NCBI RefSeq assembly: GCF_022045235.1
Contig: NW_027266264.1
Location: 46,562,001-46,626,000, forward strand
From: Haliotis cracherodii
Lineage: Eukaryota
Direction: 5' to 3'
Length of the DNA: 64,000 nt
In this document: one piece after another, positions 1 through 64,000 of the stretch
Position numbering within the stretch: position 1 is the stretch's first letter
Layout: the number at the start of each line of letters is the position of its first letter
Notes under the pieces: generated by a model
Database searches by the model: none
What the model saw: the letters and a program-made list of their open reading frames with translations, nothing else
Told to the model about the DNA's origin: nothing
Program-made: the position numbers and the translations under genes

Positions 1-375
1 ATTCTTGTAATCGCCGCTTCCACACCGGTGGCATTGATATTACCAGCAGTTTAACCATGATGTCGCTCACTGGAAGGAACTTGGATCAGCTGCTTCCATA
101 AGTCAATTATGCTTGAATTTGAACAGGTTGATTCAGACAGAGCGGCTAAAAGTATACAATGTGTAAGCAAATGGTAGAAGTTTAATAAAATGTTCAGTTT
201 GCATGACCTTGAAGTTCTTGGAGGGAGCCTTGAAATATTAGAGCATGAATTGTGACTCTAACTCACTACAAACCCGGTCATGACAATACTATTCTTGGAT
301 TGTTCAAGTTTATCGGTAAGAATTCTAGTTACTTGAGTCACTGCTGAATAATGATCTCATTTTCAAATATTTCAG

Positions 376-468
376 GGCAGAGGTTCCTGTTGAATGGAGA
401 TATTTTAGGTCTAGACAACTTAAGGCGAGTTCGTGTGTTGACACAAGACCGACTTGGAACACTTAAGG
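376..468 (+). CDS. PTCD2: PTCD2-like gene, first coding exon visible in window (5' exon(s) with start codon not seen)
   Basis: ttcag/ acceptor and /gtatgt donor. Translates (G)QRFLLNGDILGLDNLRRVRVLTQDRLGTLK, resembling the PTCD2 'KRYLLT..' N-terminal region. Phase joins the next exon. Confidence 0.75.
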
Positions 469-723
469 GTATGTCAATATGTAACCATTGTTACAGGTAA
501 CACTAATAGGAGACAGAAAGCCTGTGTTTTCGCTAAATTCTTATTTAAGTTGAAGTTCACTTTACTTGAAAATATTGTCCAAGTTTCCCTCCATAGTTCC
601 AATAGTGAGTCTTGACAAAATAGGATATTTGGTCCTGCTGGGGCCAGTCATACATTGTCCTGAAGGTTGACATCTCTTGGTGTCACAAAGTTTCAACTAA
701 TGTTTTTGCTGTGATGATTCCAG

Positions 724-856
724 GAAGTTTTATGGAACGTATGCAAAATCTAACAGCTAGAGAAGGACAGACGATATTTACAGAGGACTTGAAGACGACA
801 GTAGCCGTTACAGAAACAGATGAAGATCTAGAGACACTAGTAGCCATGTTGAAAAG
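724..856 (+). CDS. PTCD2: PTCD2-like exon
   Basis: ccag/ and /gtaggg boundaries. Translates GSFMERMQNLTAREGQTIFTEDLKTTVAVTETDEDLETLVAMLKR, including the IFTEDLK motif typical of invertebrate PTCD2. Confidence 0.85.
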
Positions 857-949
857 GTAGGGGCGGATTTTTAATGAAAGTTTGAAAAGTTCAATTAATA
901 TTCATAGGAAGTGATGTATAGATGTCTGGTAGATATCAGCTGTGAAGGT

Positions 950-1520
950 TATTATCCCCTGCCAGGAAGTGGGATATAAGAACTTCCTCTGTATATTTCT
1001 TTCTGTCAACTACTCAAAGGGGACAAAATTTCTCAAGAACTGTTTAAGTTAGAGAAATGAAATTTTACACATTGATGTTACTGGTCGTGATCTCAAATGA
1101 GTTGAAAACTGGTGTTGTAAATTAATTTTTTTATAGATTTATGGCCCTTGCTCTGTCCTTTCAACTTCGGCCAAACTGCATGAAATGGGATGGTGTTCTT
1201 AGAAACAACTGAAGTTACATGAATGAAAGTTTGCATGCTTATCTGCAACATACTTGTCAAGACTGAGTTTGTAAATTGGTGACATTATTTAATTTTGAGA
1301 CAGTTGTGCTCTTGATTTATGTTATTATGCCCAGCCCAGTAGTGGGGCTGGGGAATAAAGTATGTATGTATGGGGACACATTAGTTCTTGAAAACTATTT
1401 ATGTCAGAGAAATGAAATTGTACACCCTGATTTTTTCTGATGACACATTCACTACTGTATGCACAAACAAAATTCTAATGTTCCCCATGGCTGGGGATAG
1501 TGATAACACTGTTACTTGTT
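950..1520. mobile_element. Degenerate non-autonomous Helentron/DINE-like (HINE-type) element
   Basis: 5' 'ttattatcccc..ggaagtgggatata', repeated 'agagaaatgaaatt.tacac', and a 3' hairpin 'ccccatggctgggga' followed by 'acttgtt'. Same layout as 19181-20238. Confidence 0.35.
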
Positions 1521-1629
1521 GATTTCTGAATTACCAGTCGGTATTGTGTGTGTTTTGCCTTTAGCCTATACTTGATGTGCAGTGGTTTGAGGATGGCTGA
1601 GTTGAATGTGATTGTGTATGGTTGTGCAG

Positions 1630-1756
1630 GTTTTGTGCAGACCGGGCACAAGACACGGAGGATTCTCCCCGACCGTACTGCTTCGGGCCACCAGTGTTAC
1701 GTTTGCTGCACATCAGGAATGAAGTAGACAAAGCAGTGGAGCTGTTCCAAGATGAG
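1630..1756 (+). CDS. PTCD2: PTCD2-like exon
   Basis: gcag/ and /gtgaga boundaries. FCADRAQDTEDSPRPYCFGPPVLRLLHIRNEVDKAVELFQDE resembles the PTCD2 'Y.FGP...RL......AVEL' segment. Confidence 0.88.
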
Positions 1757-1917
1757 GTGAGAGGCAAACCTCCTTGTCAGCTGCCCAACTATAGGTTTGG
1801 TGGACTGAATAAAAATGTATGAAGAATGCTGTATTATTTTGTTCAAAGTTTTATTTTATAGGAATATTTGGTAAGGTGTGATAAGTACAATGAAGATAAT
1901 GTGTTTTGGGAAATGAC

Positions 1918-4335
1918 AGTACAGCCTGTATGAAGTCAGGTATTGGTAGTAGGTAGTACAGTCTGTATGAAGTTAGGTATTGGTAGTAGGGAGTATGGCC
2001 GGTATGAAGTTTGGTATTGGTAGTAGGGAGTATGGTCTGTATGAAGTCAGGTATTGGTAGTAGGGACTATAGTCTGCATGAAGTCAGGTATTGGTAGTAG
2101 GGACTATAGTCTGTATGAAGTCAGGTATTGCTAGTAGGGAGTATGGTCTGTATGAAGTCAGGTATTGGTAGTAGGCAGTACGGGATGTATGAAGTCAGGT
2201 ATTGGTAGTAGGGAGTACGGCCTGTATGAAGTCAGGTATTGCTAGTAGGGAGTATGGTCTGTATGAAGTCAGGTATTGGTAGTAGGCAGTACGGGATGTA
2301 TGAAGTCAGGTATTGGTAGTAGGGAGTACAGTCTGTATGAAGTTAGGTATTGGTAGTAGGGAGTACGGCCTGTATGAAGTTAGGTATTGGTAGTAGGGAG
2401 TACGGCCTGTATGAAGTCAGGTATTGCTAGTAGGGAGTATGGTCTGTATGAAGTCAGGTATTGGTAGTAGGCAGTACGGGATGTATGAAGTCAGGTATTG
2501 GTAGTAGGGAGTATGGCCTGTATGAAGTCAGGTATTGGTAGGAGGGAGTATGACCTGTATGAAGTTAGGTATTGGTAGTAGGGACTATAGTCTGCATGAA
2601 GTCAGGTATTGGTAGTAGGGAGTACGGTCTGTATCAAGTCAGATATTGGTAGTAGGGACAATAGTCTGTATAAAGTCAGGTATTGGTAGTAGGGAGTATG
2701 GTCTGTATGAAGTCAGGTATTGGTAGTAGGCAGTATGGGATGTATAAGTCAGGTATTGGTAGTAGGGAGTACGGTCTGTATGAAGTTAGGTATTGGTAGT
2801 AGGGAGTACAGCCTGTATGAAGTCAGGTATTGGTAGTAGGGAGTACGGCCTGTATGAAGTCAGGTATTGGTAGTAGGGAGTACGGCCTGTATGAAGTTAG
2901 GTATTGGTAGTAGGGAGTACAGTCTGTATGAAGTCAGGTATTGATAGTAGGGAGTACAGTCTGTATGAAGTTAGGTATTGGTAGTAGGGAGTACAGTCTG
3001 TATGAAGTTAGGTATTGGTAGTAGGGAGTACAGTCTGTATGAAGTCAGGTATTGGTAGTAGGGAGTACGGTCTGTATGAAGTTAGGTATTGGTAGTAGGG
3101 AGTACAGCCTGTATGAAGTCAGGTATTGGTAGTAGGGAGTACAGTCTGTATGAAGTTAGGTATTGGTAGTAGGGAGTATGGCCTGTATGAAGTTAGGTAT
3201 TGGTAGTAGGGAGTACGGCCTGTATGAAGTTAGGTATTGGTAGTAGGGAGTACGGCCTGTATGAAGTCAGGTATTGGTAGTAGGGAGTACGGCCTGTATG
3301 AAGTCAGGTTTTGGTAGTAGGGAGTACGGCCTGTATGAAGTCAGGTATTGATAGTAGGGAGTACGGCCTGTATGAAGTCAGGTATTGGTAGTAGGGAGTA
3401 CAGTCTGTATGAAGTTAGGTATTGGTAGTAGGGAGTACGGCCTGTATGAAGTCAGGTATTGGTAGTAGGGAGTACGGCCTGTATGAAGTTAGGTATTGGT
3501 AGTAGGGAGTACAGCCTGTATGAAGTCAGGTATTGGTAGTAGGGAGTACGGCCTGTATGAAGTTAGGTATTGGTAGTAGGGAGTACGGCCTGTATGAAGT
3601 TAGGTATTGGTAGTAGGGAGTACAGTCTGTATGAAGTCAGGTATTGATAGTAGGGAGTACAGTCTGTATGAAGTTAGGTATTGGTAGTAGGGAGTACAGT
3701 CTGTATGAAGTTAGGTATTGGTAGTAGGGAGTACGGCCTGTATGAAGTCAGGTATTGGTAGTAGGGAGTACGGCCTGTATGAAGTCAGGTATTGGTAGTA
3801 GGGAGTACAGTCTGTATGAAGTTAGGTATTGATAGTAGGGAGTACAGTCTGTATGAAGTTAGGTATTGGTAGTAGGGAGTATGGCCTGTATGAAGTCAGG
3901 TATTGGTAGTAGGGAGTACAGTCTGTATGAAGTTAGGTATTGGTAGTAGAGAGTATGGCCTGTATGAAGTTAGGTATTGGTAGTAGGGAGTATGGCCTGT
4001 ATAAAGTCAGGTATTGGTAGTAGGGAGTACGATCTGTATGAAGTTAGGTTTTGGTAGTAGGGACTATAGTCTGTATGAAGTTAGATTTTGGTAGTAGGGA
4101 GTATGGCCTGTATAAAGTCAGGTATTGGTAGTAGGGAGTACGGTCTGTATGAAGTCAGGTATTGGTAGTAGGGAGTATGGCCTATATGCAGTTAGGTATT
4201 GGTAGTAGGCAGTACGGGATGTATGAAGTTAGGTATTGGTAGTGGGGAGTATGGCCTGTATGAAGTCAGGTATTGGTAGTAGGGAGTATGGTCTGTATGA
4301 AGTCAAGTATTTGTAGTAGGGACTATGGCCTGTAT
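1918..4335. repeat. 37-bp minisatellite, ~65 copies, intronic
   Basis: Unit gtatgaagtcaggtattggtagtagggagtacggcct with point variants. Confidence 0.97.
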
Positions 4336-4602
4336 CGCCTGTAAGTTGATTTCTTGTCAGTCATTTCATTGGTCGGTCAAACTTTGCAAAAGGTTGTTCT
4401 GATATGACCCGTAATGGGATGTCCTCTGATCTTTGTTTAGCGGTAGCGAAAACTAAGATCTGATTTTAATGAGATTGGGTTTTCACTTGTCTAACCCTGA
4501 TTTGCCAAAAGCATGCTTTTCAAAGTTTTAATTTTATTTCATATTTGGAAAACATAATTATTCTGATCAAAAGTAAAATGCCTCATGTGTTCGAGACAGA
4601 AT

Positions 4603-4763
4603 GGGGTGGTGGGGTAGCCTAGTGGTTAAAGCATTTGCTTGTCACGCCTTAGACCCAGGTTTGATTCCCCACATAGGTACGTGTGAAGCCCATTTCTGGT
4701 GTCCCTCACCGTGATATTGCTGGAATATTGCTAAAAGTGACATAAAACAATACTCTCTCACTC
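4603..4763 (+). mobile_element. tRNA-derived SINE (family A)
   Basis: A-box gtagcctagtggtt, B-box ggtttgattccc, 3' gatattgctggaatattgctaaaag and an (actc)-type tail. Second copy at 5816-5973. Confidence 0.8.
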
Positions 4764-4860
4764 TTTTGACCATAGGAATAACTTGTTTAGTATTTCCCTT
4801 TCTAATACTCAAAGATTGTCTCTGGTCACAAGTGAAGCACGATGTTGTGAGACGGCCTCT

Positions 4861-4992
4861 GAAGCTGCTTGGATGACCTAAGTTACAGTGTCTGATGTGC
4901 AGCAGTACCTGCCTTGAAGCAGCAGTAAATAAATGTGTGTAAAGGTACTGCTGCACATCAGACACTGTAACCTAGGTCATCCAAGCAGCTTC
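4861..4992. repeat. Inverted repeat, 50-bp arms (1 mismatch) with 32-nt spacer
   Basis: 4861-4910 is the reverse complement of 4943-4992 except A4881 opposite C4972. Confidence 0.95.
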
Positions 4993-5378
4993 CCAAATTT
5001 GAATTAAACCATTCCTACTTTATGCTGTTCTGGCTTTGTGGCGGTGTCTTGTATTTCACCGATAACTGGACCAATATAGAGGGAGGCTCTATGGCTTTGT
5101 TTACAATCATTGCATTGTATGCAATGTTAAACGTTAATGTTAAAATACCTCTCAAATTAGGCAAAAATATAAAATTATAAAAAACCATCCCAATTTGCCT
5201 GCCAGGTATCCTGGGATTTATATCTGTTTTGTATCCTGCTATTCACTAAGTGTGAGTAAACCATACTCACTGCCTCATGTTCCCTGGAGGGACTGAGTTT
5301 GTGTGTGGGACTCCAGCAATGGTTTCACCTGGTGCTGATTGGAAGTATGGTTGTTGAGTGTTTGTTGTGTTGTTGCAG

Positions 5379-5558
5379 AGCCTGAGGAGCCTGTTTGACA
5401 ACATCTCCAGCTACATGCTCATCATGGACATGCTGTACAAGAAGGGCCGCTACCCAGAGGTTGTCGAGTACTACAAGCAGCTAAAGGAGTTTGGTGGCGA
5501 CGACTTCAGATACCCCATCAACTGCATGACGTTGTTGTTTGCTTCATTGTATAAAATA
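5379..5558 (+). CDS. PTCD2: PTCD2-like exon containing a PPR motif
   Basis: ttgcag/ and /gtatgt boundaries. SLRSLFDNISSYMLIMDMLYKKGRYPEVVEYYKQLK...LLFASLYKI is a PPR helix-turn-helix of the 'S.N/M..MDML...G.Y' type. Confidence 0.9.
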
Positions 5559-5815
5559 GTATGTTCATAGTTTACCAATTTTGAGACAAACACTGTTATT
5601 TTCAAACTCAAGTACAAGTATATCGGACAGTTGTTGTTTGGGTCTGCCATCTTGAAAGGTACACTGTTATTGTCAATCACAAGTCAATGTATCTGCGGAT
5701 TGTTGTATTGGGGTCCACAATCTTTAAAGATATACTGTCATAATCAAGCTCCAATTCATGTGTACCATCAGTCAGTGTTATCCAGCAATATCTCTCCATC
5801 GCTGCTGTCAAATGT

Positions 5816-5973
5816 GAGGCGGTGGGGTAGCCTAGTGGTTGTCACGTCGAAGTCCCGGGTTTAATTCCCTACATGGATACAATGCGTGAAGACCATTTCC
5901 TGTGTCCCCCGCTGTGATATTGCTGGAATATTGCTAAAAGTGGTGTAAAACCGTACTCACTCTCAGTCACTCG
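5816..5973 (+). mobile_element. tRNA-derived SINE (family A), second copy
   Basis: Aligns to 4603-4763 (ggggtagcctagtggtt ... gctggaatattgctaaaag ... actcactc). Confidence 0.8.
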
Positions 5974-7309
5974 CTGCTATCAAATGTAAGGTTCCTGAAC
6001 ACGTTGAGAGTTGTTTCCATGATCCATTGTCCATCATTCATTATTACCCCTCCTGAATCAAGTAGACTCATGTTGTGGCTCATTGTCTTCTGTTTATTGT
6101 CTGTCTGGTTGTCTGTTGTTAACAGTAACCATAATACTGTTAAAAGCGGTGTTTAACCCAACTCACTCACTCACTCACAAAATGATCTCTAAGTGAAGAA
6201 AGAACTCCCTTACTTCTCTGATTATTGTTTAAGTAATAACACAACTCATGACAAATACAGTTACGTATTCTATCATAAACTACTGATGGCATAAAAAACA
6301 CCAGTAGTAACATTTTTGGTGCGTGTAATTAGGCCATTTACAAAAAAAGGTCCAGTGACAAAGTTCACAGGGGCTAATGGCTTGCACACAACTGGACATG
6401 TCATACTTGCAGGGGATATGAATATTTCATGCTTGTTTAATTTATATGCAGCAAGTATGCAGAATCAGTACTGAAAAAACAGCGTGGGTGAAAGTGCCTT
6501 GTGTGAATGTTCCAGGACAGTTTCCAGTAGCCAAAATAGTCAACACAAAACCATTGCACCCTTTTTACTCAACATTTTTATGTGAAGAATATTAGGATTC
6601 TATAGAATCAACAACAGCCACTAAATGAGTACCTAGTTCTAATGATCGTAAAGGGATTGATCGTAAAGGGGATCCAAGGGCTAAGGATAGAGTTAGGGGT
6701 AACCTTCCCTAACACTGGCGACATTTGGATTTGTTCAGCAATATCCCTAATAAACTGCATTCTTGTGCCTAATAATGAAAATTAATGAACTGGAAAAATA
6801 ATAAATGTATATCAGTTCCCATTTTTAACCATTTCAGAGACTTGAATTACGAGAAATATGAAATAAAAAATTTATAAAAAAATAAGGGCTTTCATAAACT
6901 AGCGCTTGCTCTAAAATGTGCTGCTGCAGGCTATATTTAGTAAACAAATATTCAAAACTCGCAACACTGCTGGGCTTATTCAATGACATTGCGTGTAGAG
7001 ATGATTGATCACTGGGAGGAGCTTATGCACACTCAATGACCCCTGAACCCTGGTCATTGTTTCGCGGATGTGACTGGCAACAAAATACTACAAATTACGT
7101 CATAGAGTAATGTCACATGTTTGAAAAGTTTGTGGCACTGTATTCTAAAGGTAGGCCTTTCTTCATTATGTTGAAATAATGTTGAGGTCTATGAGATTTT
7201 CTGATTGATGACATGTTTGACTGTATGGGCTTCCATGTTTGGATACTGGATGGCAGAATAACATGATTAATGCCCTGTCTTTCCTCATTCTCTGGGTTTG
7301 ATATTTTAG

Positions 7310-7423
7310 AACACAGAAGAGTCCTTGACTTTGAGTTTGAAGTACCTGAGGGATATTCAAGCAGCAAGATTCAGGCCATCAGGGCGCAGTCTGTCATTCA
7401 TCGCCGCCCTTGCGGTTAACCAG
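7310..7423 (+). CDS. PTCD2: PTCD2-like exon
   Basis: ttttag/ and cag/gtaagg boundaries. NTEESLTLSLKYLRDIQAARFRPSGRSLSFIAALAVNQ corresponds to PTCD2 'NSPES...SRRA..FA.ALALNQ'. Phase 0-0. Confidence 0.88.
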
Positions 7424-8239
7424 GTAAGGCCGTCATGTTACCTCATCACCTGAGTTAACCAGGTAAGGCAGTCATGTTACCTCATCACCTTAGTTATCCA
7501 GGTAAGGCCGTCATATTACCTTATCACCTGAGTTAACCAGGTAAGGCAGTCATGTTACCTCATCACCTGAGTTAACCAGGTAAGGCCGTCATGTTACCTC
7601 ATCACCTGAGTTAACCAGGTAAGACTGTCATGTTACCTCATCACCTGAGTTAACCAGGTAAGGCCGTCTTGTTACCTCATCACCTGAGTTAACCAGGTAA
7701 GGCTGTCATGTTGTCTCATCACCTGAGTTAACCAGGTAAGGCCGTCATGTTACCTCATCACCTGAGTTAACCAGGTAAGACTGTCATGTTACCTCATCAC
7801 CTGAGTTAACCAGGTAAGACTGTCATGTTACCTCATCACCTGAGTTAACCAGGTAAGGCCGTCTTGTTACCTCATCACCTGAGTTAACCAGGTAAGACTG
7901 TCATGTTACCTCATCACCTGAGTTAACCAGGTAAGGCCGTCATGTTACCTCATCACCTGAGTTAACCAGGTAAGACTGTCATGTTACCTCATCACCTGAG
8001 TTAACCAGGTAAGGCCGTCATGTTACCTCATCACCTGAGTTAACCAGGTAAGGCCGTCTTGTTACCTCATCACCTGAGTTAACCAGGTAAGACTGTCATG
8101 TTACCTCATCACCTGAGTTAACCAGGTAAGGCCGTCATGTTACCTCATCACCTGAGTTAACCAGGTAAGACTTTCATGTTACCTCATCACCTGAGTTAAC
8201 CAGGTAAGACTTTCATGTTACCTCATCACCTGAGTTAAG
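7415..8239. repeat. 39-bp tandem array, 21 copies, each containing the exon-end/5' splice donor
   Basis: Unit gttaaccag|gtaaggccgtcatgttacctcatcacctga. The first unit overlaps the PTCD2 exon end at 7423. Units start at 7415, 7454 and so on, with a final partial unit at 8234. Confidence 0.97.
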
Positions 8240-8699
8240 CAGTTGTGTGTGTACGGGTTATGACCTTATGGATTGTCTCAGTAAGGTGTTGAAATTTATC
8301 TTAGCTAAGATCGTTTCGAAAATCTAGGCTCTGGCCTGGAACTACTGAGCATGAGTTCAGCCTTATGGCAGGCTCTTTCATGTTTCTTGCTTCCATCATT
8401 CACATGAAATATTATATAACTGATCACTGAATCTCATTAAATCTCATTTAATTTGCCATGTCAGTTGCTTTATATTCAGTTGTGAATATTCATGATATGC
8501 CAGCAGAAGTAAATATGATTCTTTCCCCTATCTCTCACAAAGTTTATTTCAACCACAATTATTATGAATATGCTTTGATCTATTTGTTGAAAGTAGCCTG
8601 ATCTAGCCTGAGAGACATAAGACTTTAGGATTGTCGTGTCTGTAAGCATGTCAACAATATTGATGATTTGTCTGTCATTACACATCTTCTGTTTCTCAG

Positions 8700-8774
8700 G
8701 GAAAGCCAGCGACTGGCTTGGAGGTGTGCACATCTGCCCCCAATCACAGGATAGTTGGGGTGGTAAATATCAAG
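8700..8774 (+). CDS. PTCD2: PTCD2-like exon
   Basis: tttctcag/ and aag/gtaagt boundaries. Translates GKPATGLEVCTSAPNHRIVGVVNIK, phase 0-0. Confidence 0.8.
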
Positions 8775-9343
8775 GTAAGTGTGCTGGAATTTGCATCTGG
8801 AACAATTTGTTTCACCATAGACCTGTGATAGGACAAGTTGATTTTGAATCTCGAATAAGCATTGTCCGTAATTGTTTTTGAAATTATGGATTTTACTTTA
8901 GGGTAGTAACATTAATTTTCTACTAAAGTACTGTCTTCCAGAAATGCTAGAAAACTGCTTTTCTGGCTTATTTCATAAATACGAGTCATAGGACCATAAA
9001 AAGAGCATATATCAAAATAACGCGAATTTGCGCTCATCTAGCCTGTCCTAACTGACACTGTGATTACCCTTAAAATGTACTTTTACTGGTAAAATGATGA
9101 TAAACTTAGAAAATATTCGTGTGTTGTCATGCATGTATGAAATGGCCTATAACATGAGGTAATTACCTCACACAGTCCTATGCATTCTCCCAGGTGCAAA
9201 TGTCACCGAGTGGGGGCTGGTCTCAAAATATTGCTGTTATTATACTTAATTGACATGCGTTGATGAGGTAGCAATCTAGGATATGTACTGCATTATATTT
9301 GCTTGGAAACATGATGGACTAGTTAGTTATCTCCGCTGATGAC

Positions 9344-10225
9344 TAGGGCTTCAACGAGTACTCTAGTCCTCAGGGGCGGGTCGGTTCGGTTTTAGTGGGA
9401 CTCAAGTCCGTTATCAAGGACTTGAGTACTCGATAAGGGGAGATCACTCTGTTTTAATATTGTTTGAATAATGTTTTCTTTGTAGAAAGTAGATGTACAT
9501 TAGAACAATTGAGAATGTCACATAAAATATACGTAATTATTGTTTATACTTCCCGACTTTGAATGTATCAAGGCGATTATTGCTTCTTTGCTCCGACTCA
9601 AATGCCAAGTGTATTCCCTTACACAGATTAACAACTGATTAGCTGGTATATATGTGCTATTTCAGTGCTTACAAATCAAGCGACAGGTCGACAGTTTGGT
9701 ACAGTTTGAAAACGTAACCAACTCATGAATGAATGAACTTATAGAACTACATTTCCATATTTAACAGCCTTATTCTTGCAGTCCAGCAGCTGTGTATACG
9801 TGTATGTCACGTGATGCACATTATCGATTTTCTTCCTACGAATTACTGTTTGTGCTTGTTGGCAGGTGTCGAATGAAATGCTGATCGTCAGAAAAAAACT
9901 TGGTTTGTGTTCAATATGTATTGTAGTATTTGTAGACGTGACGTAATGTTTTTTAAGGTCGTGATAAGGACTAGTGCAGTTACAAGCAAACTTTAACACT
10001 GAACACTTCCATACACTTGGACAGTTAAACAAGTTCCATAGACGCTTTCTATTTACATTTCAGTTTAGTTCAATTATACTTATAACATGTTTTAATACTT
10101 TTAGATTGCAATTTTGATCTAATGAACCAATATTCTTAAACTAAAGTACGTCCTATTTTCGGGTACGAGTTGAGTTTCACCCCTCGGGTACTCGAGTCCA
10201 AAAAATTGGACTCGTGAAAGCCCTA
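9344..10225. mobile_element. Non-autonomous hAT-type DNA transposon (MITE) with 8-bp TSD
   Basis: Imperfect TIRs tagggcttcaacgagt / actcgtgaaagcccta. Exact flanking duplication ctgatgac at 9336-9343 and 10226-10233. Confidence 0.88.
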
Positions 10226-10399
10226 CTGATGACGTATATGAATCTGTACTTTTGAATGTTGTGTTATGTCTTGCCACGAACCCTGTACATTTAGCCAAGA
10301 TAGACACAACAAGGTTGAGCTCACGATGTCTGACTGCCGTACGTAAGACAACGTAACCGTGTTGTGCCGCCAGCACATATGTCTTGTACTTTACTGGTA

Positions 10400-10790
10400 T
10401 CTTATTCAGACGAATTTTCCTGTATGGTTGCCTTCAGACTACTCATGGTTTGGGCGACAGTATCTGATTCCCGGACGTTATTTTAACTGGAGTTATCCAT
10501 GACAATCACACTGACGTTGTTTAAAATGGGCAATAGCTGAAGTTCCAACCAGTCTATGAACACATCACCTCCTATAATTTCCTTATGAAAATCACCAGTT
10601 TTCTTTTTCGCCTCGAAAACATCCATCAATAAGCCACATATCATGGGTTGCAATGTGCAAAACAATGACACGATTACCTTTACCTGATGGTACCATGGGT
10701 GCTTTTTGTCCATCTGCCAATAGCCACATGTAGTCAGTGGAATGATTTACCAAGGTAAATCATCTGGACGCCCTGACTGTATGAATGAAA
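10400..10790 (-). mobile_element. IS630/Tc1/mariner-like transposase fragment
   Basis: ORF 10483-10713 'GDFHKEIIGGDVFIDWLELQLLPILNNVSVIVMDNSS' resembles the second-Asp 'VIVMDNA' region of DDE transposases. Confidence 0.6.
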
Positions 10791-10972
10791 TAATGTGACC
10801 TCATAGACAGGATGGAATATTTTCCCCTGAAAAGTGCTCATTCATCGCCACGTGCAGTGTATCAAAATTCCATCTCTTGGAGAGCAATAGTGCAGTCCGG
10901 GAAACATTAATTGTATCTTTAATTCCTCCCAAATTCTACTACAAGTCAGGATTACCTTCTGCTCATAAACAA

Positions 10973-11158
10973 TCCCGGTTCGACCCAATTATGTTTCTAG
11001 GTTTGTCAGCACCATACCCGTGCTCGTGGGTTTCATCGAAGTCGTAAAAGTCTGAGACCTGCATCACTTCGGGCTTTCCTCCCACATCAAGCTGACACGC
11101 CGTGATATAACTGGAATACTGTTAAAAACGGCGTTAAACCAAACTGACTCACTCACTC
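10973..11158 (+). mobile_element. SINE family B, 5'-truncated copy
   Basis: Matches 20433-20664 and 40003-40281 (tttctaggtttgtcagcaccatacccgtgctcgtgggtttca...), with an (actc)n tail. Confidence 0.8.
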
Positions 11159-11159
11159 T

Positions 11160-24239: not shown

Positions 24240-25708
24240 TACTGAACAACAAAAGTTCCTGTGACATTGAATAAGATTTAATGCAAAGTTATGTTTTTTA
24301 TCAAATCTGAAACAATTTCGGTTTGCAACAGATAAAAGATTCCTGTAAGTGTTCAAATGGTTTAATTTACCATACTGACTTCAGAAAATGCGTGATTTCA
24401 TAAAAAAACCCAATGAACATGCCAAAATGTCAATTTACAAATCAATAACGTGTGTGTCCACCTCTGGTTGCGATGCAAGTAACACATCTTCGTCTCATGG
24501 AATGGACCAGGCGTCGCACAAAGTTCTGATGGATATCTATCCATATCTGCTGGAGCATGTTTCGAAGTTCCCGGAGTGTCTGTGGTTGACGTCGAAGGCG
24601 CCGATCCATCTTATCCCACATGTGCTCGATTGGTGAGAGATCAGGGGAGCGAGCCGGCCATTTCACGTTGTTTTGTTGAAGAGAATCCTGAACAAGTCGA
24701 GCAATTTGAGATAATGCCTGGGCCATGACGACGCAAAAACGGTAGAACAACAGGGCAGATGATCTCGTCGCGGTAGCGCTGTCCATTGAGATTTCCCTCT
24801 ACCACTATCAAACGGGTCCTCTGTCTTGCTGTAATCCCACCCAATACCATAACGCTGCCGCCCCCGAATCGATCTTCTTCCATGACACAATGGTTGACGT
24901 AACGTTCACCTCGACGTCCGTACACTCGAATCCGTCCATCTCTGTGGCTGAGGTGAAAACGAGACTCGTCAGTGAATAGAACTTGTCCCCACTGTATGGC
25001 CGTCCAGTGTTGACCCTGTCTGCACCACTGTAGACGTGCTTGATGGAGGTTTCCTGTCAAAAAGGGACGTGTGGCGGGTCTTCTGGCGACAACCCCTGCA
25101 CATCTGAGGCGACGACGTACGGTTTGTGAAGATATTCGTCGAAGGCCAGGGATGCTTCTTGCAGTCACTATTGCTGGCTGGAATCGATTTCGTAGGTGTG
25201 TTGTTCGAATTCAGTTGTCTTGTCGATTATTGGTTACGCGTGGCCTGCCACTCCGAGGATGGTCTCTGACTGCCTACGTCTGTTGCCAACGTTGCCATAA
25301 ACACCAAATGGTGTTTCTGTGGACGTTACATTGTCTTGCAACATCACGTTGACTCGATCCTGCTTCAAGCATACCAATGGCTCGCAGGCGCTCATTTTCG
25401 GACAGGCGTGGTATTTCGAAATGTTGAATAATTGCGTAATTTTGTTGTTTTTCTTAGTGGTTGTCAGCACGATGCTAAATAATGCATATGGAATCCCGTT
25501 AACGCACATTTTTTTATACCAATCCTTGGTAGTTAAATGCATGGGTTTTTTATAAAAGTCAACTTTTGCATGGAATGCATGCTTTTCTGCAGCAGTTGCA
25601 TTTTTGTGACTTGATTCCATACATGTACTACAATATTCAAAACCAAACTTTACTTGTTTGAAAAATACACTAAAATATTGGTGTCACAGGGACTTTTGAT
25701 GTTGAGTA
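24240..25708 (-). mobile_element. Full-length but defective Tc1-like transposon with 27-bp TIRs and TA TSD
   Basis: TIRs tactgaacaacaaaagttcctgtgaca / tgtcacagggacttttgatgttgagta (24/27 match) flanked by TA. Transposase pieces 'ISSQTVRRRL', 'VLFTDESRF', 'WPARSPDLSPIEHMWD'. The second-Asp motif is deleted with a frameshift. Confidence 0.92.
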
Positions 25709-26221
25709 TATATGTTTGTATTTAGAAAAAAAGTACGATCCGACCTGGAAACATGGAAACGTGTGGGATTCACCTTGTTAAATATCTAGGATCAAGATCA
25801 AGGTGTTCTACAAGGTAGCATATTATCAGTAACGTGGTTTAGCATAAAAAAATAATAGTTTATCTAAATGACTCTATTGACGAGTCTTTGTTTGTCGATC
25901 ATTTTAATATATCATGTCGTGGTTGGCTTTTACATGGAGCCTCTATATACTAATTAGCACAACACCATCCACCTGTGAAGAGCCTTCGCTCAAATCAGGT
26001 GTTTATTAGGAGAATATTATACCGATATTTGAATGAGCCCCGGGATAACAATATCGATTATCTTGACAGTTCATTACCATCGAGTAAGATACTCGTCTTA
26101 GTGGAAGCTTTACGTAGGTGAGGACATATCAAATTACAAGCTCATCGCGCCTTAGTCGTCATTTGTTTCTGAAACGTGACACAAATGTTTGTTCTGATGA
26201 AAGACAAATACACGTGGCAGA

Positions 26222-26314
26222 TAAGGATCACCTGATTCTTTCATATTACAATAGTTATTCTCTCATGCCATGACAGATTAACATTACCAATATGAAAGAA
26301 TCGGGTGATCCTTA
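26222..26314. repeat. Short inverted repeat / tiny MITE-like hairpin (26-bp arms)
   Basis: taaggatcacctgattctttcatatt ... aatatgaaagaatcgggtgatcctta, with one G-T wobble. Confidence 0.85.
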
Positions 26315-26449
26315 ACTTCTTTTGAGTAGTATATTATCGAAAGTTCTGAACAAATCCCCCACTAAGTGCACCACTGTGGAAGAGTTCCTATATGATTTCC
26401 AAAAGCAACAATTCGTTCAAATAAACTTCCTGGGCTATGAGTCATAGTA

Positions 26450-27068
26450 CAGTACATGTTACTTGTATCATCTTACATTCTACCCTCCCTAATTGAATAC
26501 ATGTTACTTGTATACATATTACATTCTACCCTCCCTAACTGAATACATGTTACTTGTATACATCTTACATTCTACCCTCCCTAATTGAATACATGTTACT
26601 TGTATACATATTACATTCTACCCACACTAGCTCAATACGTGTTACTTGTATCATCTTACATTCTACCCTCCCTAACTCAATACATGTTACTTGTATCATC
26701 TTACATTCTACCCACCCTAGCTCAATACGTGTTACTTGTATCATCTTACATTCTACCCTCCCTAGCTCAATACATGTTACTTGTATACATATTACATTCT
26801 ACCCACCCTAGCTCAATACATGTTACTTGTATCATCTTACATTCTACCCTCCCTAACTGAATACATGTTACTTGTACACATATTACATTCTACCCTCCCT
26901 AATTGGATACATGTTACTTGTATCATCTTACATTCTACCAACACTAGCTCAATACATGTTACTTGTATCATCTTACATTCTACCCTCCCTAACTGAATAC
27001 ATGTTACTTGTATCATCTTACATTCTACCCTCCCTAGCTCAATATATGTTATTTCTATCATCTTACAT
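26450..27068. repeat. ~45-bp minisatellite, ~14 copies
   Basis: Unit tacatgttacttgtatcatcttacattctaccctccctaactcaa. Confidence 0.95.
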
Positions 27069-27229
27069 GTGTGTCTCCAAGTTTCAGAATCAAGTATTAT
27101 AGTAATTCCAACTTGAGTCACGTCAGTCATGTTTGCGGTCGTCATCGTAGGTTATATATAGCCTCTATAACACTATATATCTTAACCTGATAAGTTTCCC
27201 CCTCTTCTGAATCCACCAACATCAGAGTT

Positions 27230-28020
27230 TTAGTTTGATTATTCCCCACATATCTGCATTAGAATCTAACACATTATCTGACGCTGTAAACCACATGTAT
27301 TAACCAAACAGAATTACATCGTCAACATTACACTATTATTACATCCACTATATCTTGGAAGGATTGAACTAACTCGCTTATAAATAGTCATAAATTCACC
27401 CTTGCCTAAACCAAAATGGATAATCAAAATAATCTGTGCTATCTGTGTAACATATATCTAACACATGCTTTAACTGATATGTGTACATTTTGTAAAGCCC
27501 TGAGCATTTGGAAATATTTTGGTTATGTCATTGGAAGAATAAGGTCGACAGGTATCTAAGGCCATTTTTAAAGTGCATAAAAACAACACACAGTTTCTTC
27601 TTATTACACAGACATTTTGAATAATTGCACATAAGGTACAAATATGATCCATAGTCGAAATGTATGGTTTTCAGAAGTTTTACTCGTAATATCTGCCCAT
27701 TTTTGTACGTCTGTCATTTATTACACAGTTCTAAATTTTACCTCGCGAACTGAGTGAAGATATTCCTTTGTAATTATCGGAATCATTTGTATCACCCTTC
27801 TAGTCAACGGGATAATAATTACCTGATGAAATGAAACCATCTGTTGTTTTGAATATTATTGAAGTTTTCCGTGTATGTGGAACACGCCTTAACGCTTTCC
27901 AAATAGCAACTGAATTAGTTCTAGTTGCATGAAACATTTGTCCTATGTTCCACTGGGGCTCACGTTTCCTGTATCTAAAGGTACGCTTGTATTTGTTTCC
28001 CAACTCACAGTTTTGTATTC
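27230..28020 (-). mobile_element. Degenerate LINE RT-region fragment
   Basis: Minus-strand pieces 'KGDTND.DNY.GI', 'STMDHICTLCAIIQ' and a CA-V-DF-like segment, heavily frameshifted. Confidence 0.55.
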
Positions 28021-28079
28021 TGTGAGTAGAACTGTTGCATTTGTATGTGTTTTGACTGTTTTCTATGGAAGTATGGTCG

Positions 28080-28595
28080 ATCAGACCCTAAACTAATAGC
28101 TTTGTGTTAGGGGGGTCCCAGTTATTAAGAACATTACAAAATAGCTTGTAAACCACAGATCCTAAACTAATAGCTCTGTGTTAATCGGGTCCCGGTTATT
28201 AGGAACATTACAAAATAGCTTGTTAACCACAGATCCTAAACTAATAGCTCTGTGTTAATCGGGTCCCGGTTATTAGGAACATTACTAAATAGCTTGTAAA
28301 CCACAGATCCTAAACTAATAGCTCTGTGTTAATCGGGTCCCGGTTATTAGGAACATTACAAAATAACTTGTAAACCACAGATCCTAAACTAATAGCTCTG
28401 TGTTAATCGGGTCCCGGGTATTAGGAACATTACAAAATAGCATGTAGACCACAGATCTTGGAGTAATAGATCTGCATAAAAGAGGGTCTTAGTTATTAGG
28501 AACATTACGATATAGCTTGTCAGCCCCAGATCCTAGACGAATAGCACTGTTTCAAAGAAGGTCAGAGTTATTAAGGGCATTACAAAATAGCTTGA
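28080..28595. repeat. 74-bp tandem repeat, ~7 copies
   Basis: gatcctaaactaatagctctgtgttaatcgggtcccggttattaggaacattac... starts at 28158, 28232, 28306 and 28380, with degenerate outer copies. Confidence 0.93.
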
Positions 28596-30089
28596 CTATT
28601 AAACGAAAATTATGAATTATGCACTAAAATCGTCCACATCTTTAACATATTGAATTTGAACGGTTAATTACAATGCTTTCAAAAAGTTTTTTGCCTACCA
28701 GACCGTGAATAGTATGTAAATGATTAGTGAGGGCATACAAATGGCGAACACATTTCAACAGTCATATCTTACAGAACATGTATCAACAAAAACATTTTGT
28801 AATAAATACACGCAGAGACAAAGAATAATAATTTCATACCAATTCATATCTGTTTATTTAACAGATGTAAATATATCATTTTATTCAAACAGTGTGCATA
28901 ACAATCTAAAATAATCATGCTAGATTAAGGAACACAAGGTAGGAAACGTGCTAAAACACGATGCATGTACAGGCAACACAGATTTTAAATATTTGTTGGA
29001 ATGAGATTACAGGTACAAACTAGATGAAAATGGTCTTATTCATGAATTTAGCCTCCGGTGTTTCCAGCAATGTCCAAACGACAATTTTGTCACATAGGGC
29101 TCAGGCTCACCCGTTTGACCAGAAAACCCTTTGTGAGTTTATTAGTAGGGTCTAAAAGCTGTAGCACTGGCCATTCTCGCTCACTTTGTCATTAATCCTG
29201 TTTATCCAATGCATTACCACCGAAGCACACCCGTCTTTAGTCTGTGAATTATCCCCCCTTGGGGGAGGGCCATATTTTCTAATGTTTGCACAAAATTTGT
29301 AACTGCATTACTGCGTTAATTGTCTGTCATTGTTACTATGCAAACATCCCGTGGGTCGTATTGAGTGTTTGGGTTGGGGTATTAAATGAGGTCAATATGT
29401 GTGTTTGGACGCGGAAAGGGCGTTTTTAGAATGGTCATTTTATGTAGAAAGTCGGGAACACTCGCAAAATATGTATTCGGCAGATGTCAATATTGAATCC
29501 AAACTGAAACGTTTTCACGCGATAGTAGTCCCCAAGAAAAGATTATAAATTAGTTATTGTTTCCTACTGTCATTATGAGCTCACTGTTTAAATGATAATG
29601 TCCCTCCTAGAGAAATATATTCATAAGCATATAAACAGTTTAAGCACTTGGCTAACATTGATATATCTAACATCGCACAAGAGATGTGTGTCGTGTACGA
29701 GCACAGCAGTGTTGTTTGTACAACTAGTATAACGTGCAGTAATGTGGTATTTTTGCACTGCAGTCATTGTCTGTTTGTCATCTCTTATAGTATGATACAT
29801 TCATCACGTTATTTCCCAACAATGTGTGTCACATATCAAATCAAGATATGCAAAATGACAACATGGACTAGTAAAACATTGTAATAGTTAAACACTTGAC
29901 TTACCTTTACATGTATGTGTGACCGGTGCGACCAGTGGGATAGGATTGGTTCACATTTTCGCGAACGTCTGATACGATCACTGTTTGATAGTGCGTCATA
30001 AACACGTGCTGATGACATAGTCGTACAGTTGACTCTGCTTTTAGCAAATACTTTTTGTGTATTTTTAAATGATTGTGTCGATTTTATTT

Positions 30090-31062
30090 GCAGACACAGG
30101 GAGGGAAGACAGACACAGGGAAGGAAGTCAGGCACAGGGAGGGAAGGGGGCACATGGAGGGAAAGAAGACACAAGGAGGGAAGACAGACACACAGGGAGG
30201 GAAGACAGGCACAGGGAGGGAAGGGGGCACATGGAAGGAAAGCAGACACAAGGAGGGAAAACAGACACACAGGAGGAAAGACAGACATAGGGAGGGAAGG
30301 CAGGCACAGGGAGGGAAGACAGACACAGGAAAACAAGACAGACACAGGGAGGGAAGACAGACACAGGGAGGGAAGACAAACATGGGAAGAGAAGATGGAC
30401 ACAGGGAAAGGCAGAAACAGGGAGGGAAGACAGACACATGGAGGAAAGACAGACACAGGGAGGAAAGACAGACATAGGGAGGGAAGGCAGGCACAGGGAG
30501 GGAAGACAGACACAGGAAAACAAGACAGACACAGGGAGGGAAGACAGACACAGGGAGGGAAGACAGACACATGGAGGAAAGACAGACATAAGGAAGGAGG
30601 GCAGACACAGGGAGGAAAGACAGACACAGGGAGGAAAGACAGACACATAGAGGGAAGGCAGACACAAGGAGGGAAGACAGACACAGTCAGGGAAGACAGA
30701 CACAGGGAGGAAAGACAGACACAGGGAGGAAAGACAGACACAGGGAGGAAAGACAGACACAGGGAGGAAAGACAGACACAGGGAGGAAAGACAGACACAG
30801 GGAGGAAAGGCAGACACAAGGAGGGAAGACAGACACACCGGGAGGAAAGACAGACACAGGGAGGGAAGACAGACACAGGGAGGAAAGACAGACACAGGGA
30901 GGAAAGACAGACACAGGGAGGGAAGACAGACACAGGGAGGGAAGACAAACATGGAAGAGAAGATGGAGACAGGGAGGAAATGCAGAAACAGTGACGAAAC
31001 ACAGGGAGGAAAGACAGACACAGTGAGGGAAGGCAGGCACAGGGAGGGAAGACAGACACAAG
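30090..31062. repeat. Purine-rich 19-bp minisatellite
   Basis: Unit gacagacacagggagg(a/g)aa with very few T on the + strand. This composition explains the long spurious ORFs on both strands. Confidence 0.95.
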
Positions 31063-31719
31063 GATGGATGACAGACTCAGGGATAAATTTCTGATTGAGT
31101 CATGGGAAAACTATGACAAGGAGTGCCTAAAACCTTAGAAAAACACAGACTTTCTCCGAGCAATGTCCTAATTATATCTGACAATAGCTCACCTGGGAGC
31201 TTAATTACAGGTAAGAGATGCTAGACGGTCGAGTGGTCACGTCGCTGAAGGATTGCTGATGACTAAGTGAAACGGAACAGAGGTGATAATTGACTTATCG
31301 CGTTGGTAGCATTTGTGATAATGGAATCATCACGGTTTTAATAGAACTGCTAATTAACTGACAGAGTGTTGATTGAAGAAAAAAAAAGAAGAAATTTTTT
31401 TGATAATAGTTGATATCACTGCTCAGGCGCCTGATTTAACATGTCTGCATAAATTGGTAAAAAGAATTAAACTGCCGGGTTAAAGAAACTACACGCTTGA
31501 AAATTGGATTTGACAAAAAATAATTACAGACGTTATGAAAACGTTGCTAGGATGAAAACAGTAGGGGTAGGGGCTGGGAGTTTGTATCAAGTTCTTTTTT
31601 GCATGCGCTTTATTCTTCTTAAAGAAGAACACCTTGCAACAGTGTTATTTTTGTGGCTGGCAATTTCTTTTTTTTTCAACTGTCTGAAGCATAATTATTT
31701 TTGACTGTTTGGAAACAAT

Positions 31720-32524
31720 TTATTTTTTTCATAAAATCCTAGTTTATTTGGTTAAATGCATACCGTCAGAGACATTTAGGTCTAAACTATTAAGCAAAGC
31801 CAAAACATTGTTTACCCAGGATTTTACGGAATTTTGTAGACCATTTACTAATCCAACAAAGAAGTCTATATGGATCGACCGCTTGAATTCGCCGCCCAAA
31901 ACGAAATATTTCAATATGCTGTTTTGTAAGTGGGCTTGTCCATCCCATTTCGCCGCGGACTGATACATTTGGAGTTTTGTTATTAACCGCAAGGAAGAAA
32001 CGAGCAGCTCTGTTTTGAACAGAATTAATACAGCTGAATTGCTTGAGGCCCCAGATAGCCGAACCGTACGAAAGTATAGGCTGGACAAGATTATCATACA
32101 GTTTATTAACAACTGTAAATGACATACCACCCGTTAATTTAAAGATAAGAGCACCAAGAGCACTATTTGCTGATTTGGCCAATTCCTTAACAGAATAATT
32201 AATATCCAAATGCTCATGAAGCCAAACTTTTAAATATTTATAGGCGTTAATAATGCCAATGTGAGAAGAGCCAATAGCAACGATTATTTCCGATCTTTTA
32301 ACAGATCGGGGCCTGAAATGAACAACCTTAGTTTTTTTCATAGTTACTTTTAAACGCCATTGTGCTCCCCAGCGAGAGACACAGTCTAACATACGCTGTA
32401 AGGAAATGTCGTCTGGAGCAATCAAAGCTACGTCGTCCGCGTACAGTAACATATTTAACATATTATCGCCTACCTGAATACCATATTTAAGTTTATTAAT
32501 TTTACAATAAGCTCTCAAAGTCAA
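31720..32524 (-). mobile_element. LINE (L2/CR1-like) RT C-terminal fragment
   Basis: ORF 31790-32524 with 'MLLYADDVALIA...LQRMLD...KTKVVHF...YKYL...YGSAIWG'. Confidence 0.88.
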
Positions 32525-34445
32525 AGTTTGTCAAGTCTTCCGCCTGAAATATATTGCCACACTTTGTCAAATCTAATGGTAGAAGTTCAGATAGATAAGT
32601 ATTCCATCTATTAATACACGATAAACGTTCCCATATAATGCGAATTTGTGGTTTTAATTAAGACATTACGTTTATTTGATGAACGTAAAGTTGTAGCAGG
32701 CTGTCAGTCTCCAGGGCTATATCTGTCATCTTCATGGTTGAACTACTGCTATCTAATCATAAGTAGTACAATACAAACACGTGATTTACAGGAAGTATCT
32801 AGCAGTAGGGTGATTCCACCTATAGAGCTCTCTTTAGGTTATAATTACAAGTGCCAAGTATTAATGGGGACATGTATATAAACTTAGATAGTTTAAAAAC
32901 AGATTACATTTAAGTTCCTCTTCTTAATTATGGTAACATAATCTACATCTAAATATGTAGATTTACTTTTATTCCAATATTACCGAAAATAACAAGGATC
33001 TTTCATCGTTTCACTACAGCACGGCGTGAAGGGGATAGGAATAATCATTGCATATTATTTTATTTTATCATCCTTATTTTATCCTTGTATTGTACATGAC
33101 TATATTCCAAATTATATTTGACATACCTCAAAAACGAGGGTTGAAAAGAACGTCTTAGACAATTATTAATTTATTACACAATACATTTCTCTCCTCTAGA
33201 ATTGAAGCAAATTATTTCCTGAAATAATGTTCCTGATGCTGATTTCATAATAGAATTCATGTGGAATAGAGCTGGCTAGACTTGCGTTTATATATATCTT
33301 GATTGGTTTTGTTTTCAGAAATTACAAATATTCCACAGTCATGGTGCGTGACTAACTAAATAAGGTTTAGTTGTGTTATCTATTGTGGCTGTGATGTATG
33401 CGTCTTTGCATTGTGCATCCCAGGTTTGTATCCTCATTTCCCTTTTATCCCCTACGTTGCAAGATTTGTCCACCAGGAGATGCGTCAAATCCGTAAAGAC
33501 AGTAATCTTAATCAACTTAATATATCAGAAACAAATTTATATCCAATTACACTCATTGTTAATGTTGTGGCCAATTCATTTATTGTATATATTAGTATGA
33601 TCTTATATTCTATTTTTCACATATATTTCTCTTAATTCATTATAAAATATGTTATGTTCTATATTCTGTATTATTCTCGTGTGTACCTATGGAACCTTTC
33701 TCTATGTCGCTGTATTGACTTTTGATAAGAAACTTCTGTTCTGTTCTTTGAAACGTTTATTGAATTGAATAGCAGGTGTGCACATGTATGTTTCTGAATG
33801 AGCATTTCTTGGTAGCAAATGATAATATGTGTAAAAATCTTGGACGCGACGTTAAACCCAATTTCACCTCACCTCACCTCATATGTGTAACTCCACATTA
33901 ATATACATTCTGCTACGAGGCTGGTCTGTATAGAAAACATCCGCGTATGGCCCGCAGTGAGTACAGATGAAACTAGCTTTCATGACAATTGACTCACGGT
34001 GATACTTGAACAAGGTACAAATGGTATATCACGAAATAAATATTGTATGTCGATATGTTAGATATCGGTATAACGCAATTCCCTTCTCATTTCACTATTA
34101 AATGAAAACGTCAGAGACAAATTGTTGGCTTCCAGCATGGATTTTAGAACACGACATATATTGCAATATAACAATTTTTATTGAAACTATTCATCAACGT
34201 AAAATGATGGAACAAAGAGACAGATAGAATATTACATACATATTGTCTTTGTCTTGCGTAATATTGCCAACTCAGTGTAGGTATTGTAATCTACACAAAC
34301 ACCACCCCACATATTTCCTGTAGTATATAGCACTTTCCACACATAGTTTAACACAGTTTGTGTTGATCATATCCCACATAACGATATGTGTATTAGTTTT
34401 TGAGACACAATGCAGCAACCAGAAGCTCCGTGACAAGCCAGAAAG

Positions 34446-35573
34446 TCAGGGAGATCCTGACGCCATTCTCAGATGCGGATAGGCGGAGTATTGTCCACAG
34501 GAGAAGTGTTGTTGTAGAGCCTGGTAGGTTGCGTGAGGGTGACCGTTTCCTGCAGTGGGTGTAGGGGTTGGTGGCATATAAGCCCCACCCAGAGGCGAGC
34601 TTCCTGGAGGAGAACTGGAGAGAGGGGAGCCGGTCAGTGAGCTGTTCATGCTGCTGGCGTTGTAGTAGCCAGTTGTAGGAGAGTAGCCTGTAGGAGATCC
34701 CATTGTCCAGGTACTAGGATCAGGTTTGCTTCCTATACTGTATTGCTGGGGCTGGGTGAGTCCCTGGGGAAGGGAGCCAAGACTCAGGGGATTAAGAGCA
34801 GGGTAGGGGGACGGGCCCCCGTAGAGACTGAAATGGCCATAAGAACTCACATGCTGAATAGTGGCGTCTTCTCGGCGTTGTCTGTGCGCCAGTTTGAAAC
34901 GTTTAGCACGACGAAGGAAACTGCCGTTACCGAACATGTCCCCACAAGATGGATGCAGAGCCCAATGGTTACCCTTGCCTGGTTTCCCCGGGGGTCGGGG
35001 CACCTTGACGAAACAGTCATTGAGGGAGAGGTTGTGTCTGATGGAGTTCTGCCATCTCTGTTGGTTCTCTTTGTAATATGGAAACCTCTTCATGATGAAA
35101 CTGTATATATCGTTGAGAGTCATCATACCAGTAGGAGAACTCTCGATGGCCATGGTAATCAATGCAATGTAGGAATAGGGAGGCTTGACATTTTCAGCAA
35201 AGCGTCGATTTTGTTGAGACAGAGTTGATGTACCTGAATATTCATCTGAATCCTCGTCTTCGTCGTTGTCGGAACACACTGACGGCGATGGTGATGACTG
35301 GTTGCTCTGATCGTTGTCAGGATGCCCATGTTGCAGCAGATTGTCGCGAGTGTCGTCTGTTCCAGGAGATACTTCTGATTTGACGTCTGTTATCCCTGTC
35401 GTCAGACCTGGCATCGGGGGAAGAGACAGTGAAGGCGTGTGTGGGGACAGGATGTACGCTCCTGACATGGGAGGCCCCTGCTGCACGGCATGCGACAACG
35501 ACATCATACAGGAGGACTTGTCGTCTGCGCCACCTCCATACTGGAACAGATTTGGGCCTTGATTCAGCAACAT
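34446..35573 (-). CDS. FoxAB: Forkhead box transcription factor, FoxAB-like, copy 1 (375 aa, intronless; most canonical copy)
   Basis: Full forkhead domain [28 protein letters not shown]...[51 protein letters not shown]. Mixed FoxA/FoxB-type residues and the [15 protein letters not shown] tail fit the FoxAB subfamily. The subfamily call is from recognition, not a tree. Confidence 0.85.
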
Positions 35574-35660
35574 TCTCGTATGTTTTACAGATCAAATCTA
35601 ACCGATGTGAAGGATTTCACTTTCAAAACCCTGAGTGTTTGTCCCATCTACTCGCGACAC

Positions 35661-35826
35661 GGTTTATATCCCACATGGAATTAATCCACAAAATACACAA
35701 CTTCTGTACCCCCCTGTTCATAGATTAAGCCGCTATTGTTCGATAATCTGCTCCCAGCTACATCCAACCAATCGCAATCCAGTTACACCTTGTCCAGTCA
35801 TAATCTTGTTCCTCTGTTCTGATTGG
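35661..35826 (-). promoter_or_regulatory. Core promoter of Fox copy 1: TATA, TAATC sites, CCAAT
   Basis: TATAAA on the - strand at 35663-35668 (~90 bp before the ATG), TAATCC at 35682, TAATCT (-) near 35722, CCAAT (-) at 35822-35826. The same layout occurs in the other copies. Confidence 0.65.
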
Positions 35827-38800
35827 AGAGCTACTATATTGATTCCACACCCCTTCACTGGTGCTATACTGGGACTCAATATTATTGCATGAAGAAAACA
35901 TATCCAACAAATAGTAGCTTAATATTATTGTTAACGACTCAATACATCAGAAACAAATGTTTTGTTAAGATCATTGCTATTTTCCAAACATCTCTTTGAA
36001 GCAGCTCTTGTCGACATTGATTAAAAATTGATGAAAGATGATAACATATGTAAAATTAGTCACGTCGAAATTTGTCAGAATTTGTGCCTCAGCATTTCTA
36101 TTTTGTCGAAAGTCTGTCGAACGTGTCCAACCCGCACTTGATTTGTTGCATGACTCTGATATCATGGCTTTCGTTGATATTGACAGAAATACGATTATAC
36201 GTGTATCAAAATGTCTAGACCCGAGCTATCTAATAAGATGTCATTCGATCTGAACATGTGAGCCGAGAATAATTAATTGCTTAAATGGTCCCTTGAGTTC
36301 CCACTTGATGAATATATTGTTATGTTTTTATGTCAGAGAAAATGCACAATAAGGTAATGGAGTCTTGATGCAATGGCAGTGTTCACGGCCTCTGTATGCA
36401 TCTTTCCAATGGACTCTTCAACTGCTAGACATTAAAAAATCCCCAAATCCTTTCTTCGGGGAATATTTTGTTTTAATTGATTAAACACCCCGTTGTCCAG
36501 ACTTTACCTTGTAGATTAGAATTAGATTAGACCTTTATAATCTTCCTCACCGTAAAACCGTATTGTATCATCACGCTCAGACAATGCCTTGATCAGCCGT
36601 GACATCAGTTTTATCAGTAGTGAGCCATCATAGACTCCAAATTACACACGCCATATAATAGAGCTTCCCACTTCTTGAGCCTGCAACATGTATATTTCAC
36701 GGTCACATCCCCACCCCCGGGGTCGTAACGTCCGTGGCTAACCCCCGCCCTAGGCGATATGCGAAACAGGACCATTCATGATTTCTTGTCAATTTCAGTA
36801 AACTTGTATATGTTGAAAGTGAATATCATTGTCAATATTTACCGGCTGGATACTGACGTGTGTATATCTATTGCCTATGGTGAAATATATTTCGACAGTA
36901 AAATTGTCATTGAGGCACATATTTACATTGCTTCAAATAGCTTACGTTAGATTCAATTAAACACGTCAAGCTCACAGTTAAATGAATGTTACTCGTGATT
37001 TTCTTTAACCGTATTCTTAAGATGAAGAACCTTATTTTATTAAAGTGTCACACATTGTAAAGTGCAAGTATGACATTAAATAATCTTTACATGTATACAA
37101 TGTCCGGCCATATGGCCTAAGAGACACACAACTCAACATGTATACAAATATGCGTAAAGTAACAAGATGCATGTATAGATTTAAATACAGATTTCATAGT
37201 GAGGCTCTTCATCGACCTCTATATGTTCTTGGACCAAACAGGAACTAGTTTCCTGTTGAAAACATCACGAAGCTAATGAACTCGTTAACCGATCAATTTA
37301 TTAGATGAACATGTATTCGCTTCAAGGAACACAACATACATATCCGTGTGGTACCGTGGTCATTATTTCCTAATTAACTAGAATATATTGCGGTAACTTC
37401 AGAGAAAAATTAATTTCTATCTTCTATGCATAAACATGCCTAATCTAATGTGCACAGGGGATTTGTACCTTGTTGAGGGAGACGCGTTCTTTCGGAACGT
37501 AAGTATTTACGTCTATGTTTATGTTCAGCCTATGTCGGACGTGCTGTACAAATTGGCTTAAAACAAACTAACCCGATCCCCTTTCATTAAATGCGGATGA
37601 CGTGTTCGATATAATCGCCGTGGCGTCAGCAGCGCGCTTTCTCCGTGTTACAGGTGTAAAACTCCAGTTTCTGTTTTCTATAACTTCAAAGGAGACTCAG
37701 TTTCTTGCTTTTAACACAAAATATGTTTTAAGAAAAAAGGCTTGCGGTATTTGTTTTAATTGTTTTCCCTAGATGACTCAAGAAGATACACACATTGACA
37801 ATATTAGACTTTTCGGAAAATTCAAACGTTTGCTATTTTGAAGTGGTGTCAAAAGTGCGTTTTCCAAAATAAGTCTCTGATGTAAAAGAAGTGTTTTCAA
37901 TGCTTAACACCTTTATTTCAAGTAAACATGTCAAATTCACGCCATTGTCAATTTCCCCCATGTTGCTGTATACAGTACTTGAGCGATATTCACACTATTT
38001 GGCCATACACTTTGTGCTATACGTGACAGGATGTTGCAGGCAGGTAATGGCCACACGTTGGTGTTATTGTTATAACAATATATTACCACTTCTTGCTATA
38101 CCAACGAACCGAAATGGACATCATATTGGTTGAATCAAGTGTGAGAGGGTATATGCATAGAAGCAATATAATTGTTGAGGAGTATTTATCAGCATTGATA
38201 ACCAGTTACACATATACTGATAGTTAAGTGGTTTTTGTAGTAGTAGTTTTCACATGAAGGAATTGTATTGATACAAACCATATATACGCGCGTGTACAAT
38301 GCGGATTTATCATTGATAAGTATCATATAATTGTGTTCCGTTGATACCTGTTTTTTTGTTAGATGAATAGTGTAAGCATACATGATTAGTATTTAATTTT
38401 AAATTGTAAAGAAGACACACTACATTTAATGTATCGTAAAATTATCCAGTAACTATACATATCTTGAAATGCCAATTTGCAGTGGAACTAGCATGGCATT
38501 TCTTTTCAAGAATTTTTGGGGACAATTTACCCACCCCCAGAATATCAAATGGTCGGCCATTAATGTCAGTAATAATTTGGCCGAATTATCATGCCTACTG
38601 TGATTGATAATAACAATATGATAGTGTCCAATCGAAACACGTTATTATAATTAATTATGATTCTAGTATCATAGCTACACCAAACATGCTCCACTTCTTC
38701 AAAGGAAAACACGTAACGTATCGATCTTAACCCTGATGCTGGACGGGGAAGGCTTCATAAGCTAGTCCAGGTTTGTGTGTGCTACCAGATACAAGAGTGG

Positions 38801-39404
38801 ATCGAAATACTTGTTATGGGACCCCTCAAACTCACTGCGTTTCTATTGTGTTCGTGATTCTACTCATCTTGACTGTGTCCATCACTGGGGGAGCGAGAAA
38901 ACAGTTTTTGAAAATCTCACTTTCTGTGCAACAATATAAAATTTCGAGTAAAGAAAACATTACAGAAGCCACACTGTGGGTTATGAGGTTACCATAAATG
39001 CATAATACCTAGATAATGTACCTAAATATACAATATAAGATGTTTAATAACTTCTACCATACTCATACAGGTGAGAACAATTACATATTGTGTATGCAGA
39101 TAATAAAATCATGGTTCTCCCTGTTACCACTGCATGAACCTTAAATGCTAAACTATTTCCATGTCCTGGTTTTGCATTGAAAAGACATATTTGTCCACTG
39201 AACGCCTATCATAAACGTGCAGTCAAGTAAACTGTAATAGCAGAAAATGTCAGTCCAAATAGAGAGAAAAATCAAATATAGATTGAGTTTCATCCTCAAT
39301 AGGTCACAAACTTGTACTGGAGTGTGTCCATAATATATCATTACCCTTGAGTGAACTACATCCGTCATTGGGAATAGCCTTAAAACATACCTGTATCCTT
39401 CATA

Positions 39405-40645
39405 AGGAATCCCCTTAGAGTAGAGTTAAAATAAGTATCACCGTGAAGTGAGCAATGGTTCGTTTGCAAGGAATATGATACGATGCAGTACTAGTTTTAC
39501 TTACAATCAGCTATTTTGAGTTTAATTCCACTATGAACTGACATGTTGTGTATGAACCTTTATGTAGTGTATGAACTTATGTATAGTGTATGAACTTAGT
39601 TGCAGTCTATGAACGTATGTATAGTGTATGAACTTATATGTAGTGTATGAACTTATATGTAGTGTATGAACAAATGTGTGATGTATGAACTTATGTATAA
39701 TGTATGAACTTATATTTAGTGTATGAACTTATGTGTAGGGTATGAACTTATATATAGTGTATGAACTTATGTGTAGTGTATGAACTTATGTGTAGGGTAT
39801 GAACAAATGTATGGTGTGTGAACTTATATATAGTGTATGAACTTATATGTAGTGTATGAACAAATGCGTGGTGTTTTGAACTTATGTATAGTGTATGAAC
39901 TTATGTGTAGTGTGTGAAATTATATGTAGTGTATGAGGAATCACCTTGGAGTAGAGTTAAAATAAGTATCACCATGGAGTGAGCAATTGTGTGTTTGCAA
40001 GAGTGAATGATTGAGGTGGGTGTAACGCCGCTTTTAACATTATTCCGGTTATATCACGGCGTATCAGCTTAATATGGGAGGAAAGCCCGAAGTGATGCAG
40101 GTCTCAGACGTTTACCACTTCGGTGAAACCCACGAGCACGGGTATGGTGCTGACAAACCTAGAAACATAATCGGGGCGAACAGGGATTCGAACTCACAAG
40201 CATAGGTTTCTGGCGTGCCCAAGGGACACAACTCTGCACAGCGAATCGCGGCGCCTTAGACGACTGGGCCACCCGTGCCCCGTGTTTGCAAGAAATCTGA
40301 TACGATATGGTAGTTTAACTTACAATCAGCCATTTTGAGTTTTAACTCCATTATGAACTGACATGTGGTGTGTGAACTTATGTGCAGTGTATAAACTTAT
40401 GTGTAGTGTATAAACTTATGTGTAGTGTATAAACATATGTGTAGTGTATAAACATATGTGTAGTGTATAAACATATGTGTAGTGTATAAATATATGTGTA
40501 GTGTATAAACATATGTGTAGTGTATAAACATATGTGTAGTGTATAAACATATGTGTAGTGTATAAACTTATGTGTAGTGTGGTTTATGAACCTATGTGAA
40601 GTGCACGAACTGATTGTGGTGTATGAACTTATGTGTAGTGTATGT
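39405..40645. repeat. Two-unit tandem duplication, each unit a ~140-bp unique block plus a 19-bp minisatellite (agtgtatgaacttatgtgt)
   Basis: The block 'gagtagagttaaaataagtatcacc...acttacaatcagc.attttgag' occurs at ~39418 and ~39948. Minisatellites lie at 39548-39935 and 40368-40645. Confidence 0.88.
40003..40281 (-). mobile_element. SINE family B, full length, with 12-bp TSD
   Basis: Reverse complement of the 20433 family. gtgtttgcaaga is duplicated at 39991-40002 and 40282-40293. Confidence 0.9.
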
Positions 40646-40874
40646 CATTGATTCCCCGAGGGAGAGGAGTGTATAAACTAATCTTCTGGTGAGTGTACGA
40701 AAAAGAAGAGACAGCTTTTGTATACGTAGTTTATTTTAAGTATTAAGACAATACATGTATGCACAAGCTCAATTCTTTTAAGAACATTGCCGTATAATAT
40801 CTTTGGCAATATCTCGGTCATTCACATGCTTCAAATAGACATACTTAGCACTTATACGTCAAACAAGCTAAACG

Positions 40875-41981
40875 CTAAGCTTGATTTTCATAAGAAAGTG
40901 AACAAAGCGTATTTGTTTCATTCGGAAATATTGAGTTCGTAGCACTAACAAGGGAATGATGCAATGATGAATACAGACTGTGAGAATTTTGACTTCGACA
41001 TGTAGAGGGCATATGTGGCACGTTGACCCCACCCAGGGTAGAGCTTCCCGGGGGAGAGCTGGAGAGAGGGGAGCCGGTCAGGGAGCTGTTCATGCTGCTG
41101 GCGTTGTAGTAGCCGGCTGTAGGAGGAGAGTAGACTGTAGGAGATGTCATAGTCCAGGGACTGGGGTCAGGCCTATTTGCTGTGCTGTAGGCGTGTGTCT
41201 GGGTCAGTCCCTGGGTTATGGGGGGAAGACTTACGGGGCTGAAGCCAAGGTAGGGGGACTGACCTCCATATAAACCTAAAAGGCCATAAGAAGTAAGACG
41301 TTGGACGGTGGCTTCATCTTGTCGCTGTTTGTGTCCTGACTTGAAACGTTTAGAACGACGGAGGAAACTGCCGTTACCAAACATGTCCCCACAAGATGGA
41401 TGCAGAGCCCACAGGTTACCCTTGCCTGGTTTCCCCGGGGGTCGGGGCACCTTGACGAAACAGTCATTGAGGGAGAGGTTGTGTCTGATGGAGTTTTGCC
41501 ATCTCCGTTGGTTGTCTTGGTAGTATGGGAATCTCTTGACGATGTAGTTGTAGATGTCGTTGAGAGTCATCATGCCTGTTGTAGAACTCTCGACGGCCAT
41601 GGTGATGAGAGCCACATAGGAATAGGGAGGCTTCTTGTTGGAAAACTCTCTTTTCTGTTGGGAGAATGTAGACGTTCCTGGCCCACTGTTACGACTCGTG
41701 TCATCGTCGTCAGTATCTGAAGTAAGTGATGCGGGTGGTGACGGGGTAATGCTGTAATGACTCGTAGTCTCTACTGTGTGACGAGGAATGGATCTCGCTT
41801 CAGATGTAAAATGGCGTTGGTCATCGGGTACGAACTTGGATGTGTCGTCTGCTTCCTGGGCAACTGCAGACGTCCAATGAGTGACTGGAGCGTGGTGTTG
41901 AAGAAATTGGAGAGATGTCGTCTGTTGCGACATGCAGGAAGAAGCATCCTCGCTGTGTTTAAACGTGGATGGGTTAAACAT
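40875..41981 (-). CDS. FoxAB: FoxAB-like forkhead transcription factor, copy 2 (368 aa from ATG 41981)
   Basis: Intact forkhead domain. The ATG at 41981 (MFNPS) aligns with MYNPF of copies 3/4 and lies 81 bp downstream of the TATA box. AATAAA (-) at 40730-40735. Confidence 0.83.
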
Positions 41982-42059
41982 GTTTCTTGACACAAGCTCC
42001 GGGGAGAACAGTTTTATCTCAGTAGGAAGAGAAATGTTTATCCTCTCCCTCAACCACAA

Positions 42060-42199
42060 GGTTTATATTCCCTGTCGAGATTATCCCCTCGTCAAACGCT
42101 TTACAGAACTCATTTGTTTCTTGATTAGGCGTCCATTGTTTCTCCAACTGTAATGAGACTAGGAGGTGCTTGCTGTTCAGGCTACACAGAGCTGATTGG
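42060..42199 (-). promoter_or_regulatory. Core promoter of Fox copy 2
   Basis: TATAAA (-) at 42062-42067, TAATCA (-) near 42122, CCAAT (-) at 42195-42199. Confidence 0.6.
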
Positions 42200-45100
42200 T
42201 TTAAACGTTAACTCCACCTTTATAAGCATGTTATTCATCAAATGGACATGTCGCATTTTAATAATTTTGTTCAAAGAATAGAAAATGCCCTGTACGCTAT
42301 TTAGATCAACCTGTTTATTCATAAGGATTATTTAGGAAACCCTCGACAGAAATGTTTCCAAATTGATGGCATTAGCATTTAGTGTTTTACGCGTACAGTG
42401 TGTTTTGTAGTGTGTGTTTCACACCTCTTTTACACACATCAACGATGTCAACATTAATCTTATCAGGGATACTTACTGAAATATTGACATCAAAACAAAT
42501 CAGCACAACAAATTCTCGGTTTTACAATATCGATAATCACAGAAACAAACATTCCGCCAGCATACTAACTGTAGAAATAGCCGCTGAAGATGCCTCTTGG
42601 TCAACATAAGTTACCATAAGTTAATATACATAATTAATGTATGTCAATATACAAATGCGGGTGCTATTTGACAGAGGTAATGTTCTGATTCACCTAATGT
42701 TTTAAGGATTTGTCGGTTATGGCTCCAACAAAGCTAAATTTAAGACAGTACATATTTCTTACTCCTAAAATAGCCCGCCATCTTATAAGTTACGTTCTAG
42801 TAATCATGTTTATGTTATGACGTTGGGTAAATTGCACCAGTTCTTTGCAAAAATATGTAAATATGTAATAAACAGTGTGTGGGAGATTAATACCATTATC
42901 TACTTGAATTTTCCCTATTCTAAAGAACATAAGGAAAGTATACAAAGACAAATATCACAGTGTACATATTCATCCTTGTTTATAAGTTCATTCTTCTTCC
43001 AGCGCAGCCAGCAGAGAGACGCACATGTATGTTATCACTTAGAAAACTATCTACACTTGTCAACTCTGTCTTAATGCTCCATGGCACTTCGACTATGTGT
43101 ACAGCCATGTGAGGTGAGGCATTGTTATATTATATCCATGTACGTCAGTGGTTTTTGTGGAATAAGATTGTTTATAAGATAGATGTAGCGATTGTCATTA
43201 TGAATCCACATGCCTGTCATTCTATTTCGGTCAGATTAACACTTTCAATAATACGTAGGTGGATAATTTTTGAACTAGGAAATGAACATCACAAGATAAT
43301 CAAGCGCCTTGAGGTTCGTGCATTTCCGTTATTAATTACACAAGTAATCGTATCGGGGAGTCTTAATGACACATTTAATGACTTGTCGCTACACCGATGG
43401 ACGCCACAACAATTCAGCACTCCACTTCCCGCGTTGGCAGTATCGATAATCAAACGCCCTCCAGTCTGTGACAGTAGCTACACAAGGGGATTGTTGACAT
43501 AATGTGATGTATGTTTTGTTTTTCTCGCTAAGCTATATCAATTCTATAAAATCCTCATGCCATTATTTAAATCAATCTGGAATTAATAATAATGTATCGC
43601 TTGATATTGTACATTGTGTAATTTTATATATGCATTTGTGTTATGTCTACGATGTTATGTGAACAGTTATGTTTACAGTGTTATAGATACATGTTATGTA
43701 CGCTAATGTCACTTTTTACTTTTACTGAGTACAGTAAAGTTCGCTTCAGTTCGGAGAATACCTGATCCACCAAGGTGTACATGCCTTATTATTGTTCTCT
43801 TCAGAAAGGAGGAAGCCACCTTTATGAGTTCCACCACCCACAATGAACCAGACCGACCCTTGAGTCATGTACAAATGAATGTTTACGTCATTTAACAAGG
43901 GACACGTTTCTTGATTATTGTTGCGATTAGTAAACAAATATTAATAAAACTGATGATGAAAGTTCAACAGCTGCAAACATGACAAAGTTTTGTACTGATT
44001 AAACTGTAAAAGCAGGGTTGTATGTTAAGTCCGATCCTGTTATCACTCTTCATGAACTAATTACACAATGAAATGATTTTGTAAAAGAAAACAAGTGCAG
44101 AGACATTTGACTATTGGTCTTTACGCTTATGGACTAAGGTGTCATTTATTCAGTGTATTGTGTTCCCGGAGCTTTATCTGATTATGGATACTACCTCCAT
44201 GATCAGTGCATTTCTCTAGCTATCGCAATGTAGAAAGACTTCCTAAAACTTTATTTACACCAATGAGCTCATAGTGACGTATTCGCTGAGCTAACGTCTT
44301 GAACATATCCGCGCTCCTAATTACACGCTCAGCTGGTGACATTCACACGTCTTCATTGACCACGCCGTGACTTGAACATGTACATCACACCTGAACCAAA
44401 TCCCTACCCACAGGCTTCACGTGATGGACACATCGCACCCCAATCGCTGGACCCCCGGGCCTGTGTCCAGTATGGCAATCTCTGGCCCTCATTGTTGTGG
44501 TTAAACACCAGTATCAATATTGGTTCAGCAAGCTTTCATGGTTTGTGGCATGTAGGTTCAACGTTGTTTCCAGGAGAAGTTTGCTTGCTGTATTTGTAAT
44601 TTGTTGTAATCAAGCTAGATCTCTACACCATCGACCTGCTAACACGCGAAGTTGTGGACGCTTAACCTCAAGAATATGGAATATATAGACGTTGAATATA
44701 TATGAGGACTTGGAGGGAAAACCACTTCGGGGCCATCTGTAAATTAGCATTTAAATATTGTGCATTATAAACTGAATTTTAACCTGAGAAGATGTTACCA
44801 CATGAGGCGGTTTACATTGTGGTCCACAATTGTGTAACACTAATCATGTTGTTGGTAGTAGTGTTATACAGCAAATAAAGCGACACGACCCTTTCCATAT
44901 CCAATAGAAATCTCTGCATAAAGCAGTGTCGATTGTACGATTCCAACTATATCTTGAACATGTGTCTATGAATTACTGTCGAACAGTAATGACATCAAGT
45001 ATTCGCGAAAAGATGAGCGTATCCTGCCCAACCGGTGGCACCCGTCCCAAACACATGCAAAGGCAAGTCAATTGTTCACCTTAAAAACAAGTCCAAATAG

Positions 45101-47887
45101 GGAATTGCATCGGACATAATTTTTGTCACTGATGCGTAAAATTTGGAAATGTCCTTCACATGTTTACCATAATTATTTTTGAAAGCTTTACTGACGCCTT
45201 GAATTCGTATTTGTGGAAAGTATTTGGAAAGCACTGTGTCAGCACTAAGATGTCCAAAATGTTAAAGTCAATTTATGGTAATGTCAAGTCATTTTTATAT
45301 CAGCAAATGCAGTGAGCTAAAAATATCAGTACATGACGTCAGAGCTTGTATGATCAGCGCGGTGTATTTTCGTCTAAGTGAAACTGTTCAACTGTTAAAC
45401 ACCAGAACTGGAGTGGTCGGGTGCAATCCGAACAACAAACACTTGAGGCTTGATATACCCCACAGATACACTGGCATTCAGATGCTCAACACCTACAGGT
45501 TGACTTGTGTATTTTTCAGGTGTTTCATATCTATCCTGTGTGTAAATATACACGTGTTGATATGTTGGATAATATCTTGCCAGCATATGTTCTGTTGTTA
45601 TTTTTATTTTGCATAGTGTTACATGTCACTATGTTATTGGTAAGTAAAACGCTTTCCCTACCAAATGTGATCAAACCAAACACGTGTCTGTTTATATGTT
45701 TACGATTGTTGCAGACGCAGACTATCTGTTTCTCCACCTTACTGTTTACCTGACGATGTCGGTGCATTTGATGTTTCCACAGTTAACAAGAGTCAATCAG
45801 CGGATAAGGATTAGCAGACGACAGCTACCAATTTTGATTTATCAAATTGAGATTATCAGTTGTAATTACAAGCGGTTGGGTATTTGCTGTTTTCTGTAAG
45901 CTTATTTTCTTAATTTACCTGTGAGGTACAACCAGCTTTATTAAGTAAGCCAATTTTCAGAATTGGCTTACCTCAAACCGCTTTTCTTCCTTCACATCCA
46001 TCGAGTCGGAGGATGAAGGTAAGTAAGATGGCGACGATGGTGGACTTTCCCTCATGCGACAGACGTCAAGATCCAATTTTCACAGAAGGCCGATATTTAG
46101 TCACCTATAAGTCACCTATAATGTCAAATCATGTCATGTTTGCATTGACCTTAAGTTTGAATCGCTCTATCCTCGTGGGATGTACGTACAAACAGCGATG
46201 TCTGAAAGGTTCCCCTCCGTTAACATATAATGACGTCATTGTCTGTTTAGGGCATTACCTTTCGTTAACAAATCATAACGTCATTGTCTATTTAGCGCAA
46301 TTGTGATTATTGTTATGTATTAGTGATGCACCATCAACTGTAGACATTACCACTCTACATCATTTAATGTAAGTTGAATATTTATTATATTAACCATGTT
46401 TATATGACACGTACGGCGGTAAATATCTCATTGTTCCTATAAAACAAACATAATTATAAAAGTATCCCATATGCTCCTTATAATCTATAATTCATACAGT
46501 TTTGCATAATTGAATATTCTTTTAAATTTGACGCAACAGAAGGTACTTCACGTTACATCACAGGGCGTCAGTTTCATGTAGGAAAGACGCAGCTTATAGA
46601 AGGGAAACCCGAGAGAATGGATATGTATGGTAGTATAAGGTAATGTACATCATGGGTAACAACTATGTTTAGAACATATAGTTTATATATTTATTTATAT
46701 CAATCATGTTTTACTGTCTCTCATAACCTAATGGATGAGTGGCTTTCGTGCATCTTTTTATGATTTTACACAATATTTTGCTTTTCCTTTGGAAGAGAGG
46801 CCGGTCACGTGACTGTGATGACTGACGTTCACAAGTGTATGAAAAACACACTTTGATGTTCAATACGTTTTTCACGAGAATGTATTCTTGAAATGACCGT
46901 AAACACTGACAGACTACTTACACATACAACAGCGTTGTTTCTGATCATTCAGACCCTTTAATCTTGAACTCATACATTGAGAAACGTCAGAGAGTTTGAC
47001 TGCATGATCGTTCCCGAATATCCTCGCTACGACCCACCCTAGTGGACAAAACATAGACATGCTTATCCACTATCGTAGTATCGACTCGATCCGTGTCTAG
47101 ACTCACAGTGACAGCCTACAACAATCTATGAATTTACCTTGGTATCTATTTGACACATCTTTACAATTACCTTTCAATGATCGGCCAACTGATCAATGAT
47201 GACCAACACATGTAACCACCACAGGTAGGTTTTCCGTGTCGGCCATTCTGACGTCTTGTACGTGATGTAAATGTATTACGACGCGCTGTCATTGTGACTT
47301 ACTGAGGTAGTTCTTAAAAGACCTTTCTCACCCAGTGATGATATTATTTGAATACAATTCTTGTAAACAAACTACAACAGATGTTCCTGAAAAGCAAGTT
47401 GAGCATACAGACGCTCGCGTCACCTCTCTGGGGAACTATTTTATTCCGCGATACAGCTGGTTGTTGTATGGCCGTCAGTCAGTGCAAACATGAAGTAACA
47501 CGTATAGACCTAGTGCTACATCTCTTGGGGTATAAAAAAATGATATAAAACATAAGAGAATCTGGGATCCGAACACTTGACAAGCGGATGTTCGGACGCA
47601 ATTCTTCGCAACGAGATACGGCGTAATGAACTAGAGGGCCAGTTCCAGGACGCTTCATCGGTTAGAGAGAGAGAGTCCCTCCTGGACACAAAGTGAAGGA
47701 CTCACTTCCGGCTTAGGTGCCCTTTGATGATGCCGACGGCCAGGTGTTCCACGTGCCGAGTCTGAATACTTCAGTACGTTCAAGTAAATAAATACAAGTC
47801 GCCATTACAAGTCTGGGGAAGTCTGATCTCCTGTAAATCCTAAACATCCTATGTACACATAGTCTTGACTTAATAATGTTGAGTTAA

Positions 47888-47980
47888 GTTATTCGAACCC
47901 TCGATCATAGGTTTTTGGCGTGTCCAAGAGGCACAATTCAGCACAGCGGCGCCCTATACAACTGGGCCAACCGTGCCTCC
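47888..47980 (-). mobile_element. SINE family B 5' fragment
   Basis: attcgaaccc...ggcgtgtccaag.ggcacaa...actgggccaaccgtgcc matches the head at 40185-40281. Confidence 0.7.
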
Positions 47981-48369
47981 GCAGAGGTAGATATGTTTTT
48001 TAAACATGGCATATATTTGAAAAGTTTGTGGCAAAAATCTTTTTGAGCTCGATTCAGCTGTTTTATCGTTTTATCTTGCTATTGCTATAGTTGTCCTTAA
48101 TATTGTCGGGGAGTCAGGATAGGATGAACTCCCGCATGCCACCTAAAGGGGGACAGCGTGCCACCGTTAGCTGCCCTTTTCATTCTAGGTAAACACGTTG
48201 ACTCGAGGCAAGTGGTCAGTGGTTTTCAATGCTACAGGGAAGTTGCGATTTCAGTTATTTCGTAAAATGCCAAGACATTTCGTGCCCATATCTATGTTCA
48301 TAGTGATATATTTGTCCCCACTGGCAATGACGCACAGAATTAAGCGACCTGTATATGACCTCGCGGATC

Positions 48370-48640
48370 TAGTGTTCATATCCTGGTATATGTCTTTTGC
48401 AGAATCGGACATTGGCTGTTGTATGGGTGAGTGCAGCTAGTCACAGGAGAGAGGGCAGCCGTATCGTGTAGGCACCACCCAGGGGAGAGCTATCGAAGGA
48501 GACTTGGAGAGGGGGGAGCCGGTCTGATCCCATGTTCAGATCCCATAGTGCAGGTTCTGGGGTCAGACTTGCCCTATGTGCTGTGGGGATGTGTCTAGGT
48601 CAGTCCCAGGGGTAAGGGGTCAAGATTCAGGGGGTTGAAA
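48370..48640 (-). pseudogene. Relic FoxAB-like copy: C-terminal coding portion only, forkhead box absent
   Basis: Collinear with copy 3 at ~53075-53391: 'gaatcggacattggctgttgtatg', 'ggagaggggggagccggtc', 'gatcccat', 'tgtgctgtggggatgtgtctaggtcagtcccaggggtaagg..tcagggggttgaa'. Similarity stops before the forkhead box. Confidence 0.8.
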
Positions 48641-51600
48641 ATTAAAGGTGAATCATCTTGCGGCCTGGGTATACAATGTATAATTTTCCCAGATAAACTC
48701 TCTTCATTGAGATCTGTTGTTTTTTTAAATTCAGTATGAAAATAACAAATAACATTTATAATGATACTGTCGCTTCACTTTTAACGTATTGCTTTAAACA
48801 TTTGCATTAACATTCTAAACTGATTATTCACGTCGAATCTGCATAACGACTGTACGTACATATACATGTAAAGATATTACTGATATACGGGGTCACAATC
48901 AACCTTGTGTGACAGCCAACGTTTCTCGGCGTCGACAGGCGAGCACGATTTAGGACACGCCGCACACAATTAGTTTGCAACTAATTACATACTAATGGTT
49001 TGACGTTTCACCTCAATTTTCCACAGGGTACCTGGATTATGTGCATCACGCCCAGATAAAAATCCTCGCCCAGGGGCATCAGGTGACGAATCCAGTTTCT
49101 CCCCAAGGCCTATGTCCCGTGTCCTGTCGGAGTAAATACCAGGGTCAATATTGATTCTGACCCATATGTCTGCTCCATGACATGGTACCTGTTTCCTTGG
49201 AAAGTTTCCAGCCTGTAGTAACTGGAGTAGGTAGAATAATATCAGATTGAAGACATTATCTATCCAATGAAGCCTTCAATATGTCCAAATAAGTGTTTTT
49301 CAGATGTGTTTCAAACTCGACAACGTGTTTGAGCAATTGTATGTAACTGGATACCAGCGCTATATATATATCCATATATGTATGTATGTAACAAAAGAAT
49401 ACTATCCTATACATTAATTATGGTTTACGACTTCGCAACCGTCTTTGTACAAATGATGTAAAATTATTCTTTAGGTTATTTGCCTTCATTAATCAAATTC
49501 TTTTATCTCTTCTTGTTGTGTTGTGTTGCGACTTATTTTTCACAAAATTGTACACGTGCACATCTCTGTGCATATAAGTCTGCATGTTTATACTTCTACA
49601 TGTACAAAATTGTATATATATAATGTTACTGTATGTATATGGGCCTATGGCCAGAATACAATAAATGATGATGATGATGATGTAATGTGTATAACTAAGA
49701 TAACAAACTCCACACATGAAATATATTTATATGTTACAGTAAAAGTGTAAAATGACTGAAATTTTCACTTGTGCAATTTACTAAACGCCAAACAGCTCAG
49801 TCAATTTACAATACATCCTTCCATTCATTATATTATGATAATGAAATTCCAAACATTTGTATGCTCTCTGTCACATAAATCGTGTTATGTAGGTATGAAG
49901 TAAAACGTGTCATACTAATGTGATGGTCATAAGTTGGGCAACCATACAGACTGAAGACACGTAAAACATGCCATGTAAATGTCCCAAAAAACATTTTACA
50001 CAAAAAAATAAATCCTAGCTATTTACTTCATGACCCAGTCTATGACGATATAGCGGTTGTTTCGTCACTTTAACTCCCAATGATGACGTCAATTTACAAA
50101 TTATATAGACCTTGAATTTGATTCAATTATTTGGATATGCCATTGTCAAACTTTAGATTTGAAATGAGTTTAGTCTATTGCCATATAGCCTAAGTTAATG
50201 CTTATTGTCCATTTAAAGTTGTTTTATTTGTCAAATGGCTATGTGTATATGTAACATGGAAGGATCAATTTGAGACTGGAGAATATGTCCCCACTGAAAC
50301 TCGTAAAGCATTTGAACCAGGACAAGCTGACACAAGTAATCGTAACGGGGAGACTTAATGGTGCGTTAAATGAGTTGTCTCTGCACTCAGATGTCATAAT
50401 AAATCAACAAATCTAACAGCTGTAAAAACATCCAATCTGTGCCAGCAGCTAATCCAATGTGGATCGTAAATCATCGTTCTGGGATATATAAGATAGAAAA
50501 TGTTAAAGGATATTACTAGTATTTACAAAACAGAACAAAACTGATTGATAGATGTGATCTTCAAAAATTCATCTATGGCTGATTGTCATTACAGGTATAC
50601 TCTTCCCTTTAAAAAGAAGAAGATTTGTTTGGACACTTGCTGAATTAACATGACTATACTATAACACACGCATTCGTGTAAATACTTTACTTATTTCCAT
50701 CTGAACGCCTTAAGCATGTTGTCATTAGAGTGACAAAACAAGTGGTTACAATGTTAACATGCTGTTTTGATGTCAGTAGCAGGATGAAACTGTCTGTTTC
50801 TCCACCTCAACGTTTTACCTGACGATGTCGGCATATTTGATGTTTCTATAAGGTAACAAGATTCAATCAACCCTGGATTAGGGCTTGTGGGGTTAAGCAA
50901 TTGTGGCTTGATCAAATACAGATTACCATTTGTCGGTTTCCTGTTTGCTTAGCTTCCTAATTTACCGGTAAGGAACAACCAGCTTTATTAAGCAAGCAAT
51001 GACGAACATTATCCGATCTTGTGAATTGGCCTACCAGAAACCGCTTATCTCCCTTTACCATTCTCCCGTCAGTGGATGAATGTAAGTAAGATGGCGACAT
51101 AGTGGACTTTACTGCACGCGACAGACATTCAAATCCAATTTCACAGAAGGCCGACTTAATACCTTTTAATATGCATATTATATATATACACATATATATA
51201 TTTGTATAAGGGGTATGTAACAAAACGAAAACAACCACATAGTTCTACATGTCTACCTTCATGTCATCTTGTCATGTGCTTTATTTCATACATAAATGAT
51301 GTAGTTCTAATGAAAATAAAGGGTAATTGATTGGAACATCTTAACGTTGTTTTGTGTGTTGTTTTACATCATTCACAACGCACGTGTGTGAATCTCATCT
51401 TGTCAAAGCCTTGGTTCATACCAGATTGATTTGATGAGCATGTGGATGCTTTTGAAGATATATTTTCACGATCATTAGGTCTAGAGCCAATTTACACTGA
51501 ATACTACATGGAATCAAGGTTATCATTTTACATTTATGATCACTATTCCAATATCCCCCACGACCTTCCCCAGGCGCCTGATAATTCTGATATTAATGTT

Positions 51601-53022
51601 CATAAGCGTTTTCTCTCAAACTTATTATTTTATACACAAATTGTTTATTCTGCACAGTCACACATTGCATCGTAATCAAGGCAAATCTGGGATTCGAACC
51701 CACATCACACTATGTCACTCCATTGACACAGGCCCACATCCACGAGCTGAGACATTGATTATGTTTGTTGCTTCTGCTGGTGTAAACCAATGTGCATGTT
51801 TATGTATAATCGGTTACATGCCTTTGGGTAAAAGTTTAAGAATAATAGCAATAATGTTCTTACTGGAAGAATGGCTAATGTTCACAGGTGTCCACAATGC
51901 TAGAAATTCCGCCTGTGTCCGGCTTCTGATGGGTTGGATTTAAGATGGGTACGAGGTGACAAACGTGTTTTCAACTTATGTTACTTAATTACATTAATCC
52001 AACTTAAACACATGCAAAAATACACGATGAGTCTAAACTATGATCAATTCATAAAAGGGGTTAATTACCGATAGTTCTTTTTCTGTCCTGGCATGTTCAC
52101 AAGCATGTATAAGTGGATCGGTTTAATATTTAGGAAATAAGCATTTTGTGTTTCAGCGTAGAGTTGGTTAACTGTAGATATAACCATGCAAAATTGAATT
52201 CTGAATAAAAGGAGATCACATTGAAACAAGACATGACATTGTTTCCTTTGAATTCTTATTTGTATTCACCAAAAGCTTGCAGGTGTCACTATAGGATGTA
52301 TGTAATAGATATAGTACTGACACAACTTCTCTGTCTATCTCAGCGCGCAAGCAGATACTCGAGTTCTACAAACTATACCGTGACTGCAGATCGTACAAAC
52401 TCCACCATCACATTCGGAGCAGATTGCACGATTACATATAAACTGTCCGGATCATGCAGTTACGTTTGTTGTTGAAGGCCTGAATTTTGAATGTACACGT
52501 TTCACGAAGCTGGAGAGTTTCACGCCTTTATAAACTGTTTACTTTGGAATACTTTATCAGTGTAAAATGTACTCCATCATCACAAAACAGTGACTATCCA
52601 TTGGACAAAAGTATTTGCCTGTGCTCTAAGGGATACTTGTAGCTGAATCGGCTTGTACACCGCAAGGCAGCAGGTCTCGGGGTGCACACGACAGAGGTGT
52701 ATAAAATACAAATGTACAAATAAGTCTTGTTAATTTCATTTATTTTATTTCTATATTTAGTTCATGTTGTACATTATGTAACCATAAGTATTTTACCTGA
52801 ACGCAACATATTGTTACTGTAAGGCAATATATACCGTATGTTTTCAGTTAAATACACACAATACATATTTGACAATACAGATATGATATTGTCAGTAGTA
52901 TTGCCATCATATTCAAAGCCACGAATTGTCTGTCATGCACCAGATGTTGAATCAACTTATATTCCTATATAGCACTTGTGTATATCAGTCTTCATTATCG
53001 CACCAGCAGGGGTGTATCTACA

Positions 53023-54099
53023 CTAAGCATGGTATGATCTCGTGGACCTTGTGCCCCAACTCTGACTGATGTCGTTTGAAGAATCAGTCATTGACTGTTG
53101 TATGTTTGGATACAGGTAGTTGCAGGAAGGGTCAGGTATGCTTAAACTGGGTGAGGGAACTTGTGGCGCGTATGTTCCGGCCAGTGGAGAGCTTCCCGGG
53201 GGAGAGCTGGAGAGAGGGGAACCGGTCAGAGAACTGTTGATACTTCTGGTGTTGTAGTAGCCGGCTGTAGGAGGAGAGTAGCCTGTAGGAGATCCCATGG
53301 TCCAGATACAGGGGTCCGGTTTGCCTATTGTGCTGTAGGGGTGTGTCTGGGTCAGTCCCGGGGGTAAGGAGCCGTGACTCAGGGGGTTGAAGCTTGTGTA
53401 AGGAGATGGACCCCCATACAATCCCAATAACTGTCCGTAAGGACTGGCAGGATGGAATGAAGGATCTTCTCGACGTTGCTTTTGTGCGGACTTGAAACGC
53501 TTAGAACGACGAAGGAAACTGCCGTTACCAAACATGTCCCCACAAGATGGATGCAGAGCCCACAGGTTACCCTTGCCTGGTTTCCCCGGGGGTCGGGGCA
53601 CCTTGACGAAACAGTCATTGAGGGAGAGGTTGTGTCTGATGGAGTTTTGCCATCTCCGTTGGTTGTCTTGGTAGTATGGGAATCTCTTGACGATGTAGTT
53701 GTAGATGTCGTTGAGAGTCATCATGCCTGTTGTAGAACTCTCGACGGCCATGGTGATGAGAGCCACATAGGAATAGGGAGGCTTCTTGTTGGAAAATCGT
53801 CTGTCTTGTTGTGAGAGGGTGGATGTTCCCGAGAAACCGTCCCCTTCTCCGTTCGAGGATACCGATGAGGTAGGAGACGGAAGAATGTTGTCATAATTTG
53901 GAGATCCTTGTTGCGTGTGACCTGATCCATGTGTGATCAGGGATCTGACGTCTTCTCCCTCAGTAGCTCCAGATGTCTGAGACACGACTGGGACGGAGTG
54001 TTGTGAAGATATGGAGTGATCAGATGGAAGAGGTGTCATCTGCTGTCCCATGAAGGGAGATGTACCTGGGACATACTGGAACATGAATGGGTTATACAT
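53023..54099 (-). CDS. FoxAB: FoxAB-like forkhead transcription factor, copy 3 (358 aa)
   Basis: Intact intronless ORF and forkhead domain. TATAAA (-) at 54183-54188, CCAAT (-) at 54334-54338, AATAAA (-) at 52739-52749. Confidence 0.85.
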
Positions 54100-55129
54100 G
54101 ATTCCTGGCTCAATGTGCAGCAGGTGAGAAATGTATTACCTCAGTAGGCAGAGGAATGTTTATCCCCCTCGTCACGGCGAGGTTTATAGTCCCTGACCAG
54201 ATAATCCCCTCAACACGCGCTTTACAGATCTCAATTGCCTCTAGATTAGGTAGCCTTTGATATGTAAATAACCGTATGTCGTCACTGATAATGGGCGTCG
54301 CTCTAAAACATCTTTCAAAAGTTTTTAGGTACGATTGGTCAAGAGCTATAATCTCGCCGTTCACTTGTGAGTTGCATTACAGTATATGAAATATGTGCTA
54401 TTATTCGCACGAAAGACGTTACATCCACCAGTGTGTTCATAACGATGACGGAAAGTAATAAAAAAACACTAGATTACAATAAGTGTGTTAATGGTTAAAT
54501 AGTTGTAGCATGGATTCCTTTCGAAAGGCTTATAGACTTTGAAGATGTCGAAAGAAAAGGCACCTCACATTTAGTATTTATAGAAGTTGGTATACAATAT
54601 GAACGATCTTGTGACTTCTACTCGACTGTAGAAGTGTCACCATGTTCAGTATATGTATATTGTGGACGAGGAACCGGTTGGTTCAAGTCTAAGTAAAGTT
54701 TATGTTCTGTTCAGTACATAGCTGACACCAACAATCGTATTGGGTAGACATATTGCTGTTTTCTCAAGGATTGTCACCGAGCTTATTGATATCCCAACAA
54801 ACCAAAACCACACTATCAAGGGCTGTCAGTATCGGTCATCACAAATACAACAACAACCTGTCGGTGTTAAAAGCTCAAATGTAGGTGGTTGTATTGGCAT
54901 TGCTACTGTGTGCAATACTCGAAGATGGGGACGTGCCAAAAATTGCACCATAAGATGATTTTGTTTATGTTGACATTGATTATTAAAAATATATTTGTCT
55001 AAGATACTATAAAACCACCACAATAATATACTATATACGTTTCATTATGGGTGCAGATAGAATATGGCTGATTTCGGCGTTAAACAACAATGTAAACAAT
55101 CAACTGTGTATAGTTCAGGCTGCAGACAG

Positions 55130-56050
55130 AGTATCTCACAGCATAAATATATTAGTGTAAAAGGGGTATATAAAATATACTACCGGTCACTAGCCATATA
55201 AAATATGTTTTCTTAGTTGGAGAATTAAAATGTAGGTTTGGGCTGTGTAATATACATAATATTTATAAAGTAAAATAAGTTTATCAGTATTAATAACTCT
55301 AGTAAGTTGGAATAGCTAAAACTGACCTTTGCGTATAAACCTTCACGCAAATCATCGTACACAGGGAAATCCAACAATACATGACATTCATCCCCAACAC
55401 TTTCCTGACACTGAAAACACACTCTTTCATTCACATTCATATTCGAATATCTGCCTGTTTCCAACTTCAGATCTAAGAAGGCAGAGTGGTTTAGAACGAG
55501 GCATATGCATACTAACATAACTTTCACACCCATACACATCTTTAAACATTCTATACGTACGTAAGTTATTACCACCCGTTCTTCCGAGAGGCTTGCGTAA
55601 CAGTTCATTCCAATCAGTCACATAAAATCCCAGGCAGATAACCTGCACACCTGCAAGTACACTTTTCACGCTCACATTCTCTAAAATATTCAACCCCCAT
55701 TCGTTCAGCTTTGCCAGTATATCAAACGTACACAAGCATACCGTTCAGACCACATAAAACATTCTTATTTAATCTAAGGAGGTTCTAGTAAAACGATAAT
55801 ACTGTAACAATACACATCCACTATCTAACTGTCGGAGGAATCCATCCCATATCTCCATTAACAGCAACATTTGGAGCGTATTTACCCAATCCTAAAATAA
55901 ATCTCAAAGCACGATGGTGAACGGCATTTACAGTAGAAATGTCACGATGACCCCAGATAGATGCCCAAAGATTCAAGACTGACCAAACCATCGTATCGTA
56001 CAATTTGGAATAAGCAGTGGATTGCATACGTCCGATTGCCTTAGCATTGT
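55130..56050 (-). mobile_element. LINE 3'-end fragment (L2/CR1-like)
   Basis: 'YSKLYDTMV..VL..ASIWG...ALRFILG...PNVAV.GDMGW', 'NLRTYRMFK', 'LKLETGRY...ERVCFQC...DECHVLLD.P.Y'. Related to 31790-32524. Confidence 0.8.
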
Positions 56051-56589
56051 AGTCAAAATGTGTGAGTGAGGTTGGTTTAACACGGCTTTGACACTACACA
56101 TGCTGTCCATTTACATGGTGCTGTACTAAGTAAACAAATGCTAATAATTACAATCTCAAAATGAGCCATTAAATGACCAAAGTCACCATAGGCTGTCTGA
56201 AAGATGTACACCACACCCTGTAGGATAACCCCTCACCCAAGGGCGTCAGGTGACATATCCGCGGACACCAGTGTCTTCCCCGGGTCTATGTCCTGTAGCT
56301 ATAGAAGTAAGCACTAGGGTCAATATTGATTCAGACCCGTACATGCTTACGAAATATGCAGATATTTCAGTTTATTCACGAAATGCACATATCTACACAT
56401 ATCGACACATATGCACAATGTATAATTAACATATTCGAGGTTATAAAACCCAAATTAAACTATACGATTATAGTGTCAAAAGTAAAATTATATAAATTAT
56501 AAATTCTCTTATCGATCGGGTACAATATTTTGCTTGATGCTTTGACAGATACAGATATCAATAACATGCTGTGATTAATGGCACTGAAA

Positions 56590-56915
56590 GAACAAGCCAT
56601 GCGTTGCAAGGAGTTCCAGTATTCCAAAAGATCAAAGAAGCAGGACTAAACATGCAAATGTAAATGTGCGACAAAATAAGTCACCCACTTAGGGCATATT
56701 TTCAGCAAAGATGGCATCCATGCCAATATACTTCAAAAATAGATTCAGTCACAGAGATCCCACCCTCTAAAAATGTCCATGACGTGTGTCACTTCTTAGA
56801 TTTGGTCTCGTATGATCACAAATTTGTAACACAAATTCTGGTATCGCCTCCCCCTCTATACAATCTTCTGAAAAAAGACGCATCTCTCAAATTGTGGCAA
56901 ATTAGGGCAACTTGA
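56590..56915 (+). mobile_element. Ty3/gypsy pol (RT thumb/connection) fragment
   Basis: 'LGHIFSKDGI', 'KIDSVTEIPPSKNVHDVCHFLDLVSYDHKFV...PLYNLLKKD'. Confidence 0.75.
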
Positions 56916-59900
56916 TTCTCATGGCGTAACTTGGAGTGATGTTGTTAAACCGCGTCTTTTGACCATACAAGAATCTTCCTGTTCTGATTTTTAGGAACAA
57001 ACAATGTTGACTGGTAACGTTTCGTTTTCGTCAGTTTTCAAGGAAGGGTATATGGTGCTTTATGATCATTTCCCATCACAGTCAACAACTGTTATGGCCT
57101 GATGAAATGGAAGGTTTGAAATGATTATTAATAAATAAAGGTTACAGGCCTACTGTCTCTCTGTCAAAAACACTGTATTGATCAGGATGTCCATATTGTG
57201 ATCCAGATGGAGGCTGAGTTTTTTTTATTGAAATAAAATTAAGAACCCCCCCCTCCCCCAGAAATGACACAATCAAATGACACAAGTAATCGTAATGGGG
57301 AGACTTAATGGTGCGTTAAATAAGTTGTCTCTACACTCACAGACATCACAACAAATCAACACCATGCTCTGTCACATTGTCAGCACATGTAACAGCAGTA
57401 ACAACATCCAATCTGTGTCAGTAGCAGTGGATGTGCGGAATATTATTCTGGGATAGTAAAGGTATACAATCTTAGAGGATAGTAGTTTTAATGCTGAACA
57501 AAAATGACTGACTAAGCTGGCAAAATAGAAATGAATTCCCTGACTGAATGCCATCATATTTTTCTTTAAACAAGAATACGTGTTCTTTTCTTTAATTAAG
57601 AAGACATGTACATGGTTATGCTACATATGAATACACTTGATATGTTACTAAATACTGAAAGTTTATTAGAACAGAGAAAGCTAGCACAATTTGTAAAATA
57701 AAAAGTAGTATGTAGTATATACTGTATGTATAAAATGTAGTGTTACACACGCCTTTGTGTCACTACTTTACATCTGTCCATAAGTATGTTGTCATTAGAG
57801 TGTGGTTACAATGCTAGAGTGGTCAGAAGCAGGGTGGGGCGAATTTGATGACTACATGAGTGACCGAGTCACTCAACCCTGGATTGGAGCTTGTGATGCG
57901 AAGCTAGGCCGCTACCAATTTTGGTTTGATCAAATAGAGATTATCATTTGTCGGTTTCCTGTTTGCTTAGCTTCCTAATTTACCTGAAAGGAACAACCCG
58001 TTTTGTTTAGCTACCAAAGACTAAACTTATCCGATCTTCAGAATTGACTTACCTCCGGATCAGAGGATGAAGGTAAGTTAGATGGCGACAGAGGCGGACG
58101 ATACTGCGCGCGACAGACATTCAAATTCAATTTCACAGAAGGCCGACTTAATAACGATATATATTTATACCCATCCACCCAAGGGTTGCCCAAAAGATTA
58201 CCTTGTCCAAACTTAGCATTGGTTCACCGAATATTCTAATCAATTACCCTTTATTTTCATTAGAAGTACATCATTGATGTATGAAATATGTAGAACTGTG
58301 TGGTTGTTGTTTTTTGTTTTAAGATAACAACACATAAATAAATCGTACTTATTATCAAATAGAAGAAAATGCCTTTCTCACATCACTTTTCTTTAAAAAA
58401 TAATGGCATATTCTTACATTCTTAAAGTGTTTTTTTTTTATTTCTTCACGTAACACGTGCTAAGTATACATACTATTACACACGTCAGTACTTTACTTAT
58501 TTCCATGTACACGCCTTAAGCATGTTGTCATTAGAGTGATAAAAGAAGTGGTTGCAATGTTAACATGCTGTTTTGATGTCAGTAGCAGGGTGAGACTGTC
58601 TGTTTCTCCACCCCAAGATTTTACCTGACGATGTCGGCATATTTGATGTTTCTATAAGGTAACAAGATTCAATCAACCCTGGATTAGGGCTTGTGGGGTT
58701 AAGCAATTGTGGTTTGATCAAATACAGATTACCATTTGTCGGCTTCGTATTTGCTTAGTCTCCTAATTTACAAGTAATGAACAACCAGCTTTATTCAGCA
58801 AGCAAATGACGGACATTATCCGATCTTGTGAATTGGCTTACCAGAAACCGCTTATCTCCCTTTACCATTCTCCCGTCAGTGGATGAAGGTAAGTAAGATG
58901 GCGACAGAGTGGACTTTACTGCACGCGACAGAGGGATTCAAATCCAATTTCACAGAAGGCCGACTTAATACCTTTTAATATGCATATTATATATATACAT
59001 ACAGATATAAACTGATATAAAGAAGATGATGTACTAACGTGGACTTTATTATTTTATTATATATTACATGTACACCGAGTGAACATTTACCTCATTTTTG
59101 TATATATATATATATATTTACATGTAACAAAACGAAAACAACCACATAGTTCTACATGTTGCCTTCATGTCATCTTGTCATGTGCTTTATTTCATACATA
59201 AATGATGTAGTTCTAATGAAAATATAGGGTAAATGATTGGAACATCTTAACGTTGTTTTGTGTGTTGTTTTACATCATTCACAACGCACGTGTGTGAATC
59301 TCATCTTGTCAAAGCCTTGGTTCATACCAGATTGATTTGATGAGCATGTGGATGCTTATGAAGATATATTTTCACGATCATTAGGTCTAGAGCCAATTTA
59401 CACTTAATACTACATGGAATCAAGGTTATCATTTTACATTTATGATCACTATTCCAATATCCCCCACGACCTTCCCCAGGCGCCTGATAATTCTGATATT
59501 AATGTTCATAAGCGTACTCACCTTCTCTCAAACTTATTATTTTATACACAAATTGTTTATTCTGCACAGTCACACATTGCATCGTAATCAAGGCAAATCT
59601 GGGATTCGAACCCACATCACACTATGTCACTCCATTGACACAGGCCCACATCCACGAGCTGAGACATTGATTATGTTTGTTGCTTCTGCTGGTGTAAACC
59701 AATGTGCATGTTTATGTATAATCGGTTACATGCCTTTGGGTAAAAGTTTAAGAATAATAGCAATAATGTTCTTACTGGAAGAATGGCTAATGTTCACAGG
59801 TGTCCACAATGCTAGAAATTCCGCCTGTGTCCGGCTTCTGATGGGTTGGATTTAAGATGGGTACGAGGTGACAAACGTGTTTTCAACTTATGTTACTTAA

Positions 59901-60933
59901 TTACATTAATCCAACTTAAACACATGCAAAAATACACGATGAGTCTAAACTATGATCAATTCATAAAAGGGGTTAATTACCGATAGTTCTTTTTCTGTCC
60001 TGGCATGTTCACAAGCATGTATAAGTGGATCGGTTAATATTTAGGAAATAAGCATTTTGTGTTTTAGCGTAGAGTTGGTTAACTGTAGATATAACCATGC
60101 AAAATTGAATTCTGAATAAAAGGAGATCACATTGAAACAAGACATGACATTGTTTCCTTTGAATTCTTATTTGTATTCACCAAAAGCTTGCAGGTGTCAC
60201 TATAGGATGTATGTAATAGATATAGTACTGACACAACTTCTCTGTCTATCTCAGCGCGCAAGCAGATACTCGAGTTCTACAAACTATACCGTGACTGCAG
60301 ATCGTACAAACTCCACCATCACATTCGGAGCAGATTGCACGATTACATATAAACTGTCCGGATCATGCAGTTACGTTTGTTGTTGAAGGCCTGAATTTTG
60401 AATGTACACGTTTCACGAAGCTGGAGAGTTTCACGCCTTTATAAACTGTTTACTTTGGAATACTTTATCAGTGTAAAATGTACTCCATCATCACAAAACA
60501 GTGACTATCCATTGGACAAAAGTATTTGCCTGTGCTCTAAGGGATACTTGTAGCTGAATCGGCTTGTACACCGCAAGGCAGCAGGTCTCGGGGTGCACAC
60601 GACAGAGGTGTATAAAATACAAATGTACAAATAAGTCTTGTTAATTTCATTTATTTTATTTCTATATTTAGTTCATGTTGTACATTATGTAACCATAAGT
60701 ATTTTACCTGAACGCAACATATTGTTACTGTAAGGCAATATATACCGTATGTTTTCAGTTAAATACACACAATACATATTTGACAATACAGATATGATAT
60801 TGTCAGTAGTATTGCCATCATATTCAAAGCCACGAATTGTCTGTCATGCACCAGATGTTGAATCAACTTATATTCCTATATAGCACTTGTGTATATCAGT
60901 CTTCATTATCGCACCAGCAGGGGTGTATCTACA

Positions 60934-62010
60934 CTAAGCATGGTATGATCTCGTGGACCTTGTGCCCCAACTCTGACTGATGTCGTTTGAAGAATCAGTC
61001 ATTGACTGTTGTATGTTTGGATACAGGTAGTTGCAGGAAGGGTCAGGTATGCTTAAACTGGGTGAGGGAACTTGTGGCGCGTATGTTCCGGCCAGTGGAG
61101 AGCTTCCCGGGGGAGAGCTGGAGAGAGGGGAACCGGTCAGAGAACTGTTGATACTTCTGGTGTTGTAGTAGCCGGCTGTAGGAGGAGAGTAGCCTGTAGG
61201 AGATCCCATGGTCCAGATACAGGGGTCCGGTTTGCCTATTGTGCTGTAGGGGTGTGTCTGGGTCAGTCCCGGGGGTAAGGAGCCGTGACTCAGGGGGTTG
61301 AAGCTTGTGTAAGGAGATGGACCCCCATACAATCCCAATAACTGTCCGTAAGGACTGGCAGGATGGAATGAAGGATCTTCTCGACGTTGCTTTTGTGCGG
61401 ACTTGAAACGTTTAGAACGACGAAGGAAACTGCCGTTGCCGAACATGTCCCCACAAGATGGATGCAGAGCCCACAGGTTACCCTTGCCTGGTTTCCCCGG
61501 GGGTCGGGGCACCTTGACGAAACAGTCATTGAGGGAGAGGTTGTGTCTGATGGAGTTTTGCCATCTCCGTTGGTTGTCTTCGTAGTATGGGAATCTCTTG
61601 ACGATGTAGTTGTAGATGTCGTTGAGAGTCATCATGCCTGTTGTAGAACTCTCGACGGCCATGGTGATGAGAGCCACATAGGAATAGGGAGGCTTCTTGT
61701 TGGAAAATCGTCTGTCTTGTTGTGAGAGGGTGGATGTTCCCGAGAAACCGTCCCCTTCTCCGTTCGAGGATACCGATGAGGTAGGAGACGGAAGAATGTT
61801 GTCATAATTTGGAGATCCTTGTTGCGTGTGACCTGATCCATGTGTGATCAGGGATCTGACGTCTTCTCCCTCAGTAGCTCCAGATGTCTGAGACACGACT
61901 GGGACGGAGTGTTGTGAAGATATGGAGTGATCAGATGGAAGAGGTGTCATCTGCTGTCCCATGAAGGGAGATGTACCTGGGACATACTGGAACATGAATG
62001 GGTTATACAT
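60934..62010 (-). CDS. FoxAB: FoxAB-like forkhead transcription factor, copy 4 (358 aa; differs from copy 3 by Q>E)
   Basis: Intact ORF, YYEDNQ vs YYQDNQ in copy 3. TATAAA (-) at 62094-62099. Confidence 0.83.
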
Positions 62011-63045
62011 GATTCCTGGCTCAATGTGCAGCAGGTGAGAAATGTATTACCTCAGTAGGCAGAGGAATGTTTATCCCCCTCGTCACGGCGAGGTTTATAG
62101 TCCCTGGCCAGATAATCCCCTCAACACGCGCTTTACAGATCTCAATTGCCTCTAGATTAGGTAGCCTTTGATATGTAAATAACCGTATGTCGTCACTGAT
62201 AATGGGCGTCGCTCTAAAACATCTTTCAAAAGTTTTTAGGTACGATTGGTCAAGAGCTATAATCTCGCCGTTCACTTGTGAGTTGCATTACAGTATATGA
62301 AATATGTGCTATTATTCGCACGAAAGACGTTACATCCACCAGCGTGTTCATAACGATGACGGAAAGTAATAAAAAAACACTAGATTACAATAAGTGTGTT
62401 AATGGTTAAATAGTTGTAGCATGGATTCCTTTCGAAAGGCTTATAGACTTTGGAGATGTCGAAAGAAAAGGCACCTCACATTTAGTATTTATAGAAGTTG
62501 GTATACAATATGAACGATCTTGTGACTTCTACTCGACTGTAGAAGTGTCACCATGTTCAGTATATGTATATTGTGGACGAGGAACCGGTTGGTTCAAGTC
62601 TAAGTAAAGTTTATGTTCTGTTCTGTTCAGTACATAGCTGACACCAACAATCGTATTGGGTAGACATATTGCTGTTTTCTCAAGGATTGTCACCGAGCTT
62701 ATTGATATCCCAACAAACCAAAACCACACTATCAAGGGCTGTCAGTATCGGTCATCACAAATACAACAACAACCTGTCGGTGTTAAAAGCTCAAATGTAG
62801 GTGGTTGTATTGGCATTGCTACTGTGTGCAATACTCGAAGATGGGGACGTGCCAAAAATTGCACCATAAGATGATTTTGTTTATGTTGACATTGATTATT
62901 AAAAATATATTTGTCTAAGATACTATAAAACCACCACAATAATATACTATATACGTTTCATTATGGGTGCAGATAGAATATGGCTGATTTCGGCGTTAAA
63001 CAACAATGTAAACAATCAACTGTGTATAGTTCAGGCTGCAGACAG

Positions 63046-63966
63046 AGTATCTCACAGCATAAATATATTAGTGTAAAAGGGGTATATAAAATATACTACC
63101 GGTCACTAGCCATATAAAATATGTTTTCTTAGTTGGAGAATTAAAATGTAGGTTTGGGCTGTGTAATATACATAATATTTATAAAGTAAAATAAGTTTAT
63201 CAGTATTAATAACTCTAGTAAGTTGGAATAGCTAAAACTGACCTTTGCGTATAAACCTTCACGCAAATCATCGTACACAGGGAAATCCAACAATACATGA
63301 CATTCATCCCCAACACTTTCCTGACACTGAAAACACACTCTTTCATTCACATTCATATTCGAATATCTGCCTGTTTCCAACTTCAGATCTAAGAAGGCAG
63401 AGTGGTTTAGAACGAGGCATATGCATACTAACATAACTTTCACACCCATACACATCTTTAAACATTCTATACGTACGTAAGTTATTACCACCCGTTCTTC
63501 CGAGAGGCTTGCGTAACAGTTCATTCCAATCAGTCACATAAAATCCCATGCAGATAACCTGCACACCTGCAAGTACACTTTTCACGCTCACATTCTCTAA
63601 AATATTCAACCCCCATTCGTTCAGCTTTGCCAGTATATCAAACGTACACAAGCATACCGTTCAGACCACATAAAACATTCTTATTTAATCTAAGGAGGTT
63701 CTAGTAAAACGACAATACTGTAACAATACACATCCACTATCTAACTGTCGGAGGAATCCATCCCATATCTCCATTAACAGCAACATTTGGAGCGTATTTA
63801 CCCAATCCTAAAATAAATCTCAAAGCACGATGGTGAACGGCATTTACAGTAGAAATGTCACGATGACCCCAGATAGATGCCCAAAGATTCAAGACTGACC
63901 AAACCATCGTATCGTACAATTTGGAATAAGCAGTGGATTGCATACGTCCGATTGCCTTAGCATTGT
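63046..63966 (-). mobile_element. Duplicated copy of the LINE fragment at 55130-56050
   Basis: Near-identical ORFs at offset 7916. Confidence 0.8.
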
Positions 63967-64000
63967 AGTCAAAATGTGTGAGTGAGGTTGGTTTAACACG

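What the first reader, a model, noticed from the sequence alone, without database searches (positions are those of the whole stretch)
7415..8239. An exon's 5' splice site amplified into 21 tandem copies, each extra unit carrying an in-frame stop and self-complementary masks
Seen: the 39-bp unit spans the last 9 nt of a PTCD2 exon plus 30 intronic nt, so 20 extra CAG/GTAAG donors follow the real one. The unit is a multiple of 3, but read-through gives VRPSCYLIT*, so use of any downstream donor adds a premature stop. Each unit also contains complements of the donor: AGGTAA-n10-TTACCT and ACCTG-agttaac-CAGGT. The second hairpin is available only to the decoy donors. Inference: a natural splice-site competition array. 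It could act as an NMD-coupled, copy-number-tunable control on PTCD2 level, or as a structurally silenced decoy set.
Basis: partly seen in the sequence, partly recalled or inferred. Interest (0 to 1): 0.7.

Follow-up and report, generated by a model that had tools for sequence, protein, structure and literature searches.

The report
Abalone splice-donor "mirage" minisatellite
The end of one exon of an abalone mitochondrial-protein gene (PTCD2-like) is repeated 21 times into the next intron, splice signal included, but assembled RNA from related species joins the exons at the first signal, so it is likely a tolerated repeat of a kind already known from lancelet and human genes and common in this genome.

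Summary
The array is real: 21 units of 39 bp (7415-8242), each with CAG/GTAAG, beginning in the last 9 nt of a PTCD2-like exon. It is a "mirage" minisatellite, a class described in amphioxus and, unnamed, in human F7, CBS and IFI6. In 5 of 5 RNA-like runs of three related organisms the main contig joins 7423 to 8700; no joint from a downstream copy was listed, though contigs drop minor forms. The in-frame stop is ordinary (7 of 7 introns of the gene have one within 63 nt). Both hairpins exist and favour the real donor in folding models, but not beyond shuffled units (p 0.05-0.18), and a class-wide masking hint failed on a fresh set. The layout is common here: 21 of 92 other donor-motif arrays start at a Pfam-supported coding frame, against 1 of 79 control ends. 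Most likely the first donor wins by position and the copies are neutral; a copy-number NMD rheostat is unsupported but untested. This scan already reported the same class at other loci of this genome.

The parts
7310..7423 (+). coding exon of the PTCD2-like gene (aa 203-240 of P0001); its last 9 nt are the start of unit 1
   Evidence: RNA-like contigs cover it and continue into the neighbouring exons
7421..7429 (+). authentic 5' splice site CAG/GTAAGG (cut after 7423)
7415..8242 (+). 39-bp minisatellite, 21.2 copies, 8 unit types, divergent units at both edges
7460..8209 (+). 20 downstream copies of the donor (pseudo-sites), every 39 nt; no joint from them seen
7451..7453 (+). first in-frame TGA; would be codon 250 of 385 in any product spliced at a downstream copy
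7422..7443 (+). predicted hairpin 1 (AGGTAA-n10-TTACCT, -4.7 kcal/mol alone); covers the real donor as well; 20 of 21 units
7448..7464 (+). predicted hairpin 2 (ACCTG-n7-CAGGT, -4.7 kcal/mol alone); 19 of 20 downstream donors, not the real one
8243..8699 (+). unique remainder of the 1276-nt intron, ending in the acceptor
8700..8774 (+). next coding exon (aa 241-265 of P0001)
376..16732 (+). PTCD2-like gene in the window: exons 376-468, 724-856, 1630-1756, 5379-5558, 7310-7423, 8700-8774, 15498-15611, 16484-16732 (aa 1-25 lie upstream of the window)

Best explanation
This is a minisatellite whose 39-bp unit spans a real exon-intron junction and was likely expanded to 21 copies by ordinary repeat turnover; the main RNA of related species is spliced at the first donor, likely because that donor is made first and sits on the defined exon, so the 20 extra donors are likely silent and the array likely neutral. 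Shown: anatomy, gene, dominant junction in relatives, presence of the array in organisms A, B and C, frequency of the layout in the genome. Inferred: origin by local duplication followed by slippage or unequal exchange; first-come selection as in human F7; weak hairpins as incidental helpers; removal of rare mis-spliced RNA by NMD (stop at codon 250, 84 and 198 nt before the later junctions, so the usual 50-55 nt rule, from general knowledge, would be met).
For: RNA-like contigs X12, X13, X16 (organism B), X14 (C), X15 (D): one main contig each, depth 88-276, passes from the exon end into the 8700 exon; one search lists no joint at all. Array units are in DNA of B (contig 7132-7490, 9 differences) and in RNA-like contigs of B and C, so the junction was seen in organisms that carry the array. 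F7 minigenes: only the most upstream donor is used, whether 1 to 12 units follow, and no masking structure was found (PMC1557585). Amphioxus mirages do not disturb splicing (PMC3087553; PMC3902484). All 7 introns of the gene have an in-frame stop 1-63 nt after the donor. Masks: percentile 0.13 for donor pairing, p 0.052 for the 6-nt complement, p 0.11-0.18 in the nascent-RNA test. 21 of 92 other donor arrays start at a Pfam-supported frame (E<=0.002) against 1 of 79 control ends, in unrelated genes.
Against: No RNA run of organism A was available and all RNA evidence is assembled contigs, which drop minor forms; the runs are only guessed to be RNA. Unit-derived contigs (depth 3.9-13 each; summed 8-81 against 88-147 for the mRNA contig) are present in 4 of 5 RNA-like runs and their source (pre-mRNA, DNA, or mis-spliced RNA) cannot be told. 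NMD would hide decoy use. In IFI6 and CBS the nearest pseudo-sites are used (as cited in PMC1557585), and in F7 perfect-consensus pseudo-sites did compete; CAG/GTAAG is a strong site. All 21 donors are intact while 10 other positions vary (p 0.07). The array persists in three organisms.
Confidence: 0.75

Rival explanations
1. Leaky mirage: donors 2-3 are used at a low but real rate, as in IFI6 and CBS, and the products are cleared by NMD, giving a small allele-dependent effect on PTCD2 level that is a side effect, not a selected control.
For: Precedent cited in PMC1557585; strong donor sequence; unit-derived contigs in 4 of 5 RNA-like runs; contigs cannot show minor forms.
Against: No joint from a unit to 8700 in 4 of 4 runs; in X16 a plain intron contig has depth 2.5, and that times about 20 copies is of the order of the summed unit depth (41), a rough match only; F7 shows no effect of unit number on site choice.
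Confidence: 0.14
2. Structurally silenced decoys: the copies are kept quiet by the unit's own hairpins, and the array could expand only because of them.
For: Nascent-RNA opening energy 3.1 kcal/mol for the real donor against 5.6-9.3 for five downstream donors (15 nt past the cut, 37 C); local folding gives the real donor the highest openness; 6-nt complement p 0.052; first batch of exon-anchored arrays looked more paired than unanchored ones (mean percentile about 0.34, n=16, against 0.50, n=19; averaged by hand).
Against: Shuffled units give as large a gap in 11% of 300 trials; once 45 nt of intron exist the real donor is as closed as the copies (6.9 against 6.7-9.6); the batch effect reversed on a fresh set (0.60, n=13, against 0.39, n=33); masks are broken without compensation in units 2 and 8; most anchored arrays have no such complement.
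Confidence: 0.07
3. Selected rheostat: array length tunes PTCD2 level through donor competition and NMD.
For: Anatomy allows it; array shared by organisms A, B, C; donors intact in 21 of 21 units (p 0.07); summed array depth over flank differs between X1 and X7 (about 6-7x against up to 37x), a hint of length variation only.
Against: No decoy junction seen; the stop is ordinary; one contig of organism C carries a +5 G>T change in a downstream donor; the same layout is found in many unrelated genes; F7 precedent shows no dose effect on site choice.
Confidence: 0.04

Closest known systems
Amphioxus 'mirage' minisatellites (Adh3, globins BflGb6/BflGb9, troponin C, PGBD5); PMC3087553 section 16 read whole, PMC3902484 one passage; the original paper (Canestro 2002) was not held and is known here only through these citations
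   Same: Tandem unit spans an exon-intron boundary and repeats the splice signal; unit size inside the 10-72 bp given for Adh3; edge units diverge; normal splicing dominates.
   Different: Found in a gastropod; length or somatic instability not shown here; the unit is short of exon sequence (9 nt).
Human F7 intron 7 37-bp VNTR; PMC1557585, parts 1, 3 and 4 of 6 read
   Same: First unit holds a few exon bases plus intron start; identical pseudo-donors follow; most upstream donor used.
   Different: 21 copies against 5-9; stronger donor (CAG/GTAAG against TGG/GTGGGT); scanning was shown by minigenes there and is only inferred here.
Human CBS intron 13 31-bp VNTR (16-21 copies; PMC2630376, passages) and IFI6 (6-16), LMNB2, PDGF minisatellites (as summarised in PMC1557585)
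   Same: Similar unit size and copy number, donor in each unit.
   Different: CBS and IFI6 use two pseudo-sites besides the real one; none was seen here, at the low sensitivity of contigs.

Membership tests
mirage / junction-spanning minisatellite | tandem array of minisatellite-sized units | tested here: met
   39 bp x 21.2, 93% matches
mirage / junction-spanning minisatellite | unit spans a real exon-intron boundary | tested here: met
   exon end 7423 confirmed by P0001 and by RNA-like contigs
mirage / junction-spanning minisatellite | splice signal reiterated in the units | tested here: met
   21 of 21 CAG/GTAAG
mirage / junction-spanning minisatellite | normal splicing at the authentic site predominates | tested here: met
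   main contig in 5 of 5 RNA-like runs of organisms B, C, D; dominant form only, not organism A
mirage / junction-spanning minisatellite | length polymorphism or instability (VNTR) | tested here: inconclusive
   summed contig depth over the array differs between X1 and X7, but the tool states that this is no copy number
F7-type oriented (first-come) donor selection | next copy is used when the first is mutated; unit number has no effect | not testable with these tools
   needs minigenes
regulated unproductive splicing (AS-NMD) | alternative junction gives a premature stop well upstream of a later junction | tested here: met
   codon 250; later junctions 84 and 198 nt on; but all 7 introns would do so
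regulated unproductive splicing (AS-NMD) | the alternative junction is really used and rises under NMD block | tested here: inconclusive
   no joint in 4 of 4 runs of contigs; no raw reads or NMD-blocked samples
splice site silenced by RNA structure | pairing over the site beyond chance, kept by compensatory change | tested here: not met
   p 0.05-0.18 against shuffled units; breaks without compensation; no class-wide signal

The most novel reading that the evidence does not exclude
Abalone splice junctions seed minisatellites well beyond chance, giving hundreds of mirage arrays, and a share of them, this one included, leak to their second or third donor and feed NMD in an allele-dependent way: a genome-wide, fast-mutating layer of cis control on gene dose written in repeat copy number.
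Probability: 0.1. Interest if true: 0.7.

Novelty: new member of a known kind. Interest (0 to 1): 0.22.

Why it matters
The single locus is ordinary. What is worth keeping is the scale: mirages are in print for a handful of amphioxus and human genes, while contig C1 alone (7.5% of this genome) holds at least 14 database-supported cases from truncated lists, which would mean about 200 or more genome-wide if C1 is typical (inference). That makes abalone a natural panel for asking how the spliceosome chooses among identical donors and whether repeat length shifts expression. My searches for such a survey in molluscs found none (open-access full text only). Practical point: such arrays will confuse gene prediction and read mapping.

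Tried and rejected
No RNA holder on record was listed for the stretch and none for organism A. X15 (organism D) laid no unit contig; this is no evidence that D lacks the array. Whole-region folding pairs all 21 donors alike, the real one included (unpaired fraction 0.12-0.24). Class-wide masking: hint in the first batch, reversed in the second; rejected (units under 17 or over 60-70 nt, units whose consensus lacked the motif, and two wrongly rotated units were left out; the control-motif arrays were not folded because timed out). A rule-based exon finder was too noisy (15 of 41 donor-side ends against 16 of 79 control ends) and was replaced by Pfam. Enrichment by match count (2.7-4.0x for four donor octamers) is inflated by long arrays: by locus it was only 13 against 7 in the first 115 Mb; the period-41 search gave 12 places against 0. 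PDB searches for L050, L071 and L048 gave nothing useful. Pfam does not name PTCD2 (only weak PPR hits); the name rests on the source label of P0001. Nine frames in the long intron gave no Pfam hit. An older, longer exon duplication as the unit's origin: 7-nt run in exact register, p 0.0015 for one variant and 0.026 for the other, overall identity not significant; kept as a weak hint. PMC10078293 and PMC6905558 (passages) added nothing on junction-spanning units. No supplements were opened.

Full report
Observation. TRF finds a 39-bp array at 7415-8242, 21.2 copies, 93% matches, no indels. There are 21 CAG/GTAAG at exact 39-nt spacing from 7421. The unit was found at this locus only. Eight exons in the window form one open frame, and each translation lies in order inside P0001, a 385-aa protein that a source names pentatricopeptide repeat-containing protein 2, mitochondrial-like, of Haliotis cracherodii; P0001 passes from the 7310-7423 exon straight to the 8700 exon. 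Use of any downstream donor would still include the TGA of unit 1, at codon 250.

Which donor is used. No RNA run of the window's organism (A) was listed; six runs guessed to be RNA came from organisms B, C and D, and five of the six were laid. On the left flank, the main contigs of X16 (B) and X15 (D) cover the exon and run on into the 8700 exon. On the right flank, the main contigs of X12, X13, X16 (B) and X14 (C), depth 88-147, enter the 8700 exon from the unique exon sequence, and the table of joints is empty (12 loose ends and 29 pieces were not shown). The array is present in B (DNA contig 7132-7490 with 9 differences) and units appear in RNA-like contigs of B and C, so the junction was read in carriers. 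This shows the dominant form only: contigs drop minor variants, and NMD would lower them further. Small unit-derived contigs (depth 3.9-13) occur in 4 of 5 RNA-like runs; pre-mRNA or DNA times copy number could explain them (one plain intron contig has depth 2.5 in X16), but mis-spliced RNA is not excluded.

The stop. All 7 introns of the gene have an in-frame stop 1-63 nt after the donor; this one is at 27 nt. It needs no special explanation.

The masks. Each hairpin folds alone at -4.7 kcal/mol. In whole-region folding all 21 donors are paired alike. In a nascent-RNA model the real donor is more open than five sampled copies while up to 30 nt of intron exist (3.1 against 5.6-9.3 kcal/mol at 15 nt), and no longer at 45 nt. 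Against units shuffled around a fixed donor, this is not exceptional: percentile 0.13 for pairing and p 0.052 for the 6-nt complement; p 0.18 for decoy closure and 0.11 for the gap. To test masking as a class trait I folded other arrays. The first batch hinted at it (mean percentile about 0.34 for 16 exon-anchored arrays against 0.50 for 19 others, averaged by hand). I fixed the rule and ran a fresh batch: 0.60 for 13 Pfam-anchored against 0.39 for 33 others (46 of 51 arrays folded). The hint did not hold.

How common is the layout. Triple-donor patterns give 1590, 1841, 5658 and 1957 matches against 414, 460, 1433 and 733 for the reversed controls, while the single octamer ratio is 1.15. Match counts are inflated by long arrays; by locus the first comparison is 13 against 7, and the period-41 search 12 places against 0. 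I fetched 92 other donor-motif arrays, taken from the first 100 listed matches of each search, and 20 control arrays (one dropped, no TRF row). Frames crossing the array start on the donor side hit Pfam at E<=0.002 in 8 of 41 and 13 of 51 arrays; control ends in 1 of 79, a hit summed over repeated stretches (Fisher p 8e-4 for the first batch, 1e-5 pooled; the second batch used a looser frame rule and had no control of its own; two array starts were set by hand). Two more are supported by solved-structure matches (P4-ATPase; sialin-like). The genes are unrelated: Ras-like, PI4 kinase, aldehyde dehydrogenase, DENN, myosin, bromodomain, carbonic anhydrase, LDL-receptor repeat and others. By eye about half of the arrays start at an exon end; that count is not a test.

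How it most likely works. A short local duplication across the junction, then slippage or unequal exchange, gave the array (inferred; edge units diverge and inner variants recur). The first donor is transcribed first, lies on the defined exon and is taken; the copies lie in what is then intron (dominant junction shown in relatives; mechanism inferred from F7). Weak hairpins may help (predicted). Rare errors would be removed by NMD (inferred). Confidence 0.75; leak as a side effect 0.14; structural silencing 0.07; selected rheostat 0.04.

Comparison with what is known. Borensztajn et al. (PMC1557585; parts 1, 3, 4 of 6 read) describe the human F7 37-bp VNTR whose first unit spans the exon-intron boundary, show that only the most upstream donor is used with 1 to 12 units, find no masking structure, and list IFI6, CBS, LMNB2 and PDGF as like cases, two of which use the nearest pseudo-sites; perfect-consensus pseudo-sites did compete. 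Ebner-type globin work in amphioxus (PMC3087553, section 16 read) names such arrays mirages and reports no disturbance of splicing; PMC3902484 (one passage) says the same. The original mirage paper was not held. The array meets four of five mirage features tested; length polymorphism is inconclusive. It works like F7 as far as seen. It is not shown to be a case of regulated unproductive splicing or of structure-silenced sites.

Novelty. New member of a known kind. Earlier notes of this scan report the same class at other loci of this genome; I had reached the mirage reading before that look-up, and they are not independent support. Searches for a mollusc-wide description found none, within open-access full text; supplements were not opened and could hold such lists. 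The genome-wide abundance is the part that deserves follow-up. Interest 0.22.

Noticed in passing
G000, loci L041-L081 and L102-L152: Donor-spanning arrays are frequent genome-wide: 23 of 92 sampled have database support for a coding exon ending in the first unit, some with over 100 copies (L054 ZP domain, 117; L061 Ras-like, 116).
   Followed up: partly
L047 and L133 (G000:C1 about 80.284 and 80.292 Mb): Two different donor arrays about 8 kb apart on the same strand, both after P4-ATPase-like exons (L047 by PDB match, L133 by eye): likely two mirages in one gene.
   Followed up: no
L057 and L109: Related 47-bp units reading as the same exon-end peptide at distant places on C1; paralogous genes that each carry an array at the same junction, either inherited or independently expanded.
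   Followed up: no
window 1918-4335: A second array in the same gene (37 bp x 65), 160 nt inside an intron, with 35 CAGGTATT and 24 TAGGTATT donor-like motifs and no tie to an exon end.
   Followed up: partly
window 7390-7414 against 7429-7453: The unit's intronic part resembles the exon upstream in exact 39-nt register (7-nt run in one variant), so the first duplication may have covered about 34 exon bases plus GTAAG; weak.
   Followed up: partly
window 7424-7431 and 8700-8707: Intron start and next-exon start match at 6 of 8 bases, so aligners overrun the junction by 8 nt (seen).
   Followed up: yes
window 11000-14700: GC-richer 3.5-kb stretch in the long intron with broken frames that looks by eye like a decayed retrotransposon; nine frames gave no Pfam hit.
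   Followed up: partly
L071, opposite strand (1725-1889 +): Probably a mirage on the strand opposite to the search motif, after an exon with a weak lectin-domain hit (E 0.012); its unit also holds a complement of its donor.
   Followed up: partly

Follow-up and report, generated by a model that had tools for sequence, protein, structure and literature searches.

A Haliotis tandem array of ten forkhead transcription factor genes with support for FoxAB class

FoxAB is among the least understood of the ancient Fox classes. To our knowledge, vertebrates and panarthropods have lost it, and one or two copies are known from each studied animal that retains it. FoxAB genes are active in the early embryo or larva of annelids and hemichordates, in ectoderm and foregut. 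Most clade I Fox genes have an intronless coding sequence, like the genes described here. One FoxAB copy has been reported from Saccoglossus, one from Capitella and two from Owenia (PMC4077281, PMC9539403). The abalone genes fall into the same domain group as Saccoglossus foxAB, Capitella foxAB and Owenia foxAB-1 and foxAB-2, and one of them, AB1, shares flanking motifs of 23 and 14 residues with these genes. Unlike the known FoxAB genes, those of Haliotis are ten in one array, and nine of them have lost several of the ancestral motifs outside the domain.

Multiplication of a Fox class was described for foxQ2 in the annelids and molluscs of Spiralia, the fast-evolving paralogues being expressed in early development (Seudre et al. 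2022, PMC9539403). The present array likewise results from multiplication of a single clade I Fox class within a lineage. It differs in its class, FoxAB, and in forming a single co-oriented tandem array with domain-limited homogenisation, which was not seen described in PMC9539403. Chromosomal linkage of Fox genes is also a feature of the FoxL1-FoxC-FoxF-FoxQ1 cluster; in H. cracherodii, three forkhead genes, one of them grouping with vertebrate FoxC2, are located at C2:54.6-55.0 Mb. That cluster is ancient, combines different classes and was kept across phyla, whereas the FoxAB array comprises one class in one genus and is young to middle-aged. Gene families evolving by birth-and-death and gene conversion have the same co-oriented copies, relics, mosaics, repeat-bounded young duplicates and homogenised tract, with no mechanistic difference. 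The array is a notable but mechanistically ordinary gene-family expansion, notable because other sampled animals have only one or two FoxAB genes.

No published description of an abalone FoxAB array was found in literature searches, the coverage of which excluded subscription journals, and the ten-gene array is apparently undescribed so far. Its genes are already modelled in RefSeq under inconsistent names (E3-like, lin-31-like, D2-like, B2-like, unc-130-like, FD4-like and A4-B-like).

Array layout, gene structure and transcription

The window, that is the whole analysed stretch of 64,000 nucleotides of a Haliotis cracherodii chromosome (46.56-46.63 Mb), contained four intact minus-strand forkhead ORFs and one relic. 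Start-to-start distances were 6408, 12118 and 7911 bp, in agreement with the sequence-only reading of four intact co-oriented ORFs 6.4, 12.1 and 7.9 kb apart. That reading had also suspected a continuation past the window, and the array indeed extends to ten intact ORFs (AB1-AB10; 357-375 aa, n=10) and a second relic. It covers approximately 101 kb (46.596-46.698 Mb), with all copies head-to-tail on the minus strand. A whole-genome Pfam scan yielded ten forkhead matches that also matched array proteins, all on the minus strand of contig C1 and scoring 129-135 bits, and no FoxAB copy outside the array. PF00250 (Forkhead) was the sole Pfam domain of the array proteins and was found once per window ORF (E 1e-37 to 1e-38). 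The genes and repeated units of the window are as follows.

34446..35573, minus strand: AB1, conservative FoxAB gene, single ORF, 375 aa
34893-35186, minus strand: AB1 forkhead domain, aa 130-227
40875..41981, minus strand: AB2, derived FoxAB gene, 368 aa from the first ATG
41340-41633, minus strand: AB2 forkhead domain
38835..38885, minus strand: AB2 alternative small 3' coding exon (VMDTVKMSRITNTIETQ) of NCBI models, H. cracherodii and H. rufescens
48354..48643, minus strand: relic A, pseudogene fragment, 290 bp
53023..54099, minus strand: AB3, derived FoxAB gene, 358 aa; forkhead domain 53491-53784
60934..62010, minus strand: AB4, near-identical to AB3 (one amino-acid difference), 358 aa; forkhead domain 61402-61695
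50683..51200, no strand assigned: junction module bounding the 7.9-kb units, approximately 520-680 bp
51215..59009, no strand assigned: first 7.9-kb tandem unit, carrying AB3

The genes had been taken to be intronless, and the NCBI models are the full single-exon ORF in eight of the ten copies; this did not hold for AB2, for which the NCBI models of two species are spliced, with a donor within the ORF near 41033. The small AB2 exon had no cover in the RNA-like runs examined. The AB2 ORF (40875-42059) opens at a TTG, with the first ATG at 41981. The NCBI models of both AB2 and AB10 are truncated. The decayed copy noticed between the second and third genes is real, with in-frame stops and frameshifts, but smaller than implied: relic A comprises the post-domain C-terminal region only, and relaxed blastn revealed no forkhead box upstream of it.

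The second tandem unit, with AB4, spans 59122-66925 and thus passes the window end; it is 99.3% identical to the first over 7.8 kb. The third unit, with AB5, is partial and 98.2% identical, and the region upstream of AB5 diverges from -150 onwards. Further copies of the junction module lie at 58489-59009 and, past the window end, at 66241-66917 and 73103-73775 (94-95% identity), and the module probably serves as the substrate of unequal crossing-over. The ORFs in the 35-kb stretch separating AB5 from AB6, and those in the flanks, comprised only remnants of transposons (reverse transcriptase and Tc1/mariner), a minisatellite, one sub-threshold ApoL-like ORF and one polysaccharide-deacetylase-like ORF. 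No further Fox relic was detected at E 1e-3, and among the longer ORFs located at 4.6-21.5 kb, Pfam scanning gave nothing relevant to a PTCD2 neighbour.

Promoter and polyadenylation elements had been assigned to each gene by the sequence-only reading, and all of them were present in each window copy. TATA(A/T)A occurs 70-95 bp 5' of the ATG in 10/10 copies at a position aligned between copies. CCAAT lies between about -125 and -250 in every copy, with an extra CCAAT at -63 in AB10, and AATAAA or ATTAAA follows 140-280 nt past every stop.

35663..35668, minus strand: AB1 TATAAA, 95 bp upstream of the ATG
34177..34182, minus strand: AB1 polyA signal AATAAA, 264 nt past the stop
42062..42067, minus strand: AB2 TATAAA, at -86
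40730..40735, minus strand: AB2 polyA signal AATAAA, 140 nt past the stop
54183..54188, minus strand: AB3 TATAAA, at -89; polyA signal 52744-52749
62094..62099, minus strand: AB4 TATAAA, at -89; polyA signal 60655-60660

In AB1, GGATTA (35682-35687) is placed 19 bp upstream of the TATA box and ACAAACA 20 bp downstream; the corresponding elements of AB2 are GGATAA, 19 bp upstream, and ATAAACA, approximately 20 bp downstream.

Transcription was assessed from RNA-like contigs, the RNA nature of which is a guess, for AB1 and AB2, and the evidence for it is thin. Contigs cover 35100-35579 of AB1; the RNA-like runs X1 and X3 lie on AB1 coding sequence and not on intergenic DNA, whereas a DNA run covers all intergenic sequence. 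For AB2, an X1 contig (40721-41051) spans the C-terminal tail found only in this copy together with 154 nt of the 3'UTR, and stops shortly beyond the AATAAA. In runs carrying the same species label (X13), neither AB1 nor AB2 had any cover, which is not informative on silence.

Selection, homogenisation and mosaic structure

Whole-gene dN/dS among copies was 0.29-0.60 and not near 1. In the forkhead domain, dN was 0-0.018 and dN/dS approximately 0; the post-domain region gave a dN/dS of 0.16-0.58. N-terminal dN/dS was saturated and the region unalignable, and it was left out of the selection evidence. The earlier description of rewritten N- and C-terminal regions in the derived copies applied to the first ~100 aa and the last ~45 aa, which are the only parts unalignable between copies, but not to a block of approximately 60 aa behind the domain, which was kept in all of them.

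Synonymous divergence was unevenly distributed: domain dS was 0.03-0.17, versus 0.25 to more than 1.5 in the flanking coding sequence. One tract is identical in ten of ten copies.

34967..35048 (AB1), minus strand: 82-nt tract, helix 3 plus wing 1 (27 residues)
41414-41495, 53565-53646 and 61476-61557, minus strand: the same tract in the other window copies

Between AB2 and AB3 the identical tract extends up to 278 nt. Values of pS were 0.003-0.025 in helix 3 plus wing 1 and 0.15-0.61 beside the tract; for AB1 against the other copies, pS was 0.025 in the tract versus 0.61 in the adjoining helix 1-2 part. Comparison with FoxB and FoxA of the same genome, in which 13/28 and 7/28 tract codons, respectively, are identical, ruled out codon bias as the cause of the tract identity. 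The near-identity of the DNA-binding domain would therefore, as far as can be judged from sequence comparison, reflect gene conversion as well as selection. Constraint on the nucleotide sequence, and not conversion, could account for part of the synonymous-site identity.

The copies are mosaics, as seen in AB6 and AB7, which agree in their N-terminal halves (dS 0.02) and not in the C-terminal ones (post-domain dS 0.44). Copy ages range from 99.3%-identical units to pairs with saturated flanking dS.

Relationships, class assignment and alternative explanations

All Haliotis copies formed one clade in the maximum-likelihood (ML) tree (99/89), with the outgroups Gigantopelta and Patella having a single copy each; other molluscs had one or two FoxAB genes among the matches listed. 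AB1 has 98.9% identity with XP_046350688.1 of H. rufescens and 89.6% with its H. asinina orthologue. In the full-length tree, AB8 joined copies of H. rubra and H. asinina (100*), AB3-5 joined copies of H. rufescens, H. rubra and H. asinina (100*), and AB2 grouped with H. rubra P0012 (100/99). At least ten proteins of array type are encoded by H. rufescens, three of them AB3-type. Since several AB types have a counterpart in H. rufescens, H. rubra and H. asinina, the expansion is older than the split of the four species. Lineage-specific birth-and-death was thus correctly proposed in so far as there is a Haliotis clade with single-copy outgroups, two relics and very young duplicates, but the expansion is not special to H. 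cracherodii. AB2-AB10 form a derived Haliotis clade evolving approximately three times faster than AB1, which changes slowly and retains the FoxAB motifs; the notion of one conservative copy beside derived ones was borne out.

The FoxAB identity proposed earlier was examined with an ML tree of forkhead domains (113 rows). All array copies grouped with the author-named Saccoglossus FoxAB in this tree (which was built without author-named FoxAB of cnidarians, amphioxus and sea urchin), with support of 99/94; FoxA (100/98) and FoxB (99/91) were separate. It is extremely improbable that the genes instead represent a diverged branch of FoxB or of some other class in clade I. The automatic NCBI names are mixed (B1/B2-like, D2-like, E3-like, lin-31-like), the wing 2 sequence is similar to that of FoxB, and forcing the Haliotis genes together with FoxB cost 36 lnL units with a marginal p-AU of 0.044 over 106 columns. 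However, H. cracherodii has a clear FoxB orthologue at C1:8.89 Mb, which matches vertebrate FoxB1 over its full length, and in the match list one FoxB and one FoxAB-type match stand side by side in many species. The FoxA gene of H. cracherodii (C45:35.9 Mb) matches human FOXA1 residues 17-439, and the FoxA cluster carries Forkhead_N and HNF_C domains. Beyond the domain, AB1 has the motifs SSCMM, a 15-residue motif, a 14-residue motif and a C-terminal QYSxxPxLR. These are common to FoxAB of molluscs, annelids, brachiopods and, in part, hemichordates (comparison set: Saccoglossus, Lingula, Owenia, Argopecten, Patella and Gigantopelta), while AB3, the derived copy in the motif alignment, retains only GTSTLSQQ and the post-domain block. 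The reading as FoxB or another class is largely refuted, and phylogeny and motifs support an assignment of the array genes to the FoxAB class.

Within this class, AB1 might be the only working gene and AB2-AB10 young, functionless duplicates in decay, which we regard as very unlikely. Copies do die, as seen from the two relics; the faster change of the derived copies, their unalignable ends and the truncated NCBI models of AB2 and AB10 point in the same direction, as does an RNA-like depth of 10 on AB2 compared to 179 on AB1, although contig depths are a poor measure. Nevertheless, intact ORFs of comparable length are present in nine of nine derived copies, several derived types were kept as far off as H. 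asinina, and the promoter elements are conserved. A domain dN of approximately 0, the post-domain dN/dS values and the presence of the unique AB2 3' end in an RNA-like run also argue against decay. There is likewise only a small chance that the AB3, AB4 and AB5 units are partly an assembly artefact, e.g. haplotypes laid in tandem. The identity of the first two units could equal allelic divergence, but divergence among the units is graded (99.3% and 98.2%), AB5 differs upstream from -150 onwards, and the bounding module is itself only 94-95% identical, as predicted for genuine unequal crossing-over. Three AB3-type proteins are likewise encoded by the independently assembled H. rufescens genome, and eight distinct genes would be left even without these units. 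Very probably, the window represents the proximal portion of a tandem array that is common to Haliotis and consists of FoxAB-class forkhead transcription factor genes, duplicated and homogenised as proposed below.

Proposed origin and function

AB2-AB10 descend from AB1 via repeated tandem duplication, probably by unequal crossing-over, the newest products being the 7.9-kb units bounded by the repeated module. Gene conversion and purifying selection may then have homogenised the DNA-binding domain. In the AlphaFold model of AB1, residues 130-225 fold as helices plus a two-stranded wing, and all residues other than 117-225 have a pLDDT of less than 50. As the ten copies have an identical recognition helix, binding to the same RYAAAYA-type sites is predicted. 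Differences between the copies are expected in the promoters and in the disordered effector regions at both protein ends; the copies would therefore occupy the same sites but vary in partners, timing or dose. By analogy with annelids and hemichordates, these factors would most likely act in the early embryo and larva.

An array of this kind, maintained by selection across the genus with ten genes, is a natural experiment in transcription factor diversification with the DNA-binding surface held constant, and it would be a clear case of domain-limited gene conversion. A family of genes that probably regulate early development, with inconsistent RefSeq names, is hereby brought to the attention of abalone biology and aquaculture.

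A more specific reading, tentative and on balance unlikely, is that the array represents a battery of early zygotic genes, fired jointly or sequentially in the abalone embryo from cleavage to trochophore, with AB3-5 providing dose and the diverged copies acting as stage- or lineage-specific effectors at a common set of binding sites. On this early-zygotic view, the frozen 82-nt tract could also serve as an element at nucleotide level, for instance a small-RNA target common to the copies or a regulatory site in the exon, and not be solely a conversion product. The reading was suggested by the short, intronless, TATA-driven, multi-copy and fast-evolving nature of the genes. In addition, a GGATTA site of the K50-homeodomain type is shared at constant spacing from the TATA box, with a forkhead-type site close to the start in AB1-AB5.

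Copies, layout and protein anatomy

A Pfam scan of the 1.18-Gb Haliotis cracherodii genome (80 contigs) gave 43 forkhead matches, ten of which were located on the minus strand of contig C1 at 46.597-46.697 Mb (129-135 bits). The window and the 100 kb beyond it contained ten intact ORFs of 357-375 aa, designated AB1-AB10 in order. The four long ORFs described in the sequence-only reading were recovered, start-to-start distances agreed with its spacings of 6.4, 12.1 and 7.9 kb, and the array continued past the window as had been suspected. Single Pfam Forkhead domains were found in each of AB1-AB4 (E about 1e-37). Window positions 1-34000 and the 28 kb past AB10 were free of Fox-like sequence.

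Forkhead ORFs and relics (extended, window numbering carried on past the window end; AB1, AB3 and AB4 from the long ORF listing)
34446-35573, minus: AB1
40875-41981, minus: AB2 from the first ATG (frame open to 42059, opening at TTG)
48354-48643: relic A, with stops and frameshifts
53023-54099, minus: AB3
60934-62010, minus: AB4
Extended 68772-69848, minus: AB5
Extended 104429-105502, minus: AB6
Extended 110461-111552, minus: AB7
Extended ~116177-116622: relic B, the second relic
Extended 122016-123122, minus: AB8
Extended 129541-130656, minus: AB9
Extended 134432-135547, minus: AB10

The decayed fifth copy proposed between AB2 and AB3 exists as relic A, but it is small and matches the post-domain region only, without a forkhead box. 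Eight of the ten ORFs matched members of NCBI protein clusters from C1 exactly, and the NCBI models comprised the full ORF in eight copies; those of AB2 and AB10 begin at an internal Met, and the AB2 models splice onto a small exon at 38835-38885. RefSeq already lists the array genes, with inconsistent naming. No paper describing the array was found in a literature search.

All copies have in common a Ser/acidic stretch, GTSTLSQQ, the forkhead domain, GLTQT and a block of ~45 aa ([40 protein letters not shown]). The first ~100 and last ~45 residues could not be aligned between types; the claim of a kept domain with rewritten ends thus held for the termini, but not for the post-domain block. 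The AlphaFold model of AB1, based on a shallow alignment, was confident for residues 130-225 only (pLDDT <50 elsewhere). Since the recognition helix is identical in 10/10 copies, the ten proteins would be expected to share one core DNA site.

Class assignment and history in Haliotis

A careful ML analysis was run on 113 forkhead domains, among them those of the array and of 12 further Fox genes in the genome, species-named AB1 matches, and FoxA, FoxB, FoxC2, FoxD3 and FoxE3 references. The FoxAB-like identity was upheld: the array grouped with Saccoglossus 'fork-head box A/B' (support 99/94), together with mollusc, annelid, brachiopod, nemertean, echinoderm and hemichordate sequences. FoxB (99/91) and FoxA (100/98) were separate, and constraining Haliotis to FoxB cost 36 log-likelihood units (p-AU 0.044). 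Outside the domain, AB1 shares SSCMM, [15 protein letters not shown], [14 protein letters not shown] and a C-terminal QYSxxPxLR with FoxAB of other phyla. The non-array forkhead gene most similar to the array (C1:8.89 Mb) matches vertebrate FoxB1 and Saccoglossus FoxB over the full length and is the true FoxB of H. cracherodii. FoxA is on C45 and matches human FOXA1 residues 17-439; the Forkhead_N and HNF_C domains of FoxA relatives are both absent from the array proteins. FoxAB is ancient, was lost in vertebrates and panarthropods, and is present in one copy in Saccoglossus and Capitella and in two in Owenia (PMC9539403, PMC4077281).

All 28 Haliotis sequences formed one clade (99/89), within which AB2-AB10 and relatives were a derived clade on a long branch (100/99). 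In a full-length tree with Gigantopelta and Patella as single-copy outgroups, AB8 joined H. rubra and H. asinina copies, AB3-5 joined copies of H. rufescens, H. rubra and H. asinina, and AB2 joined one H. rubra copy. At least ten H. rufescens proteins are of the array kind, and AB1 orthologues were present in 4/4 species (H. cracherodii, H. rufescens, H. rubra, H. asinina). Most of the expansion is therefore older than the split of the four species. The birth-and-death reading was largely right, and the expansion is bigger (ten genes) and older than is visible from the window; the array represents a new instance of a well-known process.

AB1 and its H. rufescens orthologue were 98.9% identical, and with the H. 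asinina orthologue the figure was 89.6%. For the derived copies and their own counterparts the values were 96-97% and 62-82%, respectively, in line with one conservative copy beside derived ones. AB3-type proteins resembled each other more within a species than across the H. cracherodii-H. rufescens pair, which points to turnover or concerted evolution. The newest duplications comprise two full 7.9-kb units (99.3% identical) and a third, partial unit (98.2%); a 520-680-bp module, occurring four times, bounds each unit.

Elsewhere in the genome, three forkhead genes (L018, L003, L001) lie within 0.4 Mb at C2:54.62-55.01 Mb. Because L003 groups with vertebrate FoxC2, this trio is probably the conserved FoxC/FoxL1/FoxF cluster.

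Selection and probable gene conversion

By the Nei-Gojobori method, dN/dS was 0.29-0.60 for whole genes and 0.16-0.58 for the post-domain region; forkhead-domain dN was 0-0.018. Domain dS among AB2-AB10 was low (0.03-0.17), and flanking coding dS started at 0.25 and reached saturation. Helix 3 and wing 1 are encoded by a tract of 82 nt that did not vary among the ten copies, AB1 included, and AB2 and AB3 had 278 identical nt in common. Between AB1 and the other copies, pS rose from 0.025 in the tract to 0.22 in wing 2 and 0.61 in helices 1-2.

Codon bias was ruled out as the cause of the tract identity because the genome's own FoxB and FoxA use the array codon at only 13/28 and 7/28 shared residues. 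Gene conversion is the simplest reading of the low synonymous divergence, and nucleotide-level constraint may be an alternative. The constancy of the domain across the array appears to owe much to gene conversion. AB6 and AB7 share their N-terminal halves (dS 0.02) but not their C-terminal halves (dS 0.44), and three post-domain sequence types are spread over the copies independently of N-terminal type; judged from these patterns, the array genes are mosaics.

Transcription, promoters and surroundings

Contigs of runs X1 and X3, which come from two coded organisms and are guessed to be RNA, were placed on the AB1-AB2 stretch. They covered AB1 coding sequence at 35100-35550 and 35100-35579, respectively (98% identical), and unique intergenic DNA not at all; X12, a DNA run of a relative, covered the latter without a break (97.5%). 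Runs with the same species label gave no cover of either AB1 or AB2. An X1 contig on 40721-41051 comprised the unique tail of AB2 plus 154 nt of 3'UTR and stopped just beyond the predicted AATAAA. This contig is positive evidence, if thin, for transcription of a derived copy.

The TATA, CCAAT and polyA signals ascribed to each copy were all located: TATA(A/T)A 70-95 bp upstream of the ATG at positions that align across copies, CCAAT boxes at ~-125 to -250, and AATAAA or ATTAAA 140-280 nt past the stop. GGATTA or GGATAA, a candidate site of the K50-homeodomain (Otx/Pitx/Gsc) type, was present 15-23 bp upstream of the TATA box in 9/10 copies (in the window at 35682-35687, 42081-42086, 54202-54207 and 62113-62118). 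AB1-AB5 have a forkhead-type RYAAAYA candidate site ~20 bp downstream of the TATA box, through which array genes could be auto- or cross-regulated.

Repeats, transposon remnants and neighbouring frames (L033, L034, L036 and L040, stretches of the same genome)
1918-4335: 2.4-kb tandem satellite, period ~37 bp, ~91% copy identity, strong GC skew
23358-25210, minus: Tc1/mariner-type transposase remnant (HTH_Tnp_Tc3_2 and DDE_3)
29836-31110: minisatellite, open in several frames on both strands
31793-32530: reverse-transcriptase fragment after this minisatellite
40048-40281: very high-copy short repeat between AB1 and AB2, ~450 bp beyond the AB2 polyA signal
Extended 85925-90710 (L033): ~5-kb coding-looking minisatellite (repeats such as HHTWRQ, GDSITH), AB5-AB6 gap
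Extended 99062-99967 (L034:5062-5967), minus: 302-aa ORF, AB5-AB6 gap
Extended 119481-120458 (L036:5481-6458): second Tc1/mariner-type remnant, 326 aa, between relic B and AB8
Extended 160300-162768 (L040:6300-8768), minus: 823-aa open frame, polysaccharide deacetylase (chitin-deacetylase-like) domain

Summed over contigs, the depth of the repeat at 40048-40281 ran to hundreds of thousands in 4/4 runs; the repeat showed many internal joints and is flanked by tandem repeats of 19-bp period at ~39460-39940 and 40350-40645. The minisatellite at 29836-31110 is not a gene; its long pseudo-ORFs are either Cys/Leu/Pro/Ser-rich or Gly/Arg/Lys/Thr-rich. The 35-kb AB5-AB6 gap contains transposon debris, a minisatellite and the weak ApoL-like 302-aa ORF, the ApoL and DUF4079 matches of which were sub-threshold (E about 1e-3). 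Distal to the array, the first gene recognised that was neither Fox nor transposon was the polysaccharide-deacetylase frame, ~25 kb past AB10.

Follow-up and report, generated by a model that had tools for sequence, protein, structure and literature searches.

A conserved palindrome-bearing block, probably a shared regulatory element, upstream of most genes of a FoxAB-type array in Haliotis cracherodii

The DNA analysed here (64 kb of Haliotis cracherodii contig NW_027266264.1, hereafter the window) contains part of a cluster of forkhead genes that is larger than the window showed and comprises ten intact FoxAB-type genes and relics (Table 1). The PF00250 forkhead domain is detected in the copies at E=1e-37 to 1e-38. 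Compared with the genome, the Saccoglossus protein named 'fork-head box A/B' matches the ten genes of the cluster at E=1e-67 to 1e-53, and every other forkhead gene at 1e-43 or weaker. By their forkhead domain and their reciprocal best match to this named FoxAB protein, the cluster genes are assigned to the FoxAB class. The solved structures nearest to their forkhead domain are those of FOXA2/3/1 (E=6e-45), and the alignment agrees with an initial annotation of the window that the paralogs have their recognition helix in common.

The units of the array are old: outside the forkhead box, copies 2 and 3 agree at 42/69 4-fold sites (61%) and copies 1 and 3 at 34/77, and identity at third positions falls to ~0.25 in places. 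Inside the box 44 of 45 4-fold sites are identical, a sign that gene conversion is active in the cluster.

Table 1. Genes, promoter element and conserved blocks in and next to the window
Feature	Position	Strand	Remarks
FoxAB-type copy 1	34446..35573	-	375 aa, intronless ORF; best match of Saccoglossus FoxAB protein
Block B1	36679..36842	+	12-mer GTCAATATTTAC at 36831-36842; 1258 bp upstream of copy-1 ATG
FoxAB-type copy 2	40875..41981	-	368 aa, counting from ATG at 41981
Block B2	44366..44556	+	12-mer ATCAATATTGGT at 44513-44524; 2532 bp upstream of copy-2 ATG
Relic forkhead gene, fragments	48354..48639	-	71-80% identity to copy 3
Block Br	49024..49184	+	12-mer GTCAATATTGAT at 49144-49155; own gene dead; 505 bp from relic fragment 48538-48639
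FoxAB-type copy 3	53023..54099	-	358 aa; X1/X2 contigs cover 52963-54169
TATAAA box, copy 3 proximal promoter	54183..54188	-	X1/X2 contigs end ~15-20 bp downstream
Block B3	56172..56377	+	12-mer GTCAATATTGAT at 56319-56330; 2220 bp upstream of copy-3 ATG; single-copy depth
FoxAB-type copy 4	60934..62010	-	7.8-kb unit, 99.1% identical to copy 3 unit
Block B4 (copy 4)	64088-64257		Coordinates continued past window end; site at 64235 (window+235)

Upstream of most FoxAB-type copies lies a conserved non-coding block of ~170 bp that holds a palindromic 12-mer. The four 12-mers reported in the window by the initial annotation are all exactly where it placed them. Its distances of ~1.3, 2.5 and 2.2 kb to the ATGs of copies 1, 2 and 3 agree with those measured (Table 1), and its figure of ~0.5 kb from the relic holds for the site at 49144. 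The equivalent for copy 4, which it expected just past the window end, was found 235 bp beyond, in a block 100% identical to B3. The whole cluster has eleven sites, and the block is oriented in the same way with respect to each gene, 0.7-2.5 kb upstream. The sole site of copy 7 is half-degenerate and 4.1 kb away, and the cluster-wide site search found none for copy 10 or relic 2. Three blocks (Br, B6 and B115) sit in units whose gene is dead or missing.

Homology of the blocks extends beyond the 12-mer, as had been claimed for three of them, with a weaker case for copy 1. A motif-free, leave-one-out profile of Br, B3 and B5 recovers B2 at E=3.9e-15, and the profile search of the whole genome gives B2 E=4.5e-20. 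B1 (36679-36839) scores no better than E=8.1 with a five-block profile but E=4.5e-4 with an eight-block profile that leaves B1 out; the score of its left flank against B2 is reached by 10 of 500 shuffles, and against other blocks it is not significant. For B1, B6, Bc6 and B115, the case for homology depends in part on the motif itself. The pattern RYMAATATTKRY occurs five times in the window, at the four sites and at an unrelated match at 17382, against 0.79 expected (at least five in 0/100 shuffles); the four sites are kin by descent, so that this enrichment is not independent evidence. Its background frequency, a check suggested by the initial annotation, is ~1 per 52 kb genome-wide (22,645 places in 1.18 Gb).

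In global alignments of ±1 kb, identity is 0.3-0.45 throughout but reaches 0.5-0.77 over ~150-200 bp ending at the 12-mer. Among the 181 columns of nine distinct blocks, eight are invariant, seven of them within the 12-mer. AATATT, the longest run of such columns in these nine blocks, is reached by 0/100,000 column permutations, and the best 12-column window, TCAATATTGATT, averages 0.89 in conservation, compared with 0.58 for the block (0/20,000 permutations). When the comparison is confined to five blocks whose homology does not depend on the motif, the longest stretch without variation is the 8-mer TCAATATT; 27/100,000 permutations attain such a run. Conservation within the block is highest at T(C/A)AATATT. 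Contigs X4/X5 extend across the block, but their ~2% divergence gives no statistical power to a comparison between species.

These results support constraint on the core, the best-conserved stretch of a block that stands out as an island from DNA that cannot otherwise be aligned, and they are in line with the claim that the site is under selection. We put the probability that the block is a selected cis-regulatory element at roughly 0.75, and it is probably an element shared by the array. It resembles the conserved non-coding elements of tandem paralogs known from paralogous footprinting and shadow enhancers, which are likewise islands of similarity in unalignable intergenic DNA, collinear with genes and containing several short conserved sub-motifs; it differs from them in that its conservation is known from paralogs of one genome only.

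Which protein would read the core is a separate question. The forkhead consensus is RYMAAYA, and it fits the left half-site in 11/11 sites and the right one in 7/11, the latter being broken in B5 and B115 (outer R) and in B7 and the copy-9 site (M). The earlier statement that RYMAAYA survives every substitution on both strands is correct for the four sites in the window and fails for these four outside it. Of the four in-window substitutions, three are transitions at R/Y positions; such changes keep the consensus automatically and so weaken the argument from preservation. A single RYMAAYA match is also weak evidence because it is found 4.99 times per kb here. With the right half-site broken in 4/11 sites, a strict dimer site is not what is conserved. 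Two changes at M positions keep the consensus and create canonical forkhead half-sites, GTAAATA in the right half of B1 (minus strand) and ATAAATA in the left half of B115, which fits forkhead proteins and not Onecut. Just left of the palindrome, B2, Br, B5, B6 and B7 carry a canonical monomer-type (T/G)TAAAYA.

Autoregulatory enhancers or promoters are known for the forkhead genes FoxA2 of vertebrates, fork head of Drosophila and pha-4 of C. elegans. Like these, the abalone genes have forkhead-type sites upstream and may be subject to positive feedback; unlike these, the abalone element is replicated over a ten-gene tandem array, survives in gene-less units and is known from sequence. The arrangement of the core also has a described counterpart. 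In the available text of two studies, FOXA1 and FOXO1 bind cooperatively to DIV0, AAATATTT, in which two half-sites have the central TA in common (PMC6009666, PMC8034652). All eleven abalone sites read xxxAATATTxxx: their half-sites diverge and overlap at the central TA, with no spacer, so that the overlapping half-sites centred on AATATT described by the initial annotation have the geometry of DIV0 as presented there. Compact, strict spacing and an enhancer-like DNA context are further points of likeness to what that text describes. The letters differ, since most abalone sites read CAATATTG, with C/G third from the centre and thus C in place of the A of DIV0; the canonical A/T of the DIV0 core as given there is present only in the right half of B1 and the left half of B115. 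Unlike in that DIV0, the second half-site is degenerate in 4/11 abalone sites. Enhancer activity and the identity of the binder are inferred, and we rate a core read by forkhead proteins at somewhat below even odds.

The main alternative keeps the same conserved cis-regulatory block and has the core read by another factor, the lead candidate being a Onecut/CUT-homeodomain protein, so that the genes would share an upstream input without regulating themselves. According to the available text of PMC1976457, HNF6alpha recognises ATCAAT/ATTGAT, the HNF6/Onecut core; at least one perfect copy of it occurs in 7/11 abalone sites, and in three of them the palindrome amounts to two inverted Onecut cores. 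The asymmetric conservation is also more readily reconciled with one oriented site than with a symmetric dimer site. Nevertheless, perfect ATCAAT/ATTGAT is absent from B1, B5, B115 and the copy-9 site, and invariance extends over the central AATATT plus T and not over the ATCAAT hexamer. The C-to-A change of B115 and the G-to-T change of B1 each lose the Onecut core where they gain the forkhead half-site, and so the natural variants shift toward forkhead and away from the Onecut consensus as described in that text. We regard a Onecut or other non-forkhead reader as possible but less likely than a forkhead one.

In the reading we favour, the ~170-bp block would be a distal cis-regulatory module of an ancestral FoxAB duplication unit that was duplicated with each gene. 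Purifying selection would have kept the T(C/A)AATATT core and, less strongly, several other short sub-motifs, while the intergenic DNA around the block was replaced through transposon insertions and decay. The likeliest readers would be the FoxAB paralogs and/or FoxA, binding as a cooperative dimer where both half-sites are intact in the DIV0 geometry and as a monomer on the ever-intact left half where the right one is degenerate. The outcome would be positive auto- and cross-regulation and co-expression of the array, and the blocks of gene-less units would serve nearby genes as shared or shadow enhancers. We consider it doubtful that the paralogs cross-regulate one another as dimers, a proposal in which both the dimerisation and the direction of regulation are postulated. 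The auto- and cross-regulatory circuit envisaged by the initial annotation retains the constraint, the non-transposon nature of the block, the DIV0 geometry and the shared helix; against it stand the asymmetric conservation, the lack of a site at copy 10 and relic 2, and the blocks without genes. A stronger version, which we consider unlikely, would make the ten-gene array a single dimer-dependent switch in which the genes activate one another: homo- or heterodimers of any paralog would bind the DIV0-like palindromes of all units, the orphan blocks of dead units would be retained as shared or shadow enhancers, and all paralogs would stay able to read one site through gene conversion of the forkhead box. 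Were this so, protein and site would be co-maintained over the tandem array.

A neutral explanation would make the block the slowest-decaying patch of duplicated intergenic DNA, its invariant core being due to chance, to low mutability (no CpG) or to old micro-conversion. The overall identity of the block between copies 2 and 3 (60-62%) is no higher than that of the 4-fold sites outside the forkhead box, conversion is active in the cluster, and blocks persist next to dead genes. The edges of the island were moreover sharpened by transposon insertions: dispersed repeats flank B3 on both sides (55200-56043 and 56617-57168) and account for part of the 'island' effect. Yet the invariant run is as rare among permutations as reported above, the ~400 bp of non-repetitive DNA adjoining B3 are not conserved, and block flanks at 60-72% identity give no sign of recent conversion. 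In B6, nearly all recognisable block sequence has decayed and a perfect 15-mer identical to that of B3 is retained. We find a neutral leftover improbable.

It is less probable still that the block is transcribed, as an alternative first exon or promoter of the Fox genes or as a small non-coding RNA gene. The fixed orientation and distance of the block would suit such a role, and small or rare RNAs would escape detection in contigs. Contigs X1/X2, from runs guessed to be RNA of a ~5% diverged relative, cover the copy-3 gene region and have zero depth over 56134-56531, a stretch that includes block B3. They end close to the TATAAA box, itself 85 bp upstream of the copy-3 ATG, which speaks against a start at the block. 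Where the X1 contig departs from the reference, the sequence lacks an AG acceptor, and the 26 unaligned letters of the contig find no match in the window. An Rfam search of the block gave 0 matches, and the consensus fold (-7 kcal/mol, with an unfavourable covariation term) is no convincing RNA structure.

That the block is a piece of a dispersed transposon, which the transposon-rich neighbourhood of B3 might suggest, is very improbable, since at the sensitivity of the genome searches its matches are confined to the cluster (4/4 BLAST matches of B3 in the 1.18-Gb genome; all seven matches at E<=2.6e-5 of a sequence-only profile, with one noise match elsewhere at E=8.28, 150 of 56,397 candidates being scored) and its X4/X5 depth is at single-copy level (61-66) against 1,000-90,000 in the flanks.

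Among forkhead classes, FoxAB is poorly understood. A 2022 survey states that its expression had been studied in one spiralian only, an annelid (PMC9539403), and the literature we searched yielded no description of a FoxAB expansion in abalone. The ten-copy array offers a natural series of site variants, from an intact palindrome through two types of half-degenerate site to the absence of any site. Comparing these with the expression of each paralog would make it testable whether compact forkhead dimer sites are used outside vertebrates, and the array also makes testable how regulatory elements outlive tandem duplication and gene death. Even with a reader from outside the forkhead family, the element would still be a usable entry point to the regulation of the array.

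A minor observation concerns nomenclature: the database names of the abalone proteins disagree, with E3-, D2-, B1-, B2- and lin-31-like all in use.

The FoxAB-type forkhead array comprises ten intact paralogs and two relics (dead forkhead gene fragments), which a genome search with copy 3 placed on the minus strand within ~101 kb (46596524-46697352). The Saccoglossus 'fork-head box A/B' protein matches all ten cluster genes at E=1e-67 to 1e-53, with copy 1 best, and the other forkhead genes of the genome, at 1e-43 or weaker, all rank below them. Among solved structures, the forkhead domain of the cluster is nearest to FOXA2, FOXA3 and FOXA1. The nearest database proteins come from Haliotis, and since several paralogs, annotated under inconsistent names, are present in each of four Haliotis species, the FoxAB expansion appears to be genus-wide. 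A literature search returned no description of the abalone FoxAB expansion or of its regulation.

The initial annotation had placed a palindromic 12-mer upstream of copies 1-3 and close to the relic. The pattern RYMAATATTKRY is indeed found at 36831, 44513, 49144 and 56319, and the distances hold as well: the site lies upstream of the ATG by 1258 bp in copy 1, 2532 bp in copy 2 and 2220 bp in copy 3, and the fourth is 505 bp away from the relic's forkhead fragment. The site predicted for copy 4 is present 235 bp beyond the window end, but it adds no independent observation because its block (the ~170-bp non-coding element that contains the 12-mer) is 100% identical to that of copy 3; copies 3 and 4 lie in a 7.8-kb unit repeated in tandem with 99.1% identity. 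Once the DNA past the window had been fetched and searched with profiles, the total came to eleven sites, ten of them in blocks and one bare (see the table), with none found for copy 10 or relic 2 in these searches. A fifth match of the pattern within the window, at 17382, is unrelated. Five matches compare with 0.79 expected from shuffles, and none of 100 shuffles reached five; this enrichment is not independent evidence because four of the sites are copies by descent. The background frequency, when checked, is 22,645 places in the 1.18 Gb genome (~1 per 52 kb), versus 13,658 for the reversed control. The 12-mer of block B5, GTCAATATTGAA, occurs again at 29486-29497, ~5 kb past the 3' end of copy 1 and with no detectable block homology, and may be there by chance or as the last trace of another unit.

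Forkhead genes, 12-mers and shared non-coding modules of the array (numbered blocks B1-B5 and B7 lie upstream of gene copies; Br, block of the relic; B6 and B115, blocks where the gene is dead or missing; Bc6, a further block beyond the window)
Feature	Position	Strand	12-mer
Copy 1 forkhead ORF	34446-35573	minus	
Copy 2 forkhead ORF	40875-41981	minus	
Copy 3 forkhead ORF	53023-54099	minus	
Copy 4 forkhead ORF	60934-62010	minus	
Relic	48354-48639		
B1			GTCAATATTTAC
B2			ATCAATATTGGT
Br			GTCAATATTGAT
B3 and B4			GTCAATATTGAT
B5			GTCAATATTGAA
B6			ATCAATATTGAT
Bc6			ATCAATATTGAC
B115	4.1 kb upstream of copy 7		ATAAATATTGAA
B7			ATCAATATTAAC
Bare site	1207 bp upstream of copy 9		GTCAATATTAAC
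Module X	43334-43420, 50318-50548, 57278-57511		
Module Z	45719-46093, 50656-51200, 58323-59009		

A motif-free profile from Br, B3 and B5 recovered B2 (E=3.9e-15), and B7 was likewise recovered by a motif-free profile (E=1.4e-9). B1 was recovered only by an eight-block profile that excluded it (E=4.5e-4), a smaller profile giving E=8.1, and Bc6 stood at E=0.16 prior to joining the profile. B6 retains a 15-mer identical to that of B3, and its left flank is weakly alignable, with a score reached by 4 of 500 shuffles against B5 and 22 of 500 against B3. For the bare site upstream of copy 9, block homology is unsupported, as 225 of 1000 shuffles reach its score against B7 and flank homology is absent; we retain it as a probable remnant only because it has a derived 11-mer in common with B7.

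The block is a conserved non-coding element specific to the cluster, with selection acting on its core. In global alignments of ±1 kb, identity is 0.5-0.77 over ~150-200 bp ending at the 12-mer, with a background of 0.3-0.45 otherwise. Transposon insertions on both sides cause part of this contrast, yet conservation is also lacking in ~400 bp of DNA near B3 that is not repetitive. Whole-block identity is 60-62% between B2 and Br, B3 or B5 and 68% among the latter three, which is no better than the 61% of 4-fold sites that lie beyond the forkhead box, so that it is the core that carries the argument for selection. In the alignment of the nine distinct blocks, 8 columns out of 181 are invariant, seven of which fall in the 12-mer (AATATT plus the T at position 2), and column permutation did not reach the invariant run of six in any of 100,000 trials. 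The best 12-column window, TCAATATTGATT, has a mean conservation of 0.89 versus 0.58 for the block, a value that none of 20,000 permutations reached. We then ran the test again on only those five blocks that are homologous independently of the motif, which removes the bias of a motif-anchored alignment, and here the longest invariant run, TCAATATT, was reached by 27 of 100,000 permutations. The earlier suggestion that the site is under selection is supported for its core.

Gene conversion homogenises the forkhead box and is confined to it: between copies 2 and 3 (41340-41633 versus 53491-53784), 4-fold sites are identical at 44/45 positions inside the box and at 42/69 outside, copy 1 shares a homogenised helix-3/wing tract (34893-35056), and third-position identity falls to ~0.25 in places. 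Whole-gene dS, at 0.57 for copy 2 versus copy 3 and 1.0-1.1 for copy 1 versus the rest, understates the age of the units because conversion deflates dS in the box; it was rejected as a neutral clock and kept as a lower bound. Copies 5 and 3 share 98% identity from the 3' flank up to a point ~170 bp before the ATG, where homology drops abruptly (54269, or 70018 in coordinates continued past the window end), while the block of copy 5 reaches no more than 72%; this points either to mosaic duplication or to the edge of a conversion tract.

As to which protein reads the core, our best single guess is a forkhead protein on a DIV0-type site. Sites of the DIV class are already known, and DIV0 (AAATATTT), with diverging half-sites that share a central TA, is bound cooperatively and with strict spacing by FOXA1 and FOXO1 (excerpts of PMC6009666 and PMC8034652). 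The abalone sites have exactly the DIV0 spacing but differ in that the base three positions from the centre is usually C/G. A forkhead reader is favored by the FOXA-like domain of the cluster genes, by a left half that fits the forkhead consensus RYMAAYA in 11/11 sites, and by the two consensus-keeping changes at the M position, both of which yield canonical half-sites (B1 right, B115 left). It is also favored by a canonical monomer-type (T/G)TAAAYA that B2, Br, B5, B6 and B7 carry 6-8 bp to the left of the palindrome and that is degenerate (GTAAGCA) in B3/B4 (left-of-palindrome stretches 56300-56318, 49125-49143 and 44495-44512). Against it count the strong degeneracy of RYMAAYA, which has 4.99 matches per kb here, and a right half that is broken in 4 of the 11 sites. 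The claim that every substitution preserves the consensus on both strands holds among the four in-window sites and fails at four sites beyond the window; moreover, of the four substitutions inside the window, three are transitions at R/Y positions, which leave RYMAAYA intact in any case. GTCAATA is probably the strong HNF3 site in the transthyretin promoter; a literature search found support neither for this nor for GTCAATA as a proven forkhead site. A reader of the HNF6/Onecut type, which would instead recognise the core ATCAAT/ATTGAT (excerpt of PMC1976457), draws on perfect matches in 7/11 sites, and these also count against a forkhead protein. Asymmetric conservation weakens the forkhead DIV0 reading, which remains the one we would put first. 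Forkhead autoregulation is already known, and we hypothesize that the paralogs could form a dimeric cross-regulatory circuit.

The possibility that the block is a dispersed transposon, which the initial annotation had raised against its own proposal, is contradicted by matches that lie in the cluster and by single-copy depth. In a whole-genome BLAST with B3, all 4 candidates were scored and all 4 are copies in the cluster. A sequence-only covariance model recovered B7 at E=2.6e-5 and six further cluster blocks at E=1e-13 to 1e-26, its single match elsewhere having E=8.28; 150 of 56,397 first-look candidates were scored, so that very weak relatives could be missed. In the DNA-like runs X4/X5, depth over the block is 61-66, as for single-copy sequence, and 1,000-90,000 over the flanks. 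The flanks of B3 (55200-56043 and 56617-57168) do match many chromosomes at 75-86% identity. They belong to dispersed repeats (54940-56043 and 56617-57168) with many copies, 75-86% identical, on other chromosomes; depth over 54940-55138 is 83,000-90,000 in X4/X5 and ~8,000-9,700 in the contig sets X1/X2, and a 127-aa ORF (55225-55608) lies inside the left repeat. Elsewhere, the ORFs 23355-25168 and 31790-32524, with translations judged by eye, resemble a transposase fragment and a reverse-transcriptase fragment. Tandem-repeat arrays occupy 29836-31061, 39402-40644 and, in continued coordinates, 85980-90558 and 120951-121561, the last with a ~47-bp unit that has AATATTGAAG in every copy.

None of the runs is recorded as RNA. 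The X1/X2 contigs, which we guess to be RNA from a ~5% diverged relative, tile 52963-54169, with an additional low-depth piece at 54197-54420, and have zero depth over the block. The contigs end ~15-20 bp from a TATAAA box, itself 85 bp upstream of the copy 3 ATG. This pattern is compatible with a proximal promoter and a distal block that is untranscribed, although the contigs prove neither a start nor an absence of transcription. A 5' exon spliced from the block was rejected because 54169-54171 lacks the AG of a splice acceptor and the window contains no match to the loose end of the X1 contig. A known structured RNA was likewise rejected, given 0 Rfam matches over 33-64 kb, a weak alignment fold and an unfavourable covariation term.

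The proximal promoters of the paralogs (54100-54260 and equivalents) have a TATA box, a GGATTA-type site and CCAAT boxes in common. Only copies 1-5 keep an ATAAACA-type site close to the likely TSS, and single sites occur too often to count, so that proximal-promoter forkhead sites were rejected as independent support. Sub-motifs of the CACACCC/CACCC and CAGGTG/CACGTG types are also found inside the block. Two other non-coding modules, X and Z, are collinear in several units, with 69-97% identity.

What the first reader, a model, noticed from the sequence alone, without database searches (positions are those of the whole stretch)
41362..53796. Gene conversion confined to the forkhead box: 284 identical bp between otherwise divergent copies 2 and 3
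Seen: 41362-41645 and 53513-53796 are base-for-base identical including all synonymous sites, while the N-terminal coding regions are barely alignable. Copy 3 differs from its near-identical twin copy 4 at four CDS positions, all within the forkhead box (53500/61411, 53527/61438, 53530/61441, 53670/61581). At three of these, copy 3 carries the copy-2 base. Inference: a conversion tract moved between copies 2 and 3 after the 3/4 split, so concerted evolution keeps the DNA-binding domain uniform while the effector regions diverge.
Basis: partly seen in the sequence, partly recalled or inferred. Interest (0 to 1): 0.8.

Follow-up and report, generated by a model that had tools for sequence, protein, structure and literature searches.

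The report
Forkhead-box gene conversion in abalone FoxAB array
A tandem array of ten forkhead transcription-factor genes in the black abalone keeps its DNA-binding box almost letter-identical by repeated copying between the genes, while the rest of each gene has diverged to saturation. The mechanism is well known; this lineage-specific example is clean and apparently undescribed.

Summary
Window 41362-41645 and 53513-53796 are identical over 284 bp. Copies 3 and 4 differ at exactly four CDS positions, all inside the forkhead (FH) box.

The general interpretation, interlocus gene conversion, is strongly supported, but the event is not a pairwise curiosity. The window holds four of ten single-exon FoxAB-type genes spread over about 100 kb of Haliotis cracherodii chromosome C1. 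Among copies 2-10 the 309-nt FH box differs at only 2-13 sites (pS 0-0.15). N-terminal pS is 0.6-0.85 and C-terminal pS is 0.28-0.55.

Supporting evidence:
- Region trees are incongruent.
- 20 gene pairs carry significant identical fragments.
- Half of the informative FH site pairs fail the four-gamete test.
- FH residues are species-specific across all paralogs in four Haliotis species, although the C-terminal regions define cross-species ortholog groups. That is classic concerted evolution.

The specific claim, a tract moving from copy 2 into copy 3 after the 3/4 split, is not established. With copy 5 (outside the window) as outgroup, copy 4 is the derived copy at three of the four sites, and the fourth site is ambiguous.

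Conversion is also not strictly confined to the box: there is a second trough at a C-terminal motif, and pair-specific tracts run past the box.

This is a known mechanism in a new instance. The scan had also noted this stretch in other readings.

The parts
34446..35573 (-). Copy 1 (c1). Intact 375-aa single-exon forkhead gene, the conservative FoxAB-type founder of the array.
   Evidence: ORF. Pfam Forkhead, 131 bits. It shares the pre-FH and post-FH motifs with the single-copy relatives in Owenia, Lingula, Diadema and Gigantopelta. Its H. rufescens ortholog P0009 has an identical C-terminal region.
34933..35048 (-). Tract in c1 (helix 3 to wing 1) that is identical to c3 over 82 nt plus 32 nt, separated by one codon.
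   Evidence: Sliding pS for c1-c3 is 0.02-0.12 here, against 0.56-0.67 in the first half of the same box.
40875..41981 (-). Copy 2 (c2). Intact 368-aa ORF starting at the ATG at 41981. The open frame runs on to a TTG at 42059.
   Evidence: The NCBI model for this gene (P0017, 206 aa) is shorter and has a different C-terminal end.
41340..41645 (-). FH box of c2 (306 nt). Positions 41362-41645 are the 284 nt identical to c3. From 41361 downstream c2 switches to the c6 haplotype.
   Evidence: The c2-c6 run of 36 matching polymorphic sites spans codons 234-266.
48353..48639 (-). Relic of a C-terminal gene fragment between c2 and c3. It has no FH box.
   Evidence: tblastn with the c3 protein: aa 237-276 and 292-356 match at 60% and 43% identity.
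50683..58488 (-). Copy-3 repeat unit of about 7.9 kb, one of three near-identical tandem units (c3, c4, c5).
   Evidence: blastn: 51215-58500 against 59122-66418 is 99.5% identical; 50683-54269 against the c5 unit is 98.2% identical.
53023..54099 (-). Copy 3 (c3). Intact 358-aa gene.
   Evidence: Its H. rufescens ortholog P0001 is 97% identical.
53491..53796 (-). FH box of c3. Positions 53513-53796 are identical to c2.
   Evidence: Contigs of the probable source sample match with 0 differences, and the assembly graph branches at 53796|53797 in 4 runs covering 3 species.
58489..64000 (-). Copy-4 repeat unit. It runs past the end of the window.
60934..62010 (-). Copy 4 (c4). Intact 358-aa gene that differs from c3 at 4 nt (one amino acid, Q to E).
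61402..61707 (-). FH box of c4. It is derived at 61411, 61438 and 61441 when c5 is used as outgroup. The states at 61438, 61441 and 61581 equal those of c7.

Best explanation
The window covers the first four genes of a ten-gene, roughly 100-kb tandem array of intronless FoxAB-type forkhead genes on chromosome C1 of Haliotis cracherodii. Copy 1 is the conservative founder and copies 2-10 are a derived abalone subfamily.

The paralog lineages are old. Their N- and C-terminal regions are saturated at synonymous sites, and at least three or four of them have orthologs in H. rubra and H. asinina.

The roughly 306-nt forkhead box is repeatedly overwritten between copies by homology-dependent repair. 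This is mainly non-allelic (interlocus) gene conversion, with occasional unequal crossing-over that uses the box as the crossover site. The 284-bp c2/c3 identity is one young tract of this ongoing process.

Inferred, not shown: protein-level constraint on the DNA-binding domain keeps the boxes similar enough for heteroduplex formation. Conversion then erases the synonymous differences. The indel-rich, fast-evolving flanks stop the tracts, which explains why the boundaries sit sharply at the domain edges. The loop reinforces itself.

The same recombination produces chimeric genes. For example, c6 has the N-terminus of c7 and the post-box segment of c2.

After the recent c3/c4/c5 triplication the box went on exchanging. 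Copy 4 most likely received short patches from c7-like and other donors. A c2-c3 exchange probably postdates the c5 split. Its direction, and whether it postdates the 3/4 split, remain open.
For: Shown here:
- Exact 284-bp identity.
- Ten copies in one array, all with intact ORFs.
- pS in the FH box is 0-0.15 among c2-c10, against 0.6-0.85 in the N-terminal and 0.28-0.55 in the C-terminal regions. The sliding-window trough coincides with the box.
- The first half of the c1 box has pS 0.56-0.67 against the others, so synonymous sites in this box are free to vary.
- 20 pairs carry identical fragments with permutation p<=0.0005, and the extents are pair-specific.
- Region trees are incongruent. 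N-terminal region: c6 and c7 are twins. Post-FH region: (c2,c6) 98, (c3-5,c7) 100, (c9,c10) 98. FH tree: c2-c10 lie within 0.03 substitutions per site.
- 32 of 66 informative site pairs in the box show all four gametes.
- GC3 is 0.64-0.67 in the box, 0.45-0.56 in the flanks and 0.55 in the c1 box.
- Cross-species test. FH position 37 is V in all 9 H. cracherodii and 2 H. rufescens copies, and I in all 4 H. rubra and 6 H. asinina copies. Position 19 is I in all 6 H. asinina copies and V elsewhere. The C-terminal tree nevertheless groups orthologs across species: c8+rubra+asinina 98/97, c6+rufescens 100/100, and the c3/c7 type with rubra and asinina 97/99.
- Post-duplication exchange. The 4 c3/c4 differences fall within 171 bp, none in the surrounding 2 kb (P 0.007). 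All four states are present in other copies.
- Reads. Contigs of the probable source sample confirm the haplotype pieces and junctions. Another individual and two other species show the same branch point at the 5' edge of the box.
Against: - No long reads or raw read pairs link the variable sites inside the box to the unique flanks. The runs were available only as k=31 contigs.
- FH differences do not rise with physical distance between copies (Mantel p 0.11 and 0.56), so no proximity effect is seen.
- The GC3 excess is modest, and another single-copy Fox gene in this genome has FH GC3 of 0.62.
- Donor, recipient and order of the individual events cannot be resolved. Competing three-event histories fit the c3/c4/c5 site patterns equally well.
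Confidence: 0.9

Rival explanations
1. One reading: one tract passed from copy 2 into copy 3 after the c3/c4 duplication. This would explain three of the four c3/c4 differences and the 284-bp identity.
For: - c3 equals c2 at 53527, 53530 and 53670.
- A contiguous c2 tract over codons 149-243 would deliver all three states at once.
- Zero differences in 284 bp fits a very young event. P(0) is at least 0.5 if the event is younger than the 3/4 split, and about 0.05 if it is older than the c5 split (rates).
Against: - c5, the outgroup to c3+c4 in the flanks (20 sites against 0 and 2), carries the c3 states at 53500, 53527 and 53530. Parsimony therefore makes c4 the changed copy.
- The c4 states at two of these sites match c7.
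- Rescuing the c2-to-c3 history needs an extra c3-to-c5 conversion and a separate change at 53500.
- The H. rufescens ortholog has Q, as c3 does, so c3 may simply be ancestral at 53670.
- The direction c3 to c2 explains the identity equally well.
Confidence: 0.35
2. There is no conversion. The box is identical because of purifying selection on synonymous sites (codon use, RNA structure, an overlapping element) or because of a local mutational cold spot.
For: - The box is the most constrained part of the protein (pN about 0.007).
- A long antisense ORF exists opposite the c1 box.
Against: - The first half of the c1 box has pS 0.56-0.67 against c2-c10 at the same codons.
- Identical runs are pair-specific and extend past the box.
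- Four-gamete failures are frequent.
- Replacement changes are shared by all paralogs within a species but differ between species.
- The conserved 8-codon pre-box motif GTSTLSQQ has pS 0.42 despite pN 0.065.
Confidence: 0.03
3. Assembly artefact. Either paralogs were mis-polished so that the boxes look alike, or c3/c4/c5 are haplotypes wrongly placed in tandem.
For: - c3, c4 and c5 are 98-99.5% identical with a 7.9-kb period.
- At 54432 every run laid, including the probable source sample, shows only the c4 base.
- Contigs cannot link sites inside the box to the flanks.
Against: - Independent Logan contigs of the probable source sample reproduce the c3/c5 haplotype piece, the 269-nt shared piece and both junctions with 0 differences. 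The shared piece has about twice the depth of its flanks.
- An independent individual shows a depth step consistent with several trio-type copies.
- Nine boxes keep 20 distinct variable sites rather than collapsing to one sequence.
- NCBI protein models from three other Haliotis assemblies show the same invariant box with divergent flanks.
Confidence: 0.03
4. The main mechanism is reciprocal unequal crossing-over with breakpoints in the box (module shuffling and birth-and-death), not non-reciprocal conversion. The shared boxes would then be by-products of recent chimeric gene formation.
For: - c6 and c7 share the N-terminal region (pS 0.03) but have different C-terminal lineages.
- The recent 7.9-kb triplication and two relics show that array units turn over.
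Against: - The c2/c3 tract is an internal patch with divergent sequence on both sides. One crossover cannot make that.
- The short 1-3-site patches in c4 and the fine-scale reticulation within 309 bp fit conversion better.
- The non-coding flanks of c2 and c3 are not alignable.
Confidence: 0.15

Closest known systems
Interlocus (ectopic) gene conversion with mosaic divergence in tandem paralogs. Examples: mammalian gene pairs under concerted evolution for over 100 My (PMC2720389), HMA4 in Arabidopsis halleri (PMC3749932; 10.1101/2025.10.29.685298), TLR1/TLR6 (PMC2077338).
   Same: Low synonymous divergence restricted to part of the gene, sharp tract edges, incongruent trees by region, and paralogs more alike within a species than orthologs are between species.
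   Different: Here nine or ten paralogs of a developmental transcription factor take part. The homogenised island coincides with the DNA-binding domain, and the rest of the coding sequence is saturated. These papers were found by title and abstract only and were not read in full.
Gene conversion among tandem homeobox paralogs (eutherian ETCHbox / PRD-class genes, PMC8208926).
   Same: Lineage-specific tandem expansion of a DNA-binding transcription-factor family, shaped by duplication, loss, divergence and gene conversion.
   Different: A different DNA-binding fold and a different host lineage. Domain-restricted conversion was not compared in detail, because only the abstract was seen.
FoxAB class of forkhead genes (Saccoglossus, PMC4077281; Owenia, 10.1101/2022.03.02.482670).
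   Same: Copy 1 shares the pre-box and post-box motifs with the relatives in Owenia (two proteins, matching the two published foxAB paralogs), Lingula, Diadema and other molluscs. Vertebrate hits cover only the box. The genome has a separate canonical FoxB.
   Different: FoxAB is reported as single-copy in most animals and two-copy in Owenia. Here there are ten copies, and nine carry a derived box. No formal class phylogeny with labelled reference sequences was made.

Membership tests
Forkhead (winged-helix) transcription factors, Pfam PF00250 | A complete forkhead domain scoring above the curated cut-off. | tested here: met
   126-131 bits against a cut-off of 27, covering profile positions 1-87 of 88, for c1, c2 and c3.
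FoxAB class | The forkhead domain groups with labelled FoxAB orthologs, to the exclusion of FoxA and FoxB, in a class phylogeny. | not tested
   No labelled FoxAB reference sequences could be brought in by reference. Only indirect evidence is available (next row).
FoxAB class | Taxonomic distribution and distinctness from FoxB: present in spiralians, echinoderms and brachiopods, absent from vertebrates, and separate from the genome's own FoxB. | tested here: inconclusive
   full-length relatives occur in Owenia (2), Lingula, Diadema, Gigantopelta, Liolophura and Aplysia. Vertebrate hits cover 27-33% of the query, which is about the length of the box; a canonical FoxB (L012) lies elsewhere on C1. 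NCBI's automatic names vary (lin-31-like, B1/B2/D1/D2/E1/E3/E4-like) and do not settle the class.
Concerted evolution by interlocus gene conversion | Paralogs within a species are more alike than orthologs between species in the affected region, while the flanks show orthology. | tested here: met
   Tested at protein level only. FH positions 19 and 37 are fixed per species across all paralogs. The C-terminal tree recovers cross-species ortholog groups with 97-100% support.
Concerted evolution by interlocus gene conversion | A region-restricted collapse of synonymous divergence. | tested here: met
   pS is 0-0.15 in the box and 0.28-0.85 outside it.
Concerted evolution by interlocus gene conversion | Statistically significant shared fragments and recombination signals (GENECONV-type run test, incongruent trees, four-gamete test). 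| tested here: met
   20 pairs at p<=0.0005; region trees conflict with 98-100% support; 32 of 66 site pairs are incompatible.
Concerted evolution by interlocus gene conversion | GC-biased signature in the converted region. | tested here: inconclusive
   GC3 is 0.64-0.67 in the box and 0.45-0.56 in the flanks. One single-copy Fox gene in the same genome also has FH GC3 of 0.62.
Concerted evolution by interlocus gene conversion | Haplotypes confirmed on single molecules that span a whole copy. | not testable with these tools
   only k=31 contigs were laid.

The most novel reading that the evidence does not exclude
Homogenisation may be selected rather than passive. In this reading the abalone lineage runs a 'one DNA-binding domain, many effector domains' system. 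Nine FoxAB paralogs are held to one binding specificity by conversion, so any adaptive change in the box spreads to all of them, as the V/I replacements did. Their N- and C-terminal regions and promoters meanwhile diversify, and box-mediated recombination shuffles N- and C-terminal modules into new combinations such as c6.
Probability: 0.2. Interest if true: 0.65.

Novelty: new member of a known kind. Interest (0 to 1): 0.45.

Why it matters
FoxAB is normally a single-copy developmental regulator with a poorly known function. A ten-gene array in abalone is a marked lineage-specific expansion.

The array is a very clean natural example of domain-restricted concerted evolution. It has a saturated N-terminus, a near-identical DNA-binding box, a diverged C-terminus, recombinant genes, and species-specific fixation of box residues across all paralogs.

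There are practical consequences:
- Trees built from the forkhead domain alone, which is the usual practice for classifying Fox genes, would wrongly date these duplications as recent and species-specific.
- Short-read variant calling and gene models in this cluster will be unreliable.

The array could also be used to estimate conversion rates, tract lengths and the homology threshold in a mollusc. It could help test whether uniformity of the DNA-binding domain among diverging paralogs is selected.

Tried and rejected
- I therefore could not fetch independent contigs or orthologous DNA, and the cross-species test is at protein level only.
- Read laying. All four runs were available only as Logan k=31 contigs. 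These break at every paralog variant, so they could not link 53670 or 53500-53530 to the c3 flanks, and their depths are only rough. The single raw-read run (X21) would have been sampled at under 2x, so I did not use it.
- Physical proximity as a predictor of box similarity: not significant (Mantel p 0.11; 0.56 without c4 and c5).
- Reconstructing the donor and recipient of each patch in c2, c3, c4 and c5. Alternative three-event histories fit equally well, so I gave this up.
- A first iqtree run failed on a thread setting. I repeated it.
- The first repeat finder was swamped by a 37-bp satellite. I used blastn self-comparison instead.
- Literature searches for FoxAB together with gene conversion, and for Haliotis Fox gene families, found no description of this array in the held library. 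That library is incomplete.
- I rejected synonymous constraint, polishing artefact and pure unequal crossing-over as sole explanations (see rivals).
Full report
**1. The observation**

Window 41362-41645 and 53513-53796 are letter-for-letter identical over 284 nt, and the identity ends at once on both sides.

Both stretches lie on the minus strand inside intact single-exon ORFs with a complete Pfam Forkhead domain. The four genes in the window are:
- c1, 34446-35573
- c2, 40875-41981 (first ATG at 41981)
- c3, 53023-54099
- c4, 60934-62010

c3 and c4 sit in tandem units of about 7.9 kb that are 99.5% identical. Between 52155 and 54195 the two units differ only at 53500, 53527, 53530 and 53670. 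All four positions are in the forkhead (FH) box.

At three of these positions c3 has the c2 base, and at 53500 c4 has it.

**2. Is it more than chance or constraint?**

For c2 against c3 (Nei-Gojobori):

| Region | dS | dN |
|---|---|---|
| FH box | 0.03 | 0 |
| N-terminal | 1.44 | 0.52 |
| C-terminal | 0.72 | 0.36 |

A run test on polymorphic sites gives 47 consecutive matching sites for c2-c3, with p<=0.0005.

Synonymous constraint does not explain this. The first half of the c1 box has pS 0.56-0.67 against the other copies at the very same codons. The conserved 8-codon motif just upstream of the box has pS 0.42.

**3. The real extent**

A search of the whole assembly with the box found ten copies on contig C1 between 46.597 and 46.697 Mb, plus a short relic. 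All ten have intact ORFs of 357-375 aa. I fetched the 80 kb beyond the window.

Findings among c2-c10:
- The 309-nt box differs at only 2-13 positions. c1 differs from them at 37-41 positions.
- pS is 0-0.15 in the box, 0.6-0.85 in the N-terminal regions and 0.28-0.55 in the C-terminal regions.
- The sliding-window trough coincides with the box. A second, shallower trough (pS 0.16-0.26) lies over the C-terminal motif GYYN...[13 protein letters not shown].
- c1 shares an 82+32-nt identical tract with c3 over helix 3 and wing 1, at window 34933-35048.

The homogenisation is therefore array-wide, and it is not strictly confined to the box.

**4. Mosaic structure**

Twenty gene pairs have significant identical fragments, with pair-specific extents. 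Examples are c2-c6 over codons 234-266, c3-c7 over 240-268, c9-c10 over 253-279, and c6-c7 across the N-terminal region.

The region trees conflict:
- c6 and c7 are N-terminal twins (pS 0.03).
- Just after the box, c6 groups with c2 (98%) and c7 groups with c3/c4/c5 (100%).
- In the box tree, c2-c10 lie within 0.03 substitutions per site and are unresolved.

Inside the box, 32 of 66 informative site pairs show all four gametes.

c2 itself is a recombinant. It is c3-like from codon 149 to at least codon 232, and c6-like from codon 244 onward.

GC3 is 0.64-0.67 in the box, 0.45-0.56 in the flanks and 0.55 in the c1 box. This fits GC-biased conversion but does not prove it.

**5. Organism, gene class and the cross-species test**

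The protein search returned models named Haliotis cracherodii on a contig of 89,134,964 bp, which is the length of C1. The genome is therefore black abalone.

Relatives with the same architecture occur in H. rufescens, H. rubra and H. asinina.

Outside Haliotis, the full-length relatives resemble c1 in the box and in the flanking motifs. They come from two Owenia proteins, Lingula, Diadema, Gigantopelta, Liolophura and Aplysia. Several points fit the FoxAB class:
- c1 looks like the founder and c2-c10 like a derived subfamily.
- The genome has a separate canonical FoxB.
- Vertebrate hits cover only the box.
- The literature reports FoxAB as absent from vertebrates, single-copy in Saccoglossus and two-copy in Owenia.

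I did not make a formal class tree.

The key test is the cross-species comparison:
- The C-terminal regions recover cross-species ortholog groups: c8+rubra+asinina 98/97, c6+rufescens 100/100, and the c3/c7 type with rubra and asinina 97/99.
- Yet box residue 37 is V in all 9 cracherodii and both rufescens copies, and I in all 4 rubra and all 6 asinina copies.
- Box residue 19 is I in all asinina copies and V in the other three species.

Replacements have thus been fixed across all paralogs within lineages. This is the defining pattern of concerted evolution, shown here at protein level only.

**6.

c5 lies just beyond the window and is a third near-twin of c3 and c4. In the flanks between 51800 and 54270, outside the box, 20 sites group c3 with c4 against c5. 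None groups c3 with c5, and 2 group c4 with c5.

With c5 as outgroup:
- c4 is derived at 53500, 53527 and 53530.
- The c4 states at 53527 and 53530, and at the Q/E site, equal those of c7.
- Only 53670 can be derived in c3. The H. rufescens ortholog has Q, as c3 does, and E occurs only in cracherodii c4, c5, c7 and c8. The polarity at this site is therefore ambiguous.

Some exchange after the duplication is well supported:
- Four differences fall in the box against 0.74 expected (P 0.007).
- c4-private changes number 3 in the box, against 3 in about 2.75 kb outside it (from the site list).
- All four variant states pre-exist in other copies.

The data favour c4 as a recipient at least as much as c3.

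The perfect c2-c3 identity is unlikely if their last exchange predates the c5 split. About 2.9 differences would be expected, giving P(0) of about 0.05. This does not date the exchange after the 3/4 split, and it does not give the direction. A three-event history with c2 converting c3, and a three-event history with c4 as the recipient, fit equally well.

**7. Reads**

One read-laying run was allowed, and all four runs were available only as k=31 contigs.

Contigs of the probable source sample reproduce three pieces with no difference:
- 53470-53557, which carries the c3/c5 haplotype
- 53528-53796, the shared tract, at about twice the flank depth
- 53767-54195

An independent individual and two other species also have contigs that begin exactly at 53767. 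This means the assembly graph branches at the 5' edge of the box in all of them.

**8. Mechanism and verdict**

Shown: region-restricted loss of synonymous divergence, mosaicism, recombination signals and species-wise fixation.

Inferred: repeated non-allelic gene conversion, with some unequal crossing-over. It is sustained because protein constraint keeps the boxes similar enough to pair, and it is bounded because the indel-rich flanks block heteroduplex extension. Whether uniformity of the DNA-binding domain is itself selected is open.

The mechanism is textbook. The instance appears undescribed in the held literature. It is a ten-gene FoxAB array in abalone with a homogenised DNA-binding box and shuffled terminal modules. 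I rate it as a new member of a known kind, of moderate interest.

Noticed in passing
window 1770-4200: A long tandem array of a 37-bp unit, more than 60 copies at about 90% identity, with strong G-over-C skew (GC skew 0.64 in 2001-4000).
   Followed up: no
window 7415-8242: A tandem array of a 39-bp unit, about 21 copies at 93-96% identity. Another first-reader note reads it as an amplified splice site.
   Followed up: no
window 29836-31059: A low-complexity tandem repeat that yields long ORFs on both strands (VSVFPPCVCLPSLCLS-type units), with strong A-over-T and G-over-C skew. It is probably a minisatellite and not a gene.
   Followed up: no
window 24641-25168 and 31790-32524: Fragments of mobile elements: an ORF resembling a Tc1/mariner-type transposase, and an ORF resembling a reverse transcriptase. 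These identifications rest on motifs seen in the translations only.
   Followed up: no
window 48353-48639 (minus strand): A relic of a FoxAB-type gene between c2 and c3 that keeps only the C-terminal part (c3 aa 237-276 and 292-356). A second relic, holding the end of the box and the post-box segment, lies at G000:C1:46678473-46678621 between c7 and c8.
   Followed up: partly
window 50683-51214 compared with 58489-59121 and the c5 unit: Downstream of the genes, the relationship among the c3, c4 and c5 units changes. Here c3 and c4 are only 93.9% alike, and sites grouping c3 with c5 or c4 with c5 dominate. c4 also has a 96-bp insertion. So the non-coding part of the units is mosaic too.
   Followed up: partly
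window 54432 and 54702: At these two c3/c4 differences upstream of the gene, the contigs of the probable source sample show only the c4 state (C at 54432, and a TGTTC insertion at 54702). At 54432 the other three runs laid also show only C. The c3 states may be a rare allele that the contig assembler dropped, or an assembly error.
   Followed up: no
c2 (window 40875-41981) and c10 (L007): The NCBI protein models for these two genes (P0017, 206 aa; P0012, 238 aa) start at an internal Met inside the forkhead box. The c2 model also ends in a different C-terminal sequence. Yet full-length ORFs homologous to the other copies are intact, so the gene models in this cluster look unreliable.
   Followed up: partly
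G000:C1:8889503-8889773 (L012) and G000:C34:54059003-54059164 (L011): Two other forkhead genes of this genome: a canonical FoxB (it begins MPRPGRNSY...) and a 464-aa Fox gene of another class. I used them only as single-copy controls for GC3.
   Followed up: partly
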